In this document: piece after piece, positions 1 through 64,000 of the stretch
Layout of the letters: each line of letters starts with the position of its first letter
How positions within the stretch are numbered: the stretch's first letter is position 1
Source: an uncultured Salinisphaerales bacterium
Lineage (GTDB): Bacteria > Pseudomonadota > Gammaproteobacteria > Nevskiales > CAJXLF01
DNA: 64,000 nucleotides
Assembly (NCBI GenBank): GCA_913055805.1
Contig: CAJXLF010000012.1
Span: 35,034-99,033 of the forward strand
Direction: 5' to 3'
Made by a program: the position numbers and the translations under genes
Notes under the pieces: generated by a model
What the model saw: the letters and a program-made list of their open reading frames with translations, nothing else
Told to the model about the DNA's origin: nothing
Database searches by the model: none

Positions 1-775
1 CCGCGGTGCGCTGGAAGCGGCCCGGCGAACGCAGCATCAGACCACGTTCAAAACCGGCGGTGGCCATGGCGATACTCCAGCCATCACCATCACCACCGAT
101 GCGATTGGCGATCGGTACGCGCACATCGTCAAAGAAGATTTCAGCAAAGCCCGGCAGACCATTGAGCTGCTGGATGGGACGAATGGTGATGCCCGGGGTA
201 TCCAGCGGCAGCAGGATAAAACACAGACCCTTGTGGCGTTGTGAACCCGCCTCGCAGCGGAACAGGCCGAACAGCCAGTCGGCATAGACAGCGCGGGTCG
301 ACCAGGTTTTCTGGCCGTTGATGACGTATTCGTCGCCGTCGACTTTCGCCGTACTACGGATCGCCGCCATATCGGAACCTGCGCCCGGCTCGGACCAGCC
401 CTGCGCCCAGATGTCCTCACCAGAGGCCATGCGCGGCAGAAACTTCTTCTTCTGCTCCTCGGTGCCATATTCCATGAGGGTCGGCGCCAGCAGGAACACA
501 CCGTTCTGGTTCACGCGCAGCGGTGCGCCGGCGCGCCAGTATTCTTCCTCGAAGATCAGCCATTCGATGAGGTCGGCGCCACGGCCGCCCAGTGCTTGCG
601 GCCAGGTCACCGCACTCCAGCGGCCTTCGAACAGGGTCTTTTCCCACTGGCGGTGCTGCTCGAAACCTTCCTCGGTGTCGAAGCTCTTGAGCGGTTCTTT
701 CGGTACGTTGGCGTCAAGCCAACCGCGGATTTCCGCGCGGAAGGCGTTTTGTTTATCTGTGTATTCCAGTTTCAT
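1..775 (-). CDS. Acyl-CoA dehydrogenase, FadE30/IpdE1-like (HIP/C-D ring catabolism); 3' end runs off the window
   Basis: Not in the ORF track. Manual translation from the ATG at 775: MKLEYTDKQNAFRAEIRGWL...WAQGWSEPGAGSD...INGQKTWSTRA...FAEIFFDDVRVP, which are ACAD motifs. Lies next to echA20/ipdABC-like genes. Confidence 0.85.
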   Translation of the reverse strand, partial: MKLEYTDKQNAFRAEIRGWLDANVPKEPLKSFDTEEGFEQHRQWEKTLFEGRWSAVTWPQALGGRGADLIEWLIFEEEYWRAGAPLRVNQNGVFLLAPTLMEYGTEEQKKKFLPRMASGEDIWAQGWSEPGAGSDMAAIRSTAKVDGDEYVINGQKTWSTRAVYADWLFGLFRCEAGSQRHKGLCFILLPLDTPGITIRPIQQLNGLPGFAEIFFDDVRVPIANRIGGDGDGWSIAMATAGFERGLMLRSPGRFQRTA

Positions 776-793
776 CAATGATTTCCAATCAGA

Positions 794-916
794 CCCCTCA
801 CCCTCTCCCCAAAGTGGAGAGGGGATTCCTCCCTCTCCCTCCGGGAGAAGGGGAGCGCCATCCCTAACGGAGAAGCATCCCCTCTCCCCTGGCGGGAGAG
901 GGCTAGGGTGAGGGGG
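794..916. repeat. REP-like palindromic cluster, family A (CCCTCTCCC-Nx-GGGAGAGGG)
   Basis: ccctctccccaaagtggagagggg; ccctctccctccgggagaaggg; cccctctcccctggcgggagagggctagggtgagggg. Confidence 0.85.
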
Positions 917-937
917 AATAAGTCACGAGTTCTCATA

Positions 938-1696
938 CTATTTCTTGAAATCCACGTCGCGCTTCTCGACAAAGGCGCGCCGCGTCTCGGCCGAATCCTT
1001 CTCCGTATAGGCCTGCAGCGTAAAGCCCTGCTCCCAGCGATACTTGTCTTCCAGGTTGCCGTCCTCGATGCCGTTCAGCGATTCCTTGGCCAGACGAATC
1101 ATGGCGCCGGACTTGGCGGCAATCTTGCCGGCGATATCCATGGCCACTTCACGCAACATGGTCTTGGGCACAACGCGTTCCACGGCACCCAGGCGATGTG
1201 CCTCGGCGGCGTCGATGGGCTCGCCGGTGAAATACATCATGCGCACCTTCTGCACCGGGAACAGGCGCTGCAGATGGGCGCCGCCGCCCATGGCGCCGCG
1301 ATCCACTTCCGGCACGCCGAAACTGGCGCACTCGGAAGCCACCACGATGTCGGCCGCGCCGGTGATGCCAATACCACCACCCAGTACGAAACCATGCACG
1401 GCCACAATCACCGGCACCGGATTGCGGTGGATGGCTTCAAAGCTGCGGTAGTTGCCGGCATTCACATCAACGATCAACTCCGGATGCGCATCCAGCTCCT
1501 TGATATCCACACCGGCGCAGAAACCGCGGCCCTCGGCGCGGATCACAATCACGTTCGCCTCTTCGGCTTCGCCGAGGCGCCAGATTTCATCGGCCAGCGC
1601 GTGCCAACCGGCGCTGTTCAGCGCATTGACCGGTGGCTTGTCGATGACCAGTTCGGCAATGCCGTTTTCTATAGAACTCGTAAACGGGTTATTCAT
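938..1696 (-). CDS. echA20: Enoyl-CoA hydratase, EchA20/ScdY-like
   Basis: Crotonase motifs FCAGVDIKE, GFVLGGGIG, FGVPEVDRG; C-terminal YRWEQGFT; context with ipdABC. Start placed at MNNPF. Confidence 0.8.
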   Translation of the reverse strand: MNNPFTSSIENGIAELVIDKPPVNALNSAGWHALADEIWRLGEAEEANVIVIRAEGRGFCAGVDIKELDAHPELIVDVNAGNYRSFEAIHRNPVPVIVAVHGFVLGGGIGITGAADIVVASECASFGVPEVDRGAMGGGAHLQRLFPVQKVRMMYFTGEPIDAAEAHRLGAVERVVPKTMLREVAMDIAGKIAAKSGAMIRLAKESLNGIEDGNLEDKYRWEQGFTLQAYTEKDSAETRRAFVEKRDVDFKK

Positions 1697-1872
1697 GGAT
1701 GAGGCCTTGTTATGGCATTCAAGCGCAATACTGCCCGGCACAGGGCAGGCCTGCTTTCATTGTCGGGAAACATTATCAAAAACATAGAGCGCAACAGCTT
1801 CACCCTTTAGGACGAGTGCGGCCAGGAACAGCAAAGCTGGCATCCGGAAGCAGGTGATTTCCTGCACCGGGA

Positions 1873-2199
1873 TTATTTAGATAACTTATGTGATATCAGC
1901 CGGTTGAGGCTTACCCCGGACTCGGCAGCCAGCATGGCGAGCTGCCGGTGCAATTCAGGCGGCACGCGCACCATGAGGCGGCCACTGAACGACTTCGTGG
2001 ACAGCGGCTCCGGTACGGGTTCACCCGACTTTTTCATGTCCCTGATACTCTGCACCACCACCTTGCGGATGCCGGCCAGGGCTTTTTCCGGAGTTGTATC
2101 CAGCCAGCTCAGGCTGGGCAACTCGGCGCAAGTTGCCACAAACTCCCTGTCCTCTTCGGACCAGGAAACACGATAGGTGTATTGATCAATCAGCTTCAT
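1873..2199 (-). CDS. hicB: HicB-family antitoxin (RNase H-like fold plus RHH)
   Basis: YTYRVSWSEEDREFVATCAELPSLSW...PVPEPLSTKSFSGRLMVRVPPELHRQLA. Confidence 0.85.
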   Translation of the reverse strand: MKLIDQYTYRVSWSEEDREFVATCAELPSLSWLDTTPEKALAGIRKVVVQSIRDMKKSGEPVPEPLSTKSFSGRLMVRVPPELHRQLAMLAAESGVSLNRLISHKLSK

Positions 2200-2443
2200 T
2201 AACCGACTCCAGGCGTTTGATCGCCGCTAGCACTTGCCGTACCTGATAGGGTTTTGCCCTGCCCTTGTCATTCTGAATATTCACACGCGGATCACCCGGC
2301 CAGGGTGTCCTGTAAATGCGATGGCTGGTGCCAGCCTGCCTCGCCTTGCCAAAATACTGGTCACAAACCTTGCAGAGATCCCTGAAACGAACGCCCTTGG
2401 GGTTCCGCTTCATCAAGATCAGAATGTCGTCGATATCAGGCAT
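2186..2443 (-). CDS. hicA: HicA-like toxin
   Basis: 85-aa basic protein, GTSHRIYRTPWPGDPRVNIQ...KPYQVRQV; overlaps the hicB start. Confidence 0.8.
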   Translation of the reverse strand: MPDIDDILILMKRNPKGVRFRDLCKVCDQYFGKARQAGTSHRIYRTPWPGDPRVNIQNDKGRAKPYQVRQVLAAIKRLESVNEAD

Positions 2444-2493
2444 ATGGATAGTATCATTATTAGTGTCATTATATCGGAACGGCTTTCAAATGA

Positions 2494-2513
2494 AAAAGCC
2501 CCTAAAAGGGGCT
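2494..2513. terminator. Hairpin terminator downstream of ipdC
   Basis: aaaaagcccctaaaaggggct: agcccc/ggggct stem with a T-tract on the minus strand. Confidence 0.6.
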
Positions 2514-2556
2514 GATTCCGCTGTCCGCGATCTAAGCGGAAAGTCGTGGATACAGA

Positions 2557-3633
2557 CTATTTTTTGATCCGTGTACTGTCAAACAAGCTGGATAGCTGAG
2601 CCTCCGCCTGTTGCACGATGCTGCTGATCAGTTCTTCGCAGGTCGGCAGCGAATCGATCACCGCAGCCACCTGGCCCGATGGCAGTACGCCTTCGTCCGG
2701 CCGACCCTCCACCATGGCACGCTGAATGATGACAGGCGCATTCGCCGCCATCATGGTCTGAATGGCTGAGTCGCCCTCTTTCAGGGCCGTGATGGCGGTT
2801 TTGACCATATGCGCGGTGGACATGCCGGTATGCGCTTTCCACTGCCAGGCCGAGGACAACGCCACCAGCAACCGGTGCAGGAAACCTCCCGACTCAAGCC
2901 GGTGCAGGAAGGGGTTGTCGATCATGCGCTGCGGCAGGCCGTCCATGGCTTTCGATACGCGAATCAGGGCCGGGTCCTTGGTATCCAGATATTTCTGCAG
3001 GGTCGCTTTCGGCACCGGCGATTCGGCCGTGAGCAGAAAGCGTGTGCCCATGGCGATGCCGGCCGCGCCGTAACCCAGCGCGCCGGCCAGGCCACGGCCG
3101 TTGGAAAAACCGCCCGCCGCCACCACCGGCACGTTCACCGCATCCAGCACCTGCGGCAACAGCAGCGTGGTCGGCACCGAACCGGTGTGACCACCGCCCT
3201 CGCCACCCTGGATGGTGATGATGTCGGCGCCCAGTTCCACCGCCTTCACGGCATGCTTCACCGCACCCACCGTCGGCATGCACAGCACGCCGGCGTCCTT
3301 GAAGCGCTGGATGATGTCGGCACTGGGCCCGCGGCCGTAACTCACGGCCCGCACGCGGTCCTTGTTCTCGATGATGAGATCGATCACCTCGGCGGCGTTC
3401 GGCTGGAACATGTGGAAGTTCACGCCGAAGTTGGCATCGGTACCGGCCCGCACCTTGTCGATTGCCGCCTTCAGTTCCGGTGTGGACATGGTCGCCGCGG
3501 CCAGGAAGCCGAAGGCCCCGGCATTGCTGCTGCCGATGACCAGACCGGCATCCGCCACCCAACCCATCGCGGTCTGCACGATTGGATAACGGCAGCCGAG
3601 TTTTACTGTGAGTGGCGTGGACAGGTTCGGCAT
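2557..3633 (-). CDS. ipdC: Nitronate monooxygenase/enoyl-reductase family flavoprotein, IpdC/ScdK-like
   Basis: PIVQTAMGWVA, QGGEGGGHTG, VVAAGGF, IAMGTRFL, GVLPSGQVA; located in the ipdAB operon. Confidence 0.8.
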   Translation of the reverse strand: MPNLSTPLTVKLGCRYPIVQTAMGWVADAGLVIGSSNAGAFGFLAAATMSTPELKAAIDKVRAGTDANFGVNFHMFQPNAAEVIDLIIENKDRVRAVSYGRGPSADIIQRFKDAGVLCMPTVGAVKHAVKAVELGADIITIQGGEGGGHTGSVPTTLLLPQVLDAVNVPVVAAGGFSNGRGLAGALGYGAAGIAMGTRFLLTAESPVPKATLQKYLDTKDPALIRVSKAMDGLPQRMIDNPFLHRLESGGFLHRLLVALSSAWQWKAHTGMSTAHMVKTAITALKEGDSAIQTMMAANAPVIIQRAMVEGRPDEGVLPSGQVAAVIDSLPTCEELISSIVQQAEAQLSSLFDSTRIKK

Positions 3634-3649
3634 ATCTAACTCTTTATTT

Positions 3650-3724
3650 ATCCACAGATTACACAGATTCCACGGATTAATAACATCCTGGAAAAATCTG
3701 TGTACATCTGTGTAATCTGTGGAT
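3650..3724. repeat. REP-like inverted repeat, family B (CCACAGAT/ACACAGAT...ATCTGTG)
   Basis: atccacagattacacagattccacggat ... atctgtgtacatctgtgtaatctgtggat. Confidence 0.85.
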
Positions 3725-3727
3725 CAT

Positions 3728-4909
3728 TCATTTCTTGATAATTACTGACGAGCCGTGCCCGAACAGGCCTTGGTTGGCCGTGATACCAACCTTGGCGCCT
3801 TGCACCTGACGCGCTCCGGCCTGGCCACGCAGCTGCCAGGTGAGTTCGCAGACCTGGGCCAGCGCCTGGGCGGGGACGGCTTCACCGAAGCAGGCCAGAC
3901 CGCCGGAAGGGTTGACCGGAATACGGCCGCCGACAGTTGTTTCGCCGGCACGCAATAACTTCGCCGCCTCACCGCGTTCGCAGAGCTGCAGGTCTTCCAT
4001 CCAGTCCAGTTCCAGCGCGGTGGACAGGTCGTAGACCTCGGCCACGCTGACGTCTTCCGGTCCGATGCCGGCTTCCTCGTAGGCCTTCTTCGGCAGGTTG
4101 GCGCGGAACGACTGCGCCGCCACCACGGCCGAAGAATCGGTGGCGATATCCGGCATTTCCACGGTTTCCGACGCATAGGTCGGGGTGACGGTAGAGATGG
4201 CGGCAATGCGCGGCGCATCGCCCTTGCCGATTTTCTTCGCGTACTCGACGCTGGAAATAATAAGCGCCGCGCCGCCGTCGGAGGTGGCGCAGACATCCAT
4301 CAACCGCAGCGGGTCGGCCACCATGGCCGAGTCGGCCACGTCCTGGGCCGAGAACTTCTTGCGGTAGCGGGCATTGGGATTCTCGAAGCCGTGCGCCGAG
4401 TTCTTCACCTTGACCAGTGCAAAGTCTTCCTGCGTATCGCCGTACAGCGCCATGCGGCGGCGCGCGTAGAGCGCGAAATAGGTCGGATTGGTAATGCCGA
4501 CGCGGAAACGCACCCAGTCCGGATCGTCCGGGCGTTCGCCGGGTTGCGGCTTGAGAAAGCCTTTCGGCGTGGTGTCGGCGCCGATCACCAGGGCCACGTC
4601 GCAGTGTCCGGCCAGGATCTTGGCGCGCGCCGCGGCCAGGGCCTGGGAACCCGAGGCGCAGGCGGCGTAGGAGGTGTTCACCTCGGCGCCCTGCCAGCCC
4701 AGCGCCTGGGCGAAGGTGGCGCCGGCCACGAAACCGGGATAGCCATTGCGAATGGTTGCGCCGCCGGATACGAACTGCACGTCGCGCCATTTCACGCCGG
4801 CGTCTTTCAGCGCCACGCGGGCGGCGTGCACGCCGTACTCCACGAAGTTGCGGCCCCATTTGCCCCAGGGGTGCATGCCGGCGCCCAACACAGCCACTTC
4901 GTTGCTCAT
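3728..4909 (-). CDS. SCP2-type thiolase / lipid-transfer protein (Ltp-like)
   Basis: AACASGSQA, SDGGAAL, AEVYDLS, PVNPSGGL; start at MSNEVAVLGAGMHPWGKW; paired with a DUF35 protein. Confidence 0.85.
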   Translation of the reverse strand: MSNEVAVLGAGMHPWGKWGRNFVEYGVHAARVALKDAGVKWRDVQFVSGGATIRNGYPGFVAGATFAQALGWQGAEVNTSYAACASGSQALAAARAKILAGHCDVALVIGADTTPKGFLKPQPGERPDDPDWVRFRVGITNPTYFALYARRRMALYGDTQEDFALVKVKNSAHGFENPNARYRKKFSAQDVADSAMVADPLRLMDVCATSDGGAALIISSVEYAKKIGKGDAPRIAAISTVTPTYASETVEMPDIATDSSAVVAAQSFRANLPKKAYEEAGIGPEDVSVAEVYDLSTALELDWMEDLQLCERGEAAKLLRAGETTVGGRIPVNPSGGLACFGEAVPAQALAQVCELTWQLRGQAGARQVQGAKVGITANQGLFGHGSSVIIKK

Positions 4910-4910
4910 A

Positions 4911-5026
4911 CCCCCTCTCCCGGCGCTTCGCGCCACCCTCTCCCACAAGGGGAGAGGGAGCAAGAATCAGCGAATGACGCGTAACAAGCCCCTCTCCCCT
5001 TGTGGGAGAGGGGTTGGGGAGAGGGG
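4911..5026. repeat. REP-like pair, family A
   Basis: ccctctcccacaaggggagaggg and cccctctccccttgtgggagaggggttggggagagggg. Confidence 0.85.
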
Positions 5027-5045
5027 TAATACCAATATGCACTCA

Positions 5046-5465
5046 TTAAGCTGGCTTCCACTTCCAGGTGACTTTGCCGTCATTCAATGCTTCCAGCACC
5101 AGTTCCATGGCCATGCCGACTTCAAGCTGTTCGACACTGATGCCGTCCACCACTGAGCCGAGCACGATCATCTTTTCGGCATCCAGTTCAACGGCGGCAA
5201 TCGCATAGGGTTCATGCGGATCCTTCGCCACGAAAGGTTCGGGCGGCTGGTACATGGCATTGGTGTAGGACCACAGCTTGCCGGTACGCGACAGCTTCAC
5301 TTCGTCGAAGCTTTCGCCCTCGCAGTCCGGGTTGCGGCAGAACTTCGCTTCGCCGCGAATCTGCGGAAAGTAATAGGTGCCGCAGGACTGGCACTGCGAA
5401 CCCAGCAGATGCGGCTGCTCGCCGTCGAGCGTAAACCAGCCTTCCAGAACCGGCGTGGCACTCAT
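5046..5465 (-). CDS. Zn-ribbon/OB-fold (DUF35) thiolase partner
   Basis: CQSC...CRNPDC zinc motif; GKLWSYT; PYAIAAVEL. Confidence 0.85.
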   Translation of the reverse strand: MSATPVLEGWFTLDGEQPHLLGSQCQSCGTYYFPQIRGEAKFCRNPDCEGESFDEVKLSRTGKLWSYTNAMYQPPEPFVAKDPHEPYAIAAVELDAEKMIVLGSVVDGISVEQLEVGMAMELVLEALNDGKVTWKWKPA

Positions 5466-6256
5466 GCCGCTTGCCTTATGCCAGGGGGGTTGTCCTTGAT
5501 CTGCTTGCTGCGCACGTCACGCGGGTCGAGCTTGCGGATAATTTCCAGCTGCTCCGCCGTGGGATGCGCAGTCTCGCCACAGTCCTCCGCCTGGATCAGC
5601 GGGAAACCGGTGTTTTGCTGCACTTCCTCGAAACTCACGCCCGGGTGCAGGCTGATCACACGGATGGCATGGTCTGGCCCACCGAAATCCATGACGCAGA
5701 GATTGGTCACGATGTGCTTGATGCTGGCGTAGTCACGCTTCACGCCGGCTTCCCAGCTCTCGTCGCGATAACCCACCGAGCAGACCACGTCCACCTGGTC
5801 TTCCACGAACACGCGCGTGCCGTGGTTGGGCACGAAGAAGGAATTGCCGTGGTTGATGCTGTTGCCGGGGAAGCCACGCATGCCCAGCATCTGGCGCTTG
5901 GGTTTGGCGAAGTCGCCAATGCAGGCAATGTTGGCCTGGCCCCAGCGGTCAATCTGCACCGGGCCGACCAGCGCATGGCGCTTGCCGTTCCACAGCAGGT
6001 CGAAAACCCGCGAGTACGGCATGTAACCGCCGTAGGTGCGGCCTTCATGGTTTTTGGCGCCAATCACGACCGGCTCTTCGGTCAGATAGGCTTCGCCATC
6101 AGTAATCATGATGCCGGGGCTGTGGCTCAGCTTGGCCAGCCCCTGGGCGATACGCGGGATGATGCCGATACCGGTGGCCAGCACTTCGCCTTCGTCTTTC
6201 CAGACATCGGCGCAGGCGCAGATCAGCAGTTCTGCGAGAGTGAAGTTGCTGCTCAT
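5462..6256 (-). CDS. ipdB: IpdB, CoA-transferase-fold C-ring hydrolase beta subunit
   Basis: TLAELLICAC, TDGEA, QIDRWGQANI, QMLGMRGFPGNSINH; start at MSSNF. Confidence 0.85.
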   Translation of the reverse strand: MSSNFTLAELLICACADVWKDEGEVLATGIGIIPRIAQGLAKLSHSPGIMITDGEAYLTEEPVVIGAKNHEGRTYGGYMPYSRVFDLLWNGKRHALVGPVQIDRWGQANIACIGDFAKPKRQMLGMRGFPGNSINHGNSFFVPNHGTRVFVEDQVDVVCSVGYRDESWEAGVKRDYASIKHIVTNLCVMDFGGPDHAIRVISLHPGVSFEEVQQNTGFPLIQAEDCGETAHPTAEQLEIIRKLDPRDVRSKQIKDNPPGIRQAA

Positions 6257-6263
6257 TCCGACA

Positions 6264-6303
6264 CCCCCTCTCCCCGGCCCTCTCCCACGTAGGGGAGAGG
6301 GGG
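6264..6303. repeat. REP-like element, family A
   Basis: ccccctctccccggccctctcccacgtaggggagaggggg. Confidence 0.8.
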
Positions 6304-6332
6304 TTTTTCCATTATCACTGTATGCATATTCA

Positions 6333-7220
6333 TCAGAAGACTTGCCTTGGTAGCGAGGTGATGGCCTCCAGACCGCCCACGGCCTGCTGGTAAGCCGCTT
6401 CGTCACCGCCGAGAAATTCGTCCACGTACTTCTGCCAGCCGCCTTCTTCGTTGGCCGCTTCGCAGTAACGCTTGATGTGGCCGGCGTCCCAACCGTAACC
6501 GCCGCCGTTCACCGCGACATGCGACGTCGGGTGGGCGCCGCCACGAATCTGCACCACGCCGGTCACCAGACTACGCTCGAACAGGTTGTGTTTGGCGTCC
6601 TCTTCGCTGGAATCGATACGATCCACCAGTTCCTCGCAGCTCAGGTAGCAGCGGTCTGCGGCGCGGGCGAACCACTCATCGAAGAAAGGATCCGGGCTGT
6701 AGAGGCGACTGTTACCCAGGCGGTCGGCCTTGTGGGTGTGCAGCAGCGCCACGTCCAGCTTGATGGCCGGCATGGCCAGTAAAGTTTCGCCGTCAGCGTA
6801 GGGCGAGGTCACCGTCTTGACCTCCGGGCTCACCTTGAGAAAGTCAGTGCCCAGGCCGGAACGCGTCGGCAGAAACGGCAGGCGATACGCCGCGGCACGC
6901 AGGCCCCAGTGCAGCATGCCCTCGTCCAGTTCCATGGCCTCGATGCTGCCGGCCTCGCGGGCCTGGCGGAAGAACGGCTCCAGCGGAATGAAGTCCAGCG
7001 ACACGAAACCGTAGATGAGTTTTCGTACCTTGCCGGCGGCACAGAGCATGCCCATGTCCGCCCCGCCGTAACCGACGATAGTCAGATCCTTCAGGCCGGA
7101 GCGCAGAATCTCGCGCACAAGGGCCATGGGCTTGCGCCGCGGACCCCAGCCGCCGATGCCGATGGTCATGCCATCTTCGAGCGTGGCGACGACTTCTGCC
7201 GTCGTCATTTCCTTATTCAC
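6333..7220 (-). CDS. ipdA: IpdA, CoA-transferase-fold C-ring hydrolase alpha subunit
   Basis: GMTIGIGGWGPRRKPMALVR, GFVSLDFIPLEP, ELDEGM, GAHPTS. Confidence 0.9.
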   Translation of the reverse strand: MNKEMTTAEVVATLEDGMTIGIGGWGPRRKPMALVREILRSGLKDLTIVGYGGADMGMLCAAGKVRKLIYGFVSLDFIPLEPFFRQAREAGSIEAMELDEGMLHWGLRAAAYRLPFLPTRSGLGTDFLKVSPEVKTVTSPYADGETLLAMPAIKLDVALLHTHKADRLGNSRLYSPDPFFDEWFARAADRCYLSCEELVDRIDSSEEDAKHNLFERSLVTGVVQIRGGAHPTSHVAVNGGGYGWDAGHIKRYCEAANEEGGWQKYVDEFLGGDEAAYQQAVGGLEAITSLPRQVF

Positions 7221-7277
7221 TTATAAAATCCTTAATCGGTCAATCCTCCCACCCGCTGGTGAGAGATTTTCAACTAT

Positions 7278-7364
7278 CCCCTCTCCCCCGGCGGGAGAGG
7301 GTTAGGGCGAGGGGGAATATTGAGACCACCCTCTCCCCAGCCCTCCCCCATCAAGGGGGAGGGA
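7278..7364. repeat. REP-like pair, family A
   Basis: cccctctcccccggcgggagagggttagggcgaggggg; ccctcccccatcaagggggaggg. Confidence 0.8.
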
Positions 7365-7370
7365 GTGTTC

Positions 7371-8258
7371 TTACTGGAAGCCTACCGAAAAATCATGCCC
7401 CCAGATGCTCACCTTCTCGCCCTGCGTCGTTTCCCAGGTCTCGTGATCAATCACCCGGCCACCGAAGCCGAATTCCAGGGCAAAGTTGCCCGGCGTCATC
7501 ATGTAGAAGGAGGTCATCAGGTCGTTTTCATGCTGGCCCATGGTCGCCATCAGCTTCACATTGTTGGCCTCCATGCGCTCGTGGGCGGCATCGACCTCTT
7601 CCTTGCTGTTGACCTCGACCATGATGTGGATACAGCCGGCCGGATTCGGCATTTCACCCAGCGCCAGGCTGTGGTGACGGCCGTTGCAGTGCAGGAAGTG
7701 CATACGCATGACCGGCGCATCCGGAGCAAACTGCATGCTGAATTCATCCGAAACGCGGAAACCCAGCACATCAGTAAACAGCTTTTCGGTCTCGTCGAAC
7801 GGCAGGGCCGGCAGCACAGTGTGACCCATGCCCATGTCACCGGTCTTGAAACCGCTGACGCCAATGGGCGAAACAAAATCGGACTGGCCACCGGTATAGC
7901 CGTAGCTGACTTCATGGCGGTTACCAGCTGCATCGGTGAACACGGCCAGGTCAGTCACCTTGCGGAAGGCCTTTTCTTCGTCACTGCCGGCCGCGACGTC
8001 CACACCGGCATTCTTCAGCGCCCCGACGGCGGCATCGAAACCAGCCTGGTCTGCCACCTGCCAGCCGGAAGCGTGGTAACGGTCTTCACTGCCGGGCAAC
8101 ACGGCGATGCGATAATCGCGCTCGTCCATCTTCAGGTAAAGGCCGCCACCCGGCGCCTCGGACGTCGACATGCCAAGCACCTGTTCTGCGTAGTGCTTCC
8201 ATTTTGCGACGTCGGTACTCTGGGCCACGATATAGGCCAGTGCGTCAATCTTCGCCAT
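7371..8258 (-). CDS. hsaC: Extradiol dioxygenase, HsaC/TesB (3,4-DHSA meta-cleavage)
   Basis: LKMDERDYRI, MGMGHTVL, FLHCNGRHHSLAL, HIMVEV, GQHENDLMTSFYMMTPG..LEFG. Confidence 0.85.
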   Translation of the reverse strand: MAKIDALAYIVAQSTDVAKWKHYAEQVLGMSTSEAPGGGLYLKMDERDYRIAVLPGSEDRYHASGWQVADQAGFDAAVGALKNAGVDVAAGSDEEKAFRKVTDLAVFTDAAGNRHEVSYGYTGGQSDFVSPIGVSGFKTGDMGMGHTVLPALPFDETEKLFTDVLGFRVSDEFSMQFAPDAPVMRMHFLHCNGRHHSLALGEMPNPAGCIHIMVEVNSKEEVDAAHERMEANNVKLMATMGQHENDLMTSFYMMTPGNFALEFGFGGRVIDHETWETTQGEKVSIWGHDFSVGFQ

Positions 8259-8360
8259 GGTTAGTCCTGTTCTGCTTATGTATGGAGGGGTTTCTCTCGT
8301 ACAGTATTGTCCCGACGGCAGCATGAGACATCATCACCCGTTGGGATTAGCCGTCCATAG

Positions 8361-8378
8361 TTCGTCTTTATGGACGAA
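8361..8378. promoter_or_regulatory. Palindromic operator TTCGTC-N6-GACGAA in the hsaC/tesI divergent region
   Basis: ttcgtc tttatg gacgaa; a related site lies at 41257-41274. Confidence 0.55.
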
Positions 8379-8445
8379 GATGCCAGGCAGTTATGTCTCT
8401 AATTTCGTGGGACTAATCTGAGCATTAAAGCGACAAGAACAGGCC

Positions 8446-10158
8446 GTGAGACAAACCCCTATGGATTCTGCATTACCAATCGAAGCGCCGTTGGTCATAA
8501 AAGACCCGGAGGGCGCTCAATGGGATCTCGATTGCGGCCTGCTGGTGGTGGGCCTGGGCGCGGCCGGCGCCTCGGCGGCCATTCACGCGAAAGAGGCTGG
8601 CGCCGACGTGCTGGTGCTGGACCGCTTCGGCATGGGTGGCGCCACCGCCAAAAGCGGCGGCGTGGTCTATGCCGGCGGCGGTACCGCGGTGCAACGCAAG
8701 CTGGGTGTTGAAGATTCGCCCGAGGCGATGTTCAACTACCTGCGCCTGGAAACCGGCGATGCCGTGGGCGAGGACACCCTGCGCCGCTTCTGCAACGACA
8801 GCCGTGGCCTGATCGAGTGGCTGGAATCCATCGGCGCCTCCTTCGATTCGAACGACGAACCGCCCAAGACCTCTTATCCGAAGAACGGCATCTACCTCTA
8901 TTACTCCGGCAACGAGGCGGTACTGCCCTTTGCCGAGGCCGCGCCGCCGGCGCCGCGCGGCCACCGCACCGCCGATGCCGGCCTGTCCGGCAAGCGCCTG
9001 TTTACTCACCTCAACAACCGCGTCGCGGCGCTGGGCATTCCGGTGCATAGCCAGTGCGCCGTGCGCCAGCTCATCACCGATAACAACGGCAATGTCATCG
9101 GCGTGCGCGCCTGGCGGCTAACGCCAGGATCGGAAGCCGCCCGCAAACACGAGAAACTGATCCGCCGGGCCGATACCATCCACAACGGCCTGCCCGGCAT
9201 GGCCGACCGACTGCGGGCGAAGGCCTCCGCCATCGAGCAGGCTGAAGCCCAACCCCTGAACATTCGCGCCCGGCAGGGCGTGGTACTGACCACCGGCGGC
9301 TTCATCTTCAACCGCGAAATGGTGGCGCAGTACGCGCCCAACTACCGGCACAACATGCGCCTGGGCACCACCGGTTGCGAGGGCAGCGGCATCCGCCTGG
9401 GCCAGTCCGTGGGCGGCGCCATCGGCCGCATGCACAAGGCCTCGGCCTGGCGTTTCATCAATCCGCCGCAAGTCTGGGTCAAGGGCATGGTGGTGGATGG
9501 ACAGGGCAAGCGCTTCTGCAATGAGGCTTCCTACGGCGCACGCCTGGGCGTGCAAATGTGCGACGAGCACGACGGCAAGGCCTGGCTGATCATGGATGCC
9601 GGCATTCGCCGCGCGGCGATCCGCGAGGCCCTGTTCGGCGGCCTGTGGATATTCCAGAAAGGGCCTGCGCTGCTACTGATGCTGTTTGCCAGGCGTGCCC
9701 GCTCCATTGTCAGTCTGGCGCACAAGCTGGGCCTGCCGGCCGAAACGCTGAACGCCGAACTGCATGCTTATAACCGCGTGGCCGAGGAAGGCGGCACCGA
9801 CGCCCTGGGCAAGACCGCCGACAAGATGCAGGTGCTGAACAATCCACCCTACTACGCGCTGAACATCTCGGCGGTGGACAACCCCATGTTCCCCTGCCCG
9901 ACCATCACCCTGGGCGGGTTGAAGATCGACGAGACCAGTGGCGCCGTCGTCAACGAGGCCGGCGAGTCGATCCCCGGCCTCTACGCCGCGGGCCGGGCCG
10001 CCATCGGTATTGCCTCCAATGGTTATGTCAGCGGCCTGTCGCTGGCTGACTGCCTGTGGTCCGGCAAGCGCGCCGGCCTGGCTGCCATCCAGCCTGCCAC
10101 AGGCGCCACGGTTACCGAACTCCCCACCTCTGCCGCAGCCAATCAAGCCGTAAACTGA
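8446..10158 (+). CDS. tesI: 3-ketosteroid Delta4(5alpha)-dehydrogenase (TesI-like FAD enzyme)
   Basis: VVGLGAAG, GGATAKSGGVVYAGGGT, KTSYP..YLYYSGNE, TLGGL, GLYAAGRAA, YVSGLSLADC; the start may be 8461. Confidence 0.75.
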   Translation: MRQTPMDSALPIEAPLVIKDPEGAQWDLDCGLLVVGLGAAGASAAIHAKEAGADVLVLDRFGMGGATAKSGGVVYAGGGTAVQRKLGVEDSPEAMFNYLRLETGDAVGEDTLRRFCNDSRGLIEWLESIGASFDSNDEPPKTSYPKNGIYLYYSGNEAVLPFAEAAPPAPRGHRTADAGLSGKRLFTHLNNRVAALGIPVHSQCAVRQLITDNNGNVIGVRAWRLTPGSEAARKHEKLIRRADTIHNGLPGMADRLRAKASAIEQAEAQPLNIRARQGVVLTTGGFIFNREMVAQYAPNYRHNMRLGTTGCEGSGIRLGQSVGGAIGRMHKASAWRFINPPQVWVKGMVVDGQGKRFCNEASYGARLGVQMCDEHDGKAWLIMDAGIRRAAIREALFGGLWIFQKGPALLLMLFARRARSIVSLAHKLGLPAETLNAELHAYNRVAEEGGTDALGKTADKMQVLNNPPYYALNISAVDNPMFPCPTITLGGLKIDETSGAVVNEAGESIPGLYAAGRAAIGIASNGYVSGLSLADCLWSGKRAGLAAIQPATGATVTELPTSAAANQAVN

Positions 10159-10163
10159 AAATT

Positions 10164-11735
10164 ATGTCGAAGTCCTACGCCGCCACTGTTCCCGCCGCCT
10201 TTGCCGAATCCGTCGCCAACTACGGCGAGCGTCCTGCCCTGATTGGAGAGGACGGTCAGTCCTTAAGCTATCGTGAACTCGACGCCGCGCGCCTGCAGGC
10301 CGCGCGGGCATTGATGGCGCTGGGCGTGCAACATGGCGACCGCGTCTCTATCTGGGCGCAGAACTGTAACGAGTGGGTGATTGCCGGCCTGGCCATTCAC
10401 AGCATCGGTGCTGTGCTGGTGCCCATCAATACCCGCATGAAGGGTCAGGAAGCGGGCTATGCCCTGGGCAAGAGCGGCGCCAAGGTGCTGTTCTGCCCCG
10501 GTGACTTCCTGAACCAGCATTACCCGACCCTGCTGGGCGAACACCGGCCCGCCAGTGTCGAACACATCATCGTGCTGCGTGATGCACAGCCGGGCGATCT
10601 GGACTGGCAGACATTTCTCGACAAGGGCGAGGCTGTCTCCGAAGATGCGGTTGCCACGCGTGGGGCTGCCGTCACTGCGGATGACCGCATGGACATCATG
10701 TTCACCTCCGGCACCACCGGCCTGCCCAAGGGCGTAATCACCCATCACGGCCAGAACCTGCGCGTGATTGCCGAATGGTGCGACCGCATGGCCATGACGC
10801 CGGAAGACCGCTACCTGGTCGCCAACCCCTTCTTCCATGCCTTTGGCTACAAGGTGGGCTGGCTGGGCGGCCTGCTGGAAGGCTGCGCCGTGATGCCACA
10901 TGCCATTTTTGATGCCGCCGACGTCATGCGCCGCATCGATGATGACAAGGTCTCCGTGCTGCCCGGTCCGCCCACGCTGTTCATCAGCCTGCTAAATGAC
11001 CCGGCGGCGCAGAAATATGACCTGTCCAGCCTGCGCGCCACTATCACCGGCGCGGCGGCTGTAGCCCCTTCGCTGGTCGACCGCATCCGCGAGGAACTGG
11101 GCTTCGACATCGTACTGACCGGTTATGGCCTGACCGAAACTTGCGGCATCGTGGCGCTCTGCGATCCCGATGACGATGCCGAAACCATTGTCAGCACCTG
11201 CGGCAAACCGATTCCGGATATCGAGGTAGCCATACATGATGTACGAGGGCACGACCCCGAAGGCAAGGCACTGCCTGCCGGCGAGGCCGGTGAAATCGTG
11301 GTGCGCGGTTACAACGTCATGCAGGGTTACTTTGATGACGACGCCGCGACCGCCGAAGCCATCGACAGCCAGGGCTGGCTGCACACCGGCGACATCGGCC
11401 TGATGGACGAACGCGGTTACCTGAAGATCACCGACCGCCTCAAAGACCTGTACATCTGCGGCGGCTTCAACTGCTACCCGGCCGAGATCGAGCGCATGAT
11501 GGCGGCGCACCCGGACATTGCCCAGGTGGCGGTGATCGGCGTGCCGGACGAACGCATGGGCGAAGTCGGCAAGGCCTTCATTGTGCCGCGCGGTGGCGCC
11601 AGCATTGACAGCAAAGCCATGACCGCCTGGTGTCGGGAACAGATGGCCAACTACAAGGTGCCGCGTTACATCGAGACCATTGACGCCCTGCCCACGAACC
11701 CGTCGGGCAAGGTGATGAAGTTCCAATTGAAATAA
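10164..11735 (+). CDS. fadD3: FadD3-family HIP-CoA ligase
   Basis: MFTSGTTGLPKG, NPFFHAFGYKVG, TGYGLTE, WLHTGDIG, ICGGFNCYPAEIE; start at MSKSY. Confidence 0.8.
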   Translation: MSKSYAATVPAAFAESVANYGERPALIGEDGQSLSYRELDAARLQAARALMALGVQHGDRVSIWAQNCNEWVIAGLAIHSIGAVLVPINTRMKGQEAGYALGKSGAKVLFCPGDFLNQHYPTLLGEHRPASVEHIIVLRDAQPGDLDWQTFLDKGEAVSEDAVATRGAAVTADDRMDIMFTSGTTGLPKGVITHHGQNLRVIAEWCDRMAMTPEDRYLVANPFFHAFGYKVGWLGGLLEGCAVMPHAIFDAADVMRRIDDDKVSVLPGPPTLFISLLNDPAAQKYDLSSLRATITGAAAVAPSLVDRIREELGFDIVLTGYGLTETCGIVALCDPDDDAETIVSTCGKPIPDIEVAIHDVRGHDPEGKALPAGEAGEIVVRGYNVMQGYFDDDAATAEAIDSQGWLHTGDIGLMDERGYLKITDRLKDLYICGGFNCYPAEIERMMAAHPDIAQVAVIGVPDERMGEVGKAFIVPRGGASIDSKAMTAWCREQMANYKVPRYIETIDALPTNPSGKVMKFQLK

Positions 11736-11738
11736 TGA

Positions 11739-11870
11739 ACCACAGATGCACACAGATATGCACAGATGGTCATTTTTCTGATCCTGGGTATGTAAGAAGG
11801 AATAAAACTCTACCGCTCATCCTGAGCTTGTCGAAGGATGAATCTGTGTCCATCTGTGAAATCTGTGGAT
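11739..11870. repeat. Family B repeat with a nested family C element (ccgctcatcctgagcttgtcgaagga, 11813-11838)
   Basis: ccacagatgcacacagatatgcacagat ... atctgtgtccatctgtgaaatctgtggat. Confidence 0.85.
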
Positions 11871-11877
11871 AAAGAAT

Positions 11878-12747
11878 ATGAACAATGAGAAACCTTTAAA
11901 AGGCAAAGTCGCCTGCGTCACCGGCGCCTCACGCGGCGCCGGCAAGGGCATTGCCGAAGCCCTGGGCGCCGAGGGCGCCACCGTCTATGTGACCGGTCGC
12001 AGCAAACAGGAAGGTGACGCACCTCTACCCGGCACCATCTATGCCACGGCTGACGCCATCACCGCCGCCGGCGGCAACGGCATTGCCGTGGCCTGCGATC
12101 ATGCTGACGACGCCCAGGTTGCCGCGCTTTTTGAGCAAATCAAGCACGAACAGGGCCGCCTCGACATCCTGGTGAACAACGCCTGCTTCCTGCACGACGA
12201 ACTTATCCAGACCGGCGGCTTCTGGGAAAAATCCCTCGGCCTGGTGGATATCCTCGATGTCGGCCTGCGCTCGTCCTATGTGGCCAGCTGGCATGCCGCA
12301 AAAATGATGGTGGAGCAGAAGAATGGCCTGATTGCCTTCACTTCGTCGTTTGGTGGCAACTGCTACATGCATGGCGCAGCCTATGGCGCACAGAAAGCCG
12401 GCGTGGACCGCTTTGCCTACGACATGGCGGTGGACCTGAAAGACTACAACGTCGCCGCGGTGTCCATCTGGATGGGCATGTTGCGCACGGAGCGTAGCCA
12501 CCGGGCCATGGATCTGGAGCCGGAGAAATACCAGGGCTTCTGGGATATTTCCGAAACCCCGGAATTCACCGGCCATATTCTCTCGGCCATCTACCGCGAC
12601 TCGGATCGGGCCGACAAATCCGGCAAGGTACTGATCGGCGCCGAAGTCGCCCTTGAGTACGGCATTACCGATGAAGACCGCCAGCCGCCCTCACATCGCG
12701 AAATGCTCGGCGGGCCGCCGGCGGTCCATCCCGCCATCGTGCAATAA
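11878..12747 (+). CDS. Short-chain dehydrogenase/reductase (DHRS1-like)
   Basis: TGASRGAGKG, LVNNA, YGAQK. Confidence 0.85.
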   Translation: MNNEKPLKGKVACVTGASRGAGKGIAEALGAEGATVYVTGRSKQEGDAPLPGTIYATADAITAAGGNGIAVACDHADDAQVAALFEQIKHEQGRLDILVNNACFLHDELIQTGGFWEKSLGLVDILDVGLRSSYVASWHAAKMMVEQKNGLIAFTSSFGGNCYMHGAAYGAQKAGVDRFAYDMAVDLKDYNVAAVSIWMGMLRTERSHRAMDLEPEKYQGFWDISETPEFTGHILSAIYRDSDRADKSGKVLIGAEVALEYGITDEDRQPPSHREMLGGPPAVHPAIVQ

Positions 12748-12749
12748 AT

Positions 12750-13586
12750 ATGTCCGAAACGGATCGCATCAGCCCCACGGCCTTTGCCACGGGCCATATG
12801 TGGGTGCGCCTGGGGCTGTCGCATCCGGCCATGTCCACACCGCGCGGCGTGCGTCTGGACCGCGCCTTTTCGCTGGCCATCCAGCCACGTCGCCTGCTGG
12901 GCGGTACCGGCGCCTTCGACACCCTGATGCGCGCCCGACATACCGGCATCGACTGCCTGCTGGAACAGGCCATCGAATCGGGCAAGCTCAGTCAGGTAAT
13001 TGAACTGGCGGCCGGCCTGTCGGGCCGCGGCTGGCGCATGACACAGAAATTTCCGGACCTGACTTACATCGAAACCGACCTGCCGGCCATGGCCGAACTC
13101 AAGCACGGCATGCTGGACGGCACCGGCCTGCTGTCGGACCGGCACCAGGTACGCGTGGTGGACGCCCTGACGGATGCAGGGCCCGAATCCCTGGCGGCGT
13201 TGATTGATACGCTGGATAGCAGCAAGGGTACGGCCATCATTACCGAAGGTCTGATGAGTTACATGGACCCGGACACAGCGGTAACGCTATGGCAGCGGAT
13301 ATCCGGTCAGCTGAAACGCTTCCCGCAAGGCCTGTATCTGTCCGACGGCTACGTGCAGAGCGAAGTGAAAAGCTTCTCCTCCACACTCATCAAGACCATC
13401 CTGCAACGCTTCGTGAAGGGTGGCCTGTATACGCATTACAGCTCTGCCGAAGATGCGACACAGAAACTGACCTCGAACGGCTTTGCCCGGGCCAGCCTGC
13501 ATGCAGCCCGCGATCTGCCGGCCACCAGAGAACTGGGCACCAAGCCCGGCGGCAGCCGGGTGCGGGTACTGGAAGCCTGGGTTTGA
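12750..13586 (+). CDS. Class I SAM-dependent methyltransferase (LCM family)
   Basis: ISPTA, ARHTGID, VIELAAGLSGRG, ETDLP, ITEGLMSY. Confidence 0.8.
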   Translation: MSETDRISPTAFATGHMWVRLGLSHPAMSTPRGVRLDRAFSLAIQPRRLLGGTGAFDTLMRARHTGIDCLLEQAIESGKLSQVIELAAGLSGRGWRMTQKFPDLTYIETDLPAMAELKHGMLDGTGLLSDRHQVRVVDALTDAGPESLAALIDTLDSSKGTAIITEGLMSYMDPDTAVTLWQRISGQLKRFPQGLYLSDGYVQSEVKSFSSTLIKTILQRFVKGGLYTHYSSAEDATQKLTSNGFARASLHAARDLPATRELGTKPGGSRVRVLEAWV

Positions 13587-13595
13587 TGTTCAGCT

Positions 13596-13720
13596 CCCTC
13601 GCCCCTCGGGGGAGAGGGTCGGGGTGAGGGGCAAAGCAGAATCCATCGCTGTCTCACCTTGGAGAACCGCTCCGCGGTTACCCCTCATCCTGACCTTCTC
13701 CCCTTGAAGGGGAGAAGGAA
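13596..13720. repeat. REP-like pair, family A, between convergent genes
   Basis: ccctcgcccctcgggggagagggtcggggtgagggg ... cccctcatcctgaccttctccccttgaaggggagaagg. Confidence 0.8.
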
Positions 13721-13807
13721 ATCATTCCTCCAATCGACCGATCGCAGGAATCTTTTAGCATCAGATTTCTCCGCTCCGGCGCCCAGCACCTCCGGTCGAA
13801 ATGACGC

Positions 13808-15685
13808 CTAGTTGAGTTCCGTATTGGGCACCACCGGCAACACCACGCTCGAAGGATGCTCGGCGTCGGTGAGCAGGCTGTAGACACCCAGAATCTGATC
13901 CACCAGATCCGTCAGCGGCGGCAGGCCATGCGGGAAGTCACTGGCGCCGATCGCCAGGCGCAGCGAGTAGCCTGCGGGCACCACGAAGCTGGTCGGGAAC
14001 ACTTCCACGTTCAACAGGATCGGTTCACCAATACCCGGAGCCGGCGACAACGCCTCCTCGGTATAGGGATGCCAGGGCTGGATCATCTCGCCATCCAGGA
14101 ACCGCGACTTCAGCGGATCGACCGCGCGATGACGGGCCGACAGAATGCCGTTGGTGATTTCCTTCGACGCCCCTTCCGGGCTGACCAGGGTGACTTTCAC
14201 TGATATGCCCACATCCAGCGCCATGTCCGGCGACACCCAGATGTCCGCGCCAATGGGACCGTTGATGTAATAGTCCTCGGTCATCGGCTCGGTGGTGAAG
14301 GTGGTTTCCAACAGCGCTTCATTGAGCATGTTATCGGTGAAACAGGGCAACGGAATCATGCCCACCAGGCCGGCAGTCCACTGGCTGGAACTGCCTGAGC
14401 AGATACCGTTAACCGGCAACTGCAGCACCATGCTGCCGCCTTCATCGGCGGCCGGCTGCTCCTGTGTGAGACTGCCGTCGCCGCGCAGATACCAGCGCTC
14501 AGCCTGCGCCTTGGGATGCGGCCAGTCCTGGGCGGTGACGTACTTCTCGGCACCGTACAGATACTGGGTGACATTCGGCACTTCGTCGGCACGGGTATCG
14601 ATACCACGCAGGTACTGGTCGAACCACTGCACGGCAATGCGGTCCAGGTTCGGCACATCGTCGCGCGGCAGGCCTTCGCCGGAAGAGCCGCCGAGATGGG
14701 TCCAGGGACCAATCAGCAACTTGCTGCGGGCGTTATGCTTGAGCGCCTCATACAGCATGGGTTCGCCACGCTGGAAGATGTCGTTCAGGCCACCCACGAT
14801 GAAGGTCGGAATACGGATGCGGTCGGCATATTCAATCGGTGAACGGATACGCCAGAATTCACCGTCGTACTGCGTCGCGCCTGCACCCGTGGCGGCGTCA
14901 ACAATAATCGGTACCTGGAAGCCGGTACCGGCATTGATGACATCGTTGAGCAGGTACTGGAAGGCGGTGGGCGGGTCGTCGAAGGTGTTGGCGGTCGGCA
15001 CGATGGTGAGGCCGGTCACCAGGCCCATCCACAGCGGAATGAAACCGATGTTGGTCTGGCCGCCGGTCACCACGATGTCACGATAGGCATCGCCCATCGG
15101 CACGATGGCAAAGATGGCCTTGTGCGCCGGATGCTGATGCGCTGCGGTAAACAGCTGGGTGATGGCCATGAAGGAGGCGCCCCAGCTGCCGATGTTGCCG
15201 TCGCAGAAGTCCTGCGCGGCTACCCAGCTGATCACTTCGCCGTAATCCGCCTGCTCGTTCTCGCCAAAGGCATCCCAGCTACCGCCGGAACTGCCGGTGC
15301 CGCGCACATCCACGCTGACGTGGGCATAGCCACGCTTCACCAGGTACTCATTGGATGCCGGGATGAAGGGAATGCCGATGTTGTAACCGGTCTGGGTCAG
15401 CACCGTGGGAAAGGAACCTTCCACGGGGTTACCTGATTCGTCGGCCGGTACGGAGACGCTATACGCCAGCTGTACGCCGTCGCGCATTTCGATAGTGCCG
15501 TTGGTTGTTGCGACGCCAGGGTAATCCTCGACGCGCTCGTATTCGAACCAGCTTTCGCTGGACTGCGCCACGCCGCCGTTGCCCCCGCCATTGCTGTTGA
15601 CCGGGCCATCGTTGCTGTCCGAACCACAGGCCGCCAGAAGCAGGCTCAAGCAGAGCGCTGCACAGAATTGCAGTAGGTATCTCAT
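13808..15685 (-). CDS. CocE/NonD-family serine hydrolase, lipoprotein
   Basis: Lipobox LLAAC; VDVRGTGSSGG; GSWGASFMA nucleophile elbow; IGPWTH; C-terminal jelly-roll segment. Confidence 0.85.
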   Translation of the reverse strand: MRYLLQFCAALCLSLLLAACGSDSNDGPVNSNGGGNGGVAQSSESWFEYERVEDYPGVATTNGTIEMRDGVQLAYSVSVPADESGNPVEGSFPTVLTQTGYNIGIPFIPASNEYLVKRGYAHVSVDVRGTGSSGGSWDAFGENEQADYGEVISWVAAQDFCDGNIGSWGASFMAITQLFTAAHQHPAHKAIFAIVPMGDAYRDIVVTGGQTNIGFIPLWMGLVTGLTIVPTANTFDDPPTAFQYLLNDVINAGTGFQVPIIVDAATGAGATQYDGEFWRIRSPIEYADRIRIPTFIVGGLNDIFQRGEPMLYEALKHNARSKLLIGPWTHLGGSSGEGLPRDDVPNLDRIAVQWFDQYLRGIDTRADEVPNVTQYLYGAEKYVTAQDWPHPKAQAERWYLRGDGSLTQEQPAADEGGSMVLQLPVNGICSGSSSQWTAGLVGMIPLPCFTDNMLNEALLETTFTTEPMTEDYYINGPIGADIWVSPDMALDVGISVKVTLVSPEGASKEITNGILSARHRAVDPLKSRFLDGEMIQPWHPYTEEALSPAPGIGEPILLNVEVFPTSFVVPAGYSLRLAIGASDFPHGLPPLTDLVDQILGVYSLLTDAEHPSSVVLPVVPNTELN

Positions 15686-15830
15686 GCCGGAATTCTCTCC
15701 AGAATTAAAGCTCGCGAGCAAAACTCACTTATGTTCTATTTGTAGTTTATCACTAAAAGTCGTGAATTCACTGCATCCGTTCGGCACATTGCCACGTATA
15801 TTGGATATCTATCAACACAGCGGCATTATC

Positions 15831-16346
15831 ATGAGCACCAGAAACCAGTTCCTGATTCTCAACATTCTCGGCGGTATGGCCGTGCTGGGCAGCTACGCCT
15901 GGGGTATAGGTCTGTTCCCCGATCTGCGCGACGATTTCTGGGGCGGCGTCCCCGAGGGCCTGCGCGGGTTTTACACCCTCAACATGTTCCTGGCCGCCGG
16001 CGGTTATATCGCCATTTTCAGCTTTTTCATGTTGCGCGAAAGGCCGGAAAACTTCGCCCGTCTGTACCTGCCCTATGTGCTGATCCTGATTCCCTCGGCC
16101 CTGTGGCTGCCGCTTACCGTCTGGGTATTGCTGGAGCCGGGCATTGCGCTGTGGTGGCTGTTGCGCATCGACCTGCTGGCCGTCGGCCTCGGCGGCCTGA
16201 TGCTGTACCCGGCCCTGTGGCGTACCGAAGCGGGTTCGCGTGATACCAAGAAACTGCTCAGCATCGCGCTGTTCTTTTTCTGCCTGCAGACCGCGGTGCT
16301 GGATGCGCTGGTGTGGCCGTACTATTTTGAGCTGCCGATGCACTAA
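15831..16346 (+). CDS. Hypothetical integral membrane protein
   Basis: Several hydrophobic helices; start at MSTRNQF. Confidence 0.65.
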   Translation: MSTRNQFLILNILGGMAVLGSYAWGIGLFPDLRDDFWGGVPEGLRGFYTLNMFLAAGGYIAIFSFFMLRERPENFARLYLPYVLILIPSALWLPLTVWVLLEPGIALWWLLRIDLLAVGLGGLMLYPALWRTEAGSRDTKKLLSIALFFFCLQTAVLDALVWPYYFELPMH

Positions 16347-16387
16347 CCGTCGTCGACTAGCCGTAATGAAATGGCCGGTCAGGTAGA

Positions 16388-17692
16388 ATGGCCGGCATGT
16401 CACCCAACGACACCACCCGATTCAATCGCCTGCGCTGGCTGATTTTCAGCCTGCTGAGCACAGCGTTCGTGCTGGCCTTCTTCCACCGGGTGGCGCCGAC
16501 GGTGCTGGCCGAGCAACTGGCCGTTTCGCTCAATGCCTCCGCGGTAGCACTGGGCAGCATCGCGGCCATGTACTTTCATATCTATGCCGCCATGCAGATT
16601 CCTGCAGGCCTGGTGGCCGACCGCATCGGCACACGCCTGAGCGTAGGCCTGTCGGCCGCGATAGGCGGCGTGGGCTCGATCATTTTCGCCCTGGCGCCGG
16701 ATGTCTTCACCGCCAGCGTGGGCCGCTTCGTCATCGGCTTCGGCGTGTCCTTTGCCTTTGTCGCCACCCTGCGGGCCGCCGGTTTCTGGTACCGGCCGGA
16801 GCAGTACGCCCAGGTCAGCGGCTGGATCATCCTGGTGGGCAACCTCGGCGCCATCCTGGCCGGCACACCGCTGGCCTTTGCACTGGAGTTCATGACCTGG
16901 CGCACCGCGTTTTTGTGGGTGGGCGGCTTCTCCCTGCTACTGTCTGCCGCCATTCTGCTGATTGTGCGTAATACCCCGGAACAGGCCGGCTTTGCCCCGG
17001 CCGGCGCGCCTGCTGCCCATGATGATGTCGGTTTCTGGCCCGGACTGGCAGCGGTGACCCGCATTCCCGGTATCTGGCTCTGTTTTCTGGCCGGCTTTGC
17101 GCTGGTCGGTCCCTTCTTCGGCTTCGCCGGAATCTGGGCGGTGCCCTTTCTCATGCACGAGATGCGGCTGACGGCGCGGGAAGCGGCCGACTGCATCACG
17201 CTGGCGCTGTTGCTGCTGGCCTTCAGCCCGGCCTTCATCGGCTGGTTCTCCGACCGCATCGGCAAACGCCGTGGCCTGATCATGGCCTCCTGCCTGCTGA
17301 GCACCATCAACTGGGCCATTTTCGGCTTTGTAGACGGTCTGGGCTTCTGGGGCGCCTGCATCCTGATGACCATAGGCGGCGCCTGCTGCAGCGGCATGGT
17401 TATCACCTACGCCACGGCCAAGGACCTGGCGCCGGCCTCGGCCGCAGGCTTCGCTGTTTCACTGGTGAACACCGGCCTGTTTACCGGCGCGGCCTTGCTG
17501 CAGATCTGGCTCGGCTGGCTGCTGTCGCTCAACGGCTATTCACCGGACGGGGATATTGCGCCGGACTTCAGCTGGGCCATGGCTTCCCTGGTGGCGGTAT
17601 CCGCCATCGGTTTTCTCGCTACGCTGTGGATACCGGAAACGCACCCGCTGGCTGACAGCGATCAGGAAGAAGCCAAGCTCGATCCCATCTAG
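16388..17692 (+). CDS. MFS transporter
   Basis: 12-TM pattern; GLVADRIGTR and GWFSDRIGKRR MFS motifs. Confidence 0.9.
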   Translation: MAGMSPNDTTRFNRLRWLIFSLLSTAFVLAFFHRVAPTVLAEQLAVSLNASAVALGSIAAMYFHIYAAMQIPAGLVADRIGTRLSVGLSAAIGGVGSIIFALAPDVFTASVGRFVIGFGVSFAFVATLRAAGFWYRPEQYAQVSGWIILVGNLGAILAGTPLAFALEFMTWRTAFLWVGGFSLLLSAAILLIVRNTPEQAGFAPAGAPAAHDDVGFWPGLAAVTRIPGIWLCFLAGFALVGPFFGFAGIWAVPFLMHEMRLTAREAADCITLALLLLAFSPAFIGWFSDRIGKRRGLIMASCLLSTINWAIFGFVDGLGFWGACILMTIGGACCSGMVITYATAKDLAPASAAGFAVSLVNTGLFTGAALLQIWLGWLLSLNGYSPDGDIAPDFSWAMASLVAVSAIGFLATLWIPETHPLADSDQEEAKLDPI

Positions 17693-18270
17693 ACGGCTCG
17701 GGCGCCGAGTGCCTTCATGGTCTCCAGCCAACGCGCCCGCCGGGCATCCGACATACCCTCAATCAGTCCGATCAGGGTGCTGCGCACAGGCCGGATACCC
17801 ACAAACTGCAGGATATTGCGCTTGAGGCTCTTGAGGCTGTGCGCACAGAAAAACAGTCGGTATAGCAGGGCCGGCATACCCATGGTGATCACGATGCGGG
17901 CCTGTTTTCCCTTCAGCGGACGTGTGGACTTCCCCTGCTCTTTCGGCCCGGAGACGAAATCCGGGCGCAGTATCTGCTCGAGAAACCCCTTGAGCAGGGC
18001 CGGCATGCCGCCCAGCCACAGCGGATAGAAAATCACTACCAGATCGGCGGCGGCAATCGCGGTCTGGGCCTTCACCACGCCTGGCGGGGCCGGCGCTTTC
18101 CACTCCTGCGGGCTATGCAGCAGCGGAATATCCAGCTCAGCTACGTTCAGCGTAGTGACCTGATGACCTGCCCCGGTCGCACCCTGCGCATAGGCTTGCG
18201 CCAGGGCATGGCCGAAATGTTTTTGCGAGGCGTCGGGGTGCCCCTGAATAATTACCAGCCGTTTGGGCAT
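17689..18270 (-). CDS. Flavodoxin-fold NAD(P)H quinone oxidoreductase (KefF/MdaB family)
   Basis: IIQGHPD, YPLWLGGMPALLKGFLE, ITMG. Confidence 0.85.
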   Translation of the reverse strand: MPKRLVIIQGHPDASQKHFGHALAQAYAQGATGAGHQVTTLNVAELDIPLLHSPQEWKAPAPPGVVKAQTAIAAADLVVIFYPLWLGGMPALLKGFLEQILRPDFVSGPKEQGKSTRPLKGKQARIVITMGMPALLYRLFFCAHSLKSLKRNILQFVGIRPVRSTLIGLIEGMSDARRARWLETMKALGARAV

Positions 18271-18327
18271 GACAGTTACCTGCAGAACAGAAGGCCATCA
18301 GTCTCCCGCCCTGCATGGCTCACCGCG

Positions 18328-18341
18328 TTGACCTGCGTCAA
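18328..18341. promoter_or_regulatory. FNR/Anr/Dnr-like box TTGAC-N4-GTCAA
   Basis: ttgac ctgc gtcaa, 57 nt upstream of the flavodoxin-fold gene. Confidence 0.55.
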
Positions 18342-18354
18342 GACAGGCCCGGAA

Positions 18355-19263
18355 TTAGAAACCCTTGATCAGATAACCCGCTTCGATGAGCTTGCCCATG
18401 ACTTCGCCGTCATGGCCGGGCACCTGCCGGATCTCCGGATGACGGGTGGCAAGCTCATGTAGCGCCTGGAACTGGTTGATCACCTGCTCGCGGTTTTCCT
18501 TGATCATCAGCGTCATGAACAACGGCCGCTCCTTCACGGCGTGGATATTGCGCGCCTGCCAGGACACGTCGCCCAGCAACAGCACTTCGCTGCCATCCGC
18601 CAGCTGCACATAAACCATCTGGCTGCCCGGTGTATGGCCGGGGGCTTTGAGTAATACCACGCCGGGGGCAATGGCGTGCATGCCTTCATAGGCCAGCGGT
18701 TCATAATCATCGAACACGCCTTCGGGCAGACTCAATGGCTGCATGCGATCCTCGTGCGCCAACTGCTCTGGCGTCAGTTTCAGGGCCGGCAGGAGTTGCT
18801 GCAGCTGCGGATGCGCGAGGATGCCGCCAATATGGTCGAAGTGCTCGTGCGTGATCACGATCTGCTCCGCCTCGCCCATCGCCGCATTCATGCGGGCGAG
18901 CGCATCCTCGTCGAAGTCGCGCACCACGAAGCCCGGAAGTGCCTCGACTGAGGCCATGGCGCTATCAACGACGATGGTCTGATCGGGAAATACCAGCTTG
19001 AAGCTGTAAATGGGAATCGGCGTTTCCCGCCAGGGCTCACCGGCCATGACCATGGCTTCAGCGAAGGCGAATTCGGCCACCTTCTCCACCCGGATTTCAC
19101 TGACCCCGGGCCCGGCATGGGCGGTAGCCAGTTGACGCAGACGCTCCACATCCAGCGGGTAAGCTGCACCCTCGTCCGGCGCCGGACTGTGCAGCACCAG
19201 CACATAGTAGACGGGCGCCAGGATGATCAGAAAAATTGCCAGGCGGCGAAGCCATCTGCTCAT
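18355..19263 (-). CDS. Metallo-beta-lactamase-fold hydrolase with an N-terminal anchor
   Basis: THEHFDHIGG, PGHTPGS, LLGD, PGHD. Confidence 0.85.
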   Translation of the reverse strand: MSRWLRRLAIFLIILAPVYYVLVLHSPAPDEGAAYPLDVERLRQLATAHAGPGVSEIRVEKVAEFAFAEAMVMAGEPWRETPIPIYSFKLVFPDQTIVVDSAMASVEALPGFVVRDFDEDALARMNAAMGEAEQIVITHEHFDHIGGILAHPQLQQLLPALKLTPEQLAHEDRMQPLSLPEGVFDDYEPLAYEGMHAIAPGVVLLKAPGHTPGSQMVYVQLADGSEVLLLGDVSWQARNIHAVKERPLFMTLMIKENREQVINQFQALHELATRHPEIRQVPGHDGEVMGKLIEAGYLIKGF

Positions 19264-19343
19264 TGCGTTTCCTCCCTACACGCAAGCTTGTCGCGTGGCG
19301 CGATGATTTCACAGGCCCCGGAACACCGCAAATCAATTTGTCC

Positions 19344-19357
19344 TTGATCCAGATCAA
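19344..19357. promoter_or_regulatory. Consensus FNR box TTGAT-N4-ATCAA
   Basis: ttgat ccag atcaa, 58 nt upstream of the ATG at 19416. Confidence 0.7.
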
Positions 19358-19415
19358 TACGCACAGGAAATCTCAGGTGCAATCTCAACACATAGACTAA
19401 TGATCAGGAGGAACC

Positions 19416-19778
19416 ATGCCTGAAATTGCGTTACTGCCACAGGTGTTGATCGTCTCAGCCATGCTGTTATTGATGCTGCTCCTGCTGGCTGCAGCCATGC
19501 TGCCGGACACCGATGAAAACACCTGGCTGACCCGCCTTTACCAGGGCCTGATGTTCCGCCACACCCGGCTGGCCAGCATCATGCGTCAGCGGGGCGTGAA
19601 CCTTTCCAGTTACCTGAGCAAGTTGAGCGCCAGTGAAATCAGGCAACAGCGCCTCGCCTGCTCGAACTGCAGAAACTTCTACTTCTGCGAGCAACAGAGA
19701 AAACGTGCCCATTTCCGTTATGCCGACCTGATCTTTTGCCCCAACCGGTCAAGACTCACCTTGATCCTCAATCAGTAG
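19416..19778 (+). CDS. Small Cys-motif protein (DUF6455-like) with an N-terminal TM helix
   Basis: Strong RBS aggagg; CSNC...C...FCPN motif. Confidence 0.6.
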   Translation: MPEIALLPQVLIVSAMLLLMLLLLAAAMLPDTDENTWLTRLYQGLMFRHTRLASIMRQRGVNLSSYLSKLSASEIRQQRLACSNCRNFYFCEQQRKRAHFRYADLIFCPNRSRLTLILNQ

Positions 19779-19789
19779 TCGGCAAACCA

Positions 19790-19826
19790 AAACGGCCGCA
19801 GGAAACTGCGGCCGTTTCTTTTTTTG
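19790..19826. terminator. Rho-independent terminator
   Basis: aaacggccgcag gaaa ctgcggccgttt followed by ctttttt. Confidence 0.8.
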
Positions 19827-19920
19827 ACAGCCGGATCCTCGACGGCTTCCACCACCAGACCGTCACCCACCCGGATCAGCTTGTAGGCCGGGTCGTTATG
19901 TCATGGCCGCCGCCTGAACA

Positions 19921-20361
19921 TCACCGCATGACCAGGCAGGCGGCATTCCAGATCATGGCGATCAGTACCAGTGAGGATAAAAAGAATACCCCGAACCGCA
20001 CTTCGATCTTGTTGCCCAGTGTCTGCACCAGGCTATGCACCACACGCAGACCGACATAGGTCCAGGCCAGGGTGAGGTTGATGCCGGTACCGGCACCCAG
20101 CAGGGCCAGGGTCAGGGCGATGGCATAGAAGATGGTGGGCTGTTCCATCAGATGGTTGTAGTTGTCAGCCTTCCAGCGCACCTTTGCCGGCAGCGTGCTC
20201 ATCTGCACGCCATTGATGGCCTCTGGGTCCAGCTTCATCCCGGCCTTCTGAATGGCCGGGATGCGGGTGACATACATCCACGCCCACATCAGCATGGTCC
20301 AGGCCACCAGGGCCACAACGGGTTGCAGTATGGCGGAATCGACGGTCACGGATATGTTCAT
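19921..20361 (-). CDS. MAPEG-family membrane protein
   Basis: ADNYNHLMEQPTIFY, YVGLRVVHS. Confidence 0.85.
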   Translation of the reverse strand: MNISVTVDSAILQPVVALVAWTMLMWAWMYVTRIPAIQKAGMKLDPEAINGVQMSTLPAKVRWKADNYNHLMEQPTIFYAIALTLALLGAGTGINLTLAWTYVGLRVVHSLVQTLGNKIEVRFGVFFLSSLVLIAMIWNAACLVMR

Positions 20362-20442
20362 GGGGCCTCCTTGTTTTTGGCCCCATGAACATTACACCGT
20401 TTACCGACCGGCGTAAGTACCGGCAGTAGTTCTGTGACCGCG

Positions 20443-21219
20443 TCAGCTCTCCAGGTCGTGATAGGCATGCCAGGTGGCATGACCCAGCAGCGGGAACACC
20501 AGCACCATGCCAACCAGGAAGGTCATGAAACCCACCCCGACCAGCCCGACAATGAGGGCGCTCCAGATCAGCATGGTGGGCAGATGCGAAAGCGTCTGAC
20601 GCACACTGGCGCGCATGGCGAATCCGGCGGATACATCCCGGTCAATAATCATGGGTACGGCCACCACCGACAGGGCAAACACCACCACCGCCAGAGAACC
20701 CCCCACAATAAGATAGGACTGCAGTTGCTCAACCGACATCATCTCGGCCATCTCGTCCCACATGGACCACACGGTCATACCGTAGTCGGGTGCAATGCTG
20801 CCCATGATCTGGAACAGCATGAAGCTGGATAACGCAAACCAGATACCGCTGAGAATCAGCAGCGTCGTGGCAAAATTCACCAAGGCAGAACGATTGCGGG
20901 TAAGGGCTTCGAGCGAAGCGTCGAAGTCAGCGCCCTCACCCCGTTCGCGGCGCCGCGATATTTCGCAGAGTCCAGTCGTGAGAATGGGGCCTACCAGCAT
21001 GAAACCGGAAACGGCAGCCGCCAGAAAATAGGGATGCCGCGCCATCATGATGAGCAGCACGCCCATACCGGCGACGATCACGCCGTAGCTGAGACTGGCC
21101 ATAGGGTGTTGCCAGAGATCATCCCAGCCTCGTTGCAGCCAGGAAAAGGGCTGCAGCAGTGAAAGCGATTTACGCCGCCCACCCACGGCCTGCGTTTCCA
21201 GATTACTCGTCATACTCAT
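20443..21219 (-). CDS. DUF2189-family membrane protein
   Basis: PFSWLQRGWDDL, GFMLVGP..TTGLCEISRR, PLLGHATWHAY. Confidence 0.8.
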   Translation of the reverse strand: MSMTSNLETQAVGGRRKSLSLLQPFSWLQRGWDDLWQHPMASLSYGVIVAGMGVLLIMMARHPYFLAAAVSGFMLVGPILTTGLCEISRRRERGEGADFDASLEALTRNRSALVNFATTLLILSGIWFALSSFMLFQIMGSIAPDYGMTVWSMWDEMAEMMSVEQLQSYLIVGGSLAVVVFALSVVAVPMIIDRDVSAGFAMRASVRQTLSHLPTMLIWSALIVGLVGVGFMTFLVGMVLVFPLLGHATWHAYHDLES

Positions 21220-21342
21220 GGCATTCTCCTTTGCGCCTTGCTGCGCGCCGATTATCCGAAGCCGGACAAGAAACCCTGGTAAATCCGTAATCTGTCTTGA
21301 GTATAGACCAGCCTGCGCCGTCCGCCAGTGAAGCTTTTAAGC

Positions 21343-22098
21343 TTATTTTTTCAGCGTCTGTGCCAGATATTCGCGTATATGATCGTAGGTGGCCTGATGC
21401 GCCCAGCGGCCCAGGATGGCCCGGCCATATTCACTGCGGTTGGCCCGCATGGTTTCCACTGCCGGCGCCCGCAGCATGCGTTTGGTGATCTGGAAACTCT
21501 CGACCGGTATGGCCGCCAACTCGCTGGCAACGGACTGCGCCCGCGCCAGTAAATCCTCCGGCGCCTGCAGTTCATCTACCAGTCCCCTGGCGAGAGCCTC
21601 TTCGGGCAGCACGGTCTCGGCCAGGTAATAAAGCGCCTGGGCCTGCGATTTGGGTACAGCGAAACGCACGATTTCAAAGGCCGAACAGGGGAAGGGCACG
21701 CCCACTTTCATTTCGGGAATACCCATGCGGCCACGACCGGTGGCCATCAGTTTGTAGTCGCAGGCCAGGGTCAGAATGCAGCCACCGGCGATGGAATGAC
21801 CATTGGTGGCGCAGACCACAGGGTGTGGAAATACAAACAGTTGCTCGAATACTTCGTCCAGCAGCGGGATATAGCGTTGGGCGTATTCATCGCCGCCGTC
21901 GAGAATGCGTTTCAGATCCACGCCGGCGCAGAAAATGCCATCGGTCCCGGTCAGCACCAGCGCCCTGACCTGGGGGTCGTTCTCGGCATCCTCCAGCGTG
22001 CGTGAGATGGCCTGCAGCAGTTCCAGATCCAGGGCGCTGGCCTTGCCGTGGGCCAGGCGCATCGTCAAAACCCCGCCTTCCTGTGTCTGCTCAATCAT
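21343..22098 (-). CDS. Enoyl-CoA hydratase/isomerase
   Basis: FCAGVDL, GHSIAGGC, GIPEMKVG. Confidence 0.85.
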   Translation of the reverse strand: MIEQTQEGGVLTMRLAHGKASALDLELLQAISRTLEDAENDPQVRALVLTGTDGIFCAGVDLKRILDGGDEYAQRYIPLLDEVFEQLFVFPHPVVCATNGHSIAGGCILTLACDYKLMATGRGRMGIPEMKVGVPFPCSAFEIVRFAVPKSQAQALYYLAETVLPEEALARGLVDELQAPEDLLARAQSVASELAAIPVESFQITKRMLRAPAVETMRANRSEYGRAILGRWAHQATYDHIREYLAQTLKK

Positions 22099-22322
22099 GA
22101 TTTTGTCCCCGACCTCGAAAATACGTTCACAATTACCTTAAAAATCAATGCGCTAACCCTTGGTCCGGCGCGGCACCCCAAAGCCTCCACTCCCTAGTCC
22201 TAATAGCTGAGTCGCAGGTCATTTTTTCTGTGTACGATCAAGACCATTTGGTGGTCCCTGAAGCGGGAAATCGCCACGTACACAGCGTGTACATTACAAA
22301 ACAGGAATGAAGAGGTAGTTAC

Positions 22323-23693
22323 GTGAGCACCATAACAGACACCGTAGACGCCAAACCGGTACCGCAGGTAAAGGAATGGCCCTTGATCGGCAGCCTGCCC
22401 GGCATGATGACCGACCCGGCACGTTATTTCTACGATTGTTATCGCAAGTATGGCCCGGCTTACAAGATGCACCTGCTGGGACAGGAATACACCGTGCTGG
22501 CCGGCGAACCCGCGGTGAGCTTCATGAGTTCCCGCGTCGGCAAGGACTGCCTGTCCTCGCATGATTTCTGGGCCGGACTGGAACGCGAATGGACCGCCAC
22601 CCGCTCCCTGCCCGGCGCCGATGGCGAGGAACACCGCGAGCTGCGTGAAATCCTGCGCCGTGGTTATTCACGCGAATCCATCACCGGCCGTTACGAAGAA
22701 TTGATCGATATTACCGACGGCTCGATCGAACGTGACTGGAAAGTCGGCGACAAGGTCCCGGTGGTCAATGCCTTCCAGTACATGGTGACCGACCAGCTCG
22801 GCATCATGATCACCGGCGAGGCGCCGCTGGAATACGTGCACGATATCCGCGTCACCATTCTTTATATATTGAACTGTCTGGTCACCCGTCAGCGTCCTCA
22901 GTTCCTGCTCATGAACCCGGCCTACAAGAAGGCCAAGAAACGGGTCTTCGAGCTGGCTGCAAAAATCCGCGCCGACTACGAAGCCGGCAAGCGTGCCGGT
23001 GGCGAAGCCCGCACCATCGTGGATGATGTCATGGAGGCCTTTGCCGAAGGCTCGCCCGCGATGCCGGAGCAGAACCTGCGCCTGCATCTGGTCGCCCCCT
23101 ATGTGGCTGGCCTGGATACCGTGGCCAACACCTTGGCGGCCTGCGTGTATGCCGTGGTCAAGCACCCCGATGTGTATGAGCAGGTGAAGGCCGAAGTTGA
23201 TAACTTCTTCGATACCCAGGAAGGTCCGATCGAGGAACAGGGCCTGCTCAAGCGCCTGCCGATCCTCAACGGCGCGATCATGGAAACCATGCGCATGTAT
23301 CCGATTGCCGTGGCCCTGACGCGCACTGCGATCAAGGACTTCGAGTTCGAGGGTTACCACATCAACAAGGGTGATCTGCTGTACATGGGCATCTGCGTGC
23401 CGCACTTCATGGAAGAGTTCTATCCGAACCCCGAGAAGTTCGACATCCATCGTTTTGACCCGGACCGCAACGAGCACAAACAGTCCGGCGCCTATTCGCC
23501 CTATGGCCGTGGCCCGCACACCTGCCTGGGCAAGACCCTGGCGGAAGTACAGCTGCTGCTGAGCATGGCCCGCATCTTCTACAAACTGGATCTGGAACTG
23601 CCCTCGCCCAACTACACCCTTAAAACCAAGACCGCACCCACACCAGGGCCGTCGATGGGCTTCAAGATGAAGGTGAAGGGTTACCGCCACTAA
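22323..23693 (+). CDS. Cytochrome P450
   Basis: I-helix AGLDT, ExxR (ETMR), heme ligand PYGRGPHTCLG. Confidence 0.95.
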   Translation: MSTITDTVDAKPVPQVKEWPLIGSLPGMMTDPARYFYDCYRKYGPAYKMHLLGQEYTVLAGEPAVSFMSSRVGKDCLSSHDFWAGLEREWTATRSLPGADGEEHRELREILRRGYSRESITGRYEELIDITDGSIERDWKVGDKVPVVNAFQYMVTDQLGIMITGEAPLEYVHDIRVTILYILNCLVTRQRPQFLLMNPAYKKAKKRVFELAAKIRADYEAGKRAGGEARTIVDDVMEAFAEGSPAMPEQNLRLHLVAPYVAGLDTVANTLAACVYAVVKHPDVYEQVKAEVDNFFDTQEGPIEEQGLLKRLPILNGAIMETMRMYPIAVALTRTAIKDFEFEGYHINKGDLLYMGICVPHFMEEFYPNPEKFDIHRFDPDRNEHKQSGAYSPYGRGPHTCLGKTLAEVQLLLSMARIFYKLDLELPSPNYTLKTKTAPTPGPSMGFKMKVKGYRH

Positions 23694-23700
23694 CAAGACT

Positions 23701-23796
23701 CTCCCTCTCCCGCCAAGGGGAGAGGGCCGGGGAGAGGGGGATCGTCTGAATCTCCACCACCCCCTCCCTAACCCTCCCCCCTCAAGGGGGAGGGAA
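23701..23796. repeat. REP-like pair, family A
   Basis: ccctctcccgccaaggggagagggccggggagaggggg; ccctcccccctcaagggggaggg. Confidence 0.8.
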
Positions 23797-23821
23797 CCAT
23801 AACTCAAAGGGAGAAAACGAG

Positions 23822-24268
23822 ATGTCGCCGATCGAAACCTTCTACACCGTAGCCGGCCTGCTGGCCATTGCCGTGGTGTTCGTGGTCAACAGCCAGTTGT
23901 TCAAGCCGGGCGGCAAGGCCGCCGGCCTGTCCTGGATAGAAGGGCTCTGCTGGGTATTCGGCCTGGCGGCTCTGGGCCTGGGCTGGTACTACAACTATCT
24001 CTACTTCCAGGAATACGGCGACGCCGCCGGCTGGTGGCACTGGAGCGTGATGATGTTCGCCAACCCGGCCTCATCTTCGGGCGGCCAGGACCTGTTCATT
24101 GCCAATCTCATCTTCCTGCCGTTGTGGACCATCATCGATGGCCGGCGCAGCGGCATGAAAATCAGCTGGTACTACTTCCCCATGAGTCTGCTGACCAGCT
24201 ATGCCTTCGCCATTGCGTTGTTCATGATCGTGCGTGAGCGGCAGTTACGCTGGAATCAGGCGGCCTAG
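23822..24268 (+). CDS. DUF2834-like small membrane protein
   Basis: FANPASSSGGQDLFI motif; four hydrophobic segments. Confidence 0.6.
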   Translation: MSPIETFYTVAGLLAIAVVFVVNSQLFKPGGKAAGLSWIEGLCWVFGLAALGLGWYYNYLYFQEYGDAAGWWHWSVMMFANPASSSGGQDLFIANLIFLPLWTIIDGRRSGMKISWYYFPMSLLTSYAFAIALFMIVRERQLRWNQAA

Positions 24269-26628
24269 GAGCATACGCCGCCGTTGACTGCCTGGTCCGT
24301 CTGTAACGGCAAGTCGCGTGACGACTCACCCAGCATGATGCGATAGCAGCCGGGCGCCACCACCCAGTCGCTGCTGCCCTCATCCCAGTAGCTCAGGGCG
24401 CGCTGATCCAGCTCGAACACGAACTGCTGGCTGCTGCCCGGATTCAGGTGAAGCTTGGCGAATCCCTTCAGCGCGGCGGGCGGCTGGGCCACTGCCTCAT
24501 TCGGTGACGGCAGACCCACATACAACTGCGGCGCCGCCCAGCCGGCGCGTTGGCCGGTATTCTTCACACTGCCACGCACCGTCAGAGAACCATCCGCGTT
24601 GCTGCTCACGCTCAGGCCACTCAGCTCGAAGTCGGTGTAGCTCAGGCCATGACCAAAGGGATAGGCCGGCTCAACAGCATTTTCATCGAACCAGCGGTAA
24701 CCGATGAATACACCTTCGGAATGCTCGGCCTGATTGGCCACACCGGGGTAACGGGTGGGATCACCGGCTACTGGCGTATCCAGTTCGTTGATCGGAAAAC
24801 TGACCGGCAGACGGCCGCCGGGATCGCTGTCGCCAAAAAGTATGGCGGATAGCGCAGGGGCAACCTCCTGACCGGCGAACCAGATTTCCAGAATGGCATT
24901 CACTTCTTCACGCCAGGGGGTGAGTACCGGCCCGCCGGTCTGCAGCACCACGGCAGTATCGGGGTTGGCGGCTGCCACGGCGCTGATCAATGCATCCTGG
25001 TCGCGGTGTTGCACCGGCAAGGGCTGACCGCCAAGCAGAATTGGCGCGAATGCCTGTTCCAGCAGTTCGGAAACCGGCGACTGATTGAGCACCGGATCAA
25101 GCACCAGATCCAGCACTTCCGAACCCGGCCCCAGCAGGTTCAGCAACAGGGAGTCAGGTGTGTCCGCCAGCGTGCAGTCCAGCGACAGGCAGAACTTGTC
25201 CACGCCCTCGGTGGACAGGGCGTTGGCAAATACAATGGCCACATCCGCAGCCGCCGCCAGCGCCGCAGCCGCGGCCTGGTCCCGACCATCGGCATAGGTC
25301 ACCTGAATCTGCTCACCGGCGCGCTCGATGATGCCTTCCAGCGGTGTCTTGAAACGAAAAGGAGTAACAAAGGATGAGCCACCGCCCGAGGGCCGCTCGG
25401 TGGCCGACAGGCCGATCACGGCAATGCTCTGGATGTCCTCAGCCAGCGGCAACATGCCCTGGTTACGCAGCAGCACCGAGCCCTGTTCGGCGATCTCCCG
25501 AGCGACCCCGGCATGCGCCTGCTGGTCGATACGGCTGGGGTCGGTCTCGTAGTCCGGCCGGTCGAAAAAGCCGAAGCGGAACAGCGTGCGGAAGATGGTG
25601 CGCAGATTCCGGTCCAGGGTTTCTTCAGTTACCAGACCGCTTTGCACCACCGCCTGAAATATCGCCGGCTGGAAGAAGATGCTGTAGGGCATTTCGATCA
25701 CAGCCGCCGTGTTGGCGGTTTCCACCGTGTCCTTCTGCGCGAAGTAGTAGTCGGTCACCAGAAAGCCGTCAAAGCCCCACTCCTGATACAACTGCTGCAA
25801 AAGATACTTGCTGGAGCAGGCCGGTTCGCCGTTCAGGAAATTGTAGGCGCACATCATGGTGGCCACATCCGCTTCCTTTACCGCGGCCTCGTAAGGTGGC
25901 AGATAGGTCTCGCGCAGGGTGCGCTCGTCAATCACTACATTGACCAGATTGCGCCCGCCCACGGCGGCTACCAGCGGGGGCACACCCAGCAGGCCTTCCT
26001 GGGTATTCATGAGGTAATGCTTCACGTTGCCCATCACGCCTTCGGACTGCAGACCCCGCGTCCATTCGACGGTGAAGCGGGTGGCCAGCAGCACATCCTC
26101 GCCAAAGGTTTCGAACGTGCGTCCCGCCAACGGATTACGCACCAGGTCGGCTACCGGCGCATGCACCAGGTCGTTGCCCTTCAGGCGGGTTTCGTTGCCA
26201 ACCGCCGCGCCCATTTGATAGGCCAGGTCGGGGTTGAAAGTAGCGGCCTGAGCCAACGGGATGGGAAAGGCTGTCGATTCGCCGCCGCGCATGCCTACCG
26301 GGCCATCATTCATGCGGATGGGCGGAATACCCAGTTCCGGGATGCCGTTCACGACCCCGCAATAAGGTTCACAGGTCGCCGCAGCAGCCGGATCATCACC
26401 GCCCAGATAGTCGATTTTCTGCTCCAGCGACATGGCCGCCACCAGCAGCCCGGCACGTTCATCGTCACCCAGCGCCGTATCGCACCAGGCACGTTCGCCG
26501 GCCATGCCGCAGCGGCTTTCGCCCGACACTTGGCCGCCATTGCCCGCATCATCGTCGCTGTCACCACCGCATGCCGTCAGGCCCAGGGCCAGCAGCAACA
26601 GGAATACTCTCCTACCCATCTCACGCAC
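24265..26628 (-). CDS. GH3 beta-glucosidase-family lipoprotein
   Basis: Lipobox LTAC; DGPVG, GRTFETFGED, VKHY, MMCAYN, VTDY, GGGSS, GRLPVSFP, PFGHGLSYT, Fn3-like C-terminus. Confidence 0.9.
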   Translation of the reverse strand: MREMGRRVFLLLLALGLTACGGDSDDDAGNGGQVSGESRCGMAGERAWCDTALGDDERAGLLVAAMSLEQKIDYLGGDDPAAAATCEPYCGVVNGIPELGIPPIRMNDGPVGMRGGESTAFPIPLAQAATFNPDLAYQMGAAVGNETRLKGNDLVHAPVADLVRNPLAGRTFETFGEDVLLATRFTVEWTRGLQSEGVMGNVKHYLMNTQEGLLGVPPLVAAVGGRNLVNVVIDERTLRETYLPPYEAAVKEADVATMMCAYNFLNGEPACSSKYLLQQLYQEWGFDGFLVTDYYFAQKDTVETANTAAVIEMPYSIFFQPAIFQAVVQSGLVTEETLDRNLRTIFRTLFRFGFFDRPDYETDPSRIDQQAHAGVAREIAEQGSVLLRNQGMLPLAEDIQSIAVIGLSATERPSGGGSSFVTPFRFKTPLEGIIERAGEQIQVTYADGRDQAAAAALAAAADVAIVFANALSTEGVDKFCLSLDCTLADTPDSLLLNLLGPGSEVLDLVLDPVLNQSPVSELLEQAFAPILLGGQPLPVQHRDQDALISAVAAANPDTAVVLQTGGPVLTPWREEVNAILEIWFAGQEVAPALSAILFGDSDPGGRLPVSFPINELDTPVAGDPTRYPGVANQAEHSEGVFIGYRWFDENAVEPAYPFGHGLSYTDFELSGLSVSSNADGSLTVRGSVKNTGQRAGWAAPQLYVGLPSPNEAVAQPPAALKGFAKLHLNPGSSQQFVFELDQRALSYWDEGSSDWVVAPGCYRIMLGESSRDLPLQTDQAVNGGVCS

Positions 26629-26741
26629 CTGTCTGTGTTTTTTGTATGACGCAGTCTGGCACAGGGAAAAATACCCCCGCCATGTCCAAAAGGATTAGAC
26701 CGGCCAAGGGTGGTTAGAATAGCTTCAAAGGGAGACGCTTC

Positions 26742-27974
26742 ATGAAAACCAGAATGTTCATCGGCCTGGCGCTGCTGCTCGCCGGCTGTTCCAATTCAGA
26801 CAACGATCCTTCGCCGGATACTACGGTGATAGCCACTTCGCAGTGCGGCGCCCGGGTGGTTGCGCCGTACAGCCCGGACTGGACACCGTTGCCGGCCGCT
26901 TCAAAAGTGACGGTGTCTGCCGAAGCCCAGGCGGCACGTGACCGTCTGCTCGGGCCGAACGCCACCGACCCGTCTGTGGTGAAGGTCTGGTGGTACGGAG
27001 TCGCCAGCTTTGTTGCTTCGGTCGGCGGGCATCTGTTTCTGTTCGACGCCTGGGAGATTGTTGGCCTGCATCAGGACTACTCGCCCATGGGCCGCGACGA
27101 CCTGGTGGCCATTGCACCGGAAGCGATTCTGATCGGCCACGGACATTTCGACCATGCCGGCGATGCCGGCTATGTGGCTGGCCGCACCGGCGCCCCTGTC
27201 ATTGCCGGCGCAGCGACCTGTGAAACCGCCCGGGCACAGGCGGCCATTGATGGTCTGCAGGATGCTTTCGACTGCCTCATCCTGGGTAATGCCAGCACAC
27301 CCGAACCCGGCACCACCCAACGCATTCGCATCTTTGAAGACCTCGATGAGTTCAGCGTGATGCGCCACACCCATTCCGCCCCCGACCCGACGGATATCGG
27401 CGCCGGCGGGCTGCCACTGCTTTTCGTGCCGGAACTGGTGCCCTACCTCACTCACCTGAACACGAACCCGATGGAGGCCATCAACTTTCTGCAAACGCTG
27501 GACGACGAGGCCGGCAATGATCCCGAAGGCGGCTCCTGGGCCTATCACTTGCGTGTCGGCGATTTCAGCCTGTTGTGGCATGACACCGCCGGACCGATTG
27601 CCGAAGGCAAACCCTATGCCGGGGAAATTCAATGCGCGCTGGACAGCTTCCCCGGCTGCGTGGACGTGCAGCTGGGCACTATTGTCGGCTTTGGCGCCAT
27701 CACCAGCGGGCTGCGCGATGTTGGCCTGTATGTGCGGCATGCTCATCCGCGGGTATCCCTGCCCAATCATCACGACGCCTGGGCGCCCGTGATCGGCCCC
27801 GGTGCAGAGTCCTATGAGAACCAGTGGCGGGCCGAGATTGCCAGCATGGACAACCCGCCCGAGCTGGATTACCTCAATGATCCGGAGGACTATCTCGCGG
27901 TCCGCAGCTACGAGGTTAATGACGCGCGCTGGAAAACACCCATGCCAGGCTCTTCCTGCGCCGCGACCCCTTGA
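26742..27974 (+). CDS. MBL-fold hydrolase lipoprotein
   Basis: Lipobox LAGC; GHGHFDHAGD; PNHHD. Confidence 0.75.
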   Translation: MKTRMFIGLALLLAGCSNSDNDPSPDTTVIATSQCGARVVAPYSPDWTPLPAASKVTVSAEAQAARDRLLGPNATDPSVVKVWWYGVASFVASVGGHLFLFDAWEIVGLHQDYSPMGRDDLVAIAPEAILIGHGHFDHAGDAGYVAGRTGAPVIAGAATCETARAQAAIDGLQDAFDCLILGNASTPEPGTTQRIRIFEDLDEFSVMRHTHSAPDPTDIGAGGLPLLFVPELVPYLTHLNTNPMEAINFLQTLDDEAGNDPEGGSWAYHLRVGDFSLLWHDTAGPIAEGKPYAGEIQCALDSFPGCVDVQLGTIVGFGAITSGLRDVGLYVRHAHPRVSLPNHHDAWAPVIGPGAESYENQWRAEIASMDNPPELDYLNDPEDYLAVRSYEVNDARWKTPMPGSSCAATP

Positions 27975-28065
27975 GCCACTGTCAGAAAAATTACGCTAAC
28001 CGTACAAGTGTTACATGCCCTGCGCTTGTGGCAGGATGTTTGCCTGCTTTTCGGGAGAACTGCTC

Positions 28066-29277
28066 ATGATTCCGTTCGCGCTCAAGGTTCTGTTGCTGCG
28101 CGCCTACATGCGCGTGCTGAAATTCGTCGTCTGGGTGCTGCCCTACAAGATTCCCCTGGTGTTTGCCGGCCCCGGCTCGCGGCTGCAGCTCTGCGCCACC
28201 ATTGCCAGTTCGGGCATTAAGAAGATCCTTATCGTCACGGATGGCATGATCAACCAGCTGGGTCTGCTGGAACCCATGAAAGAAGAGCTGGGCAAACGCG
28301 GCGTGGATTACGTGGTCTACGACGGCATTCAGCCGGATCCGACCGCCGATCAGATTGAGGCCGGTTTCGAGGTGCTGAAGGCAAACCAGTGTGAAGCGGT
28401 GCTGGCCGTCGGCGGTGGTTCGTCCATCGACGGCGCCAAGGTTATCGCGGCCCGCGCCACCAACAACAAGCCGATCGAGAAGATGGTGGGCCTGTTCAAG
28501 GTACGTAAGCCACTGCTGCCGTTGTATGTGATTCCGACCACTGCAGGCACGGGTTCGGAAGTGACCGTCGGCGCCGTAGTCACTGACACTGTGCAACAAC
28601 GCAAGCTGCCGATTGCCGACCTGACCCTGGTGCCGAAGATGGCCTGCCTGGACGGCGAGATCTCTCTCGGCGTGCCGCCGCCCATCACTGCCGCCACCGG
28701 CATGGACGCCCTGACGCATGCCGTGGAAGCCTATATCTCCCGCAACCACATCGAGAACAGCGATCAGATGGCCACGGCCGCAGTCCGCCTGATCATGGAA
28801 TACCTGCCGCGCGCCTTCGAAAACGGCCAGGACCTGGAAGCCCGCCAGAACATGGCGCTGGCCGCCTTCTATGCCGGCATCGCCCTGTCCCAGGCCGGCC
28901 TCGGTTATGTGCATGGCATCGCGCATAACTTCGGCGCGCTGTATCACGTACCACATGGCTGGGCGAACGCCATCGTGCTGCCGCATGTGCTGGAATATTC
29001 CAAACCCGATTGCAGCGACCGTCTGGCCGAACTGGCCCGCATCAGCGGTCTGGGCAAGGCAGGAGACAGCGATGAACAACTGGCCGATCTGTTCATCGCA
29101 CGGGTACGGGAAATGAAGGCGTCCTTCGGCATCCCCGAACAGCTCGACAAACTCAAGGCGGAAGACATCCCGCGCATTGCCAAGGCCGCCATGGAAGAAG
29201 CCCACTCTACCTATGCCGTACCGCGCTACATGGATCGCAAGACCTGCGAGGCGGTTGTGGGCCAGATGCTCTGCTGA
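28066..29277 (+). CDS. Iron-containing alcohol dehydrogenase
   Basis: VGGGSSIDGAK, PTTAGTGSEVT, GMDALTHAVEAY, VHGIAH, PHG. Confidence 0.9.
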   Translation: MIPFALKVLLLRAYMRVLKFVVWVLPYKIPLVFAGPGSRLQLCATIASSGIKKILIVTDGMINQLGLLEPMKEELGKRGVDYVVYDGIQPDPTADQIEAGFEVLKANQCEAVLAVGGGSSIDGAKVIAARATNNKPIEKMVGLFKVRKPLLPLYVIPTTAGTGSEVTVGAVVTDTVQQRKLPIADLTLVPKMACLDGEISLGVPPPITAATGMDALTHAVEAYISRNHIENSDQMATAAVRLIMEYLPRAFENGQDLEARQNMALAAFYAGIALSQAGLGYVHGIAHNFGALYHVPHGWANAIVLPHVLEYSKPDCSDRLAELARISGLGKAGDSDEQLADLFIARVREMKASFGIPEQLDKLKAEDIPRIAKAAMEEAHSTYAVPRYMDRKTCEAVVGQMLC

Positions 29278-29328
29278 AACTGACCCTGCCTCGGCGCTAT
29301 ACTCACAACAGCGCGAGAGGAGACAGGG

Positions 29329-30906
29329 ATGAACACTTGGCAACAACGGGCTATGGCCCTGGTGCTGAGTTGCCTGCTGGGCCTGACCGCCTGTGGCAGC
29401 TCGGACGACGATGACTTTAATAATGGCAATAACGCGGGCGGTGGCGGCGGCGGTTCCACCAATCAGGAAGGCGACCGTCTCGAACCCGGCCTGCAGGGCC
29501 AGATACCGCTGGCCTCACAGCTAAGTGGCGATGCGGCAGATGGTTATCGCAAGGGTCTGCGTTTGGTGGGCCAGAACACAATCCTGGACCGCGGCGCCAA
29601 TTTCAGCATGGCCTGGCTGGATGACTGTGCCTACATCACTACCACCTCGGCGGGCCAGATTTTCGGCCCGACCTCCTCACCTTACGTCGACCCGCAGTAC
29701 AACCCGCTGAATGGAATGGCAGTGATTGATGCCAGCGACCCGCAAAATCCCGAGCTGGTGGATATTCTGCAAAGTCCGGCCATGATCGCGCCGCATGAAT
29801 CCCTGCATGCCAGCCAGGCACGGCACATTATCGTTGCCGTCCGTGGTGGGGGTACAGCACTCGATGTCTATGAAGCCCAGGATTGCCGTAACCCGGTACT
29901 CAAGGCGTCAGTCAATATCGGGCTTGGTATTACCTTGAGCCTGCCGGAGATCCCTTTTGGCATTGGCCTCATTGATCAGGGGCTGGCCTTCTTCGGCCAC
30001 GCCCTGTGCATTAGCGACGACGGCATGACTGCCTATGCCACCAGTTCGGCGCAGACCAACGCCGTTATTGATTTAAGCGACATCGAAAATCCGTCCCTGA
30101 TCCAACTCTACGCCCCGGCCTCGCATGACTGCGGCCTGAATCCGGAGGGTACGCGGCTGTATCAAGCCAACTTCGGATTTGTGTCGCTGGGTCTGGGCCT
30201 GCCTAACGGCCCGGCGCTAGGCCAGAACGGACTCATGATTCTCGATGTCAGCGGTTTTCAGGATCGCAGCATTGCACCCTCGCCCCTATTCTTAGGTACC
30301 ACACCTCCCCTAATCGGCTTCCTGGGCTGGACCAATCTTCTCGACGGCGAGGCACTCACCGCTGGTTCGCATACGGCGCGCTGGTTCAAACAGGGTGACC
30401 GCACTTATGTCTATTCCAGCGATGAGTGGCCGACCGCCGGCGTTTGCCCCTGGGCGCATAGCCGCATTATCGATATCACGGACGAAACCAACCCGGTAAA
30501 GGTTTCGGACATCGTGCTGGAAGTGAACAAGGTGGAGAACTGCCTGCAAACCGAAATCGACATCGCCAACTATTCGGCGCACTACGTCGGCTTCGATGAC
30601 AAGTACAACGCCACCACCTTGTTCATGACCTATTACACCGGTGGCCTGCGTGTCTGGGATATCCGCGATCCGGCCAACCCTTTCGAGATTGCTTACTGGC
30701 ATCCGGCCCCCAACACGAACACACCGACCGTCTTCCTGTCAGAAGCTTTTGGCAGCTCTGGCAACCGCTGGGATGCCGTGGCCACCTATGTGCGTTACCG
30801 GCCGGAAACCGGACATATCTGGATTGCCGGTTACAGCTCGGGCTTCCAGATTCTGGAGTTCACCGAGTCGGCCGGACCGACCGCACCCCGCCCCACCGGG
30901 CCGTAA
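29329..30906 (+). CDS. LVIVD-repeat beta-propeller lipoprotein
   Basis: Lipobox LTAC; MAVIDASDPQNP, IIDITDETNP, LRVWDIRDPANP repeats; SDE, SAHY. Confidence 0.75.
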   Translation: MNTWQQRAMALVLSCLLGLTACGSSDDDDFNNGNNAGGGGGGSTNQEGDRLEPGLQGQIPLASQLSGDAADGYRKGLRLVGQNTILDRGANFSMAWLDDCAYITTTSAGQIFGPTSSPYVDPQYNPLNGMAVIDASDPQNPELVDILQSPAMIAPHESLHASQARHIIVAVRGGGTALDVYEAQDCRNPVLKASVNIGLGITLSLPEIPFGIGLIDQGLAFFGHALCISDDGMTAYATSSAQTNAVIDLSDIENPSLIQLYAPASHDCGLNPEGTRLYQANFGFVSLGLGLPNGPALGQNGLMILDVSGFQDRSIAPSPLFLGTTPPLIGFLGWTNLLDGEALTAGSHTARWFKQGDRTYVYSSDEWPTAGVCPWAHSRIIDITDETNPVKVSDIVLEVNKVENCLQTEIDIANYSAHYVGFDDKYNATTLFMTYYTGGLRVWDIRDPANPFEIAYWHPAPNTNTPTVFLSEAFGSSGNRWDAVATYVRYRPETGHIWIAGYSSGFQILEFTESAGPTAPRPTGP

Positions 30907-30916
30907 CACTACCCTC

Positions 30917-32383
30917 ATGAGCCGGCTGGCTGTCGCCGGGCTGTTACTGTGCCCCGGCCTGGCACAGGCGCATTCCTTCGGCCGGCTGTACACCCTGCCG
31001 GTACCGCTGTGGATGTATGCCTGGGGAGCATCCGCGGCACTGGTGCTGTCCTTTCTCATGGTGGGCTGGTTTGTGGCGCACCAGGAGGGGTCCGGTGAAA
31101 TCCGCCAGCGGGATCTGAGTCGCGGCTTCTGGGGCAAACTGTTGCTCAATCCACTACTGCTGGGCAGTCTGCAGATATTCAGTGTGGCAGGCTTGCTGCT
31201 GTGCATGGCCACCGGCCTGTTCGGCACCCGCAATGCCTATCTGAATTTCAACATGACGTTCTTCTGGATCGTCTTCCTGTTGGGCTTCAGTTATTTCACG
31301 GCCCTGTTCGGTGGCCTGTATACCGCCATCAGTCCCTGGCAAACACTGGCCCGCATGGCCGGGCGTCTGCCGGGTCTGCATATGCGCGGACAGCTGCGTT
31401 ACCCCGCCGGACTCGGCTGCTGGCCGGCGCTGGCCATGTACATGCTGTTTATCTGGCTCGAACTGTTTGGCGCCGTCGGCCCTTACACCCTGGCCTGGCT
31501 GCTCATCGGCTATGCCGGGCTCAATCTGTTCGGGGCGTGGCTGGTGGGTTGGCGTGACTGGTTCACACAGGCCGAGTTTTTCAGCGTACTGTTCCGTCTG
31601 ATCTCTAAAATGGCGCCCCTGCAATATCAGCCGCCTGAAGCCGATAACGCTCGTGGGAAACTCATCCTTCAGGCCCCTTTTGTCGGCCTGCTGCAATCAC
31701 GCGCCAGCTCCATCAGTGAACTGCTGTTCGTGCTGTTCCTGCTGTCTTCAACCGCCTTCGATGGCCTGCACCAGACCAAACCCTGGGTAAAACTCTACTG
31801 GCAGGATATCGCCGGCTGGCTGCGGCCCTGGGCGGGCGAGAACATCGTGCACGCCTACCCCCTGTTGCGGGAACTGCATGCCGTATTCCAGTCCGGCGCC
31901 TTGCTGTTATCCCCCTTCACTTACCTCGCAACCTATCTGCTGTGCCTGATGATCATGCAACGCATTGCACACAGCGGACTCTCGACCCGGGAACTGGCGC
32001 TGCGCTTTGCTTACTCCCTCATGCCTATCGCACTGGTGTATCACATCACCCATTACTACACGCTGATACTCACGCAGGGCGCGATGATTGTGAGACTCGC
32101 TTCCGACCCCTTCGGCCTGGGCTGGAACTTGTTTGGTACCGCGCACCTGCTGCCCAAACCCGTCATCCCCGACATGGACTGGGTCTGGCACACCCAGGTC
32201 TGGCTGATCCTGCTGGGCCATATCGTCAGTGTTTATCTGGCGCACAGAGAGGCGCTGATGATCTATGCGAAGCGGCGCGATGCCGTACTCAGCCAGATTC
32301 CGATGCTCCTGCTGATGGTGGCCTTTACCTGCTTCGGCCTGTGGATTCTGGCCCAGCCGATTACATCAACGGTGGTGGAATAA
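30917..32383 (+). CDS. Polytopic membrane protein (signal peptide AQA-H; FedB-like)
   Basis: AHSFGRLYTLPVPLW, STAFDG, SLMPIALVYHITHY, ASDPFGLGWNLFGT. Confidence 0.65.
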   Translation: MSRLAVAGLLLCPGLAQAHSFGRLYTLPVPLWMYAWGASAALVLSFLMVGWFVAHQEGSGEIRQRDLSRGFWGKLLLNPLLLGSLQIFSVAGLLLCMATGLFGTRNAYLNFNMTFFWIVFLLGFSYFTALFGGLYTAISPWQTLARMAGRLPGLHMRGQLRYPAGLGCWPALAMYMLFIWLELFGAVGPYTLAWLLIGYAGLNLFGAWLVGWRDWFTQAEFFSVLFRLISKMAPLQYQPPEADNARGKLILQAPFVGLLQSRASSISELLFVLFLLSSTAFDGLHQTKPWVKLYWQDIAGWLRPWAGENIVHAYPLLRELHAVFQSGALLLSPFTYLATYLLCLMIMQRIAHSGLSTRELALRFAYSLMPIALVYHITHYYTLILTQGAMIVRLASDPFGLGWNLFGTAHLLPKPVIPDMDWVWHTQVWLILLGHIVSVYLAHREALMIYAKRRDAVLSQIPMLLLMVAFTCFGLWILAQPITSTVVE

Positions 32384-32391
32384 ACCGCCGG

Positions 32392-32796
32392 TTATTCATC
32401 GGTAAAATCGTGGACCCGATAGCGATCCATGATGGGCACGAAGACTTCCTTGACTGTCTTCACATGCTCGGGATGCACCAGGTAGGCGTTCATGTCCTCA
32501 ATGCTGGCAAAGCGCATGTAAAGCGCCACGTCGAAGCCGTCGTCGACCACCTCGCGCTCACTTTCCACCACCTGACCCACCCGCAATTCGAGAATGCCGG
32601 GGATTTCCTCAAGACGTTTCGAGCCTTCGATGATCTGCTGCCGATGTTCGGCATTGCCGGGTTCCTTCAGCCAGACGAGCACGGTGTGAATTACACCGGG
32701 CGGGTTTTCGGGTTCTGCAGCCCCGGCTGGCAGACTGCCTGATAACCACAGCGGCAAGACGATAAGAAAGACAGGCAATAACGTTCTGACATTCAT
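32392..32796 (-). CDS. Dabb-family (stress-responsive A/B barrel) exported protein
   Basis: HTVLVWLK...IPGI...FDVAL...YLVHPEH. Confidence 0.8.
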   Translation of the reverse strand: MNVRTLLPVFLIVLPLWLSGSLPAGAAEPENPPGVIHTVLVWLKEPGNAEHRQQIIEGSKRLEEIPGILELRVGQVVESEREVVDDGFDVALYMRFASIEDMNAYLVHPEHVKTVKEVFVPIMDRYRVHDFTDE

Positions 32797-32911
32797 CGCT
32801 TCACCACCCAGGACCAGGATATCTGCCCATTTCACAGCTTTGTGAGCACAGATTCAATCGCGGCCTAACCTGATCCGGCCCCGAAGGCGCTGGTGTTGTG
32901 CCTCCTCCGGC

Positions 32912-34405
32912 CTATGGTGACGCGAGGTTTTCGGTGTATTCCCGGCAGGCCGCAAAAATATCGGCGGGCTTGGCCCCGGCCGCCTCAACGATCTCACGAG
33001 TGCAGTAAGCCGCCTGGGGTGCATATTCGCCCATTACGTCATCGACATTCTGACCGCGCTCAACGTCATGAATGCTCTCAACATAGTTTTCATTGGGCAG
33101 CATATGACGGTAAATAACGCCTGCATCCAGATAAGGTCCCCATGGCATCCAGTTGATGTCATTTCCATCCACAGCGTTGGCCGGCCGGTCGGCTTCATCC
33201 GAGATGATGACGGTGAAGTAACCCTGATCATCAAGCAGAGCCTCGTCATCACGGATACATGCGAAATACCGCTGGCTCGCAACTTCGTTCTGGCATACAG
33301 ACCAGTAGCGTAGTTGTTCAGAAGCGAAAGGCACGCCCGCCTGCGTACGATAGGTTGGCGCCTTGGCTCTGAACAGGATTACGTTGCCTTTGGAGCGATA
33401 GTAGATCGAGTAGGTGTAGGCATTGTGAATATTGGAGAGAAATCCACCGCCGCCCGTTTCCGGCATGATCGAATTAATCTGCTCACCTATCGGCAGTCCC
33501 AGCAGCTCCGCCAGAAAGACAAAATAAAATTCAGGAAGGCCGTGAAACTTATGGGTTTGTACATCCGGCAAACCCAGCGGCGTTTGCCCGTTCGCAAGAA
33601 GAAAAGGATCATCCGGGAAATCCACTTCGCCCAGCACATCATTCAGACCCAGTTCGGGCAAGGTATTTCCCAGTGTTGGCAATAACGGCTCAACGCAGTC
33701 TGCGGTTGGTAACAGTTCGACTTCGCCGTCAGCCGTTTCCAGCGTCAGAATCGGCAGCCCCACACCACCATCAAAATCAAAACCTTCATTGGGCGCATAG
33801 CTGCGATAGAACAGCCCCGTCATGAGGGGTTGTGGCAAAGCCGCATCAGCGACGAAAAATTCGCCGGCGTAAACAGTATTCGGCGCCGGATTCTCCGGCT
33901 TGCCGGTGAACTCGACATATACCGTGTAAGTATCACCGTAACCCGCGCCCTCCTTCACAAAGGGGTTCTCGCCTCCTTCATCCGGCGTGATCTCGAAATC
34001 GGCAATCGCGTCGCTTGGACGCAGCATCGGATCATAGACATTAAAAGAGAAGTAACGCAGTGCCGCATAGCGGCCATTGATCCGAAGCCGCGTGCCGGGA
34101 ATCATCGGCACCATAGATACCCAGTACTTCGCAGATTCATCCGGGTAGGCAATATTCATGAGATCGGTGTTGCTGGCGACCTCCCAGCCACAGGCGATAC
34201 CAAAAGGATACTGATCCCTTTGCACCGATTGCTGAACATCATCTTCATTATCCGAAGGGGTCTGGCCACCACTATTGGCTGATGCGTCCTGCGATTGCGG
34301 TATTGAGGAATTGCCGTCAGAGCAGGCTACTAATAGCAGTGAACCGAGAAGCAGAAGAAAACCTGACAGGTTTCGAGTGGACGTTTTAAAAGTAGATATA
34401 GTCAT
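32912..34405 (-). CDS. Hypothetical lipoprotein (DUF1214-like beta-sandwich motifs)
   Basis: Lipobox LVAC; NIAYPDESAKYW, RYFSFNVYD, LRYWSVC. Confidence 0.6.
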   Translation of the reverse strand: MTISTFKTSTRNLSGFLLLLGSLLLVACSDGNSSIPQSQDASANSGGQTPSDNEDDVQQSVQRDQYPFGIACGWEVASNTDLMNIAYPDESAKYWVSMVPMIPGTRLRINGRYAALRYFSFNVYDPMLRPSDAIADFEITPDEGGENPFVKEGAGYGDTYTVYVEFTGKPENPAPNTVYAGEFFVADAALPQPLMTGLFYRSYAPNEGFDFDGGVGLPILTLETADGEVELLPTADCVEPLLPTLGNTLPELGLNDVLGEVDFPDDPFLLANGQTPLGLPDVQTHKFHGLPEFYFVFLAELLGLPIGEQINSIMPETGGGGFLSNIHNAYTYSIYYRSKGNVILFRAKAPTYRTQAGVPFASEQLRYWSVCQNEVASQRYFACIRDDEALLDDQGYFTVIISDEADRPANAVDGNDINWMPWGPYLDAGVIYRHMLPNENYVESIHDVERGQNVDDVMGEYAPQAAYCTREIVEAAGAKPADIFAACREYTENLASP

Positions 34406-34449
34406 TTTGGCTACCCCCTCCGGAACGGAATAGCCCAACAAGATACTCA

Positions 34450-34483
34450 ATTAACCCAATTGGGTCAACCCAATTGGGTTAAT
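34450..34483. promoter_or_regulatory. Nested palindrome, probable TetR operator
   Basis: attaacccaattgggt-ca-acccaattgggttaat (16-bp arms, each containing the palindrome ACCCAATTGGGT). Confidence 0.6.
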
Positions 34484-35222
34484 AGGTAATTTTTGCCATA
34501 GCCTCGGGTGGGAGTTCGCTTATCCAGTCCCTGATGTCGTCCATAAAATCCAGGTTCCACTCCGCTGTTACGCCCGCGGTGACGTAGCGCATAAAACCGG
34601 CAAACATGGTGACATCGCCCATGGCCATGCGCTCTTCGGGATTCTCCGGATCCTGCAAACGAAAGATCAGCTCTTTATCGGACAAGCCATTGACCATGCT
34701 GTTAATGGCCAGAAAGTGCTGAAACCGCAGGGCTCTTGGGGGTTTGTCCGGCAGCAATTCAGCCAGCTTGTTCTCGCAGAGGAAAAGTTGCTTGCCCATG
34801 ACACCGATCAACATGTCCTGACCGAGTTCGTGCTCTTCACGTACCAGACGTGCAACCACACGCATGGCGTCCACGCCGTCGTCTCCACTGAAGTACAGCA
34901 ACAGGAGCGGCAGAAACTCGGCCCTCAGGACGTCGATAGGTTCCAATGCCCTCTCGCCTTCAAGCTGAATCAGCTTGTCCCATGCCTGTTTCTGCAGCGG
35001 TTCCAGACGGTCAGAAATGTATTCCACGATCGCGGCAATAAACCCTTCGCGATTCTTGAAGTAGTAGCGAATACTCGCCTCGTTCTTGTTACCCGAGGCA
35101 CGAATCACTTCTCGCAGGGATTTTCCCTTGGTGCCGAATTCGGCAAACAGCCGGATACCGGTCAATATCAACTGAGTGCGAGTGTCTGTACCCGAATTTT
35201 TATCGACGGATTTAGTGGACAT
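34479..35222 (-). CDS. TetR/AcrR-family regulator
   Basis: TRTQLILTGIRLFAEFG..SLREVIRASG.KNEASIRYYFKNREG HTH. Confidence 0.85.
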   Translation of the reverse strand: MSTKSVDKNSGTDTRTQLILTGIRLFAEFGTKGKSLREVIRASGNKNEASIRYYFKNREGFIAAIVEYISDRLEPLQKQAWDKLIQLEGERALEPIDVLRAEFLPLLLLYFSGDDGVDAMRVVARLVREEHELGQDMLIGVMGKQLFLCENKLAELLPDKPPRALRFQHFLAINSMVNGLSDKELIFRLQDPENPEERMAMGDVTMFAGFMRYVTAGVTAEWNLDFMDDIRDWISELPPEAMAKITY

Positions 35223-35299
35223 GAAAAGTCGTTATCAGATAGCGGCGAGTCGGGTAAGTGTACTCACTGAATACGCTTTTCGCAGAAATAGCTTCGGAC

Positions 35300-35920
35300 T
35301 TACCCTGCCAGCTGCCTGACCCAGGCTGAAGCCGCTCCCGGCAAACTGCCAAGAATAGTTCCGGCGTGGTTGAGGTCCACGATGATGGGCCCTGCGTTAC
35401 CTTTCCAGCGTCTGCACGCGGCCATACCCTGCCTGAACATGCTGCGCATCAGCAGGTTGTCCGGCAGCAGTTCCACATAATCGACCTTGTCGGCCGCCGC
35501 GGACTGCAGGTAGACATAACGCGCACCCATCATGCGGATATCACAGACCAGTTCGAAACCCTGCGCCAGCGCGCGTTCGGTATCCCGGTCAATATCGCGG
35601 CAGAGATGGGCGGTGTGATGCAGTCCGAAATCCCCTGCACGGGTGACTTCGAAATAAGGCGACGACGCATCGTTGACCTGCTGGATGAGTTCGATTTGCA
35701 TGTCGCCATGGTAGGTCAGCGCCACATGGATAACGGGTTCGCTTTTCTCGCCCCGATAGCTGCAGGGCAGATGCACATTGCGCATCAACAGCCAGGGACC
35801 GAGCCTCTGCTCCCGGCTGAGCGTCGCCATGCAGGCTTCAATATCACTCACCACATGGCCCATCTGGCGCACGGGGCCGAAGCCTTCGATTGCCGGCTCT
35901 CCGACCAACACCACCTTCAT
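35300..35920 (-). CDS. VOC/glyoxalase-family protein
   Basis: QMGHVVSDIE, QIELIQQ, GLHHTA; ATGA overlap with the upstream gene. Confidence 0.75.
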   Translation of the reverse strand: MKVVLVGEPAIEGFGPVRQMGHVVSDIEACMATLSREQRLGPWLLMRNVHLPCSYRGEKSEPVIHVALTYHGDMQIELIQQVNDASSPYFEVTRAGDFGLHHTAHLCRDIDRDTERALAQGFELVCDIRMMGARYVYLQSAAADKVDYVELLPDNLLMRSMFRQGMAACRRWKGNAGPIIVDLNHAGTILGSLPGAASAWVRQLAG

Positions 35921-37128
35921 GCTGCGGGAGTGTTGCGCAACTTCACATCGTTCGGTCCGTTCAGCACACAGTAAGTGCCGCCGGGCGCATAAATGGAAGG
36001 CACACATTCATTGCAGGAGGTGCAGCCGGATTCAGTGGCGCTGCCCTGCTCATACTTGTTGACCAGGTTCGGGTCCTGCAGCAGGGCACGGCCCATGGCG
36101 ACACAGTCGAAACCGTCACTGATGGCCTGTTCGATATCGGCCAGTTGCTTGCTGCCGCCCAGATAGGTCAGTGGCATTTTCACTGCCTGCCGGACCTGGA
36201 TGGAATGCTCCCGCAGGTACAGTGGCCGGAATTTCACTTTCGGCTCAAACAGACGTGTCAGCCGTGCGCCCCAGCGCATCACTGGATTCTCCACCGTATC
36301 CGCCACCGAGGCGGGCAGCTGGCTGCCGAAAATCTGCCAGGGTGATTCCACGTTCATGCCGCCGCTGAGCACCAGCAGATGGGCGCCTTCGGCTTCCAGC
36401 ACCTTGGCCACTTCGACACTGTCCTCAGCGGTGGCGCCTTTTTTGACGCCTTCGATCACGCTGATCTTGCACAGCACCGCCAGCCGCTCACCCACCGCAT
36501 CCAGCACCCGGCGCAATACCATGGCCGGGAAACGGGCACGGCCGGCCGCGTCGCCGCCGTACTGGTCGCGGCGTTTGTTGTACATGGGAGAAATAAACTG
36601 ACTGAGCAGATAACCATGTCCCATGTGGATTTCGACGGCGTCGAAACCGGCCTTTTCCGCCAGCAGCGCCGCCTCAGCAAACTGGCCGGCAATCATGTCC
36701 ATGTGCACTTCGGTCATGGCCTGCTTGAAGGGCCGCCAGGTCATGAGCCCGACAGGATTGAAGCCGCCGGAAGCGCTCAGGGGCCAACGCGTAGACAGTT
36801 GTGGCAGAAAATTGAAACAGCCGCCATGCGTAATCTGGGCGCAGGCCAGCGCGCCGGCGGCATGCACGCTGTCGGTCAGCACCTTCAGATGCGGCAGGCT
36901 GGTTTCGTCCAGGCAGACCTGATCGGGGAAAGTGCGGCCATCCGGACTCACGGCGCAATAAGCCACCGTGGTCAGGGCCGCACCCCCTGCCGCGACGCGG
37001 CGGTGATACTCCACCAGCATCTTCGAAGGCACGCCACCCGGCGCCATGCCTTCATTGGTGGCCGGTTTGATAATGCGGTTTTTAAGGGTCAGCGGCCCGA
37101 TGCGTATCGGCGTAAAGGCAGCGCTCAT
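35917..37128 (-). CDS. Old-yellow-enzyme family NADH:flavin oxidoreductase
   Basis: LKNRIIKPATNE, AGFDAVEIHMGHGYLLSQFISP, NKRRDQYGG, MGRALL, CTSCNEC. Confidence 0.85.
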   Translation of the reverse strand: MSAAFTPIRIGPLTLKNRIIKPATNEGMAPGGVPSKMLVEYHRRVAAGGAALTTVAYCAVSPDGRTFPDQVCLDETSLPHLKVLTDSVHAAGALACAQITHGGCFNFLPQLSTRWPLSASGGFNPVGLMTWRPFKQAMTEVHMDMIAGQFAEAALLAEKAGFDAVEIHMGHGYLLSQFISPMYNKRRDQYGGDAAGRARFPAMVLRRVLDAVGERLAVLCKISVIEGVKKGATAEDSVEVAKVLEAEGAHLLVLSGGMNVESPWQIFGSQLPASVADTVENPVMRWGARLTRLFEPKVKFRPLYLREHSIQVRQAVKMPLTYLGGSKQLADIEQAISDGFDCVAMGRALLQDPNLVNKYEQGSATESGCTSCNECVPSIYAPGGTYCVLNGPNDVKLRNTPAA

Positions 37129-37136
37129 GGGGTGTG

Positions 37137-38063
37137 TTAATCCAGACTGGCGGCTGACATGCGCGGCAGAAAACGGTTCACGCGCTGCTTGTACACCTCA
37201 TAAGCCGGATACTTGCCCGAGGAAATGGTCTCGGCCAGTTCCGAGCTGTTGCGGAACAGCACAATCAGCAGCACACAGCCCACCACCGTCCAGTTGAGGC
37301 TGCCGGTGGCCAGCAGGCTGAAGCCGAACACCACGACCCAGATACTTTGCTCGGCGAAGTAGTTCGGATGCCGCGAGCGCGCCCATAACCCGGTATGGGT
37401 AAAGCCCTTGTCGTAAGGCGCCGTCAGCGTTTCACCGGCATTGATGCGGCGATGCTTCTCGGTCTGGAAGTTCCACTGCTGCTGGTCGGCAATGGTTTCC
37501 CAGATCACCAGCCCCAGGAACAGGGCGGCCAGCACTGCATCCCAGACGCCGGGCTCACCCGTGCCGTGCAGAGTCACGATGGGCAGTGCGATCAGCATTA
37601 GCAGACCGTGCTGGTAGAAGGAAATAAAGAACAGGTTGAACAGGGTCCACAGCAGCGGCTTTTTCAGCGCCGGGGTCATTTCGCGCACATGATCCCAGCG
37701 GTAGTCCTGATGCCCTTCCCAGAATTTCCAGCTGTAACCGCCCATGCGGCCGAAGTTGTAGGTGAGGCGTGCGCCCCAGATCGTGACCAGCACAGACACC
37801 AGCACCATGCGCGGCTCATAGCCACCCAGATGCGCCGCGGTCCAGCAGAACACAATCGGCGTGAGGCTCCAGAGCTTGTCGGTCTGGCTGTAGTTCCTGG
37901 TCACTTCACTGACGATAAAGCTAAGCAGCGAGAAGCCGACCATTTCCCAGGCCAGGATTTCAGCCATCGCCAGCTGTGCTTCCGTCAGGGGTGAACCGTA
38001 GTAGATCGCCAGCGCCGGAATGGCGATGACCGTAATCATCAGAAATAAAGCCGTCTTGCCCAT
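37137..38063 (-). CDS. DUF1295 (steroid 5alpha-reductase superfamily) membrane protein
   Basis: NYSQTDKLWS, WGARLT, ETIADQQQW, GLWARSRHPNYFAEQ; RBS aggagg before MGKTA. Confidence 0.85.
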   Translation of the reverse strand: MGKTALFLMITVIAIPALAIYYGSPLTEAQLAMAEILAWEMVGFSLLSFIVSEVTRNYSQTDKLWSLTPIVFCWTAAHLGGYEPRMVLVSVLVTIWGARLTYNFGRMGGYSWKFWEGHQDYRWDHVREMTPALKKPLLWTLFNLFFISFYQHGLLMLIALPIVTLHGTGEPGVWDAVLAALFLGLVIWETIADQQQWNFQTEKHRRINAGETLTAPYDKGFTHTGLWARSRHPNYFAEQSIWVVVFGFSLLATGSLNWTVVGCVLLIVLFRNSSELAETISSGKYPAYEVYKQRVNRFLPRMSAASLD

Positions 38064-38082
38064 TGTCTCCTCCTGCAATGGC

Positions 38083-38210
38083 TCCTTCCCCTTGAAGGAC
38101 AGGATTGGGGACGGGGTGCGAAAATCATCCTGCCCCTCTCCCCGACCCTCTCCCACCGGTGGAGAGGGAACATTCATTTTCTTCGCGCCTTAGCGCCTTT
38201 GCGTGAGAAA
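38083..38210. repeat. Family A repeats plus a family D half-element (cttcgcgccttagcgcctttgcgtgag)
   Basis: ccttccccttgaagg; cccctctccccgaccctctcccaccggtggagaggg; cttcgcgccttagcgcctttgcgtgag. Confidence 0.75.
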
Positions 38211-38215
38211 AAATC

Positions 38216-39943
38216 TCAAGCCGCGTTGGAAATCGGTTCCCCGTTGCTCTGGTTTTTCTCAGCAATATCCTGCGCAGCCAGATAGGCGTAGACCATGGCC
38301 GGCCCCAGGGTGGAACCCGCGCCCGGATAACTGCGGCCCATGACGGCGGATGAACAGTTGCCCACGGCATAGAGGCCCGGGATCACGCTGCCGTCTTCGC
38401 GGCGTACGCGGGCACGTTCGTCGGCATCAAGACCGCCGTTGGTGCCGATTTCACCGGGAAACAGCTTCACTGCATAAAACGGCGCCTTTTCAATCGGCCC
38501 CAGGCAGGGATTGGGTTTGACGTTGGAATCGCCGTAATAGCGATCGAATTCGTTATCACCCTTGCCGAAGTCCTCGTCCACCCCGGTTTCGGCAAAGCGG
38601 TTGTTGCGCGCCACGGTCTCTTTCAAGCCTTCGGCGTCCACGCCGATCTGCTGCGCCAGCTCGTCCAGGGTGTCGGCCTTGTAATAGATAACATTGCGCC
38701 ATTCGGGCGGTAGTTTGCTGTCCGGCTGCAGCATGCCGGGCAGCACCGGACCCATCGGGTAATTCTTGCGGTACACCGCGTCGGCAACGAACCAGCTCGG
38801 CACTGCCCCGCCGGTTTCCTGCTGATTCTTGAGCATGGCGTAGACGACCGCGGTATAGGCGCCGGCTTCGTTGCAGTAACGCTTGCCCTGGCTGTTCACC
38901 ATCACGGCCCGGGGTAGAGCCCGTTCCACAAACAATGCCGTGGCCGGATTGCCTACCGGCGAGATGATGCTGGGCGCGCCCCACACACGGTCCATGCCCT
39001 TGACCGCGCCGCCGACCTTGATGCCCGCGTTGATGCCATCGCCATGGTTACAGCCCGGCGCAGCACTCCACTCGGCCTTGGTCGGTTTGGCCAGATACTT
39101 TTCACGCATTTCCTGGTTCGCTTCGAAGCCTCCCGAAGCGAGTATGACCGCCCGGCGGGCATGGATGCGTATGGTCTTGCCGCCACGATTGGCCACCACA
39201 CCCACAATGCGTCCGTTTTCCTCGATCAGGTCTTCCAAACCAGTATTCAGCCACAAGGGAAGCTTGTTGTTGAGCATGGCCCAACGCAGCCAGCCAACCA
39301 GGCCCTGGCCCAGTTTCAGGCGCCGGTCGCGGGTGGTCTTTAAACGCCATGGCCAGTCGAACCAGTAACCCAGCATGAGTTTCAGGAACATCCACATCCA
39401 GCCTTTTTCCTTGGCCAGCAGGGTATGCGCTTCGGCCTGCCCCATGGTCAGTCGGTTCATGATCAGGGTGCCGGGATAGGGTTGGCGCTGGTTGGCCAGT
39501 TCGTCCCCCAGATTGGCGGCGTCGAATACTGCCGGCTCCAGCGAACGATGCGTCGCCTTGGCGCCCGGCGTATGCATGAAGTAGTCGGGATAACGCACCA
39601 CCAGATCGAACTTCACCCCGAACTGATCTTCCATGTATTTGACCATGGCGGGACCGTTATCCAGGTAGGCGTCCAGACGCGCCGCTTCGGTCTCGTTGCC
39701 GACCAGCGCATGCACATAACGGCGGGCCTCTTCCAGATCGTCGCTACCCCCCTTGGGGCCGACCTGGTGATTGCAGGGAATCCAGATACCGCCACCCGAT
39801 ACCGCACTGGTACCACCGTAGACCTTGTCTTTTTCGATCACCAGCGCAGACAGCCCTTTGCCGTGACTGCACAGCGCAGCCGTCATGCCGCCTGCACCCG
39901 ATCCTACGACGACAACGTCGTATTCGGCGTCCCAATTACTCAT
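38216..39943 (-). CDS. kstD: 3-ketosteroid Delta1-dehydrogenase (KstD/TesH)
   Basis: VVGSGAGG, GGTSAVSGGGIWIP, YPDY, DRYYGD..VKPNPCL, GTNGG, SYPGAGSTLG. Confidence 0.85.
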   Translation of the reverse strand: MSNWDAEYDVVVVGSGAGGMTAALCSHGKGLSALVIEKDKVYGGTSAVSGGGIWIPCNHQVGPKGGSDDLEEARRYVHALVGNETEAARLDAYLDNGPAMVKYMEDQFGVKFDLVVRYPDYFMHTPGAKATHRSLEPAVFDAANLGDELANQRQPYPGTLIMNRLTMGQAEAHTLLAKEKGWMWMFLKLMLGYWFDWPWRLKTTRDRRLKLGQGLVGWLRWAMLNNKLPLWLNTGLEDLIEENGRIVGVVANRGGKTIRIHARRAVILASGGFEANQEMREKYLAKPTKAEWSAAPGCNHGDGINAGIKVGGAVKGMDRVWGAPSIISPVGNPATALFVERALPRAVMVNSQGKRYCNEAGAYTAVVYAMLKNQQETGGAVPSWFVADAVYRKNYPMGPVLPGMLQPDSKLPPEWRNVIYYKADTLDELAQQIGVDAEGLKETVARNNRFAETGVDEDFGKGDNEFDRYYGDSNVKPNPCLGPIEKAPFYAVKLFPGEIGTNGGLDADERARVRREDGSVIPGLYAVGNCSSAVMGRSYPGAGSTLGPAMVYAYLAAQDIAEKNQSNGEPISNAA

Positions 39944-39963
39944 GTCTCTTCCCTGAGTGCCGC

Positions 39964-41163
39964 TTAAATAAAGTAGTCGGCGTTTTCAGCACCCAGTGAA
40001 ACCGCACCGTAGTTACGGGCGAACTGGTCCGGATTATTGGCGTAGTGACCACGCGCCGCCTGGATATCGTTGAGGTAACGGTAATAAGGCAGGGTGGTGA
40101 AAATGCCCTGGCCGCCGGTGGAGGAGAACAACTTCCAGGCACTCTGGGCGCACCGCTCAACCACCTGGGACGCCTGGTTACGGAAATGCAGGCGCTGTTC
40201 GATGTCGTCCAGCGGCTGGCCAGCGCGAATCTTGCCCATCAGCACATCGAAGTTGCGGTTCAGAATGGTCATCAACTCGTCAACCGTATTACGCGCATCC
40301 GCCACCGCCAGCTGCGCCAGCGGGTTGTCCGAGGTCTTGGCGCCCATGCTGCCGACCTGCGCACGGCCGAAGCCGACGAACTCATTGAGCATGCCTTCCA
40401 GCGCGCCAATGGCGGCGGTGGACACGGCGCGCACGAATATCTGGCCGAACGGCAGCTTGTAGAGATCGGAGGTAAAGGTGTCACGGCCCGGGTTGGTACC
40501 CATGAAACCGTCGGAGGCCTTGTGCGTGCGGTATTCCGGCACGAAGGCGTCCTTGACGACCACATCATTACTGCCGGTGCCCTTCAGGCCCATGACATGC
40601 CAGGTGTCCACCACCTCGAAGTCTTCACGCGGCACCAGAAAGGTCCGGTATTCCGGTGGCTCGCCCTCGGCGCCGAAGATCAGCCCGCCCAGGAACACCC
40701 AGTCGCAGTGATCGATACCACTGGAGAACGCCCAGCGGCCGGAGAACTTGAAGCCACCCTCTACCGGGGTGACCTGGCCCTTGGGCATGTAGGTGGAGGC
40801 GATCAGCACGTCGTTGCGGTCTTTCCAGACATCGGCGGCAGCTTGCGGATCAAACAGGGCAATCTGCCAGTTATGCACGCCGATCACGCCATAAATCCAG
40901 GCGGTAGACATGCAGCCCTGAGCCAGCGTGGAGACAATGGCGTAGAACACCTGCGGGTCCATTTCATAGCCGCCGTACTGCCTGGGCTTGAGCACCTCAA
41001 AGAAGCCCGCTGCCTGCATATCGGCCACGGTTTCATCGGGCACCTTGCGGTCGGCTTCGCACTGCTTCGCGCGTTCTTTGAGCACAGGCACCATATCGCG
41101 GGCGCGCTGGATGAGAATTTCGGGGGTCACGGCTTCGGACACGGCTTCACTCCGGACTGACAT
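39964..41163 (-). CDS. hsaA: 3-HSA monooxygenase oxygenase subunit (HsaA)
   Basis: CMSTAWIYGVIGVHNWQIALF, GRWAFSSGIDHCDW, WHVMGLKGTGS, LPFGQIFVRAVS. Confidence 0.85.
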   Translation of the reverse strand: MSVRSEAVSEAVTPEILIQRARDMVPVLKERAKQCEADRKVPDETVADMQAAGFFEVLKPRQYGGYEMDPQVFYAIVSTLAQGCMSTAWIYGVIGVHNWQIALFDPQAAADVWKDRNDVLIASTYMPKGQVTPVEGGFKFSGRWAFSSGIDHCDWVFLGGLIFGAEGEPPEYRTFLVPREDFEVVDTWHVMGLKGTGSNDVVVKDAFVPEYRTHKASDGFMGTNPGRDTFTSDLYKLPFGQIFVRAVSTAAIGALEGMLNEFVGFGRAQVGSMGAKTSDNPLAQLAVADARNTVDELMTILNRNFDVLMGKIRAGQPLDDIEQRLHFRNQASQVVERCAQSAWKLFSSTGGQGIFTTLPYYRYLNDIQAARGHYANNPDQFARNYGAVSLGAENADYFI

Positions 41164-41256
41164 TGGGTTTCCCTCTTATTTACGTGCACCGCGAATAGAT
41201 GGATGCACTTATGAATTGGAACGCTGGTCAGTTTCCATGGGCTTGGAAAGGGTCGC

Positions 41257-41274
41257 TTCGTCCAAAATGACTAG
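41257..41274. promoter_or_regulatory. Operator-like TTCGTC-N6-GACTAG in the hsaA divergent region
   Basis: ttcgtc caaaat gactag; same motif as 8361-8378. Confidence 0.5.
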
Positions 41275-41428
41275 CTAGTCATTTACCCCTCATGGCGCCA
41301 CGCGAAGCACATTTCGCTTTCTACGCTGAATTGGTGAGTTTTGCGGCCGGCTTTTTCCGTAGTATCCGGTGAATTCATTCTGAAATAGCCGTATCAGCGG
41401 CATTCATAGTCATTGCAGGAGGGGGGAG

Positions 41429-42244
41429 ATGATTCTGTTTCCCGAATTTCATGACCGCTATGGCCCCTGGGCCGTGGTGGCCGGCGCCTCGGAAGGTATC
41501 GGCCAGGCGTATACCCATATTCTGGCCGAACGTGGCATCAATGTGGTGACGCTGGCGCGCCGCATCGAGCCGCTGGAAAAAGACGCCGAACTCATTCGCC
41601 GCCGTCACCGCGTCGAGGTCAAACCGGTTTCCATGGATCTGGCCGCCCCTGACCTGGCAGAGCAGTTCAGTGCTGCCATCGACGGGCTCGACGTGGGCCT
41701 GTGCATATACAACGCCTGCTACTCCGCCATTGGCGAATTCAAGGACACCGCGCTGGATCAATACCAGAAAACCCTGGATGTAAACTGCCGCGGCCCGGTG
41801 ACGCTGGCCAATGTCATGACACCCCGGCTGGTCGAGCGCGGCAAGGGCGGGTTGATCATCATGTCCAGCATGGCCGGTTTTCAGGGTTCGGCCATGGTCG
41901 GTGTCTATGCCGCCACCAAGGCCTTCGACACCATCCTGGCCGAAAGCCTGTGGGCCGAACTGCAGCCGCTGGGCATAGACGTTCTTGGCTGCATTGCCGG
42001 TGCCACCGAAACCCCCGACTTCCTGCGCAAGACACCGGCCGACAAGAAAGACAAGGCTTTCCCAATGCGGCCCGAAGCGGTCGCCCGCGAAGGCATCGAA
42101 CACCTCGGCAAGGGCCCGCTGCATATCTGCGGCCGCATGAACCGCAGCGTGAATGCCGTCACCCGAATCATGAGTCACAAGCAGCGCACCAAATTCTTCA
42201 GTGGCGCCACCCGTGACATTTACGAATCTGCAACGGAGGCATGA
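41429..42244 (+). CDS. SDR (17beta-HSD-like subgroup)
   Basis: YGPWAVVAGASEGIG, YNA, SSMAG, YAATK. Confidence 0.85.
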   Translation: MILFPEFHDRYGPWAVVAGASEGIGQAYTHILAERGINVVTLARRIEPLEKDAELIRRRHRVEVKPVSMDLAAPDLAEQFSAAIDGLDVGLCIYNACYSAIGEFKDTALDQYQKTLDVNCRGPVTLANVMTPRLVERGKGGLIIMSSMAGFQGSAMVGVYAATKAFDTILAESLWAELQPLGIDVLGCIAGATETPDFLRKTPADKKDKAFPMRPEAVAREGIEHLGKGPLHICGRMNRSVNAVTRIMSHKQRTKFFSGATRDIYESATEA

Positions 42245-43350
42245 GGCCCGGCATGAGCAAGGACATCAAACCCGCACCCGCATTCACGCCCGAACAAATC
42301 GGCCAACATTGCCTGGTGACCGGCGGCGCCGGTTACCTGGGATCGCATATCGTGCGCCGCCTGGTGGCTGCGGGCTGCAAGGTGCGCAGCCTGGACGTGA
42401 TCAAGCACCAGCACGAAGGTGACGTGGAATGCGTGGTCGGCGACCTGCGCGATTACGACGCCGTACGCGCCGCCTGCGAAGGCATCGACACCGTGTTTCA
42501 TTCCGCCGCCATCATCAACATCCAGGAAATCGTGCGGCCGTCGGTGCGTCGTTTCGTGCATGACGTGAACGTGGTCGGCACCCAGAACATCGTCCGCGCG
42601 GCGACTCAAGCCGGCGTGAAAGCGTTCGTGCAGACCAGCACCTTCAGCGTTGTTCTCGACAGAGTTCTGGAAGACAAGGACGAGTCCCTGCCCTACGCCA
42701 CGCGCACCAAGGATCTCTATGCCACCACCAAGATCCAGGCCGAAAAGGCGGTGCTGGCTGCCGACACCGAAGGCGGCATGCGCAGCTGCTCCATGCGGCC
42801 CGGCGGGCTGTGGGGCGGCGACACCAGTTGCATCATGATCCGCAGCATTCTCGAACAGATCGCCAAGGGCAACTTCAAGGTGCTCATCGGCGACGGCAAG
42901 GCCACCATGGACAACACCCATGTCGAAAACCTGGTGGATGCTCACCTGCTGGGCGCCAAGGCCCTGCGCGAAACGCCGGACACCGTCGGTGGTCAGGCCT
43001 ATTTCATCTTCGACGACGAACACTACAACGCTCTGGAATGGTTCCGCCCGCTGGTCGAAGGCCTGGGCGAAAAATTCCCCACCTTCCGCCTGCCCGGCGG
43101 CATGATGCGGGAAGTCGCCCGTCTGCTGGAAATCATCAACTACCTGGGTGGTCCTGAACCCACACTGACCAAGCGCGGCATCCGCAACATGATCGAAAGC
43201 TCCAGCTTCCGTATCGACAAGGCGCGCCGCGACCTGGGTTATGAGCCGCGCTACAACCGCGAAAACGGCATTCCCGAACTGCTGCCGCTGGCACGCGCCT
43301 TCGTGGACCGGCTTCGCAATCAGCCGAACGGCAGTCAACAGCACGCCTGA
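42241..43350 (+). CDS. 3beta-hydroxysteroid dehydrogenase/isomerase family
   Basis: TGGAGYLG, VFHSAA, YATTK, MRPGGLWG, DNTHVENL, GQAYFI. Confidence 0.8.
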   Translation: MRPGMSKDIKPAPAFTPEQIGQHCLVTGGAGYLGSHIVRRLVAAGCKVRSLDVIKHQHEGDVECVVGDLRDYDAVRAACEGIDTVFHSAAIINIQEIVRPSVRRFVHDVNVVGTQNIVRAATQAGVKAFVQTSTFSVVLDRVLEDKDESLPYATRTKDLYATTKIQAEKAVLAADTEGGMRSCSMRPGGLWGGDTSCIMIRSILEQIAKGNFKVLIGDGKATMDNTHVENLVDAHLLGAKALRETPDTVGGQAYFIFDDEHYNALEWFRPLVEGLGEKFPTFRLPGGMMREVARLLEIINYLGGPEPTLTKRGIRNMIESSSFRIDKARRDLGYEPRYNRENGIPELLPLARAFVDRLRNQPNGSQQHA

Positions 43351-43364
43351 ACGGATAACGTCGC

Positions 43365-44099
43365 ATGAACAAGGTCATTTATCTGCTCTGGGATCGCAAG
43401 GAAACCAACCCGTCGCAGCGGCGAAAAACCCTGCTGGACGAATGTGTTCCCCGGCTGCTGGATACCGGCGTTGCCGGTCTGCAGGTCAATATCTGCGATG
43501 AACTGGCCACCACGCCCTCGCCCGCACCCAAGCCCCTGTTCTCCGAGCCCTTCACCGCCCAGGTCAACCTGTGGCTGGAGGATGAGGCACCGCGGCAGGC
43601 CTGCGAGGATATCCTGCGCCAGGCCGGCTTCGAACTGGCCGGCTATCGCGTGGATGAATGGCTGTATTCCGACTACGGTGACAACCCGCATGCAGCGCCA
43701 CGTGACTGGGCCGACGGCGAACGCAGCCCCGGCATCCTGGCGGTGACCCTGCTGCGCAAACCCAAACGCGTACCCAAACACAAGTGGATGCAGCGCTGGT
43801 TCGGACATCAATCGCCCATGAGCGAGTGGATGCAGCCGCGTACACGTTATGTACGGCATGTCGTTGAAGACAGCATCACCTCGGGCGCGGAACCGCTGGA
43901 TGGCATCGTGGAGGAGGACTGGCCCTCGGGCGAGCATGTCACCAACGGCCTGCTGTTCTATGGCGCGAAAAACCGCTGGCAGCTGATCGTGAACATGGTC
44001 ATCATGCTGCGGTCCGTGACAGGCATTCTGAATTTGTGGAACATCACGACAGTCATGATGAGCGAATACTTCATCAAGACTCCGAAAACCACATCCTAG
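43365..44099 (+). CDS. EthD-like dimeric alpha/beta-barrel protein
   Basis: LLRKP..W..HQSP..YVRHVV..DGIVEEDW pattern. Confidence 0.55.
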   Translation: MNKVIYLLWDRKETNPSQRRKTLLDECVPRLLDTGVAGLQVNICDELATTPSPAPKPLFSEPFTAQVNLWLEDEAPRQACEDILRQAGFELAGYRVDEWLYSDYGDNPHAAPRDWADGERSPGILAVTLLRKPKRVPKHKWMQRWFGHQSPMSEWMQPRTRYVRHVVEDSITSGAEPLDGIVEEDWPSGEHVTNGLLFYGAKNRWQLIVNMVIMLRSVTGILNLWNITTVMMSEYFIKTPKTTS

Positions 44100-44109
44100 G
44101 AATCCTTCC

Positions 44110-45045
44110 ATGGCCGCCAAATGGACTGCTGCAGACATCCCTGACCTCGATGGCAAGATCGCCATTGTGACCGGGGCCAACAGCGGCATCGGTTTTGAAA
44201 CCGCGGCCGAGCTGGCCGGCCACGGCGCTACCGTGATCATGGCCTGCCGCAATCCGGACAAGGCCAACCAGGCCGCCGACCGCATCCGCGAACGTCGACC
44301 CCGTGGCGATCTTCAGGTCATGCAACTGGACGTCTCCGACCTCGACTCGGTGCGCAGCTTCGCCCAGGCCTTCACTTCGCGCTTTGTGCAGCTGGACATC
44401 CTGTGCAACAACGCCGGCATCATGGGCGGTCCGCAGATCAGCCGCACGAAGCAGGGTTTCGAGTTGATGTTCGGCACCAACCACCTGGGCCATTTTGCAC
44501 TTACCGGACAGTTGCTGGACGCGCTCAAGGTTTCGCCGGGCGCACGTGTCATCTCGGTGACCAGCATGGCTCATCGCAATATCAAGGGCCTGAATCTGGA
44601 TGACCCGAATTTCGAGCATACGCCCTACAGGATTTTCGACGCCTATGCCAAGAGCAAGCTGGCCAATCTTACCTTCAATCTGGAGCTGAACAGGCGCCTG
44701 AAAGCTGCGGGCCTGGATATCTGTGCGGCTGCCGCGCACCCCGGCTATACGGCCACCAATATCACCACTGGCGCCAACCCCGAGGGCAACAAGCTGAAGG
44801 CCTTCGCCGTCTGGCTCGGCGACATACTGATTGCCATGCCGGCGCACAAGGGCGCCCTGCCCACGTTGTACGCCGCCACAGCACCGGACATCGAAGGGGG
44901 TGAATACATCGGCCCCAACGGCCCCTTCCAGTTCGCCGGCCCTCCGGCCAGGGTGAAATACAAGGAAACCGCCGCCGACCCGCAAGCAGGCCGGCGGCTA
45001 TGGGAAATTTCAGAAAAACTGACAGGCGTGAAGTATCTGTCCTAA
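44110..45045 (+). CDS. SDR oxidoreductase (RDH/WWOX-like)
   Basis: TGANSGIG, NNAGIM, GTNHLGHF, YAKSKLAN, HPG. Confidence 0.9.
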   Translation: MAAKWTAADIPDLDGKIAIVTGANSGIGFETAAELAGHGATVIMACRNPDKANQAADRIRERRPRGDLQVMQLDVSDLDSVRSFAQAFTSRFVQLDILCNNAGIMGGPQISRTKQGFELMFGTNHLGHFALTGQLLDALKVSPGARVISVTSMAHRNIKGLNLDDPNFEHTPYRIFDAYAKSKLANLTFNLELNRRLKAAGLDICAAAAHPGYTATNITTGANPEGNKLKAFAVWLGDILIAMPAHKGALPTLYAATAPDIEGGEYIGPNGPFQFAGPPARVKYKETAADPQAGRRLWEISEKLTGVKYLS

Positions 45046-45075
45046 GTGCGGGAATACCGTCATTCGGAGTAGACA

Positions 45076-46437
45076 ATGAAAACAAGGTTCGTCACCCAAG
45101 CCTTATTCGGACTCGGACTAGCCATGCCCATCACGGTCATGGCCGCCGGCGATGCTGCCCAGCTGGGCGGCGACAAACTCACCTGCATGGGCGCCGAACG
45201 CGCCGGCAGCGCCAGCGGCGTGGCCGAATACACCGGCCAGTGGTACAAGACCTGGCCCGGCCAGAGCAAACCGCATGGCTATGAGCCCGGCCCCTACGCG
45301 GATGAAAAGCCGTTGTTTGTCATTACGGCCAGCAATTACAAGGAATACGGCGACAAACTGACCGAAGGTCAGAAGGCCATGTTCATCAAGTTCCCGGACA
45401 CCTTCAAGATGCCGGTCTACCCCAGTCATCGCGACTTCAAATTCGTCGACTGGACCTGCGACGTGGTGAAGAAGAACGTTGCCCAGGCCGAGATTGTAGA
45501 CGATGGCCTGGGCCTGAAAGGCATCAGCGGCGCACATCCCTTCGCCTTCCCGGAGACTGGCCTGGAAGCCATCTGGAACGTGATCAAGCCACATCGCGCC
45601 TGGACCGAAAAAGTCACCTATGACACTGCTGACGTCTACGAAAACGGCACCATTGCCTGGGGCAAGGCCGACTTCAAGACCATGAACCCCGGCAACCACC
45701 CCGACCCGGACAACCGGCCCGGACTGGATTCGCTGGTGGACGGCTACTTCTTCGTCAAGACCCTGCTGCCGGCCCGCTCCAACGGCGAGGTCTCGGTGGG
45801 TTTCCAGCCCAACAACTACACCAGCAACGCCACCCAGGCCTGGCAGTACAACCCCGGCATCCGCCGCGTACGCAAGGCGCCCGAAGTCGGTTTCGACTAC
45901 CCGGTCCCGCCCGGCGGCCTGCGTACCGTGGATGACGACTACATCTACAACGGTTCACCCGAGCGTTATACCTGGAAACTGGTGGGCAAGAAGGAAATCT
46001 ACGTTCCCTACCACAACTTCAAGATCAACGATCCCTCGGTCAGCTACAAGGAACTGGTCACACCCAACACCATCAACCCTGATTACATGCGTTACGAGTT
46101 ACATCGTGTATGGGTGATCGAGGGTTATCTGAAAGACGGCGTGCGTCATATCTACAAGAAACGCCGCATCTATGCCGATGAGGACACCTGGCTGGCGATT
46201 ACCTCGGAAAGCTACGACAACCAGGACGTGCTCTGGCGTGTAAACTGGGTGGCCTATTTCTACTCCCAGGAATCCGGCACTTTCCACCGCGGTGTGTCGC
46301 TGTATCACAACCTGACCTCGGGCGCCTATGAAGCCACCTACCTGGTGAACGAGGCCGGCGAAAACTGGTGGCGCATCAACCAGCCCATGCAGAAAGCGGA
46401 GTTCAGTCCACAGGCCGCGGCACGGGCCGGTCAGTAG
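45076..46437 (+). CDS. DUF1329 periplasmic protein
   Basis: Signal peptide; LTCMGAERAG, VYPSHR, WQYNPGIRRVRKAP, RYELHRVWVIEG, DEDTW. Confidence 0.9.
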   Translation: MKTRFVTQALFGLGLAMPITVMAAGDAAQLGGDKLTCMGAERAGSASGVAEYTGQWYKTWPGQSKPHGYEPGPYADEKPLFVITASNYKEYGDKLTEGQKAMFIKFPDTFKMPVYPSHRDFKFVDWTCDVVKKNVAQAEIVDDGLGLKGISGAHPFAFPETGLEAIWNVIKPHRAWTEKVTYDTADVYENGTIAWGKADFKTMNPGNHPDPDNRPGLDSLVDGYFFVKTLLPARSNGEVSVGFQPNNYTSNATQAWQYNPGIRRVRKAPEVGFDYPVPPGGLRTVDDDYIYNGSPERYTWKLVGKKEIYVPYHNFKINDPSVSYKELVTPNTINPDYMRYELHRVWVIEGYLKDGVRHIYKKRRIYADEDTWLAITSESYDNQDVLWRVNWVAYFYSQESGTFHRGVSLYHNLTSGAYEATYLVNEAGENWWRINQPMQKAEFSPQAAARAGQ

Positions 46438-46450
46438 AGCGGCTTTCCAA

Positions 46451-46483
46451 AAAACAAAAAGCCCTTCGATTGAAGGGCTTTTT
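46451..46483. terminator. Bidirectional terminator, left copy of a 33-bp direct repeat
   Basis: aaaacaaaaagcccttcgattgaagggcttttt, identical to 51859-51891. Confidence 0.9.
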
Positions 46484-46827
46484 GCTTGCTTTGGCAGTAT
46501 CTAACACTTGCACATTAAGCGCCGTTAAATACTAACCCACAGCTGCCCTATCGGCAGTAGCAGGTTTTCGTGCGAACGAAGCCTTCGCCTTCCTGAGCAA
46601 AAGTCTACCCGAGAACAACAGAACCGCTCTAAGATTCCCTAGTACGAAAAAATTACGTGCCGACATATCTTGGACCGCATATAAAACATCACAACCACGC
46701 CAACAGTACCTCGAACCCTACTTGTAACGAGCGATCACCACGTTGCTCACAGCCGAGCAGAGACTGTTGAAGGCCACCGCTTATGCGTATTGACGAAACC
46801 GTGATCCCTGGAAACGTGACATTGTAA

Positions 46828-46904
46828 GAGTAGAACGAAGTTCTACTCGGCAAATCATTATTATCGAGTATTTACTCGATTGTTTATTAGTTATCGAGTA
46901 AATA
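46828..46904. promoter_or_regulatory. Array of (C)GAGTA/TACTC(G) inverted repeats, probable operators of the LexA-like repressor
   Basis: gagtagaac-gaa-gttctactc (46828-46848); atcgagta-tt-tactcgat (46863-46880); tatttactcgat-N12-atcgagtaaata (46869-46904). Confidence 0.65.
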
Positions 46905-46921
46905 TATTATAGTATGCAGTT

Positions 46922-47500
46922 ATGAGAAATAGAGATACGGCCTACCTCAATCTATTGCGAGACTATTACGCCAAGCACGGCGTTTTCCCGTCGTTCTCGG
47001 GCATCGCCACGCTGGTTGGCTTGAACACAACTTCAGCGGTGTCGGCCATGGTGGGAAGACTCAAAGAAGCCGGGTTTGTGGCTTCTACATCTGACAAGCG
47101 CCTGCAGCCTGGCTCTCGCTTCTTCGAGCGCAATCAGGTGGATATGGCGGTGCGAGCTGGCATACCTGAGGGTGCACAGGACGTTTCAAGTGATCCAGTT
47201 GTAATCGATCGATTGTTGATTGACGAACCATCCAGGACAGTGCTTATACCGGTCAAGGGTGAATCTATGCGCGACGCCGGCCTATTGGACGGCGATACCG
47301 TCGTAGTCAAACGCGGCGCTCCCACAAAGACAGGCGACATCGTGGTGGCCATGGTTGATGGCGAATTCACCGTGAAGTATCTTGCAAACGACGGTACGAA
47401 TTACTACCTGAAGCCTGGCAATGAATTGTTTGACGACATTCGCCCTAGCAAAGAGCTGGAACTTTTTGGGCGAGTAACCGGCTGTGTCAGGAAGTACTGA
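46922..47500 (+). CDS. LexA-like repressor (wHTH + S24 autopeptidase)
   Basis: FPSFSGIA..VGL..TSAV HTH; Ala-Gly site VRAG; catalytic Ser in GESM and Lys in FTVK. Confidence 0.9.
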   Translation: MRNRDTAYLNLLRDYYAKHGVFPSFSGIATLVGLNTTSAVSAMVGRLKEAGFVASTSDKRLQPGSRFFERNQVDMAVRAGIPEGAQDVSSDPVVIDRLLIDEPSRTVLIPVKGESMRDAGLLDGDTVVVKRGAPTKTGDIVVAMVDGEFTVKYLANDGTNYYLKPGNELFDDIRPSKELELFGRVTGCVRKY

Positions 47501-47664
47501 ATGATAACTGTACCCCTTGCATTCGAGTGTCGCTTCGCGCCGAAGTTAGGCGAGGGCAACATCCGCACATTTACAGTGAACACCCGTAACCAAAGGGTCA
47601 AGGGGCTAGGAGACATGGGTTATTTTCGGGATAACATCCGCATCTGCAAAGCAGGACTGAGCAC

Positions 47665-50610
47665 ATGATCTGCTGTACAAAACCTTCGGTGCTAGAGCAC
47701 GGTGTGCCAAGACGAGGATATGTGCTGTCAACTGCTGTTGAGAAGATAGCCAACGATGCACGGAAAATAGTTCGCCTCATCGCACTAGCAATTAGTGAAT
47801 GCGAAGATATCGGAAGAACCTATTCCCAAAATTGTGAAGAAATCGGCGCTGAACGCGCGGCTTGGCATGCGCTTACGGCCTGGATACTCTGGTACAAGTT
47901 CACTCAATCGCAGTCTGCAATTCAGTTAGCGAATGCGCAGCAATGGTATATCGGCCGTCCACACACGGCTAAGGAAAAGCGCTTTTGGCGGAATTTGGCA
48001 CACGAGGTGGAGCCGCTACTATCCTCCATCGCCAATCGAGACGGCATCCTCGAGCTTCTTCCCTACGTCCTCGAGAGCCACGGACCCGGCTCTCGCCTAA
48101 GTGTACTTCGCGATCCTTCGACACAAATCGCTCGAACAAGAAAAAAAGATTCAGGAATTTTCTACACACCGCCGGACGTAGCATCCTACATGGCTGGTGA
48201 AACTTTGCTAGGGCATGGCTCCCATCTAAAGATATTAGACCCAGCGGCAGGCACCGGCGTGTTTCTCAGAGCTGCCCTCGCCCAACTTCGAGTCAAGGAT
48301 CAATCAAGGAACGCTTATTGCCTTGCGCTTGATACACTCTATGGCTGCGATATTGACGCGCAGTCGCTTGACGGCGCGGCACTAGTCATACTCGCCGATG
48401 TACTCCCAGATGCAATGGAAGTGGCCGCAACACCTTTAGCCGCTTGGAAGGCCCTCCGAACCAACCTTCGTCAATGCGACGCGACACTAATCGACCCAGC
48501 ACTACCATCTACCTCCGAACGCTTGAGCCTGCAAGATATCTTCCCTGCTGTGAGCAAAGGCTTTGACGTAATAATCGGCAATCCGCCTTATGCAGATATC
48601 GGTATGCGGCACGACTTGGCAGCCATGGCAGAACGCTTCCAAAGCATAAAAGCCTGCCCGAAGCGTACAGCCGACCTCTATACAGTATTTGTGGAGCAAA
48701 TGGTCCGTCTTTCGAGCGAAAAAGCTTCGGGCGCAATGGTGCTACCGTTATCGCTGGCCTGTAATTCCGGGCCTCAATTCAGAGCTTGTCGAGAAGCCAT
48801 AGAAGCACAGCCCGGCCACTGGCGATTTGCCTTCTTTGATCGACAGCCACATGCACTTTTCGGCGAGGACGTCAAAACTAGAAATACAATTCTTTTTTGG
48901 AGCAGGCAAGATAGTGGCACGAAAATCAGCACCGGCCCACTCCGAAGATGGCGCGGCGATGACCGCCGTGAAATGTTCAAATGCATTGACTTCACATCAA
49001 TCAAAAAAGGAATCGCAACCGGCATCCCAAAACTGCATGGCCCTGCCCAGGCTGCCGTGTGGAATAGTCTGCGAGACTTCCCCGATACACTTTCCGATCT
49101 GATCACTGATTCGAGCCGTACCGTACTTTGCGATCTTCCGGCAGGTTCAAGTTGTGAGGTATTCGTCGCACCCACCGCTTACAATTTTCTCGGCGTTGCT
49201 AGGCCTTGCTCACTTAATAAGAACCGAAATGAAGAGCTCTCATCAAACCCAATGATCCGATTGAAGTTCAGATCAGAAGAACTCGCTGCTGCCGCTTACG
49301 CTACTCTTTCTGGATATTTCGCCTTTTGGTGGTGGCACGTTACCGGCGACGGTTTTCATGTCAATCAGAAAACTCTTGGCAGCATTCCAATCGGACAAGT
49401 AGTTCGCTCCAAAGAAATCAGTTCTCAACTCGCTTCGCTTGGTCGCGACCTTTGGAAAATCACAAAAAAAGTGCCGGTTCGAAGCGTGAACCGAGGACGC
49501 GTTTCCTACGCATTCTCATCCAAATCGGCGCCTGATATCAGGCGACAGATTGACATCCTCTTGCTCCGCGCTCTGGAAATTCCCGAAGACTTCATTGTGG
49601 ATTTGGAGGAATTTACAGAAACCATCACCGAAGCGCAGCTATTCACACGACTACGCGAATCGAACAAAGGAAACATAGGCATGAAACAGAAGAAAATCTC
49701 AACAGAAATTAAGGAAAGAAGTAAAGTAACCAAAGAGGAATGGCGGGAGTACACCAAAACAGTCTGGTCTATTGCGAACAAGGCCCGTCCAGATCATCCT
49801 GCCGCCTTTCCAGAGGAAATCCCGCATCGTTTAACTAAATTGTTTAGTTTTTACGGAGACACTGTGCTTGATCCATTTGCAGGCACTGGCAGCACGGCAA
49901 GAGCGTCAATTCCACTAGGTCGCAAGACAGTATGCGTTGAACAGAACTCCGACTATGCCGCGATCATTCGTTCTGAGTGCGCAAAATTGCGCAATGGGCA
50001 CGCCGAAGACTTTGTACCACTCGAAGTAATCAACGGCGACAGCCGAAATATGGAGTTTCTTGAAAATGATAGTGTAGGACTGATTGTCACCAGTCCGCCG
50101 TACTGGGACAAAGCCGACTATGGAACGGGCGAAAACAATCTTGGAAACATTGCCAGCTACAAAGAATTTCTTGAAAGCATCCGACCTGTATTTGAAGAGT
50201 GCTACCGAGTTCTGGAACCTGGTCGCAAAATGTGTGTGGTCACAGCAAACGTAAATCAGCACACTGAAGAAGGGCTCCTAACATTTCCCCTAGCGACTGA
50301 CTTCGGGGTGATACTGAGAAATATCGGCTTTGTGATGGTCAATGAAATTATCTGGTCGAAAGACCGCACTGGCGGGAAATGGGGCTCGTTTGGCGCACAA
50401 CGACCAATTTTCGGCAGCTATCCTTACCCACCGAATTTCCTCTTCAAGAATATCCATGAGTACATCCTGATCTTCGCGAAACCTGCATTAACCAAGCGCA
50501 AGGGGCCAAAAGTTAAGAAATACAATGAGCTGATGGGGGGCATCCAAAACAGCCAACCGCTCATGTCGACGGAGATCGACGATGAGCATGCCTTGATGCA
50601 CACCAACTGA
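47665..50610 (+). CDS. Double DNA methyltransferase: gamma-type N6-adenine MTase in frame with a permuted N4-cytosine-type MTase (possible internal start at 49681)
   Basis: Domain 1: GIFYTP, LDPAAGTG, GCDID, IIGNPPY. Domain 2: HPAAFP, VLDPFAGTG, GDS, IVTSPPY, EIIWSK, HEYILIF. Confidence 0.85.
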   Translation: MICCTKPSVLEHGVPRRGYVLSTAVEKIANDARKIVRLIALAISECEDIGRTYSQNCEEIGAERAAWHALTAWILWYKFTQSQSAIQLANAQQWYIGRPHTAKEKRFWRNLAHEVEPLLSSIANRDGILELLPYVLESHGPGSRLSVLRDPSTQIARTRKKDSGIFYTPPDVASYMAGETLLGHGSHLKILDPAAGTGVFLRAALAQLRVKDQSRNAYCLALDTLYGCDIDAQSLDGAALVILADVLPDAMEVAATPLAAWKALRTNLRQCDATLIDPALPSTSERLSLQDIFPAVSKGFDVIIGNPPYADIGMRHDLAAMAERFQSIKACPKRTADLYTVFVEQMVRLSSEKASGAMVLPLSLACNSGPQFRACREAIEAQPGHWRFAFFDRQPHALFGEDVKTRNTILFWSRQDSGTKISTGPLRRWRGDDRREMFKCIDFTSIKKGIATGIPKLHGPAQAAVWNSLRDFPDTLSDLITDSSRTVLCDLPAGSSCEVFVAPTAYNFLGVARPCSLNKNRNEELSSNPMIRLKFRSEELAAAAYATLSGYFAFWWWHVTGDGFHVNQKTLGSIPIGQVVRSKEISSQLASLGRDLWKITKKVPVRSVNRGRVSYAFSSKSAPDIRRQIDILLLRALEIPEDFIVDLEEFTETITEAQLFTRLRESNKGNIGMKQKKISTEIKERSKVTKEEWREYTKTVWSIANKARPDHPAAFPEEIPHRLTKLFSFYGDTVLDPFAGTGSTARASIPLGRKTVCVEQNSDYAAIIRSECAKLRNGHAEDFVPLEVINGDSRNMEFLENDSVGLIVTSPPYWDKADYGTGENNLGNIASYKEFLESIRPVFEECYRVLEPGRKMCVVTANVNQHTEEGLLTFPLATDFGVILRNIGFVMVNEIIWSKDRTGGKWGSFGAQRPIFGSYPYPPNFLFKNIHEYILIFAKPALTKRKGPKVKKYNELMGGIQNSQPLMSTEIDDEHALMHTN

Positions 50611-50626
50611 CATCGAGGCGGCCACC

Positions 50627-51727
50627 GTGTTCTACAATCAGCCTCTTTCTGTTCGCTTCGGCACCGAACTGCTACGACACGTCGACCACGCATCCAGCAT
50701 TGAGCCGTACTGGGATCAACTGGACATAGCGGTTGCCTGGGTACGTGCATCAGGTGTCAATTACCTTGAAACCAGCCTGCGCAAGTTCCTTAGGCATGGT
50801 GGACGTCTATCTATTATCGTCGGGATCGACCTACAAAACACGACGCGGGATGGGCTTCAGGCATTGCTGAATCTAGAGGGGCACGGCACATGCGAAACGT
50901 TTGTGTACCATAACGAAGCCGGAAGTATTTTCCATCCAAAGCTATATTTATTCCGTAATGAAGAAGAAGCCCGACTGATTGTCGGCTCTAACAATCTTAC
51001 CGCTGCGGGACTATATTCAAATGTCGAGGCAGGATTGCAGGTAGATACCGAATTAACAGCCGATTTAATTGCAGAAGCAAGTGATGCTCTGGCCGCTTGG
51101 AAAGACGCGGCGGAAGGCATGGCGGTCCGCCTAGACGCTGCGTTTCTGACTGATCTAGTGGCAGAGGGATACGTCTCAGACGAGAGGGCCACCCGCAATG
51201 CAGAGAAAAAGCGCCGCGCTTCGCGAAGTTCGCGCAGCGGTCGCCGCTTATTCGGCTCAAGATCATTCAACCCTCCGGCTAGGCCTTCGAGTGTGCACAC
51301 CCCCTCTGCATCGCCCACAGCCACTATACCTGCCGCCACACCCGTTCCTACGGGTACTACAATCCTAATGAGGTTGCGCTCGGCCCGTGGCACGCAAGTT
51401 CAAATACCCTTCCGGGTAGCATCGACCTTCTTCACCGGAATCAACCAAGTTATCAGCGCCCAAAATGGCAACGTTCACGGGTTGAACATTGCTAAAGCAA
51501 GAGGTAAACCGAATACAACAAAGCTTGAGATTCCAGAGCTGCTCGGTTTTAGCGATGTCTTCGCCAGATTCGAGAAGACTCCTGCGGGTGTGGTCTACGA
51601 AGTTTACGATGCCGGTACGGCACAAGGAAACCAAATTGAAGCGAGCCTCAAGAATGGCATGGCTAACGGTGAAACCCAGCAAAGTATCAAGGATACTTCC
51701 AGAGCAACCTGGTGGCGAGAGATATAG
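50627..51727 (+). CDS. PLD-family (HxK) nuclease, BfiI/NgoFVII-like, with a C-terminal putative DNA-binding domain
   Basis: IAVAWVRASG, IIVGID, FHPKLYLF, IVGSNNLT..GL..NVE; P/S/T-rich linker then a ~120-aa domain. Confidence 0.8.
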   Translation: MFYNQPLSVRFGTELLRHVDHASSIEPYWDQLDIAVAWVRASGVNYLETSLRKFLRHGGRLSIIVGIDLQNTTRDGLQALLNLEGHGTCETFVYHNEAGSIFHPKLYLFRNEEEARLIVGSNNLTAAGLYSNVEAGLQVDTELTADLIAEASDALAAWKDAAEGMAVRLDAAFLTDLVAEGYVSDERATRNAEKKRRASRSSRSGRRLFGSRSFNPPARPSSVHTPSASPTATIPAATPVPTGTTILMRLRSARGTQVQIPFRVASTFFTGINQVISAQNGNVHGLNIAKARGKPNTTKLEIPELLGFSDVFARFEKTPAGVVYEVYDAGTAQGNQIEASLKNGMANGETQQSIKDTSRATWWREI

Positions 51728-51858
51728 AACGCCGCTTACCCGCACAATTGATACCCTTTGAAATCACCACGGTCTAGACTAGCGCATCTACCAAAGTGAC
51801 AGCAGTGGAACAATTTTTATGACGGCACTAATGTGCAACTGCTTAATAATTTCATCTC

Positions 51859-51891
51859 AAAACAAAAAGCCCTTCGATTGAAGGGCTTTTT
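51859..51891. terminator. Bidirectional terminator, right copy of the 33-bp direct repeat
   Basis: aaaacaaaaagcccttcgattgaagggcttttt. Confidence 0.9.
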
Positions 51892-51909
51892 TATGGTCTC
51901 AAGATATTG

Positions 51910-52848
51910 TCAGGCGCTGGTACGCAACCGCGAACGGAAGCCACGAATGCGGTCCAGCAATCCCTCGGTTGCCTTGTTGGCCACCGGCTCCCTGGATTCC
52001 GCCACTTCGTAACGCTTGGTCAGCTGCGGCGCATGGGAAAGCCGCTGATGCTGACGCACGGCTGATTTGATGGCGATACGCGCCTGGCTGTCGTGCAGCG
52101 GCTTGCTGATCATGCGGAAGATCTGGCCCTGGTTGATCAGTTCGATGGCCGAATGGGCATCGGTGCGTTCGGTCAGAATCACACTCACCAGTTCAGGCTT
52201 GTGCAGCTTCAGCTTGCCGAGCAGGCTGGTCACAGGTGTGGACTGTACCCGGGTTTCGGAAATCACGACCGCGACATCGTCTGACTCCAGCTGATCCACA
52301 GCCGCAGCCAATGTGGTCGCGCCGCTGACCTGGAATTCCGGACCCAGGATATCCTGAATCTTGGCCGCCATGCCGGCATCGTCGTCCATCACCAGAATGC
52401 GGGTCGCATGCCCTGCCGGCTTAGCAGCCTCAAGGGTCTCTTCGGGCAGGGGTTCAATACTGGCGCTGATCTTGGCGGCATCCACCGCCAGCGCCACACA
52501 CTGCAGCAGTTCCTCGTTGTCCCAGGGCTTGTTCACGAAGCGGAAAATTTCGCCGTCGTTGATAGACCCGACGATGGAAGTCAGGTCGGAGTAGCCGGTC
52601 AACAGGATACGCATGATGTTTTCGTTTACACCGCGCACGGCGCGCAACAGCTCCACGCCGGTCATGGCGGGCATGCGCTGGTCACTGACAATCACATCAA
52701 CCGGTTGCTCACGCACGATTTGCAGGGCTTCGCTGCCACTGTTGGCAAAGTGGGTCTTGTAACGCCCGCGAAACAGCATGCGCATGGTGGCCAATATGCC
52801 CGGATCGTCATCGACGAACAGAACGCTGGCTTGGCTGGTATCGCTCAT
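51910..52848 (-). CDS. Tandem-receiver response regulator (REC + degenerate REC)
   Basis: FVDDD, VIVSDQRMP, LTG, KPW; second domain VMDDD, VVISETRV, KP. Confidence 0.85.
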   Translation of the reverse strand: MSDTSQASVLFVDDDPGILATMRMLFRGRYKTHFANSGSEALQIVREQPVDVIVSDQRMPAMTGVELLRAVRGVNENIMRILLTGYSDLTSIVGSINDGEIFRFVNKPWDNEELLQCVALAVDAAKISASIEPLPEETLEAAKPAGHATRILVMDDDAGMAAKIQDILGPEFQVSGATTLAAAVDQLESDDVAVVISETRVQSTPVTSLLGKLKLHKPELVSVILTERTDAHSAIELINQGQIFRMISKPLHDSQARIAIKSAVRQHQRLSHAPQLTKRYEVAESREPVANKATEGLLDRIRGFRSRLRTSA

Positions 52849-52875
52849 CTAATGTTTCCCCTTTGTCCTTTCGGG

Positions 52876-54696
52876 TCAGGCGGTAGCCGCTGCCAGTGCT
52901 TCGGTGGCTATCGGCTCCATGCCGTCCTCGGATTCCGGCTGCTTCGATGGCAGCCAGATTATGAATTCACTGCCGACCCCCGGCGTCGACTTGGCCGTAA
53001 TGCGGCCATGATGGTCCTGAATGATCTTGTAACTGATCGACAGGCCCAGGCCGGTACCGCCGCCCACATCCTTGGTGGTAAAGAAGGGGTCGAAGATCTG
53101 CTCGAGCACTTCCGGCGTCATACCGCTGCCATTGTCGATGACGCGGATACCCACGCCGTTGTTCAGGGCATTGGTATGAATGGTGATACGCCCGTCCGGC
53201 TTGTCGCCAATGGCCTGGGCGGCGTTGGTCACCAGATTCAGCAGCACCTGGTTGATCTGCGAAGGTGAACACTCGATTTCCGGCAACCGGTCCAGCTTCT
53301 TGACCACCTCGATGCCCTTCTTGAGGTGGTTGGTGGCCAGCTTGAGCGTGGACTCCACACCCTGGTTGAGATCGAACAGGTCCGTACGCGTACGGTCGAC
53401 GCGCGAGAAGTCCTTGAGACTCTGCACCAGCTCGCCGATATGCGTCAGACCGAACTCGGAGTGATTCAGCAGGTTATCCAGCTCGTCCGCCAGCTCCAGC
53501 GACTGGATCTGGTCTTCGACCCTGGCGGCGTTTTCCAGTGCCTCGGCAATTTGCTGGTCGGTAGCATCAGGCGAACCCAGCAGCTCTATGGCCTGCTTCT
53601 GCGCCTCGCAGACACCGCGGATATCGCGGATGGCGCCGCGAATAATGCTGGAATTACTGCGGGCATAGCCCAGTGGCGTATTAATTTCATGCGCCACACC
53701 CGCCACCATCTGGCCCAGCGAGGCCATTTTTTCCGACTGGATCAGCTGGGCCTGGGATTCCTTCAGGTTCTTCAAGGCCTGGCTCAAATCGGCCGTGCGT
53801 TCCTTCACCTGTTCTTCCAGGGTTTCGTTGGCGCGGTCCAGATCGCGGAAACTCTTGGCCAGGCGCAAACCCAGCAAGGCCAGCATCAGCAGCAGAATCG
53901 CGGTATAGGCCGCCAGCCAGATACGATACTGGTTGGCCACCGCCACACGGGATTCGTGGTAGTCGTTATAGGCCTCTTCCACACCCTGCAGGCTGGTGAC
54001 CGTGGGAATGGTCAGGAAGTCATTCAGCAGATTGACCAGGTCGGTCTTGTCCACGATCACGTCGTTCACGGCACCGCGCAGGCGCTTGGACGCATCCTGG
54101 AATTCCGTACCGAAGTTACCCTCGATTTCCTCCAGCTCCTTGGAGCGCTGCTCCACCGCGCCGGTCACAATGTCCGACGGCCGTGGTGAAATCGCATAGG
54201 TGGTGATGGCGTACTGCAGACTGCGCAGAATCTGATGCAGCGCCTGATCATCGGAGAGTTTTTCCAGCTTGCCGATGTAGAATGGCACCGAGTCTACGCT
54301 TCGGATCATGCGCTCCATGCCGCGCGAGGTCTGTGACTCGAAGTCCCAGGCCAGACCGAACTTGTCACCGATCTTTTCCTGGAACTGGTCAAGCGCGGCG
54401 TCCACGCCCGGCGACAGGCCACGGAAGGCCAGGCGGCCTTCTTCCAGCGCGTCCAGCTTGTCACCCACTTCGGCGGTCAGCTCGGTACGGGTTTTCCGCG
54501 AGGCGACCAAAGCCGAGGTGGTTTCCAGCACCACTGCACGGTCGAGGCGGTCATCGAGGTTGCCGATCTGCTGTAGCAAACCCAGGCGCTCCATGTGCAG
54601 ATCGATATCCACGGTCTGCGTACCGCGCACCAGGAATAGCAGTATCGCGATAGCCGTACCGGCGATCGCGCCTATGAATAGCATTCTCAGTCGCAT
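52876..54696 (-). CDS. Membrane sensor histidine kinase (periplasmic helical sensor, NtrB-type core)
   Basis: Two TM helices; [22 protein letters not shown]; NLVTNA; DNGSG; FDPFFTTK; GTGLGL. Confidence 0.9.
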
Positions 54697-54911
54697 CTCT
54701 CCCCCTGTCTCCCGCCCCCATGAATACGGGGTTCGCCCGCAGGCCCCCTTTATGAGCAGTAACGCAAGATAATGCGCGCGCCCCGGCATGCAAACATCAT
54801 CCTTGCGGATTAGTTTTACTCGCTTGTCCGGCGGCTGTCAGCCAAACGGGTGATTCGCGGTTAACCGGATTACGCTGAACTGGGTTTATTGAAAGGAAAA
54901 CGGGTGAATCC

Positions 54912-55694
54912 ATGACCCTGTCCGAACTCGGCTCGATCCAGCAGGTCCTGCTGATTTTTATACTGGTGCTGGGTGCACTGACCTTTGTCGGCACCCTGAT
55001 CAAGACCAACACCTATGGCCGGCATATGCAGGGCAATGAAAAACTCACCCTGCCCGCGCTGCCTGCCTGGCTAATATTTGAATGCCCGCAGTGGTGGGCC
55101 TTTGCGGTCACGTTCTGGGGCCTGGCGCTGGTACATGACCTCTCGCCTTCGTTGCCGGCCATCCTGCTGTTCGCACTGTGGCAATCACACTACCTATATC
55201 GCTCGCTCGTCTACCCGCTACGCATGCAGGACCGCGCCAAGCGTTTTCCACTCGCCGGTGTTGTTTTCGGATTCGGCTTTAACGCCATCAATGGTTTTGT
55301 AAACGGCTTTGCGGTACTGACTGCCAGCCACCTGATGGACAGCGCCTGGCTGAGCGACCCGCGTTTCGTTGCAGGCCTGGTCATCGCCGTCAGCGGCTGG
55401 TGGATCAACTTCCAGGCCGACGGCATCCTGATCAACCTGCGCAGTGACGGCAGTACGGGCTACAAGATTCCGTTCGGCGGCATGTTCCGTTATGTCTCCA
55501 GCGCCAATTATCTTGGGGAAATCGTACTCTGGTGCGGCTGGGCCCTGATGGCCTTCACGCCAGCCGGCCTCATCTTCGCCCTGTTTACCATCTCCAACCT
55601 GCTACCCAGAGCACTTTCGCATCATCGCTGGTATCTGCAAAAATTCCCGGACTACCCGGCGGACCGCAAGGCCATCATTCCAAAACTGCTATAG
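54912..55694 (+). CDS. SRD5A-type steroid 5alpha-reductase
   Basis: YGRH, AWLIFECP, HYLYR, INFQADGILINLR, YKIPFGGMF.YVSSANYLGE, HHRWY..KFPDYP.DRKAIIP. Confidence 0.85.
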   Translation: MTLSELGSIQQVLLIFILVLGALTFVGTLIKTNTYGRHMQGNEKLTLPALPAWLIFECPQWWAFAVTFWGLALVHDLSPSLPAILLFALWQSHYLYRSLVYPLRMQDRAKRFPLAGVVFGFGFNAINGFVNGFAVLTASHLMDSAWLSDPRFVAGLVIAVSGWWINFQADGILINLRSDGSTGYKIPFGGMFRYVSSANYLGEIVLWCGWALMAFTPAGLIFALFTISNLLPRALSHHRWYLQKFPDYPADRKAIIPKLL

Positions 55695-55714
55695 CTATAT
55701 ATAAGGAGTATTCC

Positions 55715-56209
55715 ATGAGGGATTCACTGGAAGACCGCATCGCCAGGCTGGAAGCCATAGAAGCCATCCGCGCCCTGAAGGCCCGTTACCTGGCCGCCTG
55801 CGACGCCAAGGACCCGGAAGCCGTGCGCGCCTGTTTCGCCGACGGCCCGGTGCATATCGACTATGGCGCCATCGGCACATTCGATAATGCCGACGACCTG
55901 GTGAAGATCTATACCGACATCGCCTGCCACCCGCATATGCTGGAAATGCACCACGGCAGCAATCCCCGTATTGAGCTGACCGACTCGCACACTGCCGAAG
56001 GCGCCTGGTCGATGCAGTATCAGCTGATCAACAGCAATGACATGACCCTGACCCAGATCGGCGGCGTATATCTGGATGAATACCGATTGATAGAAGGCGA
56101 ATGGAAAATCACCTCGACGCATTTCAGCGCCGAATCCACGCTGGCCGTTGAGCTGGGTGAGGCCGCGCTGAAGAAGATGTTTGCAGGCCGGCGCATGCCG
56201 ATGCCCTAG
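55715..56209 (+). CDS. NTF2/SnoaL-family protein (BaiE/LinA-like dehydratase)
   Basis: EAIRALKARYLAACDAKD, MHHGSNPRIE, YLDEY...GEWKI; RBS aaggag. Confidence 0.8.
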   Translation: MRDSLEDRIARLEAIEAIRALKARYLAACDAKDPEAVRACFADGPVHIDYGAIGTFDNADDLVKIYTDIACHPHMLEMHHGSNPRIELTDSHTAEGAWSMQYQLINSNDMTLTQIGGVYLDEYRLIEGEWKITSTHFSAESTLAVELGEAALKKMFAGRRMPMP

Positions 56210-56973
56210 GCGCCAGCGCCCACCTGGCGAATCTTGTCAATGGTGGCGGCATTCAGTGCCCCACCATCTTCGGCCATCATGCTTGCCGCCACTTGCGGGC
56301 GGCAGAACTGGCGCACGAAATCGGCAAGTACCCGCATCACCACGTCATCATGTGCTTCCTGCATGCCGTCGGACACCCAGTTGGCCAGCCGCGTCTGTTG
56401 CTGGGCCATTAACAGCTTGGACTGATCCGCCGGCACGCCGGGCACGAACAGGCCCTGATTTGTACCCCAGTTGAAGACCTGTTCCATCATCGCCAGCCCG
56501 CGCTCCCACAGCTGTTGCTCGTCGGAACTGGGGCGTGCCGCACTGTGATACCAGGCATAGCCCTGCTGCAGCTGGATACGCAGATAATCCGGATGCTCAA
56601 GCAGATACAGGACATGGGCCTGCATCATCCACAGAATCTGCTCCACCGATTCCAGTCCCTGCAGCACCTGGGCACGTCCCAGAGCGCTATTCATCATTTC
56701 GTTGTCACGCACGATCAACAGGCCGCGATACAACTCCAGCTTGCCGGGGTAGGACTGGTACAGCGTGCCCAGTGAAATGCCTGCCGCCGAGGCAATGTCC
56801 TTCATCTTGGTGTTTTCGTAGCCCTGCTCGGCAAAGATGCTCTCGGCCACATCCAGGATGTGCTCGCGGTAGAGGGCATCCTTGGCAGCACGCAGATCAC
56901 GCGACTGCGGACGGCGTCCCCGCGAGGGTTTGAGTGCTTTATCAGAGGCTTTTCTGGACTGACTCGTTGACAT
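56206..56973 (-). CDS. TetR-family regulator, divergent from the GMC operon
   Basis: ILDVAESIFAEQGY..TKMKDIASAAGISLGTLYQSYPGK. Confidence 0.9.
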   Translation of the reverse strand: MSTSQSRKASDKALKPSRGRRPQSRDLRAAKDALYREHILDVAESIFAEQGYENTKMKDIASAAGISLGTLYQSYPGKLELYRGLLIVRDNEMMNSALGRAQVLQGLESVEQILWMMQAHVLYLLEHPDYLRIQLQQGYAWYHSAARPSSDEQQLWERGLAMMEQVFNWGTNQGLFVPGVPADQSKLLMAQQQTRLANWVSDGMQEAHDDVVMRVLADFVRQFCRPQVAASMMAEDGGALNAATIDKIRQVGAGA

Positions 56974-57118
56974 CTTTGCAATCTACCTTTCTAATATAGT
57001 AATTGCAATTTCTAATTAAGTAACTAAGATTATACAAAGTCGGAATACGACTGGACATGGCCCTGCGCCATGGGTGCAAAGGAATCGACGAAAGGAACTT
57101 AGGAGAGAAGCGAACGCC

Positions 57119-58717
57119 ATGCCGGCCAACAGCTTTGACTACGTGGTGATTGGAGCAGGCTCTTCGGGCTGTGTGGCTGCCGCACGCCTGGCCGAAGCCG
57201 GTTCCGTGCTGCTGCTGGAAGCGGGCGAGCCTGCCGCGAACCACCCGGAAACGCTCTCTGCCGACGGCTTCAAGGATGCCTTCGCCAACGACGCGTTGAT
57301 GTGGCAACGCATGAGCATCCCACAGGCGGATTGCGGCAAACGCCGCCTTTACCTGGGCAGCGGCCGCGGCATGGGCGGCAGCGGCGCCGTCAATGGCATG
57401 GTCTATACCCGCGGCGACCGCAGGGACTTCCGTCACTGGCCCGCTGGCTGGCAATGGGACGACTTGCAGCCCGCTTTCGAATCCGTCGAGCGGCAACTCG
57501 GCATCCGGCACCGCGAAAGCACCCCGTTTGCGGAACGTTTTATCCAGGCCGCCACCCAGGCCGGCTTGGATCGCAAGGACGGCATGAACGACGGCAACCT
57601 GCTGGGCGTGGTGGGCTGCAATGACATGAACTATTCGGGTGATGCCCGGCGCAGTTCCTATGCCGCCTGGCTGCATGACCAACAACCTGAAAACCTGACG
57701 ATCATTACCGGCGCGCAGGTACGCCGCCTGGTATTTGACGATGCCCGCAACGCCAGCGCCGTCATTTACAGAAAGGACGGACAGATACACCGTGCCGATA
57801 TTGGCCACGAAGTCCTGCTTTGTGCCGGCGCGCTGGAAACGCCCAAACTGCTGATGCTGTCCGGCATCGGGCCACAGGCGCACCTGCAGTCTCTGGGTAT
57901 CAATGTGGTGCTGGACGCGCCCGGCGTCGGCCAGCATCTGCAGGATCACCCCAACGTCTGCATGTTCTACCGTGCGGCGCAGCCAGTGGATTTCCGTTAC
58001 CCGCAGGTCTATGGCTTTGACGCCGCGGCGCGCCAACCCGGCGAACCGGCAGACGCGCCAGACACCTGCTTTGTCTGCTACGCAGCGCCGGCATCGATCA
58101 AGCACTCCATGCTGCGCATGCTGCCGATCCTGGCGCTGCCTGGCCGCTTGCATGACCTGCGCCCTTTGCGCCAGGCACTGCGCGGCCTCATTCATCTGGC
58201 CTTTGCCCTGCCACCCCTCAAGCGATTTGTGTCCCGCGTGTTCGGCATCGTCGTCATCCTGGGCAAACCCACGGCCCGCGGCAGCATCCGCCTGGCCTCC
58301 AGCGACCCGTCGGCACCGACTCTGATCGACCCGGCTTATTACGCCACCGAACAGGATCGCCGCACCATGGAAGCCGGCATAGCCAAGGCCCGCCGCATTG
58401 CAGCGCAGCCGCCGCTGGCCGAAGCCAGACCCCTGTCACCGGGCGCAAGAGATGTGAGCGCTAAAAAACTCTGGCAATGGATTCGTGCCGCCACCATGAC
58501 CACCTTCCATTTCTGCGGCTCCTGCCGCATGGGCACAGATGCTGACAGCCCGGTGGACACCCGGCTGCGCGTCAAGGGACTGGGCAATGTACGCGTGGCC
58601 GACGCCTCGGTGATGCCGGAAATCCCGGTCTCCGCCCTGAACGCCCCGAGCATGATGATCGGCTACCGTGCGGCCGACTTCGTGCTGGCCACCCAATCCA
58701 GGAGAGAAGCGGCGTGA
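57119..58717 (+). CDS. GMC-family FAD oxidoreductase
   Basis: IGAGSSG, GGSGAVNGMVYTRG, LMLSGIG, GQHLQDH, FHFCGSCRMG, VADASVMP, LNAP. Confidence 0.9.
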   Translation: MPANSFDYVVIGAGSSGCVAAARLAEAGSVLLLEAGEPAANHPETLSADGFKDAFANDALMWQRMSIPQADCGKRRLYLGSGRGMGGSGAVNGMVYTRGDRRDFRHWPAGWQWDDLQPAFESVERQLGIRHRESTPFAERFIQAATQAGLDRKDGMNDGNLLGVVGCNDMNYSGDARRSSYAAWLHDQQPENLTIITGAQVRRLVFDDARNASAVIYRKDGQIHRADIGHEVLLCAGALETPKLLMLSGIGPQAHLQSLGINVVLDAPGVGQHLQDHPNVCMFYRAAQPVDFRYPQVYGFDAAARQPGEPADAPDTCFVCYAAPASIKHSMLRMLPILALPGRLHDLRPLRQALRGLIHLAFALPPLKRFVSRVFGIVVILGKPTARGSIRLASSDPSAPTLIDPAYYATEQDRRTMEAGIAKARRIAAQPPLAEARPLSPGARDVSAKKLWQWIRAATMTTFHFCGSCRMGTDADSPVDTRLRVKGLGNVRVADASVMPEIPVSALNAPSMMIGYRAADFVLATQSRREAA

Positions 58718-60333
58718 GCTCTGTTCAACCTCTGACCACACCGGCATCAGCCAACGTCATTGAATGCATTAATCCGGCGACCGGGGAAAAGCTGGGCAGC
58801 TTGCCCGCCGCCAGCCCGGCGCAGGTACAGGCGGCGGTGGAGCGCGCCCGCATTGCCCAGCAGAGCTGGGCACGGAGCAGTTTCAGACAACGCCGCGCCG
58901 TATTGCAGCACATGCTGGACCACATGCTCGAACATGCCGACGAACTGGTGGCCGAGATCGTGCAGGACAGCGGCAAGACCCATGAAAACGCGCTGCTCGG
59001 CGAGATCATGCCGGTGTGCAACAAGATCCGCTGGATGATCAAGAATGCCGAGAAGCACCTGAAGCCCGAGAAAGTGCCATCCGGCATCCTCATGCACAAG
59101 AAAGGCCGCATTGAATACCGGCCGCTGGGGGTAGTGGCCTGCATCGTGCCCTGGAATTATCCCTTCCAGAATATCTTCGGCTCTCTCGTCGCCCCGTTGA
59201 TGGCCGGCAATGCGGTCATCCTCAAGACTTCCGAAGCGGTGGCCTGGTCCACACAGCGTTTCCAGAAAGTGATCGACCAGGCGCTGGAAAAAGAAGGCTT
59301 CTCCACCGACACCGTGCAGATTATCAACGGCTTCGGCGACACCGGCGCGGCCCTGGTGCGCAGCCGCGTACAGAAAATCCTCTTTATCGGCTCGGTCGGC
59401 AATGGCCGCCGCATTATCGAAGGCAGCGCCGAACACCTCACCCCGGTGGTGATGGAACTGGGCGGCAAGGACCCGATGATCATCTGCGAGGACGCCAACC
59501 TGGAGCAGGCCCTGCATTCGGCACTGGGCGGCTGCTTCATCAACCTCGGCCAGAACTGCATTGCCTCCGAACGCCTCATCGTGCTGGACGGCATCTACGA
59601 CCGCTTTGTCACCGCCATGCACGAGATGGCCGGCCAACTACGGCAAGGCGTGCCGCAGGAACCCGGCGCTCTGGATACCGGCGCACTGACCAGCCCCTTG
59701 CAGGTCAAGGTGGTGGATGAACTGGTGCGTGACGCCCTGGCCAACGGCGCCCGCGCGCTGGTCGGCGGCCGGTTACCGCAAGGTCCCGGCAACTTCTACC
59801 CACCTACGGTGCTGGTCGATGTCACCCCGGACATGCGCATCGCCAACGAAGAAGTATTTGGCCCGGTGATGCTGATCATGCGGGTGAAAGACGATGCCGA
59901 AGCCGTGCGGCTGGCCAATGCTACCGACTTCGGTCTGCAGTCCTCGGTGTTCAGCAACAATCGCCCGCGGGCGGAACGCATTGCCGCCCAGCTGGAAGCC
60001 GGCGCCACCGTGATCAACGATTTCGGCCTCTGTTACCTGAACCAGAACCTGCCCTTCGGCGGCGTGAAGTATTCGGGTTTCGGGCGCATGAATGGCCGCG
60101 ACGGCCTGCGCGCCTATACCAACGCCAAGGCCGTGCTCACCGACCGTTTTCCGATTTCCATTCCCCCCAAACTGTATCCGGTCAAACCGGGCGACTACGC
60201 CAGGGCTCGCAGCAGCATAAGGCTGATGTTTGCCCGCCGCTGGCGCGACAAGTTCAAGGCGCTAATCAGTCTCCTTGGAAAAAAACCCTCCCCCTTGGGG
60301 GGGGAGGGTAAGGGAGGGGGTGAGGATGAATAG
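58714..60333 (+). CDS. Aldehyde dehydrogenase
   Basis: PWNYP, FIGS, ELGGKDP, GQNC, EEVFGP, PFGGVKYSGFGR. Confidence 0.95.
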   Translation: MSSVQPLTTPASANVIECINPATGEKLGSLPAASPAQVQAAVERARIAQQSWARSSFRQRRAVLQHMLDHMLEHADELVAEIVQDSGKTHENALLGEIMPVCNKIRWMIKNAEKHLKPEKVPSGILMHKKGRIEYRPLGVVACIVPWNYPFQNIFGSLVAPLMAGNAVILKTSEAVAWSTQRFQKVIDQALEKEGFSTDTVQIINGFGDTGAALVRSRVQKILFIGSVGNGRRIIEGSAEHLTPVVMELGGKDPMIICEDANLEQALHSALGGCFINLGQNCIASERLIVLDGIYDRFVTAMHEMAGQLRQGVPQEPGALDTGALTSPLQVKVVDELVRDALANGARALVGGRLPQGPGNFYPPTVLVDVTPDMRIANEEVFGPVMLIMRVKDDAEAVRLANATDFGLQSSVFSNNRPRAERIAAQLEAGATVINDFGLCYLNQNLPFGGVKYSGFGRMNGRDGLRAYTNAKAVLTDRFPISIPPKLYPVKPGDYARARSSIRLMFARRWRDKFKALISLLGKKPSPLGGEGKGGGEDE

Positions 60334-60410
60334 TCTCTTCCCCCTCTCCCCAACCCTCTCCCACCAGGGGAGAGGGAAAAGAAAACCCGCCTTCTCCCGT
60401 CAGGGAGGAG
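60286..60410. repeat. Family A repeats, partly within the ALDH 3' end
   Basis: ccctcccccttggggggggaggg; cccctctccccaaccctctcccaccaggggagaggg. Confidence 0.8.
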
Positions 60411-60438
60411 AGCACTTTCCCGCCTGGAGGCAGGAATC

Positions 60439-61113
60439 ATGAATACGACGTTCTTTATCTGCCTGGCAGCCATCATGCTTTATGACGGCATGTTGATGAC
60501 CTGGCTGTCCTGGGCGGCGACCTCTTCCCGTCTGAAGCAATACCGCATCCGCACGCCCAAGACCTATCAACTGCCGCCGCTGCGCAAACGCCTCAATGTC
60601 ACGTTGAATAACCTGATGTCGCTGGGTCTGTTTCTGGCTTTCCTGTTTTTCTTTGGCGACAGCGCCCTCTACCCGGGCTGGCCGGGCGCGGCGCATCTGC
60701 TGGGTGAATCCCTGGCGGTACTGCTGCTCTATGATTTTCTTTATTACTTCTACCACCGTGGCATGCATCACCGCCTGGTGTTGAAGTATGTACACAGGGT
60801 GCATCACATGGTGCGCTTCCCCACGGCCAACGAAAGCGTCTTTCTGCATCCGCTTGAGGCAGTGGGCGCCATCTTCCTGCTGTGCGGTTCCATCCTGCTG
60901 TTTGGCCCCATCAGCACCTGGTCGTTCCTGGTGGTGTTCTTCGTGTATTCCACGGTGAACATCCTGGTTCACAGCAACCTGGAATTACCGCATCCGGCGT
61001 TCCGGCTACTGAATTTCTGGGCCCGGGCGCATGACGTGCATCACAAGGAACTCAAGTACAACTATTCCTCGATTTTCCCGTTCTGGGATCAGGCCTTCGG
61101 CACTTTCAAATAA
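60439..61113 (+). CDS. Sterol desaturase / fatty-acid hydroxylase superfamily (ERG25/ERG3-type di-iron enzyme)
   Basis: His boxes HRGMH, HRVHH, HSN, HDVHH; HPLE; NYSSIFPFWDQAFGT. Confidence 0.9.
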   Translation: MNTTFFICLAAIMLYDGMLMTWLSWAATSSRLKQYRIRTPKTYQLPPLRKRLNVTLNNLMSLGLFLAFLFFFGDSALYPGWPGAAHLLGESLAVLLLYDFLYYFYHRGMHHRLVLKYVHRVHHMVRFPTANESVFLHPLEAVGAIFLLCGSILLFGPISTWSFLVVFFVYSTVNILVHSNLELPHPAFRLLNFWARAHDVHHKELKYNYSSIFPFWDQAFGTFK

Positions 61114-61127
61114 ACGAGCGAGACAAC

Positions 61128-62138
61128 ATGAGTAGGAAAATTCTCATCACCGGCGGCCAGGGTTTCGTGGGCCGCGCCCTGGTGGACCGGTTCGCCGACC
61201 TCGGCTTTCAGGTCACATGTGTAGACATGATCGACCAGCCGTTCCGCGAGGACGTGAAATTCCTCAAACTGGACATTCGCGATGCCGCCGCCGTGAAAGC
61301 AGCCTGTGCCGGCATGGACAGCATCATTCACAACGCATCACTGGTGCACACCAAGCACAACCGTGAAGAAGATGTCTGGGCCGTCAACCTGGGCGGCACG
61401 GAAAACATTCTGGCTGCCTGCGAAGCGCACAACATTCCCCGGCTGGTTTACATCAGCTCAGCCAGCGCCGTGTATGAAGGTCAGGACATCGAAAACGGCG
61501 ACGAGAACCTGCCCTATTCCAGTATTTCGCAAGCGCCCTATGCCGACAGCAAGATCGCAGCCGAGAAAAAGGCCCTGGCCTTCAGCGGCACCGGCGCCAC
61601 CCGGACCTGCGCCATCCGCCCGCATGTGGTTTTTGGCGCGGGCGACCGGCGCTTCATTCCCGCCATTCTGGAAAAGGCCAAGGCCGGCAAACTCAAGCGT
61701 GCGGTAGGCAACCGCGACAAGCTTTCCGATTTCACCTATATCGACAATCTGGTCGATGCGGTGGTGGCCGTCGAAGCACAGCTGACGCCGGGCTCGGCCG
61801 TTTGCGGCCAGGCCTACTTCATTACCAATGGCGAGCCCATGGCCTTCTTTGATTTCATCGAAAAAATGCTGGTGCAGATGGGTTACCCGCCCATTACCGG
61901 CAAGGTGCCCTACTGGCTGGCCTATTCAGTGGCCGCCATCGCCGAGGCCATCGACACGCTCAAGGGCGGCACCCTCAATGCCGAAGACGGGCTGACCCGC
62001 TTCGCCGTGCGTTACATGGTGACACACCACTACTTCAATATAGACAAGGCCCGCCGTGACTTCGGCTGGCAGCCGAAGATTTCACTGGATGAAGGCATTC
62101 GCCTCACGGCAGAGCAGATCGCGGTTGGAGAAACCTGA
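61128..62138 (+). CDS. NSDHL/ERG26-like 3beta-HSD (sterol-4alpha-carboxylate dehydrogenase/decarboxylase family)
   Basis: TGGQGFVG, SSASAVYEGQDIENGDENLPY, YADSK, IRPHVVFG, DFTYIDN, GQAYFITNGEP, VPYWLAY. Confidence 0.8.
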   Translation: MSRKILITGGQGFVGRALVDRFADLGFQVTCVDMIDQPFREDVKFLKLDIRDAAAVKAACAGMDSIIHNASLVHTKHNREEDVWAVNLGGTENILAACEAHNIPRLVYISSASAVYEGQDIENGDENLPYSSISQAPYADSKIAAEKKALAFSGTGATRTCAIRPHVVFGAGDRRFIPAILEKAKAGKLKRAVGNRDKLSDFTYIDNLVDAVVAVEAQLTPGSAVCGQAYFITNGEPMAFFDFIEKMLVQMGYPPITGKVPYWLAYSVAAIAEAIDTLKGGTLNAEDGLTRFAVRYMVTHHYFNIDKARRDFGWQPKISLDEGIRLTAEQIAVGET

Positions 62139-62194
62139 TCGTTAAAACGATAACCGCAGGGACATAACAAGATTCAGCGGCAAGGGAGGAGAAC

Positions 62195-64000
62195 ATGAGC
62201 ACAATGCGTGCGGGAATGCGGCAAGGCCTGCTGGTGGCCGTGCTGGGCATGGTCAGTCTGCCGTTGATGGCCGAGGAGTACGACTTCTACGGCATTGCCA
62301 CCAAGGTCACACTGACCGGCAACTACGCTGCTGCCTGGCGTCTGGAAAAACCCAGCAACCGCATTATCGATGCGCCGGGTGACCCCGAACTGCCGGTGGC
62401 CGAAGACCTGAAGTATCCGCAGTCCAACAACTTCGACGACGGCGACCGCAACTTCGAACAGTACGACATGGTCAACAACCGCGTATCGCTCATTGGCGAC
62501 ATCGAATTCTCCTGGCGCGACTACGGCATGCTCATCCGCGCTGACAGTTTCTACGACGATGTCTACGCCAACAATGCCGACAACACCCATGACGCGCCCG
62601 ACCGCATCAACACCACGCAACAGCCCTTCAATAGCTTCACCGACGACATTGACAAATACAGCGGCCAGCGAACCCGCCTGCTGGACGCCTACGTCTACGG
62701 CAATTTCTATTTCGGTGACACCATGGCCCTGAACGTACGCCTGGGCCGGCACATCTCCGCCTGGGGCCAGAGCCTGTTCTTCAACGGCGTCGCCCTGTCG
62801 CAGTCCACCGCCGATTCCACCCGCGCCACCATTCCCGGCGTGGACGTGAAGAGTATTCTGTTGCCCACCAACCAGTTGTCGCTGCGTTTCACGCTCACCG
62901 AGGACATCGTGCTGCTGGGCCAGTACCAGTTCGAGTTCGAACCCTTCCTGGTCAACCCGGTGGGCGAGTTTTACTCGGTGACTGACGTGGCCGGCCCCGG
63001 ACGCGAGTTCATCTACGGCTTCGTCAATCCGCTCAACCCTACCGAGCTGGCACGCTTCAACATCACCGACCTGAACGACATCGCCGACATCCTGTTGACC
63101 ATCGACCAGGTATTCGACAACCAGTTGCCCACCGAGCAACTGGAAGCCATCCTGCGCGGCCTGCCGCTGAACCTGCCACCGCTGTCTACACCCACCGAAG
63201 GCATCAATCCGTTGAATTCGCCCTCAGGTGTGAACCCGAGCTATATCGGTGACATCGAGCCCGATGACGACGACAAGCAATGGGGCCTGGGTATCCAGTA
63301 CCGGCTCACCGATGTCACCGAACTGGGCGCCTATTACCTCAAGTACCACCAGAAAACACCGGCGGTACAGACCAATCCGGGCGAACTGGTACTGATTCCG
63401 GAACAGGAACTGCTGCCCGGCGTCAGCCTGCCCGCCATCACCACCGGCACCCTGGGACTGACCGTGCCGGCCACTTACAACATCCGCTACTTCGACAATG
63501 TCGACCTCTATGCCCTCAGCCTGTCCACCCTGCTGTTTGGCTGGAATGTCGGTGCCGAGGTAATCCGGCGCGAAGGCGCGGACGTGATGGTGGATGTGGA
63601 TCAGGGCGTGAATGGGCCCGTACCCACGCCGACCCGCGCCAACACCAACCAGGTGCTCGTTAATGCCATTTACACCTTCCGGCCCTCGCGCTGGCTGGAA
63701 AGCATCATCCTGGTGGGAGAGGTCGGCTGGATCGAGACGAAAGACCAGGAACCGCAGTTCAGTTACGAGGGCGCCCATGCCGGCCAGCCCTTCGACGAAC
63801 TCACCTTCGACGAGGAAGCCTGGGCCTTCTCGATGCTGACTATCCTGGAGAAGCGCAACATCTTCTCCGGCTGGGACCTGAGCGTACCGATTTCCTTCCA
63901 GCGCGCACTAGAAGGCCGCGCAGCTCTGGCCGGCGCCTTCGGTTCGCTGTTCAACGAAGGCGATACACGTATCGGCGTCGGCTTCAATTTCACCCGTCTG
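62195..64000 (+). CDS. DUF1302 outer-membrane protein; 3' end runs off the window
   Basis: Not in the ORF track. RBS gggagg; signal peptide; NFDDGDRNF, LLDAYVY, RLGRH..AWGQSLF, PGVDVKSILLP, QWGL. Confidence 0.85.
   Translation, partial: MSTMRAGMRQGLLVAVLGMVSLPLMAEEYDFYGIATKVTLTGNYAAAWRLEKPSNRIIDAPGDPELPVAEDLKYPQSNNFDDGDRNFEQYDMVNNRVSLIGDIEFSWRDYGMLIRADSFYDDVYANNADNTHDAPDRINTTQQPFNSFTDDIDKYSGQRTRLLDAYVYGNFYFGDTMALNVRLGRHISAWGQSLFFNGVALSQSTADSTRATIPGVDVKSILLPTNQLSLRFTLTEDIVLLGQYQFEFEPFLVNPVGEFYSVTDVAGPGREFIYGFVNPLNPTELARFNITDLNDIADILLTIDQVFDNQLPTEQLEAILRGLPLNLPPLSTPTEGINPLNSPSGVNPSYIGDIEPDDDDKQWGLGIQYRLTDVTELGAYYLKYHQKTPAVQTNPGELVLIPEQELLPGVSLPAITTGTLGLTVPATYNIRYFDNVDLYALSLSTLLFGWNVGAEVIRREGADVMVDVDQGVNGPVPTPTRANTNQVLVNAIYTFRPSRWLESIILVGEVGWIETKDQEPQFSYEGAHAGQPFDELTFDEEAWAFSMLTILEKRNIFSGWDLSVPISFQRALEGRAALAGAFGSLFNEGDTRIGVGFNFTRL

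Follow-up and report, generated by a model that had tools for sequence, protein, structure and literature searches.

Short open reading frames across repeat insertions at gene junctions of a putative steroid-catabolic operon

Known systems and the anatomy of the junctions

The REP and REPIN sequences of Proteobacteria are short, GC-rich imperfect palindromes with numerous copies outside genes, frequently arranged as inverted pairs. MIRUs (Supply et al. 1997, as described in PMC3184786 and PMC12548453) are intercistronic repeats inside mycobacterial operons. According to the MIRU sections of these two papers, a MIRU has a small ORF that is co-oriented with the flanking genes, and the ends of this ORF overlap the neighbors' stop and start codons with a -4 spacing. 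The ORF was proposed to allow insertion with little effect on downstream expression, and the idea of a relay was already put forward for MIRUs. In ribosome-delivering short upstream ORFs and bicistronic designs, as outlined in PMC12548453, a short ORF whose function is not coding stops where the real gene begins and brings the ribosome there regardless of repressive secondary structure. Repeats can also be fused to genes: the part of a review (PMC3184786) that deals with such ORFs covers RPE, BOX, ERIC-type, and Neisseria REP2 repeats.

We analyzed a stretch of 64,000 nucleotides (the window) from a gammaproteobacterial MAG. A sequence-only reading of the window had claimed that six repeat-filled junctions are each crossed by a mini-ORF, and translating the claimed intervals bore this out: all six mini-ORFs begin with ATG, have no internal stop, and are exactly as long as was claimed (Table 1). 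Each is an ORF of its own, not fused to either neighbor and in a different frame from both. Gene calls and family hits indicate a steroid-catabolic operon around the junctions, which we treat as putative, and we found no terminator-like site on the gene strand in the spacers of J1 to J5. In the translated intervals, J3, J4, and J6 overlap the neighboring genes at both ends, while J2 and J5 do so at the upstream end only. At the sequence level, J1, J3, J4, and J6 have a start codon that overlaps the preceding stop, or lies a few nucleotides from it, at both ends (in J1, the gap to the upstream stop is 1 nt).

Table 1. Mini-ORFs (J1 to J6), claimed exceptions (X1 to X3), and a repeat-encoded gene extension in the window
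Feature	Position	Strand	Length	Upstream end	Downstream end	Upstream gene	Downstream gene	Repeats
J1	936->775	-	53 aa	TAG-T-ATG	TGATG	enoyl-CoA hydratase, 938-1741	acyl-CoA dehydrogenase, 2-775	inverted pair of family A hairpins; 799-823 and 877-920
J2	3731->3648	-	27 aa	ATGA	own TAA 14 nt ahead of ATG	thiolase/lipid-transfer, 3728-4909	FabK-like reductase, 2557-3633	CACAGAT inverted-repeat element, about 3652-3722
J3	5046->4906	-	46 aa	TAATG	ATGA	OB-fold (BbsA-like), 5046-5465	thiolase, 3728-4909	REPIN-like doublet; 4918-4960 and 4987-5030
J4	6333->6253	-	26 aa	TGATG	ATGA	CoA-transferase subunit A, 6333-7220	partner gene, 5462-6256	single family A unit; 6260-6302
J5	11735->11872	+	45 aa	TAATG	own TAA 5 nt ahead of ATG	FadD3, 10164-11735	SDR, 11878-12747	CACAGAT element, about 11740-11868; inner hairpin CTGAGCTTGTCGAAGG
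J6	60326->60442	+	38 aa	ATGAATAG	ATGA	aldehyde dehydrogenase, 58714-60333	gene at 60439-61113	family A
X1	7221-7370	-				hsaC	CoA-transferase A	REPIN-like doublet (7276-7319, 7323-7365); unbridged
X2	23694-23821	+			tail AAAGGGAGAA before ATG	P450		family A doublet; unbridged
X3	38064-38215	-				kstD		repeat copy at 38128-38170
C-terminal extension of aldehyde dehydrogenase	60283-60333	+	about 15 aa					repeat copy 60283-60326, inside the gene's 3' end

The repeats of J1, J3, J4, and J6 belong to one family (family A), whose hairpin is CCCTCTCCC-loop-GGGAGAGGG. The genome has 43 of these hairpins (86 regex hits on both strands), 22 of them on C12, the contig that contains the window. Family A is REP/REPIN-like: its members are GC-rich imperfect palindromes with tens of extragenic copies, inverted pairs are frequent (there are doublets at J1, J3, X1, and X2), and the predicted RNA hairpins are very stable. 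It differs in its relation to the transposase. The only PF01797 match in the genome, a Y1 (RAYT-type) transposase at C1:472592-473282, is flanked by GACCCCTTTTCTCCCC-type repeats and not by family A, so we did not find a cognate RAYT for this family. We also found no coupled bridge ORFs across REPs in the REP/REPIN literature that we searched.

The element in J2 and J5 (family B) has inverted ends of about 27 nt of the CACAGAT type (ATCCACAGATTACACAGAT). It is present in 22 copies of 71-301 nt, and it has the traits of a MITE (terminal inverted repeats, small size, and no transposase). The flanks of the 22 copies have no direct repeat that would mark a target-site duplication; the ends are bordered by AT/AT, a palindrome, which is replaced by AA/TT in one subfamily. 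At least three unrelated repeat families give bridges, with insertions of 77 to 166 nt.

The junctions resemble MIRUs, as the MIRU sections of those papers portray them: these are intercistronic repeats in (putative) operons that are absent from the orthologous sites of relatives, and the small co-directional ORF has ends that overlap the neighbors' stop and start. Filled MIRU sites are flanked by short (tetranucleotide) direct repeats; here, J1, J3, and J4 have ATGA at both ends, but ATGA is also the start/stop motif itself, and the CACAGAT copies elsewhere lack duplications. Besides the host, which is not a mycobacterium, there are several differences. We found no arrays of tandem 40-100-bp units at the junctions, and the repeats fall into no fewer than three unrelated families of hairpins or inverted repeats. 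Many copies are unbridged, and the ORF does not appear to be a fixed property of the element; rather, filtering seems to act on the phase of each insertion separately. As in bicistronic designs (in the outline of PMC12548453), the short ORF lacks a coding function and ends at a gene start, but here it would itself be coupled to the upstream gene, in a proposed two-step relay, and it is made of a mobile repeat.

Two places in the window are more like the fusions in the review's account, where stop-poor repeats are read as ORFs that are joined to genes at the 3' or the 5' end. At J6, the bridge ORF is exactly as claimed, but the aldehyde dehydrogenase gene upstream of it continues for about 15 codons into a repeat copy: this protein has 539 residues, and its relatives align only to residue 523-527. 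At X3, the likely true start is at 38063, after AGGAGGAG, and the ATG at 38177, from which an in-frame N-terminal extension had been described, is indeed in frame with it. (Our own gene caller mis-set the start at 38156, inside the repeat.)

Junctions in relatives and predicted folds

The insertions are lineage-specific: they are absent from the orthologous junctions of a same-genus relative (G001), a same-family relative (G002), and other relatives from the same order. The sequence-only reading had proposed a comparison with orthologous junctions that lack the repeat, and we found that in relatives without the insertion, these junctions overlap or abut (ATGA, TGATG, or TAAgATG). At the empty sites of J1, J2, J3, J4, and J6, the genes are tightly spaced or overlap in G002 and in other relatives. 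The J1 junction is TAAgATG, TAGATG, or TGATG in relatives; J2 is ATGA, TAATG, or TGAtg; J4 is TAAtcATG or TGATG; and J6 is ATGA. J3 is overlapping in both G001 and G002, and across 78 loci, the junction from the OB-fold gene to the thiolase gene has the -4 spacing (ATGA-type overlap) in 47. J5 has a different spacer, of 126 nt, in the same-genus relative. Because the ancestral junction had a start codon overlapping the upstream stop, the ATG of the mini-ORF lies at the old start site.

Relatives have insertions of their own. At the same junction classes, we found 24 expansions, of which 10 have ATG bridges and 14 have bridges with any start codon, and these bridges derive from independent insertions of unrelated elements.

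The filled spacers are predicted to fold very stably, at -94.6 kcal/mol per 150 nt for J3 and -85.2 for J1, with the Shine-Dalgarno-like G arms paired as far as the downstream ATG. In J3, the G arm that abuts this ATG is paired in the predicted fold. Within the steroid set, a free Shine-Dalgarno motif is present in 0/22 bridged spacers and in 4/19 unbridged spacers (Fisher 0.038).

Bridges compared with chance

The sequence-only reading had also claimed that insertions survive only when they are bridged. This does not hold. In the whole genome (G000), 62 of the 86 repeat-containing co-directional spacers lack an ATG near the upstream stop, as do 10 of the 24 expansions in relatives at tight junction classes, and the window itself has three exceptions, two of which (X1 and X2) have stops in all three sense frames. 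As a whole, that interpretation is partly supported: the ancestral overlap is of the sort associated with translational coupling, the insertions are lineage-specific, the predicted folds are stable, and there is an excess of open frames.

The 86 spacers in G000 contain 11 bridges. Dinucleotide shuffles of whole spacers give 2.56±1.28, with a maximum of 6 in 200 shuffles. If the edges of the spacers are preserved, the shuffles give 5.54±1.68, and 1/200 reached 11 or more; in relatives, such shuffles give 7.0 bridges, against 10 observed. Thus, inherited edge codons account for about half of the raw excess, and shuffles with edges reach between about half and two thirds of the observed count. 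Reverse-complementing the interiors leaves 5 bridges in G000 and 6 in relatives.

It is possible, although we doubt it, that the pattern is entirely a neutral by-product: the edges were inherited from, or duplicated with, an ATGA or TGATG junction, the repeats are poor in stops, and the rest reflects small samples, start calling, and post hoc criteria, so that the mini-ORFs are untranslated or irrelevant. The shuffles and the reverse-complemented interiors favor this explanation. So does the openness of the repeats: J6 is open in all three sense frames and J3 and J4 in two of three, and since repeats also make the C-terminal extension and the in-frame N-terminal ORF, open frames through them are common. 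Overall, openness is no greater in sense frames than in antisense frames (0.86 vs. 0.91). The insertions are also too young to have left a signal of conservation; over J3, there is no difference from the contigs of three other samples. Finally, the acceptance windows (-8..+6 and -16..+4) were set after the six cases were known; the gene starts are from our own gene caller, which put at least one start wrongly inside a repeat; and the samples are small, with relatives' loci that are all steroid-gene regions.

Against a purely neutral origin is a frame-rotation null, which keeps the real sequences. It is calibrated on 116 non-repeat spacers (9 observed vs. 10.0 expected). On C12, 7/8 ATG-bearing repeat spacers are bridged, compared to 2.67 expected (P = 9e-4). 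In twelve relatives, which were scored later with the same windows, 20/38 ATG-bearing spacers are bridged (from 177 spacers in total), compared to 10.33 expected (P = 1.4e-5), or 16/29 compared to 7.67 without the unpublished genome G005 (P = 3.4e-5). In steroid clusters (n = 43), there are 26 bridges vs. 12.3 expected, 11 early stops vs. 20.7, 5 overruns vs. 6.7, and 1 in-frame case vs. 3.3. The bridge excess therefore comes at the expense of early stops, and a depletion of early stops cannot be explained by inherited edges. Also, the AT-richer J2 and J5 each use the single sense frame in which the terminal stop is the only stop.

The excess is seen on C12 and in the steroid clusters of relatives. 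The other contigs of G000 are at expectation (4/16 vs. 3.67 by frame rotation), and a broader set, of 80 loci across many taxa, has 15 expansions with 0 ATG bridges and 3 GTG/TTG bridges; the sole ATG-bearing spacer in that set stops early. The lack of an excess on the other contigs and in the broader set speaks for a neutral origin. We conclude that most of the pattern is due to inherited edges and stop-poor repeats, and that an excess remains.

A possible ribosome relay

Our best reading, to which we assign a probability of roughly 0.5, is that this excess reflects a selection filter that keeps a two-step termination-reinitiation relay. Mobile REP/REPIN-like hairpins and the CACAGAT-type MITE-like element landed recently in overlapping junctions (ATGA, TGATG, or TAATG). 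As the old start codon had overlapped the upstream stop, insertion left an ATG there, and the frame is closed by the TGA of the downstream ATGA or by a stop at the edge of the element. (In J2, the stop is furnished by the element's own end, GGATAA.) The copies that persist at such junctions are enriched for a frame that is open across the insertion. A ribosome that finishes the upstream gene would reinitiate on the junk ORF and translate 26-59 codons, which would unwind hairpins that otherwise sequester the Shine-Dalgarno-like G arm and the start region. It would then terminate at or near the downstream ATG and reinitiate there. The spacer may also stay covered against Rho. What the analysis shows is the layout of the junctions, the recent arrival of the insertions, the overlap in the ancestral junctions, the stability of the predicted folds, and the excess of open frames; translation, reinitiation, and a selective cause of that excess are inferred.

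Alternatively, the bridge might be a property of the element and not the result of selection on each insertion: as for MIRUs, the elements would target start codons and bring their own ORF, start, and in-phase length class. MIRUs are described as start-codon inserters with -4 coupling in the MIRU section of PMC12548453, and the ATGA motifs at the ends of J1, J3, and J4, together with an ATGAAC in J5, would fit such targeting. In another relative, G003, a 9-nt sequence (CCATGAGCG) is present three times around two hairpin insertions; two relatives have insertions whose left flanks are similar to that of J1; and the right end of the CACAGAT element (GGATAA or GGATAG) gives a stop in one frame. 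However, bridges of such varied lengths arise from unrelated families, and among the 43 family A units, the flanks have no conserved end with an ATG. The CACAGAT copies lack target duplications and mostly follow the stops of convergent or unrelated genes, and co-directional spacers hold many unbridged copies of the same families. We consider this explanation improbable.

We regard a role as functional small proteins as very improbable for the mini-ORFs. Such a role would be in keeping with their ATG starts and lengths of 26-53 aa, but their peptides are just the repeat sequence (PLSPTLSHQGRG-type strings, for example), the insertions are absent from same-genus and same-family relatives, and the bridges in relatives come from unrelated elements.

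We tentatively suggest that the relay could act as a general filter, so that any structured mobile repeat may settle in a coupled junction and would persist preferentially if the start codon left at the junction opens a frame free of stops, through which the ribosome is passed to the next gene. If the relay operates, then junk "relay ORFs" of 26-59 codons would be functional parts of operons in repeat-rich Gammaproteobacteria, and REP arms would double as masked Shine-Dalgarno sites that are exposed by the relay ribosome only.

Repeat-filled junctions in a steroid-catabolic cluster

The uncultured Salinisphaerales genome (G000) has 3.38 Mb in 21 contigs at 58% GC, and the window is C12:35034-99033 (C12 is contig CAJXLF010000012.1). 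We called genes with our own caller, which combines dicodon log-odds with a simple ribosome-binding-site term, and obtained 3158 genes that cover 90% of the genome. NCBIfam matches in the window indicate a steroid-catabolic cluster (see table). The thiolase's nearest named relatives are from gammaproteobacterial MAGs labelled Pseudomonadales, Nevskia, Halieaceae and Spongiibacteraceae. Elsewhere in the window, about 5.4 kb (46451-51891) has a GC content of ~51%, against ~60% in its surroundings. A perfect 33-nt direct repeat that resembles a terminator hairpin (46451-46483 and 51859-51891) delimits this stretch, which is probably an acquired island.

Genes with NCBIfam matches and mini-ORF-bridged junctions in the window
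Feature	Coordinates	Strand	Mini-ORF (aa)	Repeat or evidence
Acyl-CoA dehydrogenase	2-775			NCBIfam
Enoyl-CoA hydratase	938-1741			NCBIfam
FabK-like reductase	2557-3633			NCBIfam
Thiolase/lipid-transfer protein	3728-4909			NCBIfam
OB-fold BbsA-like protein	5046-5465			NCBIfam
CoA-transferase subunit A	6333-7220			NCBIfam
HsaC-like dioxygenase	7371-8258			NCBIfam
FadD3	10164-11735			NCBIfam
KstD	38216-39943			NCBIfam
HsaA	39964-41163			NCBIfam
Junction J1	936-775	-	53	family A
Junction J2	3731-3648	-	27	family B
Junction J3	5046-4906	-	46	family A
Junction J4	6333-6253	-	26	family A
Junction J5	11735-11872	+	45	family B, CTGAGCTTGTCGAAGG hairpin
Junction J6	60326-60442	+	38	family A

The sequence-only reading had described six repeat-filled junctions, each crossed by a bridge, that is, a short ORF running from the upstream gene's stop to the downstream gene's start. 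Translation of these intervals bears this out: all six ORFs begin with ATG, are free of stops, have exactly the reported lengths and carry the reported junction motifs. The three repeat spacers listed as exceptions also match their description (7221-7370 on the minus strand and 23694-23821 on the plus strand, without a bridge; 38064-38215 on the minus strand, with an in-frame ATG). J6 needs a correction. The aldehyde dehydrogenase upstream of it runs about 15 codons into a copy of the repeat (60283-60333) before its stop, so the insertion begins within the gene's old 3' end, and the protein has a repeat-encoded C-terminal tail of ~15 residues (KKPSPLGGEGKGGGEDE) that its relatives lack.

Family A hairpins have the form CCCTCTCCC-loop-GGGAGAGGG, carry an additional C or G arm and frequently occur in inverted pairs; family B elements have CACAGAT-type inverted ends of ~27 nt. 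The genome contains 22 full copies of family B and 43 family A hairpins, half of which (22) are on C12, or 3.2% of the genome. No Rfam family matched in the window. The genome has a single match to a Y1 (IS200/RAYT-type) transposase (C1:472592-473282), and its flanks are GACCCCTTTTCTCCCC-type repeats, unlike families A and B. At C4:219946-220969, a ~233-aa gene has CACAGAT elements on both flanks, and these elements begin 0-1 nt past the preceding stop codons.

The spacers fold far more stably than shuffled sequences (J3, -94.6 kcal/mol, z = -9.6; J1, -85.2 kcal/mol; J2, -38.6 kcal/mol, z = -6.3). The sole Shine-Dalgarno-like sequence in J3 and J4 is the G arm immediately 5' of the ATG, which is paired in the predicted fold. 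An unpaired Shine-Dalgarno motif was present in 0 of 22 bridged and 4 of 19 unbridged spacers of the steroid set (Fisher P = 0.038), a weak contrast that is absent across all 100 spacers. The gene strand of J1-J5 contains no terminator-like site. In the interval separating the FabK-like gene from two small unassigned ORFs (1873-2443), a terminator-like hairpin is immediately followed by a promoter-like site (2468-2513, minus strand), so J1 may belong to a separate transcription unit from J2-J4.

Bridge frequency and reading frame

Among the 848 co-directional spacers of 50-400 nt in G000, we classified 86 as repeat-containing (at least 5 BLAST partners among the other spacers) and 697 as partner-free; we left out the 65 that had 1-4 partners. 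A bridge had to have the first base of its ATG at -8 to +6 from the first base past the upstream stop, and the last base of its stop at -16 to +4 from the downstream start. We set these limits after seeing the six cases, so that all six count, and J6 is included only with the wider -8 limit. We found 11 bridges in the 86 repeat spacers, with gene starts taken from our own caller and one start placed within a repeat. Dinucleotide shuffling of whole spacers gave 2.56±1.28 bridges (maximum 6 in 200), shuffling with the 9-nt and 16-nt edges kept gave 5.54±1.68 (11 or more in 1 of 200), and reverse-complementing the interior gave 5. C12 holds 18 of the 86 repeat spacers and seven of the 11 bridges; five of these seven are among the original six, and one more is found just outside the window, on its upstream side. 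Sense frames were not more open than antisense frames (0.86 vs. 0.91 open frames per spacer overall). Genome-wide, bridges were rarer in repeat-free spacers than after dinucleotide shuffling of the same spacers (9 of 697 vs. 17.3±4.1).

We also used a frame-rotation test, which keeps the real sequences and asks whether the ATG near the upstream stop sits in the bridging frame. For 116 repeat-free spacers, this test was well calibrated (9 bridges vs. 10.0 expected). On C12, 7 of 8 spacers were bridged vs. 2.67 expected (P = 9e-4), and there was no excess on the other contigs of G000 (4 of 16 vs. 3.67 expected, P = 0.55).

To this we added 28 loci (~0.5 Mb of steroid-gene regions) from 12 genomes of the same order, with the same gene calling. 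An ATG lies near the upstream stop in 38 of their 177 co-directional spacers (45-400 nt), and 20 of these 38 are bridged, vs. 10.33 expected (P = 1.4e-5). Of the 23 spacers that offer at least one bridging frame, 20 have their ATG in such a frame. These pooled counts include loci from an unpublished genome (G005); leaving it out gives 16 of 29 vs. 7.67 expected (P = 3.4e-5). Eight junction classes are tight in most genomes, and their 24 expansions include 10 ATG bridges (14 with any start codon), vs. 3.0±1.3 in whole-spacer shuffles and 7.0±1.4 in edge-preserving shuffles (10 or more in 10 of 300). Loci added for more tight junction classes yielded one tight-class expansion and served as an unselected replication set. 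In a set of 80 loci from many taxa, the 15 expansions of 40-400 nt, few of them of the repeat type, included no ATG bridges and three GTG/TTG bridges; the sole ATG-bearing spacer reaches a stop after two codons.

What becomes of the ATG frame bears on why bridges are in excess. We pooled the spacers of C12 and the relatives that have ATGs in a single frame (n = 43, after dropping three with ATGs in two frames). The frame formed a bridge in 26 (12.3 expected), met an early stop in 11 (20.7 expected), overran into the next gene in 5 (6.7 expected) and gave an in-frame extension in 1 (3.3 expected). The control sets agree with expectation, so the excess of bridges replaces early stops. This deficit of early stops fits better with a need to traverse the spacer than with mere avoidance of out-of-frame overrun.

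The proposal that insertions survive only when bridged is wrong, as there is no ATG near the upstream stop in 62 of the 86 repeat spacers of G000 or in 10 of the 24 tight-class expansions. What is supported is a weaker, statistical bias in frame in the C12 cluster and in the relatives' steroid regions. From these sequence patterns, we infer that the bridges may act as relays, with termination and reinitiation carrying translation across the spacer.

Age and origin of the insertions

We traced the orthologous junctions in genomes of the same genus (G001), the same family (G002) and elsewhere in the order. The insertions at J1, J2, J3, J4 and J6 are absent from G002 and most other relatives, whose uninserted junctions read ATGA, TGATG, TAATG, TAAgATG or TAAtcATG. 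(Across a wider set of 78 loci, 47 show -4 spacing between the OB-fold gene and the thiolase gene.) The insertions are thus lineage-specific, and the ancestral junctions belonged to the overlapping, coupled type. An independent insertion at J4 (L008/L047) rests on loci that include the unpublished G005. Contigs from three other samples match without a difference wherever they overlap, J3 included, and show no empty-site variant.

The mini-ORF's ATG occupies the site of the old start codon, which overlapped the upstream stop or came after it, and four of the mini-ORFs close on the TGA of the downstream ATGA. The two ends have ATGA (J1 and J4), ATGAG (J3) or ATGAAC (J5) in common. In G003, the FabK-like to hydratase spacer (L052) has the 9-nt CCATGAGCG three times around two hairpin insertions, and in G019, the bridge ORF of the OB-fold to thiolase spacer (L042) opens with 13 codons that are a diverged copy of the start of the thiolase gene. 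Together these suggest that insertion is accompanied by some duplication of the junction. The duplication is of variable length, and at other sites the copies of family B show no duplicated target.

Target-site duplication does not explain everything: the repeats that flank the insertions measure 3-7 nt with no fixed length, none is seen at CACAGAT copies, and the "ATGAATA" at J6 sits in the middle of a hairpin doublet instead of bordering it. We also rejected an element that brings its own ATG at one end, as the 43 family A units show no conservation in their flanks.

Comparison with mycobacterial MIRUs

The idea of the bridge has itself been proposed before, for MIRUs. According to the parts of two reviews that we draw on (PMC3184786, 2011; PMC12548453, 2025, on translational coupling), the MIRUs of mycobacteria sit between genes of a polycistron, and their ORFs overlap the adjacent genes at both ends. 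Filled sites show tetranucleotide direct repeats. MIRUs appear to insert at start codons, which leaves the MIRU ORF coupled at -4 and likely minimizes the effect on the downstream gene. The bridges described here differ in phylum, lack tandem units, and involve several unrelated hairpin and inverted-repeat families; also, our evidence is for a phase that is filtered case by case instead of being built into one element. Our literature search, which covered sources outside subscription journals, did not find coupled bridge ORFs across REP, REPIN or MITE elements.

If the frame bias reflects selection, then these junctions would be a natural and replicated test of how strongly operons depend on termination-reinitiation. 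Re-initiating ribosomes could be led through very stable hairpins and non-coding stretches of tens of codons, and there would be a rule for where mobile repeats may reside within operons. Short repeat-encoded ORFs in repeat-rich genomes should then be neither disregarded nor mistakenly annotated as hypothetical proteins.

What the first reader, a model, noticed from the sequence alone, without database searches (positions are those of the whole stretch)
56206..64000. Putative catabolic sterol C-4 demethylation operon (hydroxylase, GMC oxidoreductase, ALDH, NSDHL-like decarboxylase, OM channel)
Seen: a divergent TetR, then tightly coupled GMC oxidoreductase, ALDH, His-box di-iron enzyme and 3beta-HSD genes, followed by DUF1302. 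The HSD segments SSASAVYEGQDIENGDENLPY, AIRPHVVFG and VPYWLAY closely resemble NSDHL/ERG26 as I recall them. Established: eukaryotes remove C-4 methyls with ERG25 + ERG26, and methanotrophs use the Rieske enzyme SdmA with SdmB, both for biosynthesis; C-4 methyls obstruct the 3-keto-Delta4 entry to 9,10-seco degradation. Inference: CH3 -> CH2OH (hydroxylase) -> CHO (GMC) -> COOH (ALDH) -> decarboxylation to a 3-keto-5alpha-steroid, the substrate type of the TesI-like enzyme at 8446. This would let a heterotroph consume 4-methylsterols (e.g. dinosterol, lanosterol) or triterpenoids. I know of no described pathway of this form.
Basis: partly seen in the sequence, partly recalled or inferred. Interest (0 to 1): 0.85.

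Follow-up and report, generated by a model that had tools for sequence, protein, structure and literature searches.

The report
Candidate catabolic sterol C-4 demethylation operon
A gene set conserved in steroid-eating bacteria that make no sterols looks built to strip the extra methyl groups at carbon 4 from lanosterol-type sterols so that they can be burned as food, a step for which no bacterial breakdown genes have been described.

Summary
A divergent TetR is followed by GMC oxidoreductase, ALDH, a 224-aa His-box FA_hydroxylase (FAH), a 3beta-HSD-family SDR and DUF1302.

ALDH-FAH-SDR is a conserved cassette. It is intact in 46 of 50 loci whose FAH is at least 46% identical, and GMC is present in 33 of those 50.

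- **Steroid degraders:** 41 of 42 cassette genomes hold an HsaA-like gene, against 3 of 299 class genomes.
- **Not sterol producers:** 39 of 42 cassette genomes, and the window's own genome, lack any squalene or oxidosqualene cyclase.
- **Link to CYP51:** in 15 of 42 loci the cassette adjoins a CYP51-ferredoxin fusion, a sterol 14alpha-demethylase. The own genome carries that module on contig C4.
- **Nesting within the order (187 genomes):** CYP51fx (10) lies within cassette (25), which lies within HsaA (102), with no exceptions.

This fits catabolic removal of C-4 methyls: CH3 to CH2OH to CHO to COOH, then 3-oxidation and decarboxylation.

The function remains untested. The resemblance to NSDHL is not specific, because a paralogue scores the same. 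Oxidation of a side-chain methyl remains a live rival. No publication describing this pathway was found.

The parts
54912..55694 (+). Steroid_dh (SRD5A-like, 3-oxo-5alpha-steroid 4-dehydrogenase family) membrane protein, 260 aa. It is an upstream neighbour and probably a separate transcript.
   Evidence: Pfam PF02544, 156.6 bits. A homologue lies near the cassette in L003, L005, L006 and L049. Its role is inferred.
56206..56973 (-). Divergently transcribed TetR-family regulator, 255 aa.
   Evidence: Pfam TetR_N, 51.3 bits. A homologous divergent TetR is present in 17 loci. A TetR_N protein is among the three nearest neighbours 23 times in 108 ORFs.
56974..57073 (.). AT-rich divergent intergenic region with an imperfect palindrome (56980-57031). 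Presumed promoter and TetR operator.
   Evidence: Sequence. Inverted repeat of 29 nt, 72% complementary. No sigma-70 consensus match was found. The function is inferred.
57074..58717 (+). GMC flavoprotein oxidoreductase, 547 aa. Proposed primary-alcohol to aldehyde step.
   Evidence: Pfam GMC_oxred_N 150 bits and GMC_oxred_C 116 bits. Best NCBIfam hit is choline dehydrogenase, 324 bits, below the 605 cut-off. It sits upstream of ALDH in 33 of 50 loci.
58714..60333 (+). NAD(P)-dependent aldehyde dehydrogenase, 539 aa. Proposed aldehyde to carboxylate step.
   Evidence: Pfam Aldedh, 451.5 bits. Its start overlaps the GMC stop by 4 nt. It is adjacent to FAH in 46 of 50 loci, at 61-79% identity.
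60336..60382 (+). C-rich/G-rich hairpin in the 105-nt ALDH-FAH spacer. Function unknown.
   Evidence: Inverted repeat, 16-nt arms, 88% complementary.
60439..61113 (+). 224-aa membrane di-iron His-box enzyme of the FA_hydroxylase superfamily, which also contains ERG25, ERG3 and CH25H. Proposed methyl hydroxylase.
   Evidence: Pfam PF04116, 87.9 bits. His boxes seen in the translation and invariant in A1. It belongs to a distinct bacterial clade with 51 representatives at E<=1e-30. AF2 model pLDDT is 84.
61128..62138 (+). Extended SDR of the 3beta-hydroxysteroid dehydrogenase family, 336 aa. Proposed 3beta-OH oxidation giving a beta-keto acid that loses CO2.
   Evidence: Pfam 3Beta_HSD, 189 bits. 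Best PDB match is human NSDHL 6jkg, 132 bits. NCBIfam OleD scores 260 bits, below the 580 cut-off. It is adjacent to FAH in 48 of 50 loci, at 63-81% identity.
62195..64000 (+). DUF1302 protein (full length 641 aa, ends 120 nt beyond the window). First gene of a presumed envelope uptake set that continues outside the window.
   Evidence: Pfam PF06980, 367 bits for the window part and 410 bits for the full protein. Downstream are an RND/sterol-sensing-domain protein, a LolA_like protein and a second DUF1302. The same DUF1302-RND-LolA-DUF1302 series follows the cassette in L008 and L010.

Best explanation
[quoted passage not shown] Its proposed job is to remove C-4 methyl groups from exogenous 4-methyl and 4,4-dimethyl sterols, such as lanosterol- or cycloartenol-type precursors and 4-methylsterols.

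Proposed steps (all inferred):
1. The membrane di-iron FA_hydroxylase hydroxylates a C-4 methyl.
2. The GMC flavoenzyme oxidises the hydroxymethyl to the aldehyde.
3. The ALDH oxidises the aldehyde to the 4-carboxylate.
4. The 3beta-HSD-family SDR oxidises C-3. This yields a beta-keto acid that decarboxylates to a 3-ketosteroid.
5. A second round, possibly after 3-keto reduction by an HpnA/SdmB-like SDR (SDR2 or SDR3) encoded beside CYP51fx or the cassette, removes the second methyl.

Related modules:
- DUF1302, RND-SSD, LolA-like and DUF1329 proteins are proposed to import the sterol across the envelope.
- A separate module removes the 14alpha-methyl. It comprises CYP51-ferredoxin, an NTF2-like probable 8,14-sterol reductase, SDR3 and an unknown membrane protein. 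It lies on contig C4 in this genome and is fused to the cassette locus in other genomes.

What is shown (computationally): the protein families, the gene order, its conservation, and its genomic and phyletic associations.

What is inferred: the substrate, every chemical step, and the catabolic purpose.
For: **1. Families and order fit a linear methyl-to-carboxyl-to-decarboxylation logic.** FAH and SDR belong to the two superfamilies that eukaryotes use for this reaction, ERG25 and ERG26. That family assignment for ERG25/ERG26 comes from the Desmond & Gribaldo 2009 passages.

**2. The cassette is strongly conserved.** ALDH-FAH-SDR is adjacent in 46 of 50 loci, and GMC is present in 33 of 50. 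The loci span Nevskiales, Zavarzinia, strain HdN1, Ketobacter, Moraxellaceae, Pseudomonadales and Cellvibrionales.

**3. Steroid-degrader context.**
- The window holds KstD-like, HsaA-like, HsaC-like, FadD3-family, Ltp-like and IpdE2-like genes.
- 41 of 42 cassette genomes have an HsaA-like gene at E<=1e-82, against 3 of 299 class genomes at E<=1e-70.
- In the own order, 25 of 25 FAH-positive genomes are HsaA-positive, and 0 of 85 HsaA-negative genomes hold FAH.

**4. Not biosynthetic.** No cyclase was found in G000 (95.7% complete). Cyclases occur in only 3 of 42 cassette genomes.

**5. Link to a dedicated sterol-nucleus demethylase.**
- A CYP51-ferredoxin fusion adjoins the cassette in 15 of 42 loci. 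Its best PDB match is Methylococcus CYP51 6mcw, 613 bits over residues 12-561 of 563.
- In L017, L021 and L038 it lies downstream on the same strand; it directly follows the SDR in L017 and L021.
- 27 of 42 cassette genomes hold CYP51fx, against 5 of 299 class genomes with a CYP51-like match.
- In the order, all 10 CYP51fx genomes hold the cassette, and 0 of 162 cassette-less genomes hold CYP51fx.
- The own genome has CYP51fx-SDR3-NTF2-unk280 on C4.

**6. Contrast with sterol producers.** Four of the five class-background CYP51 genomes carry a cyclase. None of those four has an FAH orthologue; the best score is 54 bits. The cassette therefore goes with the non-producer type of CYP51.

**7. Neighbour census.** Among the three nearest ORFs at each of 40 loci (108 ORFs) the recurrent families are:
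- TetR_N: 23
- Epimerase / 3Beta_HSD-family SDRs: 11 / 10
- P450 plus ferredoxin: 10
- DUF1302: 4
- DUF1329: 3

No acyl-CoA ligase or beta-oxidation family appears among the 25 families listed (those matched by the most members). Side-chain activation would call for such genes.

**8. Nucleus-acting neighbours in this genome.** An SRD5A-like gene lies upstream. An EBP/EXPERA-like gene lies downstream: Pfam 27 bits, above its 25.7 cut-off, and PDB human EBP at E=6e-4.

**9. A distant FAH homologue sits next to a CYP51 homologue in a Myxococcales MAG.** In L063 the FAH homologue is 37% identical and the CYP51 homologue 43% identical.

**10. Parallel composition in Mycobacterium tuberculosis.** The contiguous genes are rv0762c, rv0763c (ferredoxin), cyp51, rv0765c (oxidoreductase), cyp123, rv0767c and aldA (aldehyde dehydrogenase) (PMC10198500 passages). 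A Mycobacterium converts lanosterol to a C19 steroid, as cited in the discussion of Lee 2026.
Against: - No enzyme activity, expression or growth data exist. All steps are inferred.
- The NSDHL likeness of the SDR is not specific. The paralogue at 42241-43350 scores 133 bits against the same PDB chain.
- Curated models place the SDR nearest OleD (260 bits, below the 580 cut-off). SdmB scores only 40 bits.
- Automated JGI names for orthologues are split in the listing: about 5 'sterol-4alpha-carboxylate 3-dehydrogenase', 3 'OleD', and 9 'sugar epimerase'.
- The FAH could not be placed relative to ERG25, ERG3 or CH25H. No eukaryote-named relative was retrieved. There was no PDB sequence match. 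Foldseek gave only a non-significant hit to Scs7p, E=1.7.
- CYP51fx was not found in 15 of 42 cassette genomes. These include the Algiphilus record titled a complete chromosome (G004) and the isolate Fontimonas thermophila (G011). The cassette therefore also works without C-14 demethylation.
- The nested phyletic pattern would equally arise if the cassette served any sterol, for example through its side chain.
- GMC was not detected in 13 of the 46 triad loci, although six loci are too short upstream to judge.
- No electron donor for the di-iron enzyme is encoded in the operon.
- No 3-ketoreductase is encoded in this genome's cassette locus.
- The formaldehyde-detoxification pair inside this genome's operon is not explained by a CO2-releasing route.
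Confidence: 0.55

Rival explanations
1. Side-chain activation. The FA_hydroxylase hydroxylates a terminal, possibly allylic, side-chain methyl (C-26/27). Its superfamily also contains cholesterol 25-hydroxylase (recalled). GMC and ALDH then take the product to the C-26 acid for CoA activation and beta-oxidation. The SDR is simply a 3beta-HSD for the same sterols.
For: - A hydroxylase, a primary-alcohol oxidase and an ALDH are equally what a methyl-to-carboxyl side-chain route needs.
- The nested pattern HsaA > cassette > CYP51fx is also what one expects if every sterol degrader needs the cassette and only some need CYP51.
- 15 of 42 cassette genomes lack CYP51fx.
- No clear CYP125/CYP142 orthologue was found among the six of the genome's seven P450s compared with the PDB. 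One (C6) was not compared.
Against: - No acyl-CoA ligase or beta-oxidation gene is a recurrent neighbour. The recurrent neighbours are TetR, 3beta-HSD-family SDRs and CYP51-ferredoxin.
- The near-invariant adjacency of a 3beta-HSD-family SDR (48 of 50 loci) is not required by this route.
- The genome already has another 3beta-HSD beside the ring-degradation genes, at 42241-43350.
- A class I P450 lies in the same steroid contig, C12:6530-7909. It scores 157 bits to a reconstructed CYP125 ancestor and 123 bits to CYP142, so it could serve the side chain.
- Only 25 of 102 HsaA-positive genomes of the order hold the cassette.
Confidence: 0.2
2. The same kind of chemistry acts on another position, another substrate class, or by a variant route. 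Possibilities include another nuclear or angular methyl of sterols, the 4,4-dimethyl (C-23/24) or C-28 methyls of plant pentacyclic triterpenoids or hopanoids, or a route in which a 3-keto-4-hydroxymethyl intermediate loses formaldehyde by retro-aldol cleavage.
For: - The cassette occurs without CYP51fx in 15 of 42 genomes.
- This genome's operon contains S-(hydroxymethyl)glutathione dehydrogenase (614 bits, above the 544 cut-off) and S-formylglutathione hydrolase (425 bits, above 282). This hints at formaldehyde release.
- SDR2 and SDR3 score best against the hopanoid-associated HpnA model, at 255 and 165 bits, both below cut-off.
- A tannase-like DUF6351 gene follows the CYP51fx module.
Against: - The formaldehyde pair is not a conserved neighbour. 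No locus matched it at 35% identity or more.
- CYP51 has only 14alpha-methylsterol substrates in the literature read (Lamb 2021 and Lee 2026 passages). That points to tetracyclic sterols where CYP51fx is linked.
- GMC and ALDH would be superfluous in a pure retro-aldol route.
Confidence: 0.1
3. Sterol salvage or remodelling rather than catabolism. The bacteria import lanosterol-type sterols and trim them (C-14 and C-4) for use in their own membranes or as signals.
For: - Lee et al. 2026 raise 'modification of exogenously acquired lanosterol' for CYP51 and 8,14-Bsr in non-producers.
- An RND protein with a sterol-sensing domain is encoded in the operon.
Against: - The cassette is restricted to genomes with the ring-cleaving HsaA-like gene: 41 of 42, 25 of 25, and 0 of 85 HsaA-negative genomes.
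- It lies about 15 kb from ring-degradation genes in this contig, and is adjacent to them in L048.
- TetR-repressed divergent operons with uptake genes are typical of catabolic modules (general knowledge).
Confidence: 0.07
4. A non-steroid lipid pathway, for example oxidation of alkanes, fatty alcohols, ether lipids or olefin/ketone lipids. The SDR would act as an OleD-like beta-keto-acid reductase.
For: - Several hosts are named hydrocarbon degraders (HdN1, Ketobacter, Algiphilus, Fontimonas; record titles).
- The best curated model for the SDR is OleD.
- The hydroxylase-GMC-ALDH series mirrors AlkB-AlkJ-AlkH (recalled).
Against: - OleD scores 260 bits against a cut-off of 580.
- The associations with HsaA and with CYP51fx are strong. 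HdN1 and Ketobacter themselves carry HsaA-like genes (402 and 395 bits) and CYP51fx beside the cassette.
Confidence: 0.05

Closest known systems
Eukaryotic sterol C-4 demethylation complex: ERG25/SMO (MSMO1), ERG26/NSDHL, ERG27, ERG28
   Same: It uses the same two protein superfamilies side by side: a His-box FA_hydroxylase and a 3beta-HSD-family SDR. The proposed overall chemistry is also the same: methyl to carboxyl, then 3-oxidation-driven decarboxylation.
   Different: - In eukaryotes ERG25 alone performs all three oxidations (general knowledge). Here dedicated GMC and ALDH genes are conserved partners.
- No ERG27 or ERG28 equivalents are encoded in the cassette.
- The FAH is only 224 aa and forms a separate bacterial clade.
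- The context is catabolic, in organisms without a cyclase.
- Orthology to ERG25 or ERG26 was not demonstrated.
Bacterial SdmA/SdmB(/SdmC) C-4 demethylation (methanotrophs, Enhygromyxa, Calothrix; Lee et al. 2018 as cited, and Lee et al. 2023 passages)
   Same: It removes sterol C-4 methyls in bacteria with an oxygenase plus extended-SDR reductases. The SDR2 and SDR3 genes encoded beside the cassette or beside CYP51fx weakly resemble SdmB (179 and 95 bits).
   Different: - The oxygenase there is a Rieske enzyme, not a His-box di-iron enzyme.
- The pathway is biosynthetic.
- The cassette SDR scores only 40 bits on the SdmB model, against a cut-off of 600.
- The cyclase-bearing CYP51 genomes of the class sample lack the FAH orthologue.
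CYP51-ferredoxin plus 8,14-Bsr pair in sterol producers and degraders (Lee, Giner & Welander 2026, PMC13277303)
   Same: - The companion module here is a fused CYP51-ferredoxin followed by an NTF2-like protein.
- That paper reports such pairs in gamma- and alpha-proteobacteria and in Mycobacteriales.
- A cyclase-bearing, CYP51fx-bearing genome of the class (G228) has a 57%-identical homologue of the NTF2-like protein.
   Different: In the sections and passages read, that paper names no C-4 demethylation genes in the degraders and does not mention the GMC-ALDH-FAH-SDR cassette. Direct homology of the NTF2-like gene to the characterised 8,14-Bsr was not tested here.
Mycobacterium tuberculosis cyp51 locus (rv0762c-rv0763c-cyp51-rv0765c-cyp123-rv0767c-aldA; PMC10198500 passages)
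   Same: It is a CYP51 neighbourhood in a sterol degrader. It also holds a second oxygenase, oxidoreductases, a regulator-sized gene and an aldehyde dehydrogenase. That is a parallel inventory for methyl-to-carboxyl oxidation.
   Different: The second oxygenase there is a P450 (cyp123), not a His-box enzyme. No GMC gene is listed. The function of those genes is not established in what I read.
AlkB-AlkJ-AlkH terminal alkane oxidation (recalled, not from a call)
   Same: A membrane di-iron hydroxylase is followed by a GMC-family alcohol dehydrogenase and an aldehyde dehydrogenase. This is the same three-enzyme division of labour for CH3 to COOH.
   Different: AlkB belongs to the desaturase-like family, not PF04116. 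There is no 3beta-HSD partner. The cassette's genomic associations are with steroid genes.

Membership tests
FA_hydroxylase superfamily (Pfam PF04116) | Profile match above the gathering score, plus conserved histidine boxes that hold the di-iron centre | tested here: met
   87.9 bits against a cut-off of 31. HRGMHH, HRVHH and HDVHH are present. H106, H110, H119, H122, H123, H178, H198, H201 and H202 are invariant in 20 orthologues.
ERG25/SMO C-4 methylsterol oxidase (orthologous group) | Phylogenetic grouping with characterised SMOs rather than with ERG3/SC5D, CH25H, sphingolipid hydroxylases or carotene hydroxylases | not testable with these tools
There was no PDB sequence match. Foldseek's best hit was Scs7p at E=1.7.
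ERG25/SMO C-4 methylsterol oxidase (orthologous group) | Oxidation of the 4alpha-methyl of a sterol | not testable with these tools
   Needs a biochemical assay.
3beta-hydroxysteroid dehydrogenase/isomerase family (Pfam PF01073) | Profile match above the gathering score | tested here: met
   189.2 bits against a cut-off of 22.
NSDHL/ERG26 decarboxylating 3beta-HSD | Specific similarity to NSDHL beyond that shown by other 3beta-HSD family members | tested here: inconclusive
   The best PDB match is NSDHL 6jkg, at 132 bits. The paralogue at 42241-43350 scores 133 bits against the same chain. JGI automated names for orthologues are split between NSDHL, OleD and sugar epimerase.
OleD 2-alkyl-3-oxoalkanoate reductase (NCBIfam NF042422) | Score above the curated cut-off | tested here: not met
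   260 bits against a cut-off of 580.
SdmB sterol demethylase reductase (NCBIfam NF052578) | Score above the curated cut-off | tested here: not met
   The cassette SDR scores 40 bits against a cut-off of 600. SDR2 of L018 scores 179 bits and the own SDR3 scores 95 bits.
GMC oxidoreductase family | N-terminal FAD domain and C-terminal GMC domain | tested here: met
   PF00732 at 150 bits and PF05199 at 116 bits. It is not choline dehydrogenase: 324 bits against a cut-off of 605.
Aldehyde dehydrogenase family (PF00171) | Full-length profile match | tested here: met
   451.5 bits, covering residues 12-474 of 539. No equivalog cut-off was reached.
CYP51 sterol 14alpha-demethylase, ferredoxin-fused form (companion module, not in the window) | Full-length similarity to characterised CYP51, including the C-terminal ferredoxin domain | tested here: met
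   - The L017 protein scores 613 bits to Methylococcus CYP51 6mcw over residues 12-561, and 424 bits to M. tuberculosis CYP51.
- The own C4 copy is 69-71% identical to the L017 protein.
- Pfam finds p450 and Fer4 domains.
8,14-Bsr (NTF2-superfamily sterol reductase; companion module) | Homology to the characterised Methylococcus or Mycobacterium protein, and co-localisation with fused CYP51 | tested here: inconclusive
   - Co-localisation is met.
- Only a weak SnoaL_2 hit was found, in one homologue: 25.6 bits, below the cut-off of 27.
- An unnamed cyclase- and CYP51fx-bearing genome (G228) has a 57%-identical homologue.
- No named reference sequence was available.
EBP/EXPERA (downstream neighbour, beyond the window) | Profile match above the gathering score | tested here: met
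   PF05241 at 27.2 bits against a cut-off of 25.7. PDB human EBP 6oht at E=6.4e-4. The match is weak.
[quoted passage not shown] | Presence of ring-opening and ring-degradation markers in the genome | tested here: met
   - HsaA-like: 378 bits, best family but below the 450 cut-off.
- KstD-like: 597 bits.
- HsaC-like: 270 bits.
- FadD3 family: 698 bits, above the 657 cut-off.
- Ltp-like: 707 bits, above the 424 cut-off.
- KshA was not searched.

The most novel reading that the evidence does not exclude
Proteobacterial steroid degraders possess a complete, modular 'nucleus-trimming' pathway for 4,4,14-trimethyl sterol precursors such as lanosterol and cycloartenol.

Its parts would be:
- CYP51-ferredoxin plus an 8,14-Bsr-like reductase.
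- A new seven-to-eight-helix membrane protein with no known family or fold. It may be a ring or cyclopropane isomerase.
- A C-4 demethylase built from ERG25- and ERG26-superfamily enzymes that outsource two oxidation steps to a GMC oxidase and an ALDH.

This would be a third, independently assembled bacterial solution to C-4 demethylation, and the first catabolic one. Heterotrophs would then selectively erase 4-methyl and 4,4-dimethyl sterols, the precursors of 4-methylsterane biomarkers, in soils, sediments and the sea. The bacterial FAH/SDR pair, shared with sterol-producing Myxococcota, could be kin to the ancestors of eukaryotic ERG25/ERG26.
Probability: 0.35. Interest if true: 0.9.

Novelty: new variant of a known kind. 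Interest (0 to 1): 0.78.

Why it matters
**A missing step in steroid catabolism.** How bacteria degrade sterols that still carry C-4 and C-14 methyls is a gap in the otherwise well-mapped steroid catabolic pathway. Such sterols include lanosterol, cycloartenol and its plant esters, dinoflagellate 4-methylsterols and methanotroph sterols.

**Old observations without genes.** Lee 2026 cites older work in which a Mycobacterium converts lanosterol to a C19 steroid. In what I read and searched, no genes are assigned to the C-4 step in degraders (searches).

**A concrete, testable candidate.** The gene set is present in at least 46 species-level genomes. It comes with an explanation for why non-sterol-producing Proteobacteria keep a CYP51.

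**If confirmed, it would:**
- add a third bacterial enzyme solution for C-4 demethylation;
- supply biocatalysts for 4-nor-steroid and meiosis-activating-sterol chemistry;
- affect how 4-methylsterane and dinosterane biomarker preservation is read.

Tried and rejected
**1. Naming the FAH subfamily (failed).**
- The search for homologous proteins with the protein, and with a profile of distant myxobacterial homologues (A3), returned only bacterial 'sterol desaturase family' names.
- The 1.84-billion-protein profile search carries no names.
- The ESM Atlas gave only the superfamily.
- PDB sequence search found nothing.
- The AF2 model (pLDDT 84) gave only a non-significant Foldseek hit to Scs7p.

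**2. unk280, the conserved membrane protein beside CYP51fx.** There was no Pfam or NCBIfam hit. The AF2 model has pLDDT 70.5. Foldseek found no PDB match at E<=0.001. My idea that it is a cyclopropyl-sterol isomerase (CPI1-like) rests on recall only and could not be tested.

**3. EXPERA, the formaldehyde pair and SRD5A-like as conserved partners (rejected).**
- EXPERA was found in only 5 of 42 other cassette genomes, with no shared neighbours.
- The formaldehyde pair had no match near any cassette locus at 35% identity or more.

**4. 'NSDHL-specific' SDR (rejected as evidence).** The paralogue scored the same.

**5. Choline or betaine pathway reading of GMC plus ALDH (rejected).** Both score far below the equivalog cut-offs.

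**6. Promoter scan.** No sigma-70 consensus site was found. Terminator-like sites were at the chance level.

- Not used: complex prediction, the look-up of sequencing runs, read laying, and the RNA tools.
- KshA and SdmA were not searched.

**8. Supplements not seen.** Supplementary files were not opened. Several could bear on two questions: which gamma-proteobacteria hold CYP51-Bsr, and whether the Enhygromyxa or Plesiocystis FAH homologues are the published ERG3/ERG25 homologues.
- Lee 2023: Supplementary Data 1 and Table 2.
- Lee 2026: Fig. 4b and S-figures.
- Desmond & Gribaldo 2009: supplements.

Full report
**What is in the window**

| Gene | Coordinates | Pfam evidence |
|---|---|---|
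| TetR regulator | 56206-56973 (-) | TetR_N, 51 bits |
| GMC oxidoreductase | 57074-58717 (+) | both GMC domains |
| Aldehyde dehydrogenase | 58714-60333 (+) | Aldedh, 451 bits |
| FA_hydroxylase-superfamily protein (FAH), 224 aa | 60439-61113 (+) | 88 bits |
| 3beta-HSD-family extended SDR | 61128-62138 (+) | 189 bits |
| DUF1302 protein | from 62195 (+) | 367 bits |

- The ALDH start overlaps the GMC stop by 4 nt.
- The FAH carries three histidine boxes, visible in the translation and invariant in 20 orthologues.

The unit is larger than the finding.
- Upstream lies a Steroid_dh (SRD5A-like) membrane protein at 54912-55694.
- Using the rest of the contig, the + strand series continues past the window:
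  - the end of DUF1302 (641 aa);
  - an EBP/EXPERA-like membrane protein (Pfam 27 bits, just above its cut-off; PDB human EBP at E=6e-4);
  - S-(hydroxymethyl)glutathione dehydrogenase and S-formylglutathione hydrolase, both above their NCBIfam cut-offs;
  - an RND/MMPL protein with a sterol-sensing domain;
  - a LolA-like protein;
  - a second DUF1302.

**Context**

The window and the upstream contig hold aerobic steroid ring-degradation genes:
- two KstD-like flavoproteins;
- an HsaA-like oxygenase (378 bits; best family, but below its cut-off);
- an HsaC-like dioxygenase;
- a FadD3-family ligase (above cut-off);
- an Ltp-like thiolase (above cut-off);
- IpdE2-like acyl-CoA dehydrogenases;
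- a second 3beta-HSD at 42241-43350;
- DUF1329.

The genome is 3.38 Mb, 95.7% complete. Its closest FAH and SDR relatives come from MAGs titled Nevskiales.

**The cassette is conserved**

The FAH has more than 200 close relatives. A scan of one genome per GTDB species confirmed 205 loci, of which 80 were kept. tblastn with the window's proteins gave these counts:

| FAH identity to the window | Loci | ALDH-FAH-SDR adjacent, same order | GMC also upstream |
|---|---|---|---|
| 46% or more | 50 | 46 | 33 (six loci too short upstream to judge) |
| 34-45% | 16 | 2 | 1 |

- Of the four exceptions in the first group, two end at a contig edge (L004, L013) and two have FAH alone (L041, L046).
- The second group is mostly Myxococcota.
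- Hosts by record title include Oceanococcus, Algiphilus, Fontimonas, Stenotrophobium, Stagnimonas, Zavarzinia, strain HdN1, Ketobacter, Moraxellaceae, Pseudomonadales, Cellvibrionales/Spongiibacteraceae and the BD1-7 clade.

**Association with steroid degradation, not sterol synthesis**

- An HsaA-like gene comparable to the window's own (E<=1e-82) is present in 41 of 42 cassette genomes. G038 is the miss.
- In an even sample of the class, 3 of 299 other genomes have one at E<=1e-70.
- Inside the own order (187 genomes), HsaA-like is common (102). The FAH orthologue is found in 25, all of which are HsaA-positive. None of the 85 HsaA-negative genomes has it.
- A squalene or oxidosqualene cyclase domain is not found in the own genome and occurs in only 3 of 42 cassette genomes. 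Two myxobacterial controls have one.
- Kin are not independent, so the Fisher values I computed overstate significance. At genus level, the 9 FAH-positive genera fall within the 21 HsaA-positive genera, out of 32.

**The decisive new link: CYP51**

Clustering the neighbours of 42 cassette loci and scanning representatives showed that 15 loci carry a 560-aa P450-ferredoxin fusion next to the cassette.
- In L017, L021 (Stenotrophobium) and L038 it lies downstream on the same strand; it directly follows the SDR in L017 and L021.
- Elsewhere it is divergent from the cassette's TetR. These loci include HdN1 and Ketobacter.
- Its best solved relative is the fused CYP51 of Methylococcus capsulatus (6mcw, 613 bits, full length). 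All further top hits are sterol 14alpha-demethylases.

Travelling with it are an NTF2-like protein, one or two further extended SDRs and a conserved 265-280-aa membrane protein.
- The SDRs are SDR2 and SDR3. They score best on the HpnA and SdmB models, below cut-off.
- The membrane protein (unk280) has no family or fold match.

The window's own genome has CYP51fx-SDR3-NTF2-unk280 as an operon on another contig (C4, 43.5-47.8 kb). It is preceded by DUF1329 and followed by a tannase-like DUF6351.

At genome level:
- CYP51fx is present in 27 of 42 cassette genomes.
- A CYP51-like gene is present in 5 of 299 class genomes.
- Four of those five carry cyclases and lack an FAH orthologue, so they look like sterol producers.
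- In the order, all 10 CYP51fx genomes are among the 25 cassette genomes. None of the 162 cassette-less genomes, 77 of which are HsaA-positive, has it.

**Published background**

- Lee, Giner & Welander 2026 (abstract, results part 1, sections 7 and 8) show that an NTF2-family protein, 8,14-Bsr, acts after fused CYP51.
- They also report that CYP51-Bsr pairs occur in gamma- and alpha-proteobacteria and in Mycobacteriales.
- They recall older work in which a Mycobacterium turns lanosterol into a C19 steroid. That conversion implies C-4 demethylation by unknown genes.
- An unnamed cyclase- and CYP51fx-bearing genome (G228) holds a 57%-identical homologue of the window genome's NTF2-like protein. 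This is consistent with that protein being a Bsr orthologue.

**Mechanistic reading**

CYP51's substrates carry C-4 methyls. A degrader that bothers to remove the 14alpha-methyl must therefore also remove the C-4 methyls before the 3-keto-4-ene/9,10-seco route can proceed.

The cassette offers exactly the needed chemistry. It is built around the two superfamilies that eukaryotes use for it, ERG25 and ERG26. Desmond & Gribaldo 2009 (passages) also report ERG25 and ERG26 homologues in the myxobacterium Plesiocystis.

The proposed steps are:
1. FAH hydroxylates the methyl.
2. GMC forms the aldehyde.
3. ALDH forms the acid.
4. The SDR oxidises C-3, so the beta-keto acid decarboxylates.

The division of labour resembles AlkB-AlkJ-AlkH (recalled).

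Supporting points:
- A census of the three nearest neighbours at 40 loci found TetR, 3beta-HSD-family SDRs, P450-ferredoxin and DUF1302/DUF1329. No acyl-CoA ligase or beta-oxidation family appears among the 25 families listed.
- In a Myxococcales MAG, a 37%-identical FAH homologue lies beside a CYP51 homologue (L063).
- The M. tuberculosis cyp51 locus holds a parallel inventory: ferredoxin, cyp51, oxidoreductase, cyp123 and aldA.

**What weakens it**

- There is no biochemistry.
- The SDR's resemblance to NSDHL is shared by its paralogue (133 against 132 bits).
- Curated models put the SDR nearest OleD and far from SdmB, all below cut-off. Automated names for its orthologues are split.
- The FAH could not be placed among named subfamilies.
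- CYP51fx was not found in 15 of 42 cassette genomes, including the Algiphilus record titled a complete chromosome and an isolate.
- The nested pattern is also what a general sterol function, such as side-chain C-26 oxidation, would give.
- The genome has no clear CYP125/CYP142 orthologue. One class I P450 in the steroid contig is moderately CYP125-like. Four others are eukaryote-like forms. One P450, on C6, was not compared with the PDB.
- GMC is dispensable in some loci.
- No electron donor is encoded.
- The formaldehyde-detoxification pair in this genome's operon is unexplained. It may hint at a retro-aldol side route, or it may be a chance insertion. It is not conserved.

**Novelty**

Full-text searches found the following published work:
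- the eukaryotic pathway;
- SdmAB(C);
- the CYP51/Bsr work.

They found nothing on a catabolic C-4 demethylation gene set or on this cassette. Only the indexed open-access and bioRxiv library was searched, and supplements were closed.

I rate it a new variant of a known kind: known chemistry, with a new enzyme assembly and a new physiological role.

**Verdict**

- Best explanation: catabolic C-4 demethylation, about 0.55.
- Main rival: side-chain methyl oxidation, about 0.2.

Noticed in passing
window 46000-52000: This is a low-GC island (0.51 against about 0.60). It holds a 981-aa fused DNA methylase (47665-50610; N6_N4_Mtase and Eco57I domains) and a PLD-family nuclease (50627-51727). It looks like an inserted restriction-modification system between the steroid genes and the cassette.
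   Followed up: partly
L001 10024-12145 (would be window 64990-67111, beyond the window end): S-(hydroxymethyl)glutathione dehydrogenase (614 bits, above the 544 cut-off) and S-formylglutathione hydrolase (425 bits, above 282) sit inside the operon, between the EXPERA gene and the RND transporter. They are not a conserved neighbour elsewhere. This may mean that formaldehyde is released by some step.
   Followed up: partly
L083 7487-8308 (-) = G000:C4:43486-44307: This is a conserved membrane protein of about 265 aa, rich in Trp, Tyr and Phe ('unk280'). It is encoded after CYP51fx-SDR3-NTF2 here and lies near CYP51fx or the cassette in 15 loci. It has no Pfam or NCBIfam family. The AF2 model has pLDDT 70.5 and no PDB fold match.
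   Followed up: partly
L083 4959-7403 (-) = G000:C4: An 814-aa tannase-like DUF6351 protein (709 bits), followed by an adh_short SDR and an alpha/beta hydrolase, lies directly downstream of the CYP51fx module. It could be a steryl-ester hydrolase. This was not tested.
   Followed up: no
L001 9170-9985 (would be window 64136-64951): An EBP/EXPERA-like protein is encoded 15 nt after DUF1302. EBP is the family of the sterol delta8-delta7 isomerase. Homologues at 65-70% identity occur in only 4 of 42 other cassette genomes, plus one fragment, and they have different neighbours.
   Followed up: yes
window 60285-60309 and 60336-60382: Two C/G-rich hairpins sit at the 3' end of the ALDH gene and in the 105-nt ALDH-FAH spacer. 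The first looks like a terminator for the minus strand. Their function is unknown.
   Followed up: no
window 54912-55694; window 37137-38177; G000:C12:25896-26684; G000:C1:491306-492076: The genome holds several SRD5A-like/DUF1295 membrane reductase paralogues, two of them in the window.
   Followed up: no
G000: C3:243930-245273, C13:24147-25445, C5:36721-37932, window 22323-23693: Four of the genome's seven P450s are most similar to eukaryote-type or class II forms (CYP120, CYP97-like, CYP3A/BM3-like) rather than to typical bacterial class I P450s.
   Followed up: partly
G255 (unnamed 1.7-Mb single-contig genome, same class): This small genome has an HsaA-like gene (375 bits), a CYP51-like match at 44% identity that reads through one TGA, no cyclase, and two tandem FAH paralogues (133 and 114 bits). 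Several other CYP51-like matches also read through a single TGA (G046, G047, G102). That TGA is probably the stop between a P450 gene and a separate downstream gene, but I did not look.
   Followed up: no
window 51910-54789 (-): A two-component pair lies between the restriction-modification island and the SRD5A-like gene. It is a histidine kinase with a DAHL domain and a response regulator with two receiver stretches.
   Followed up: no
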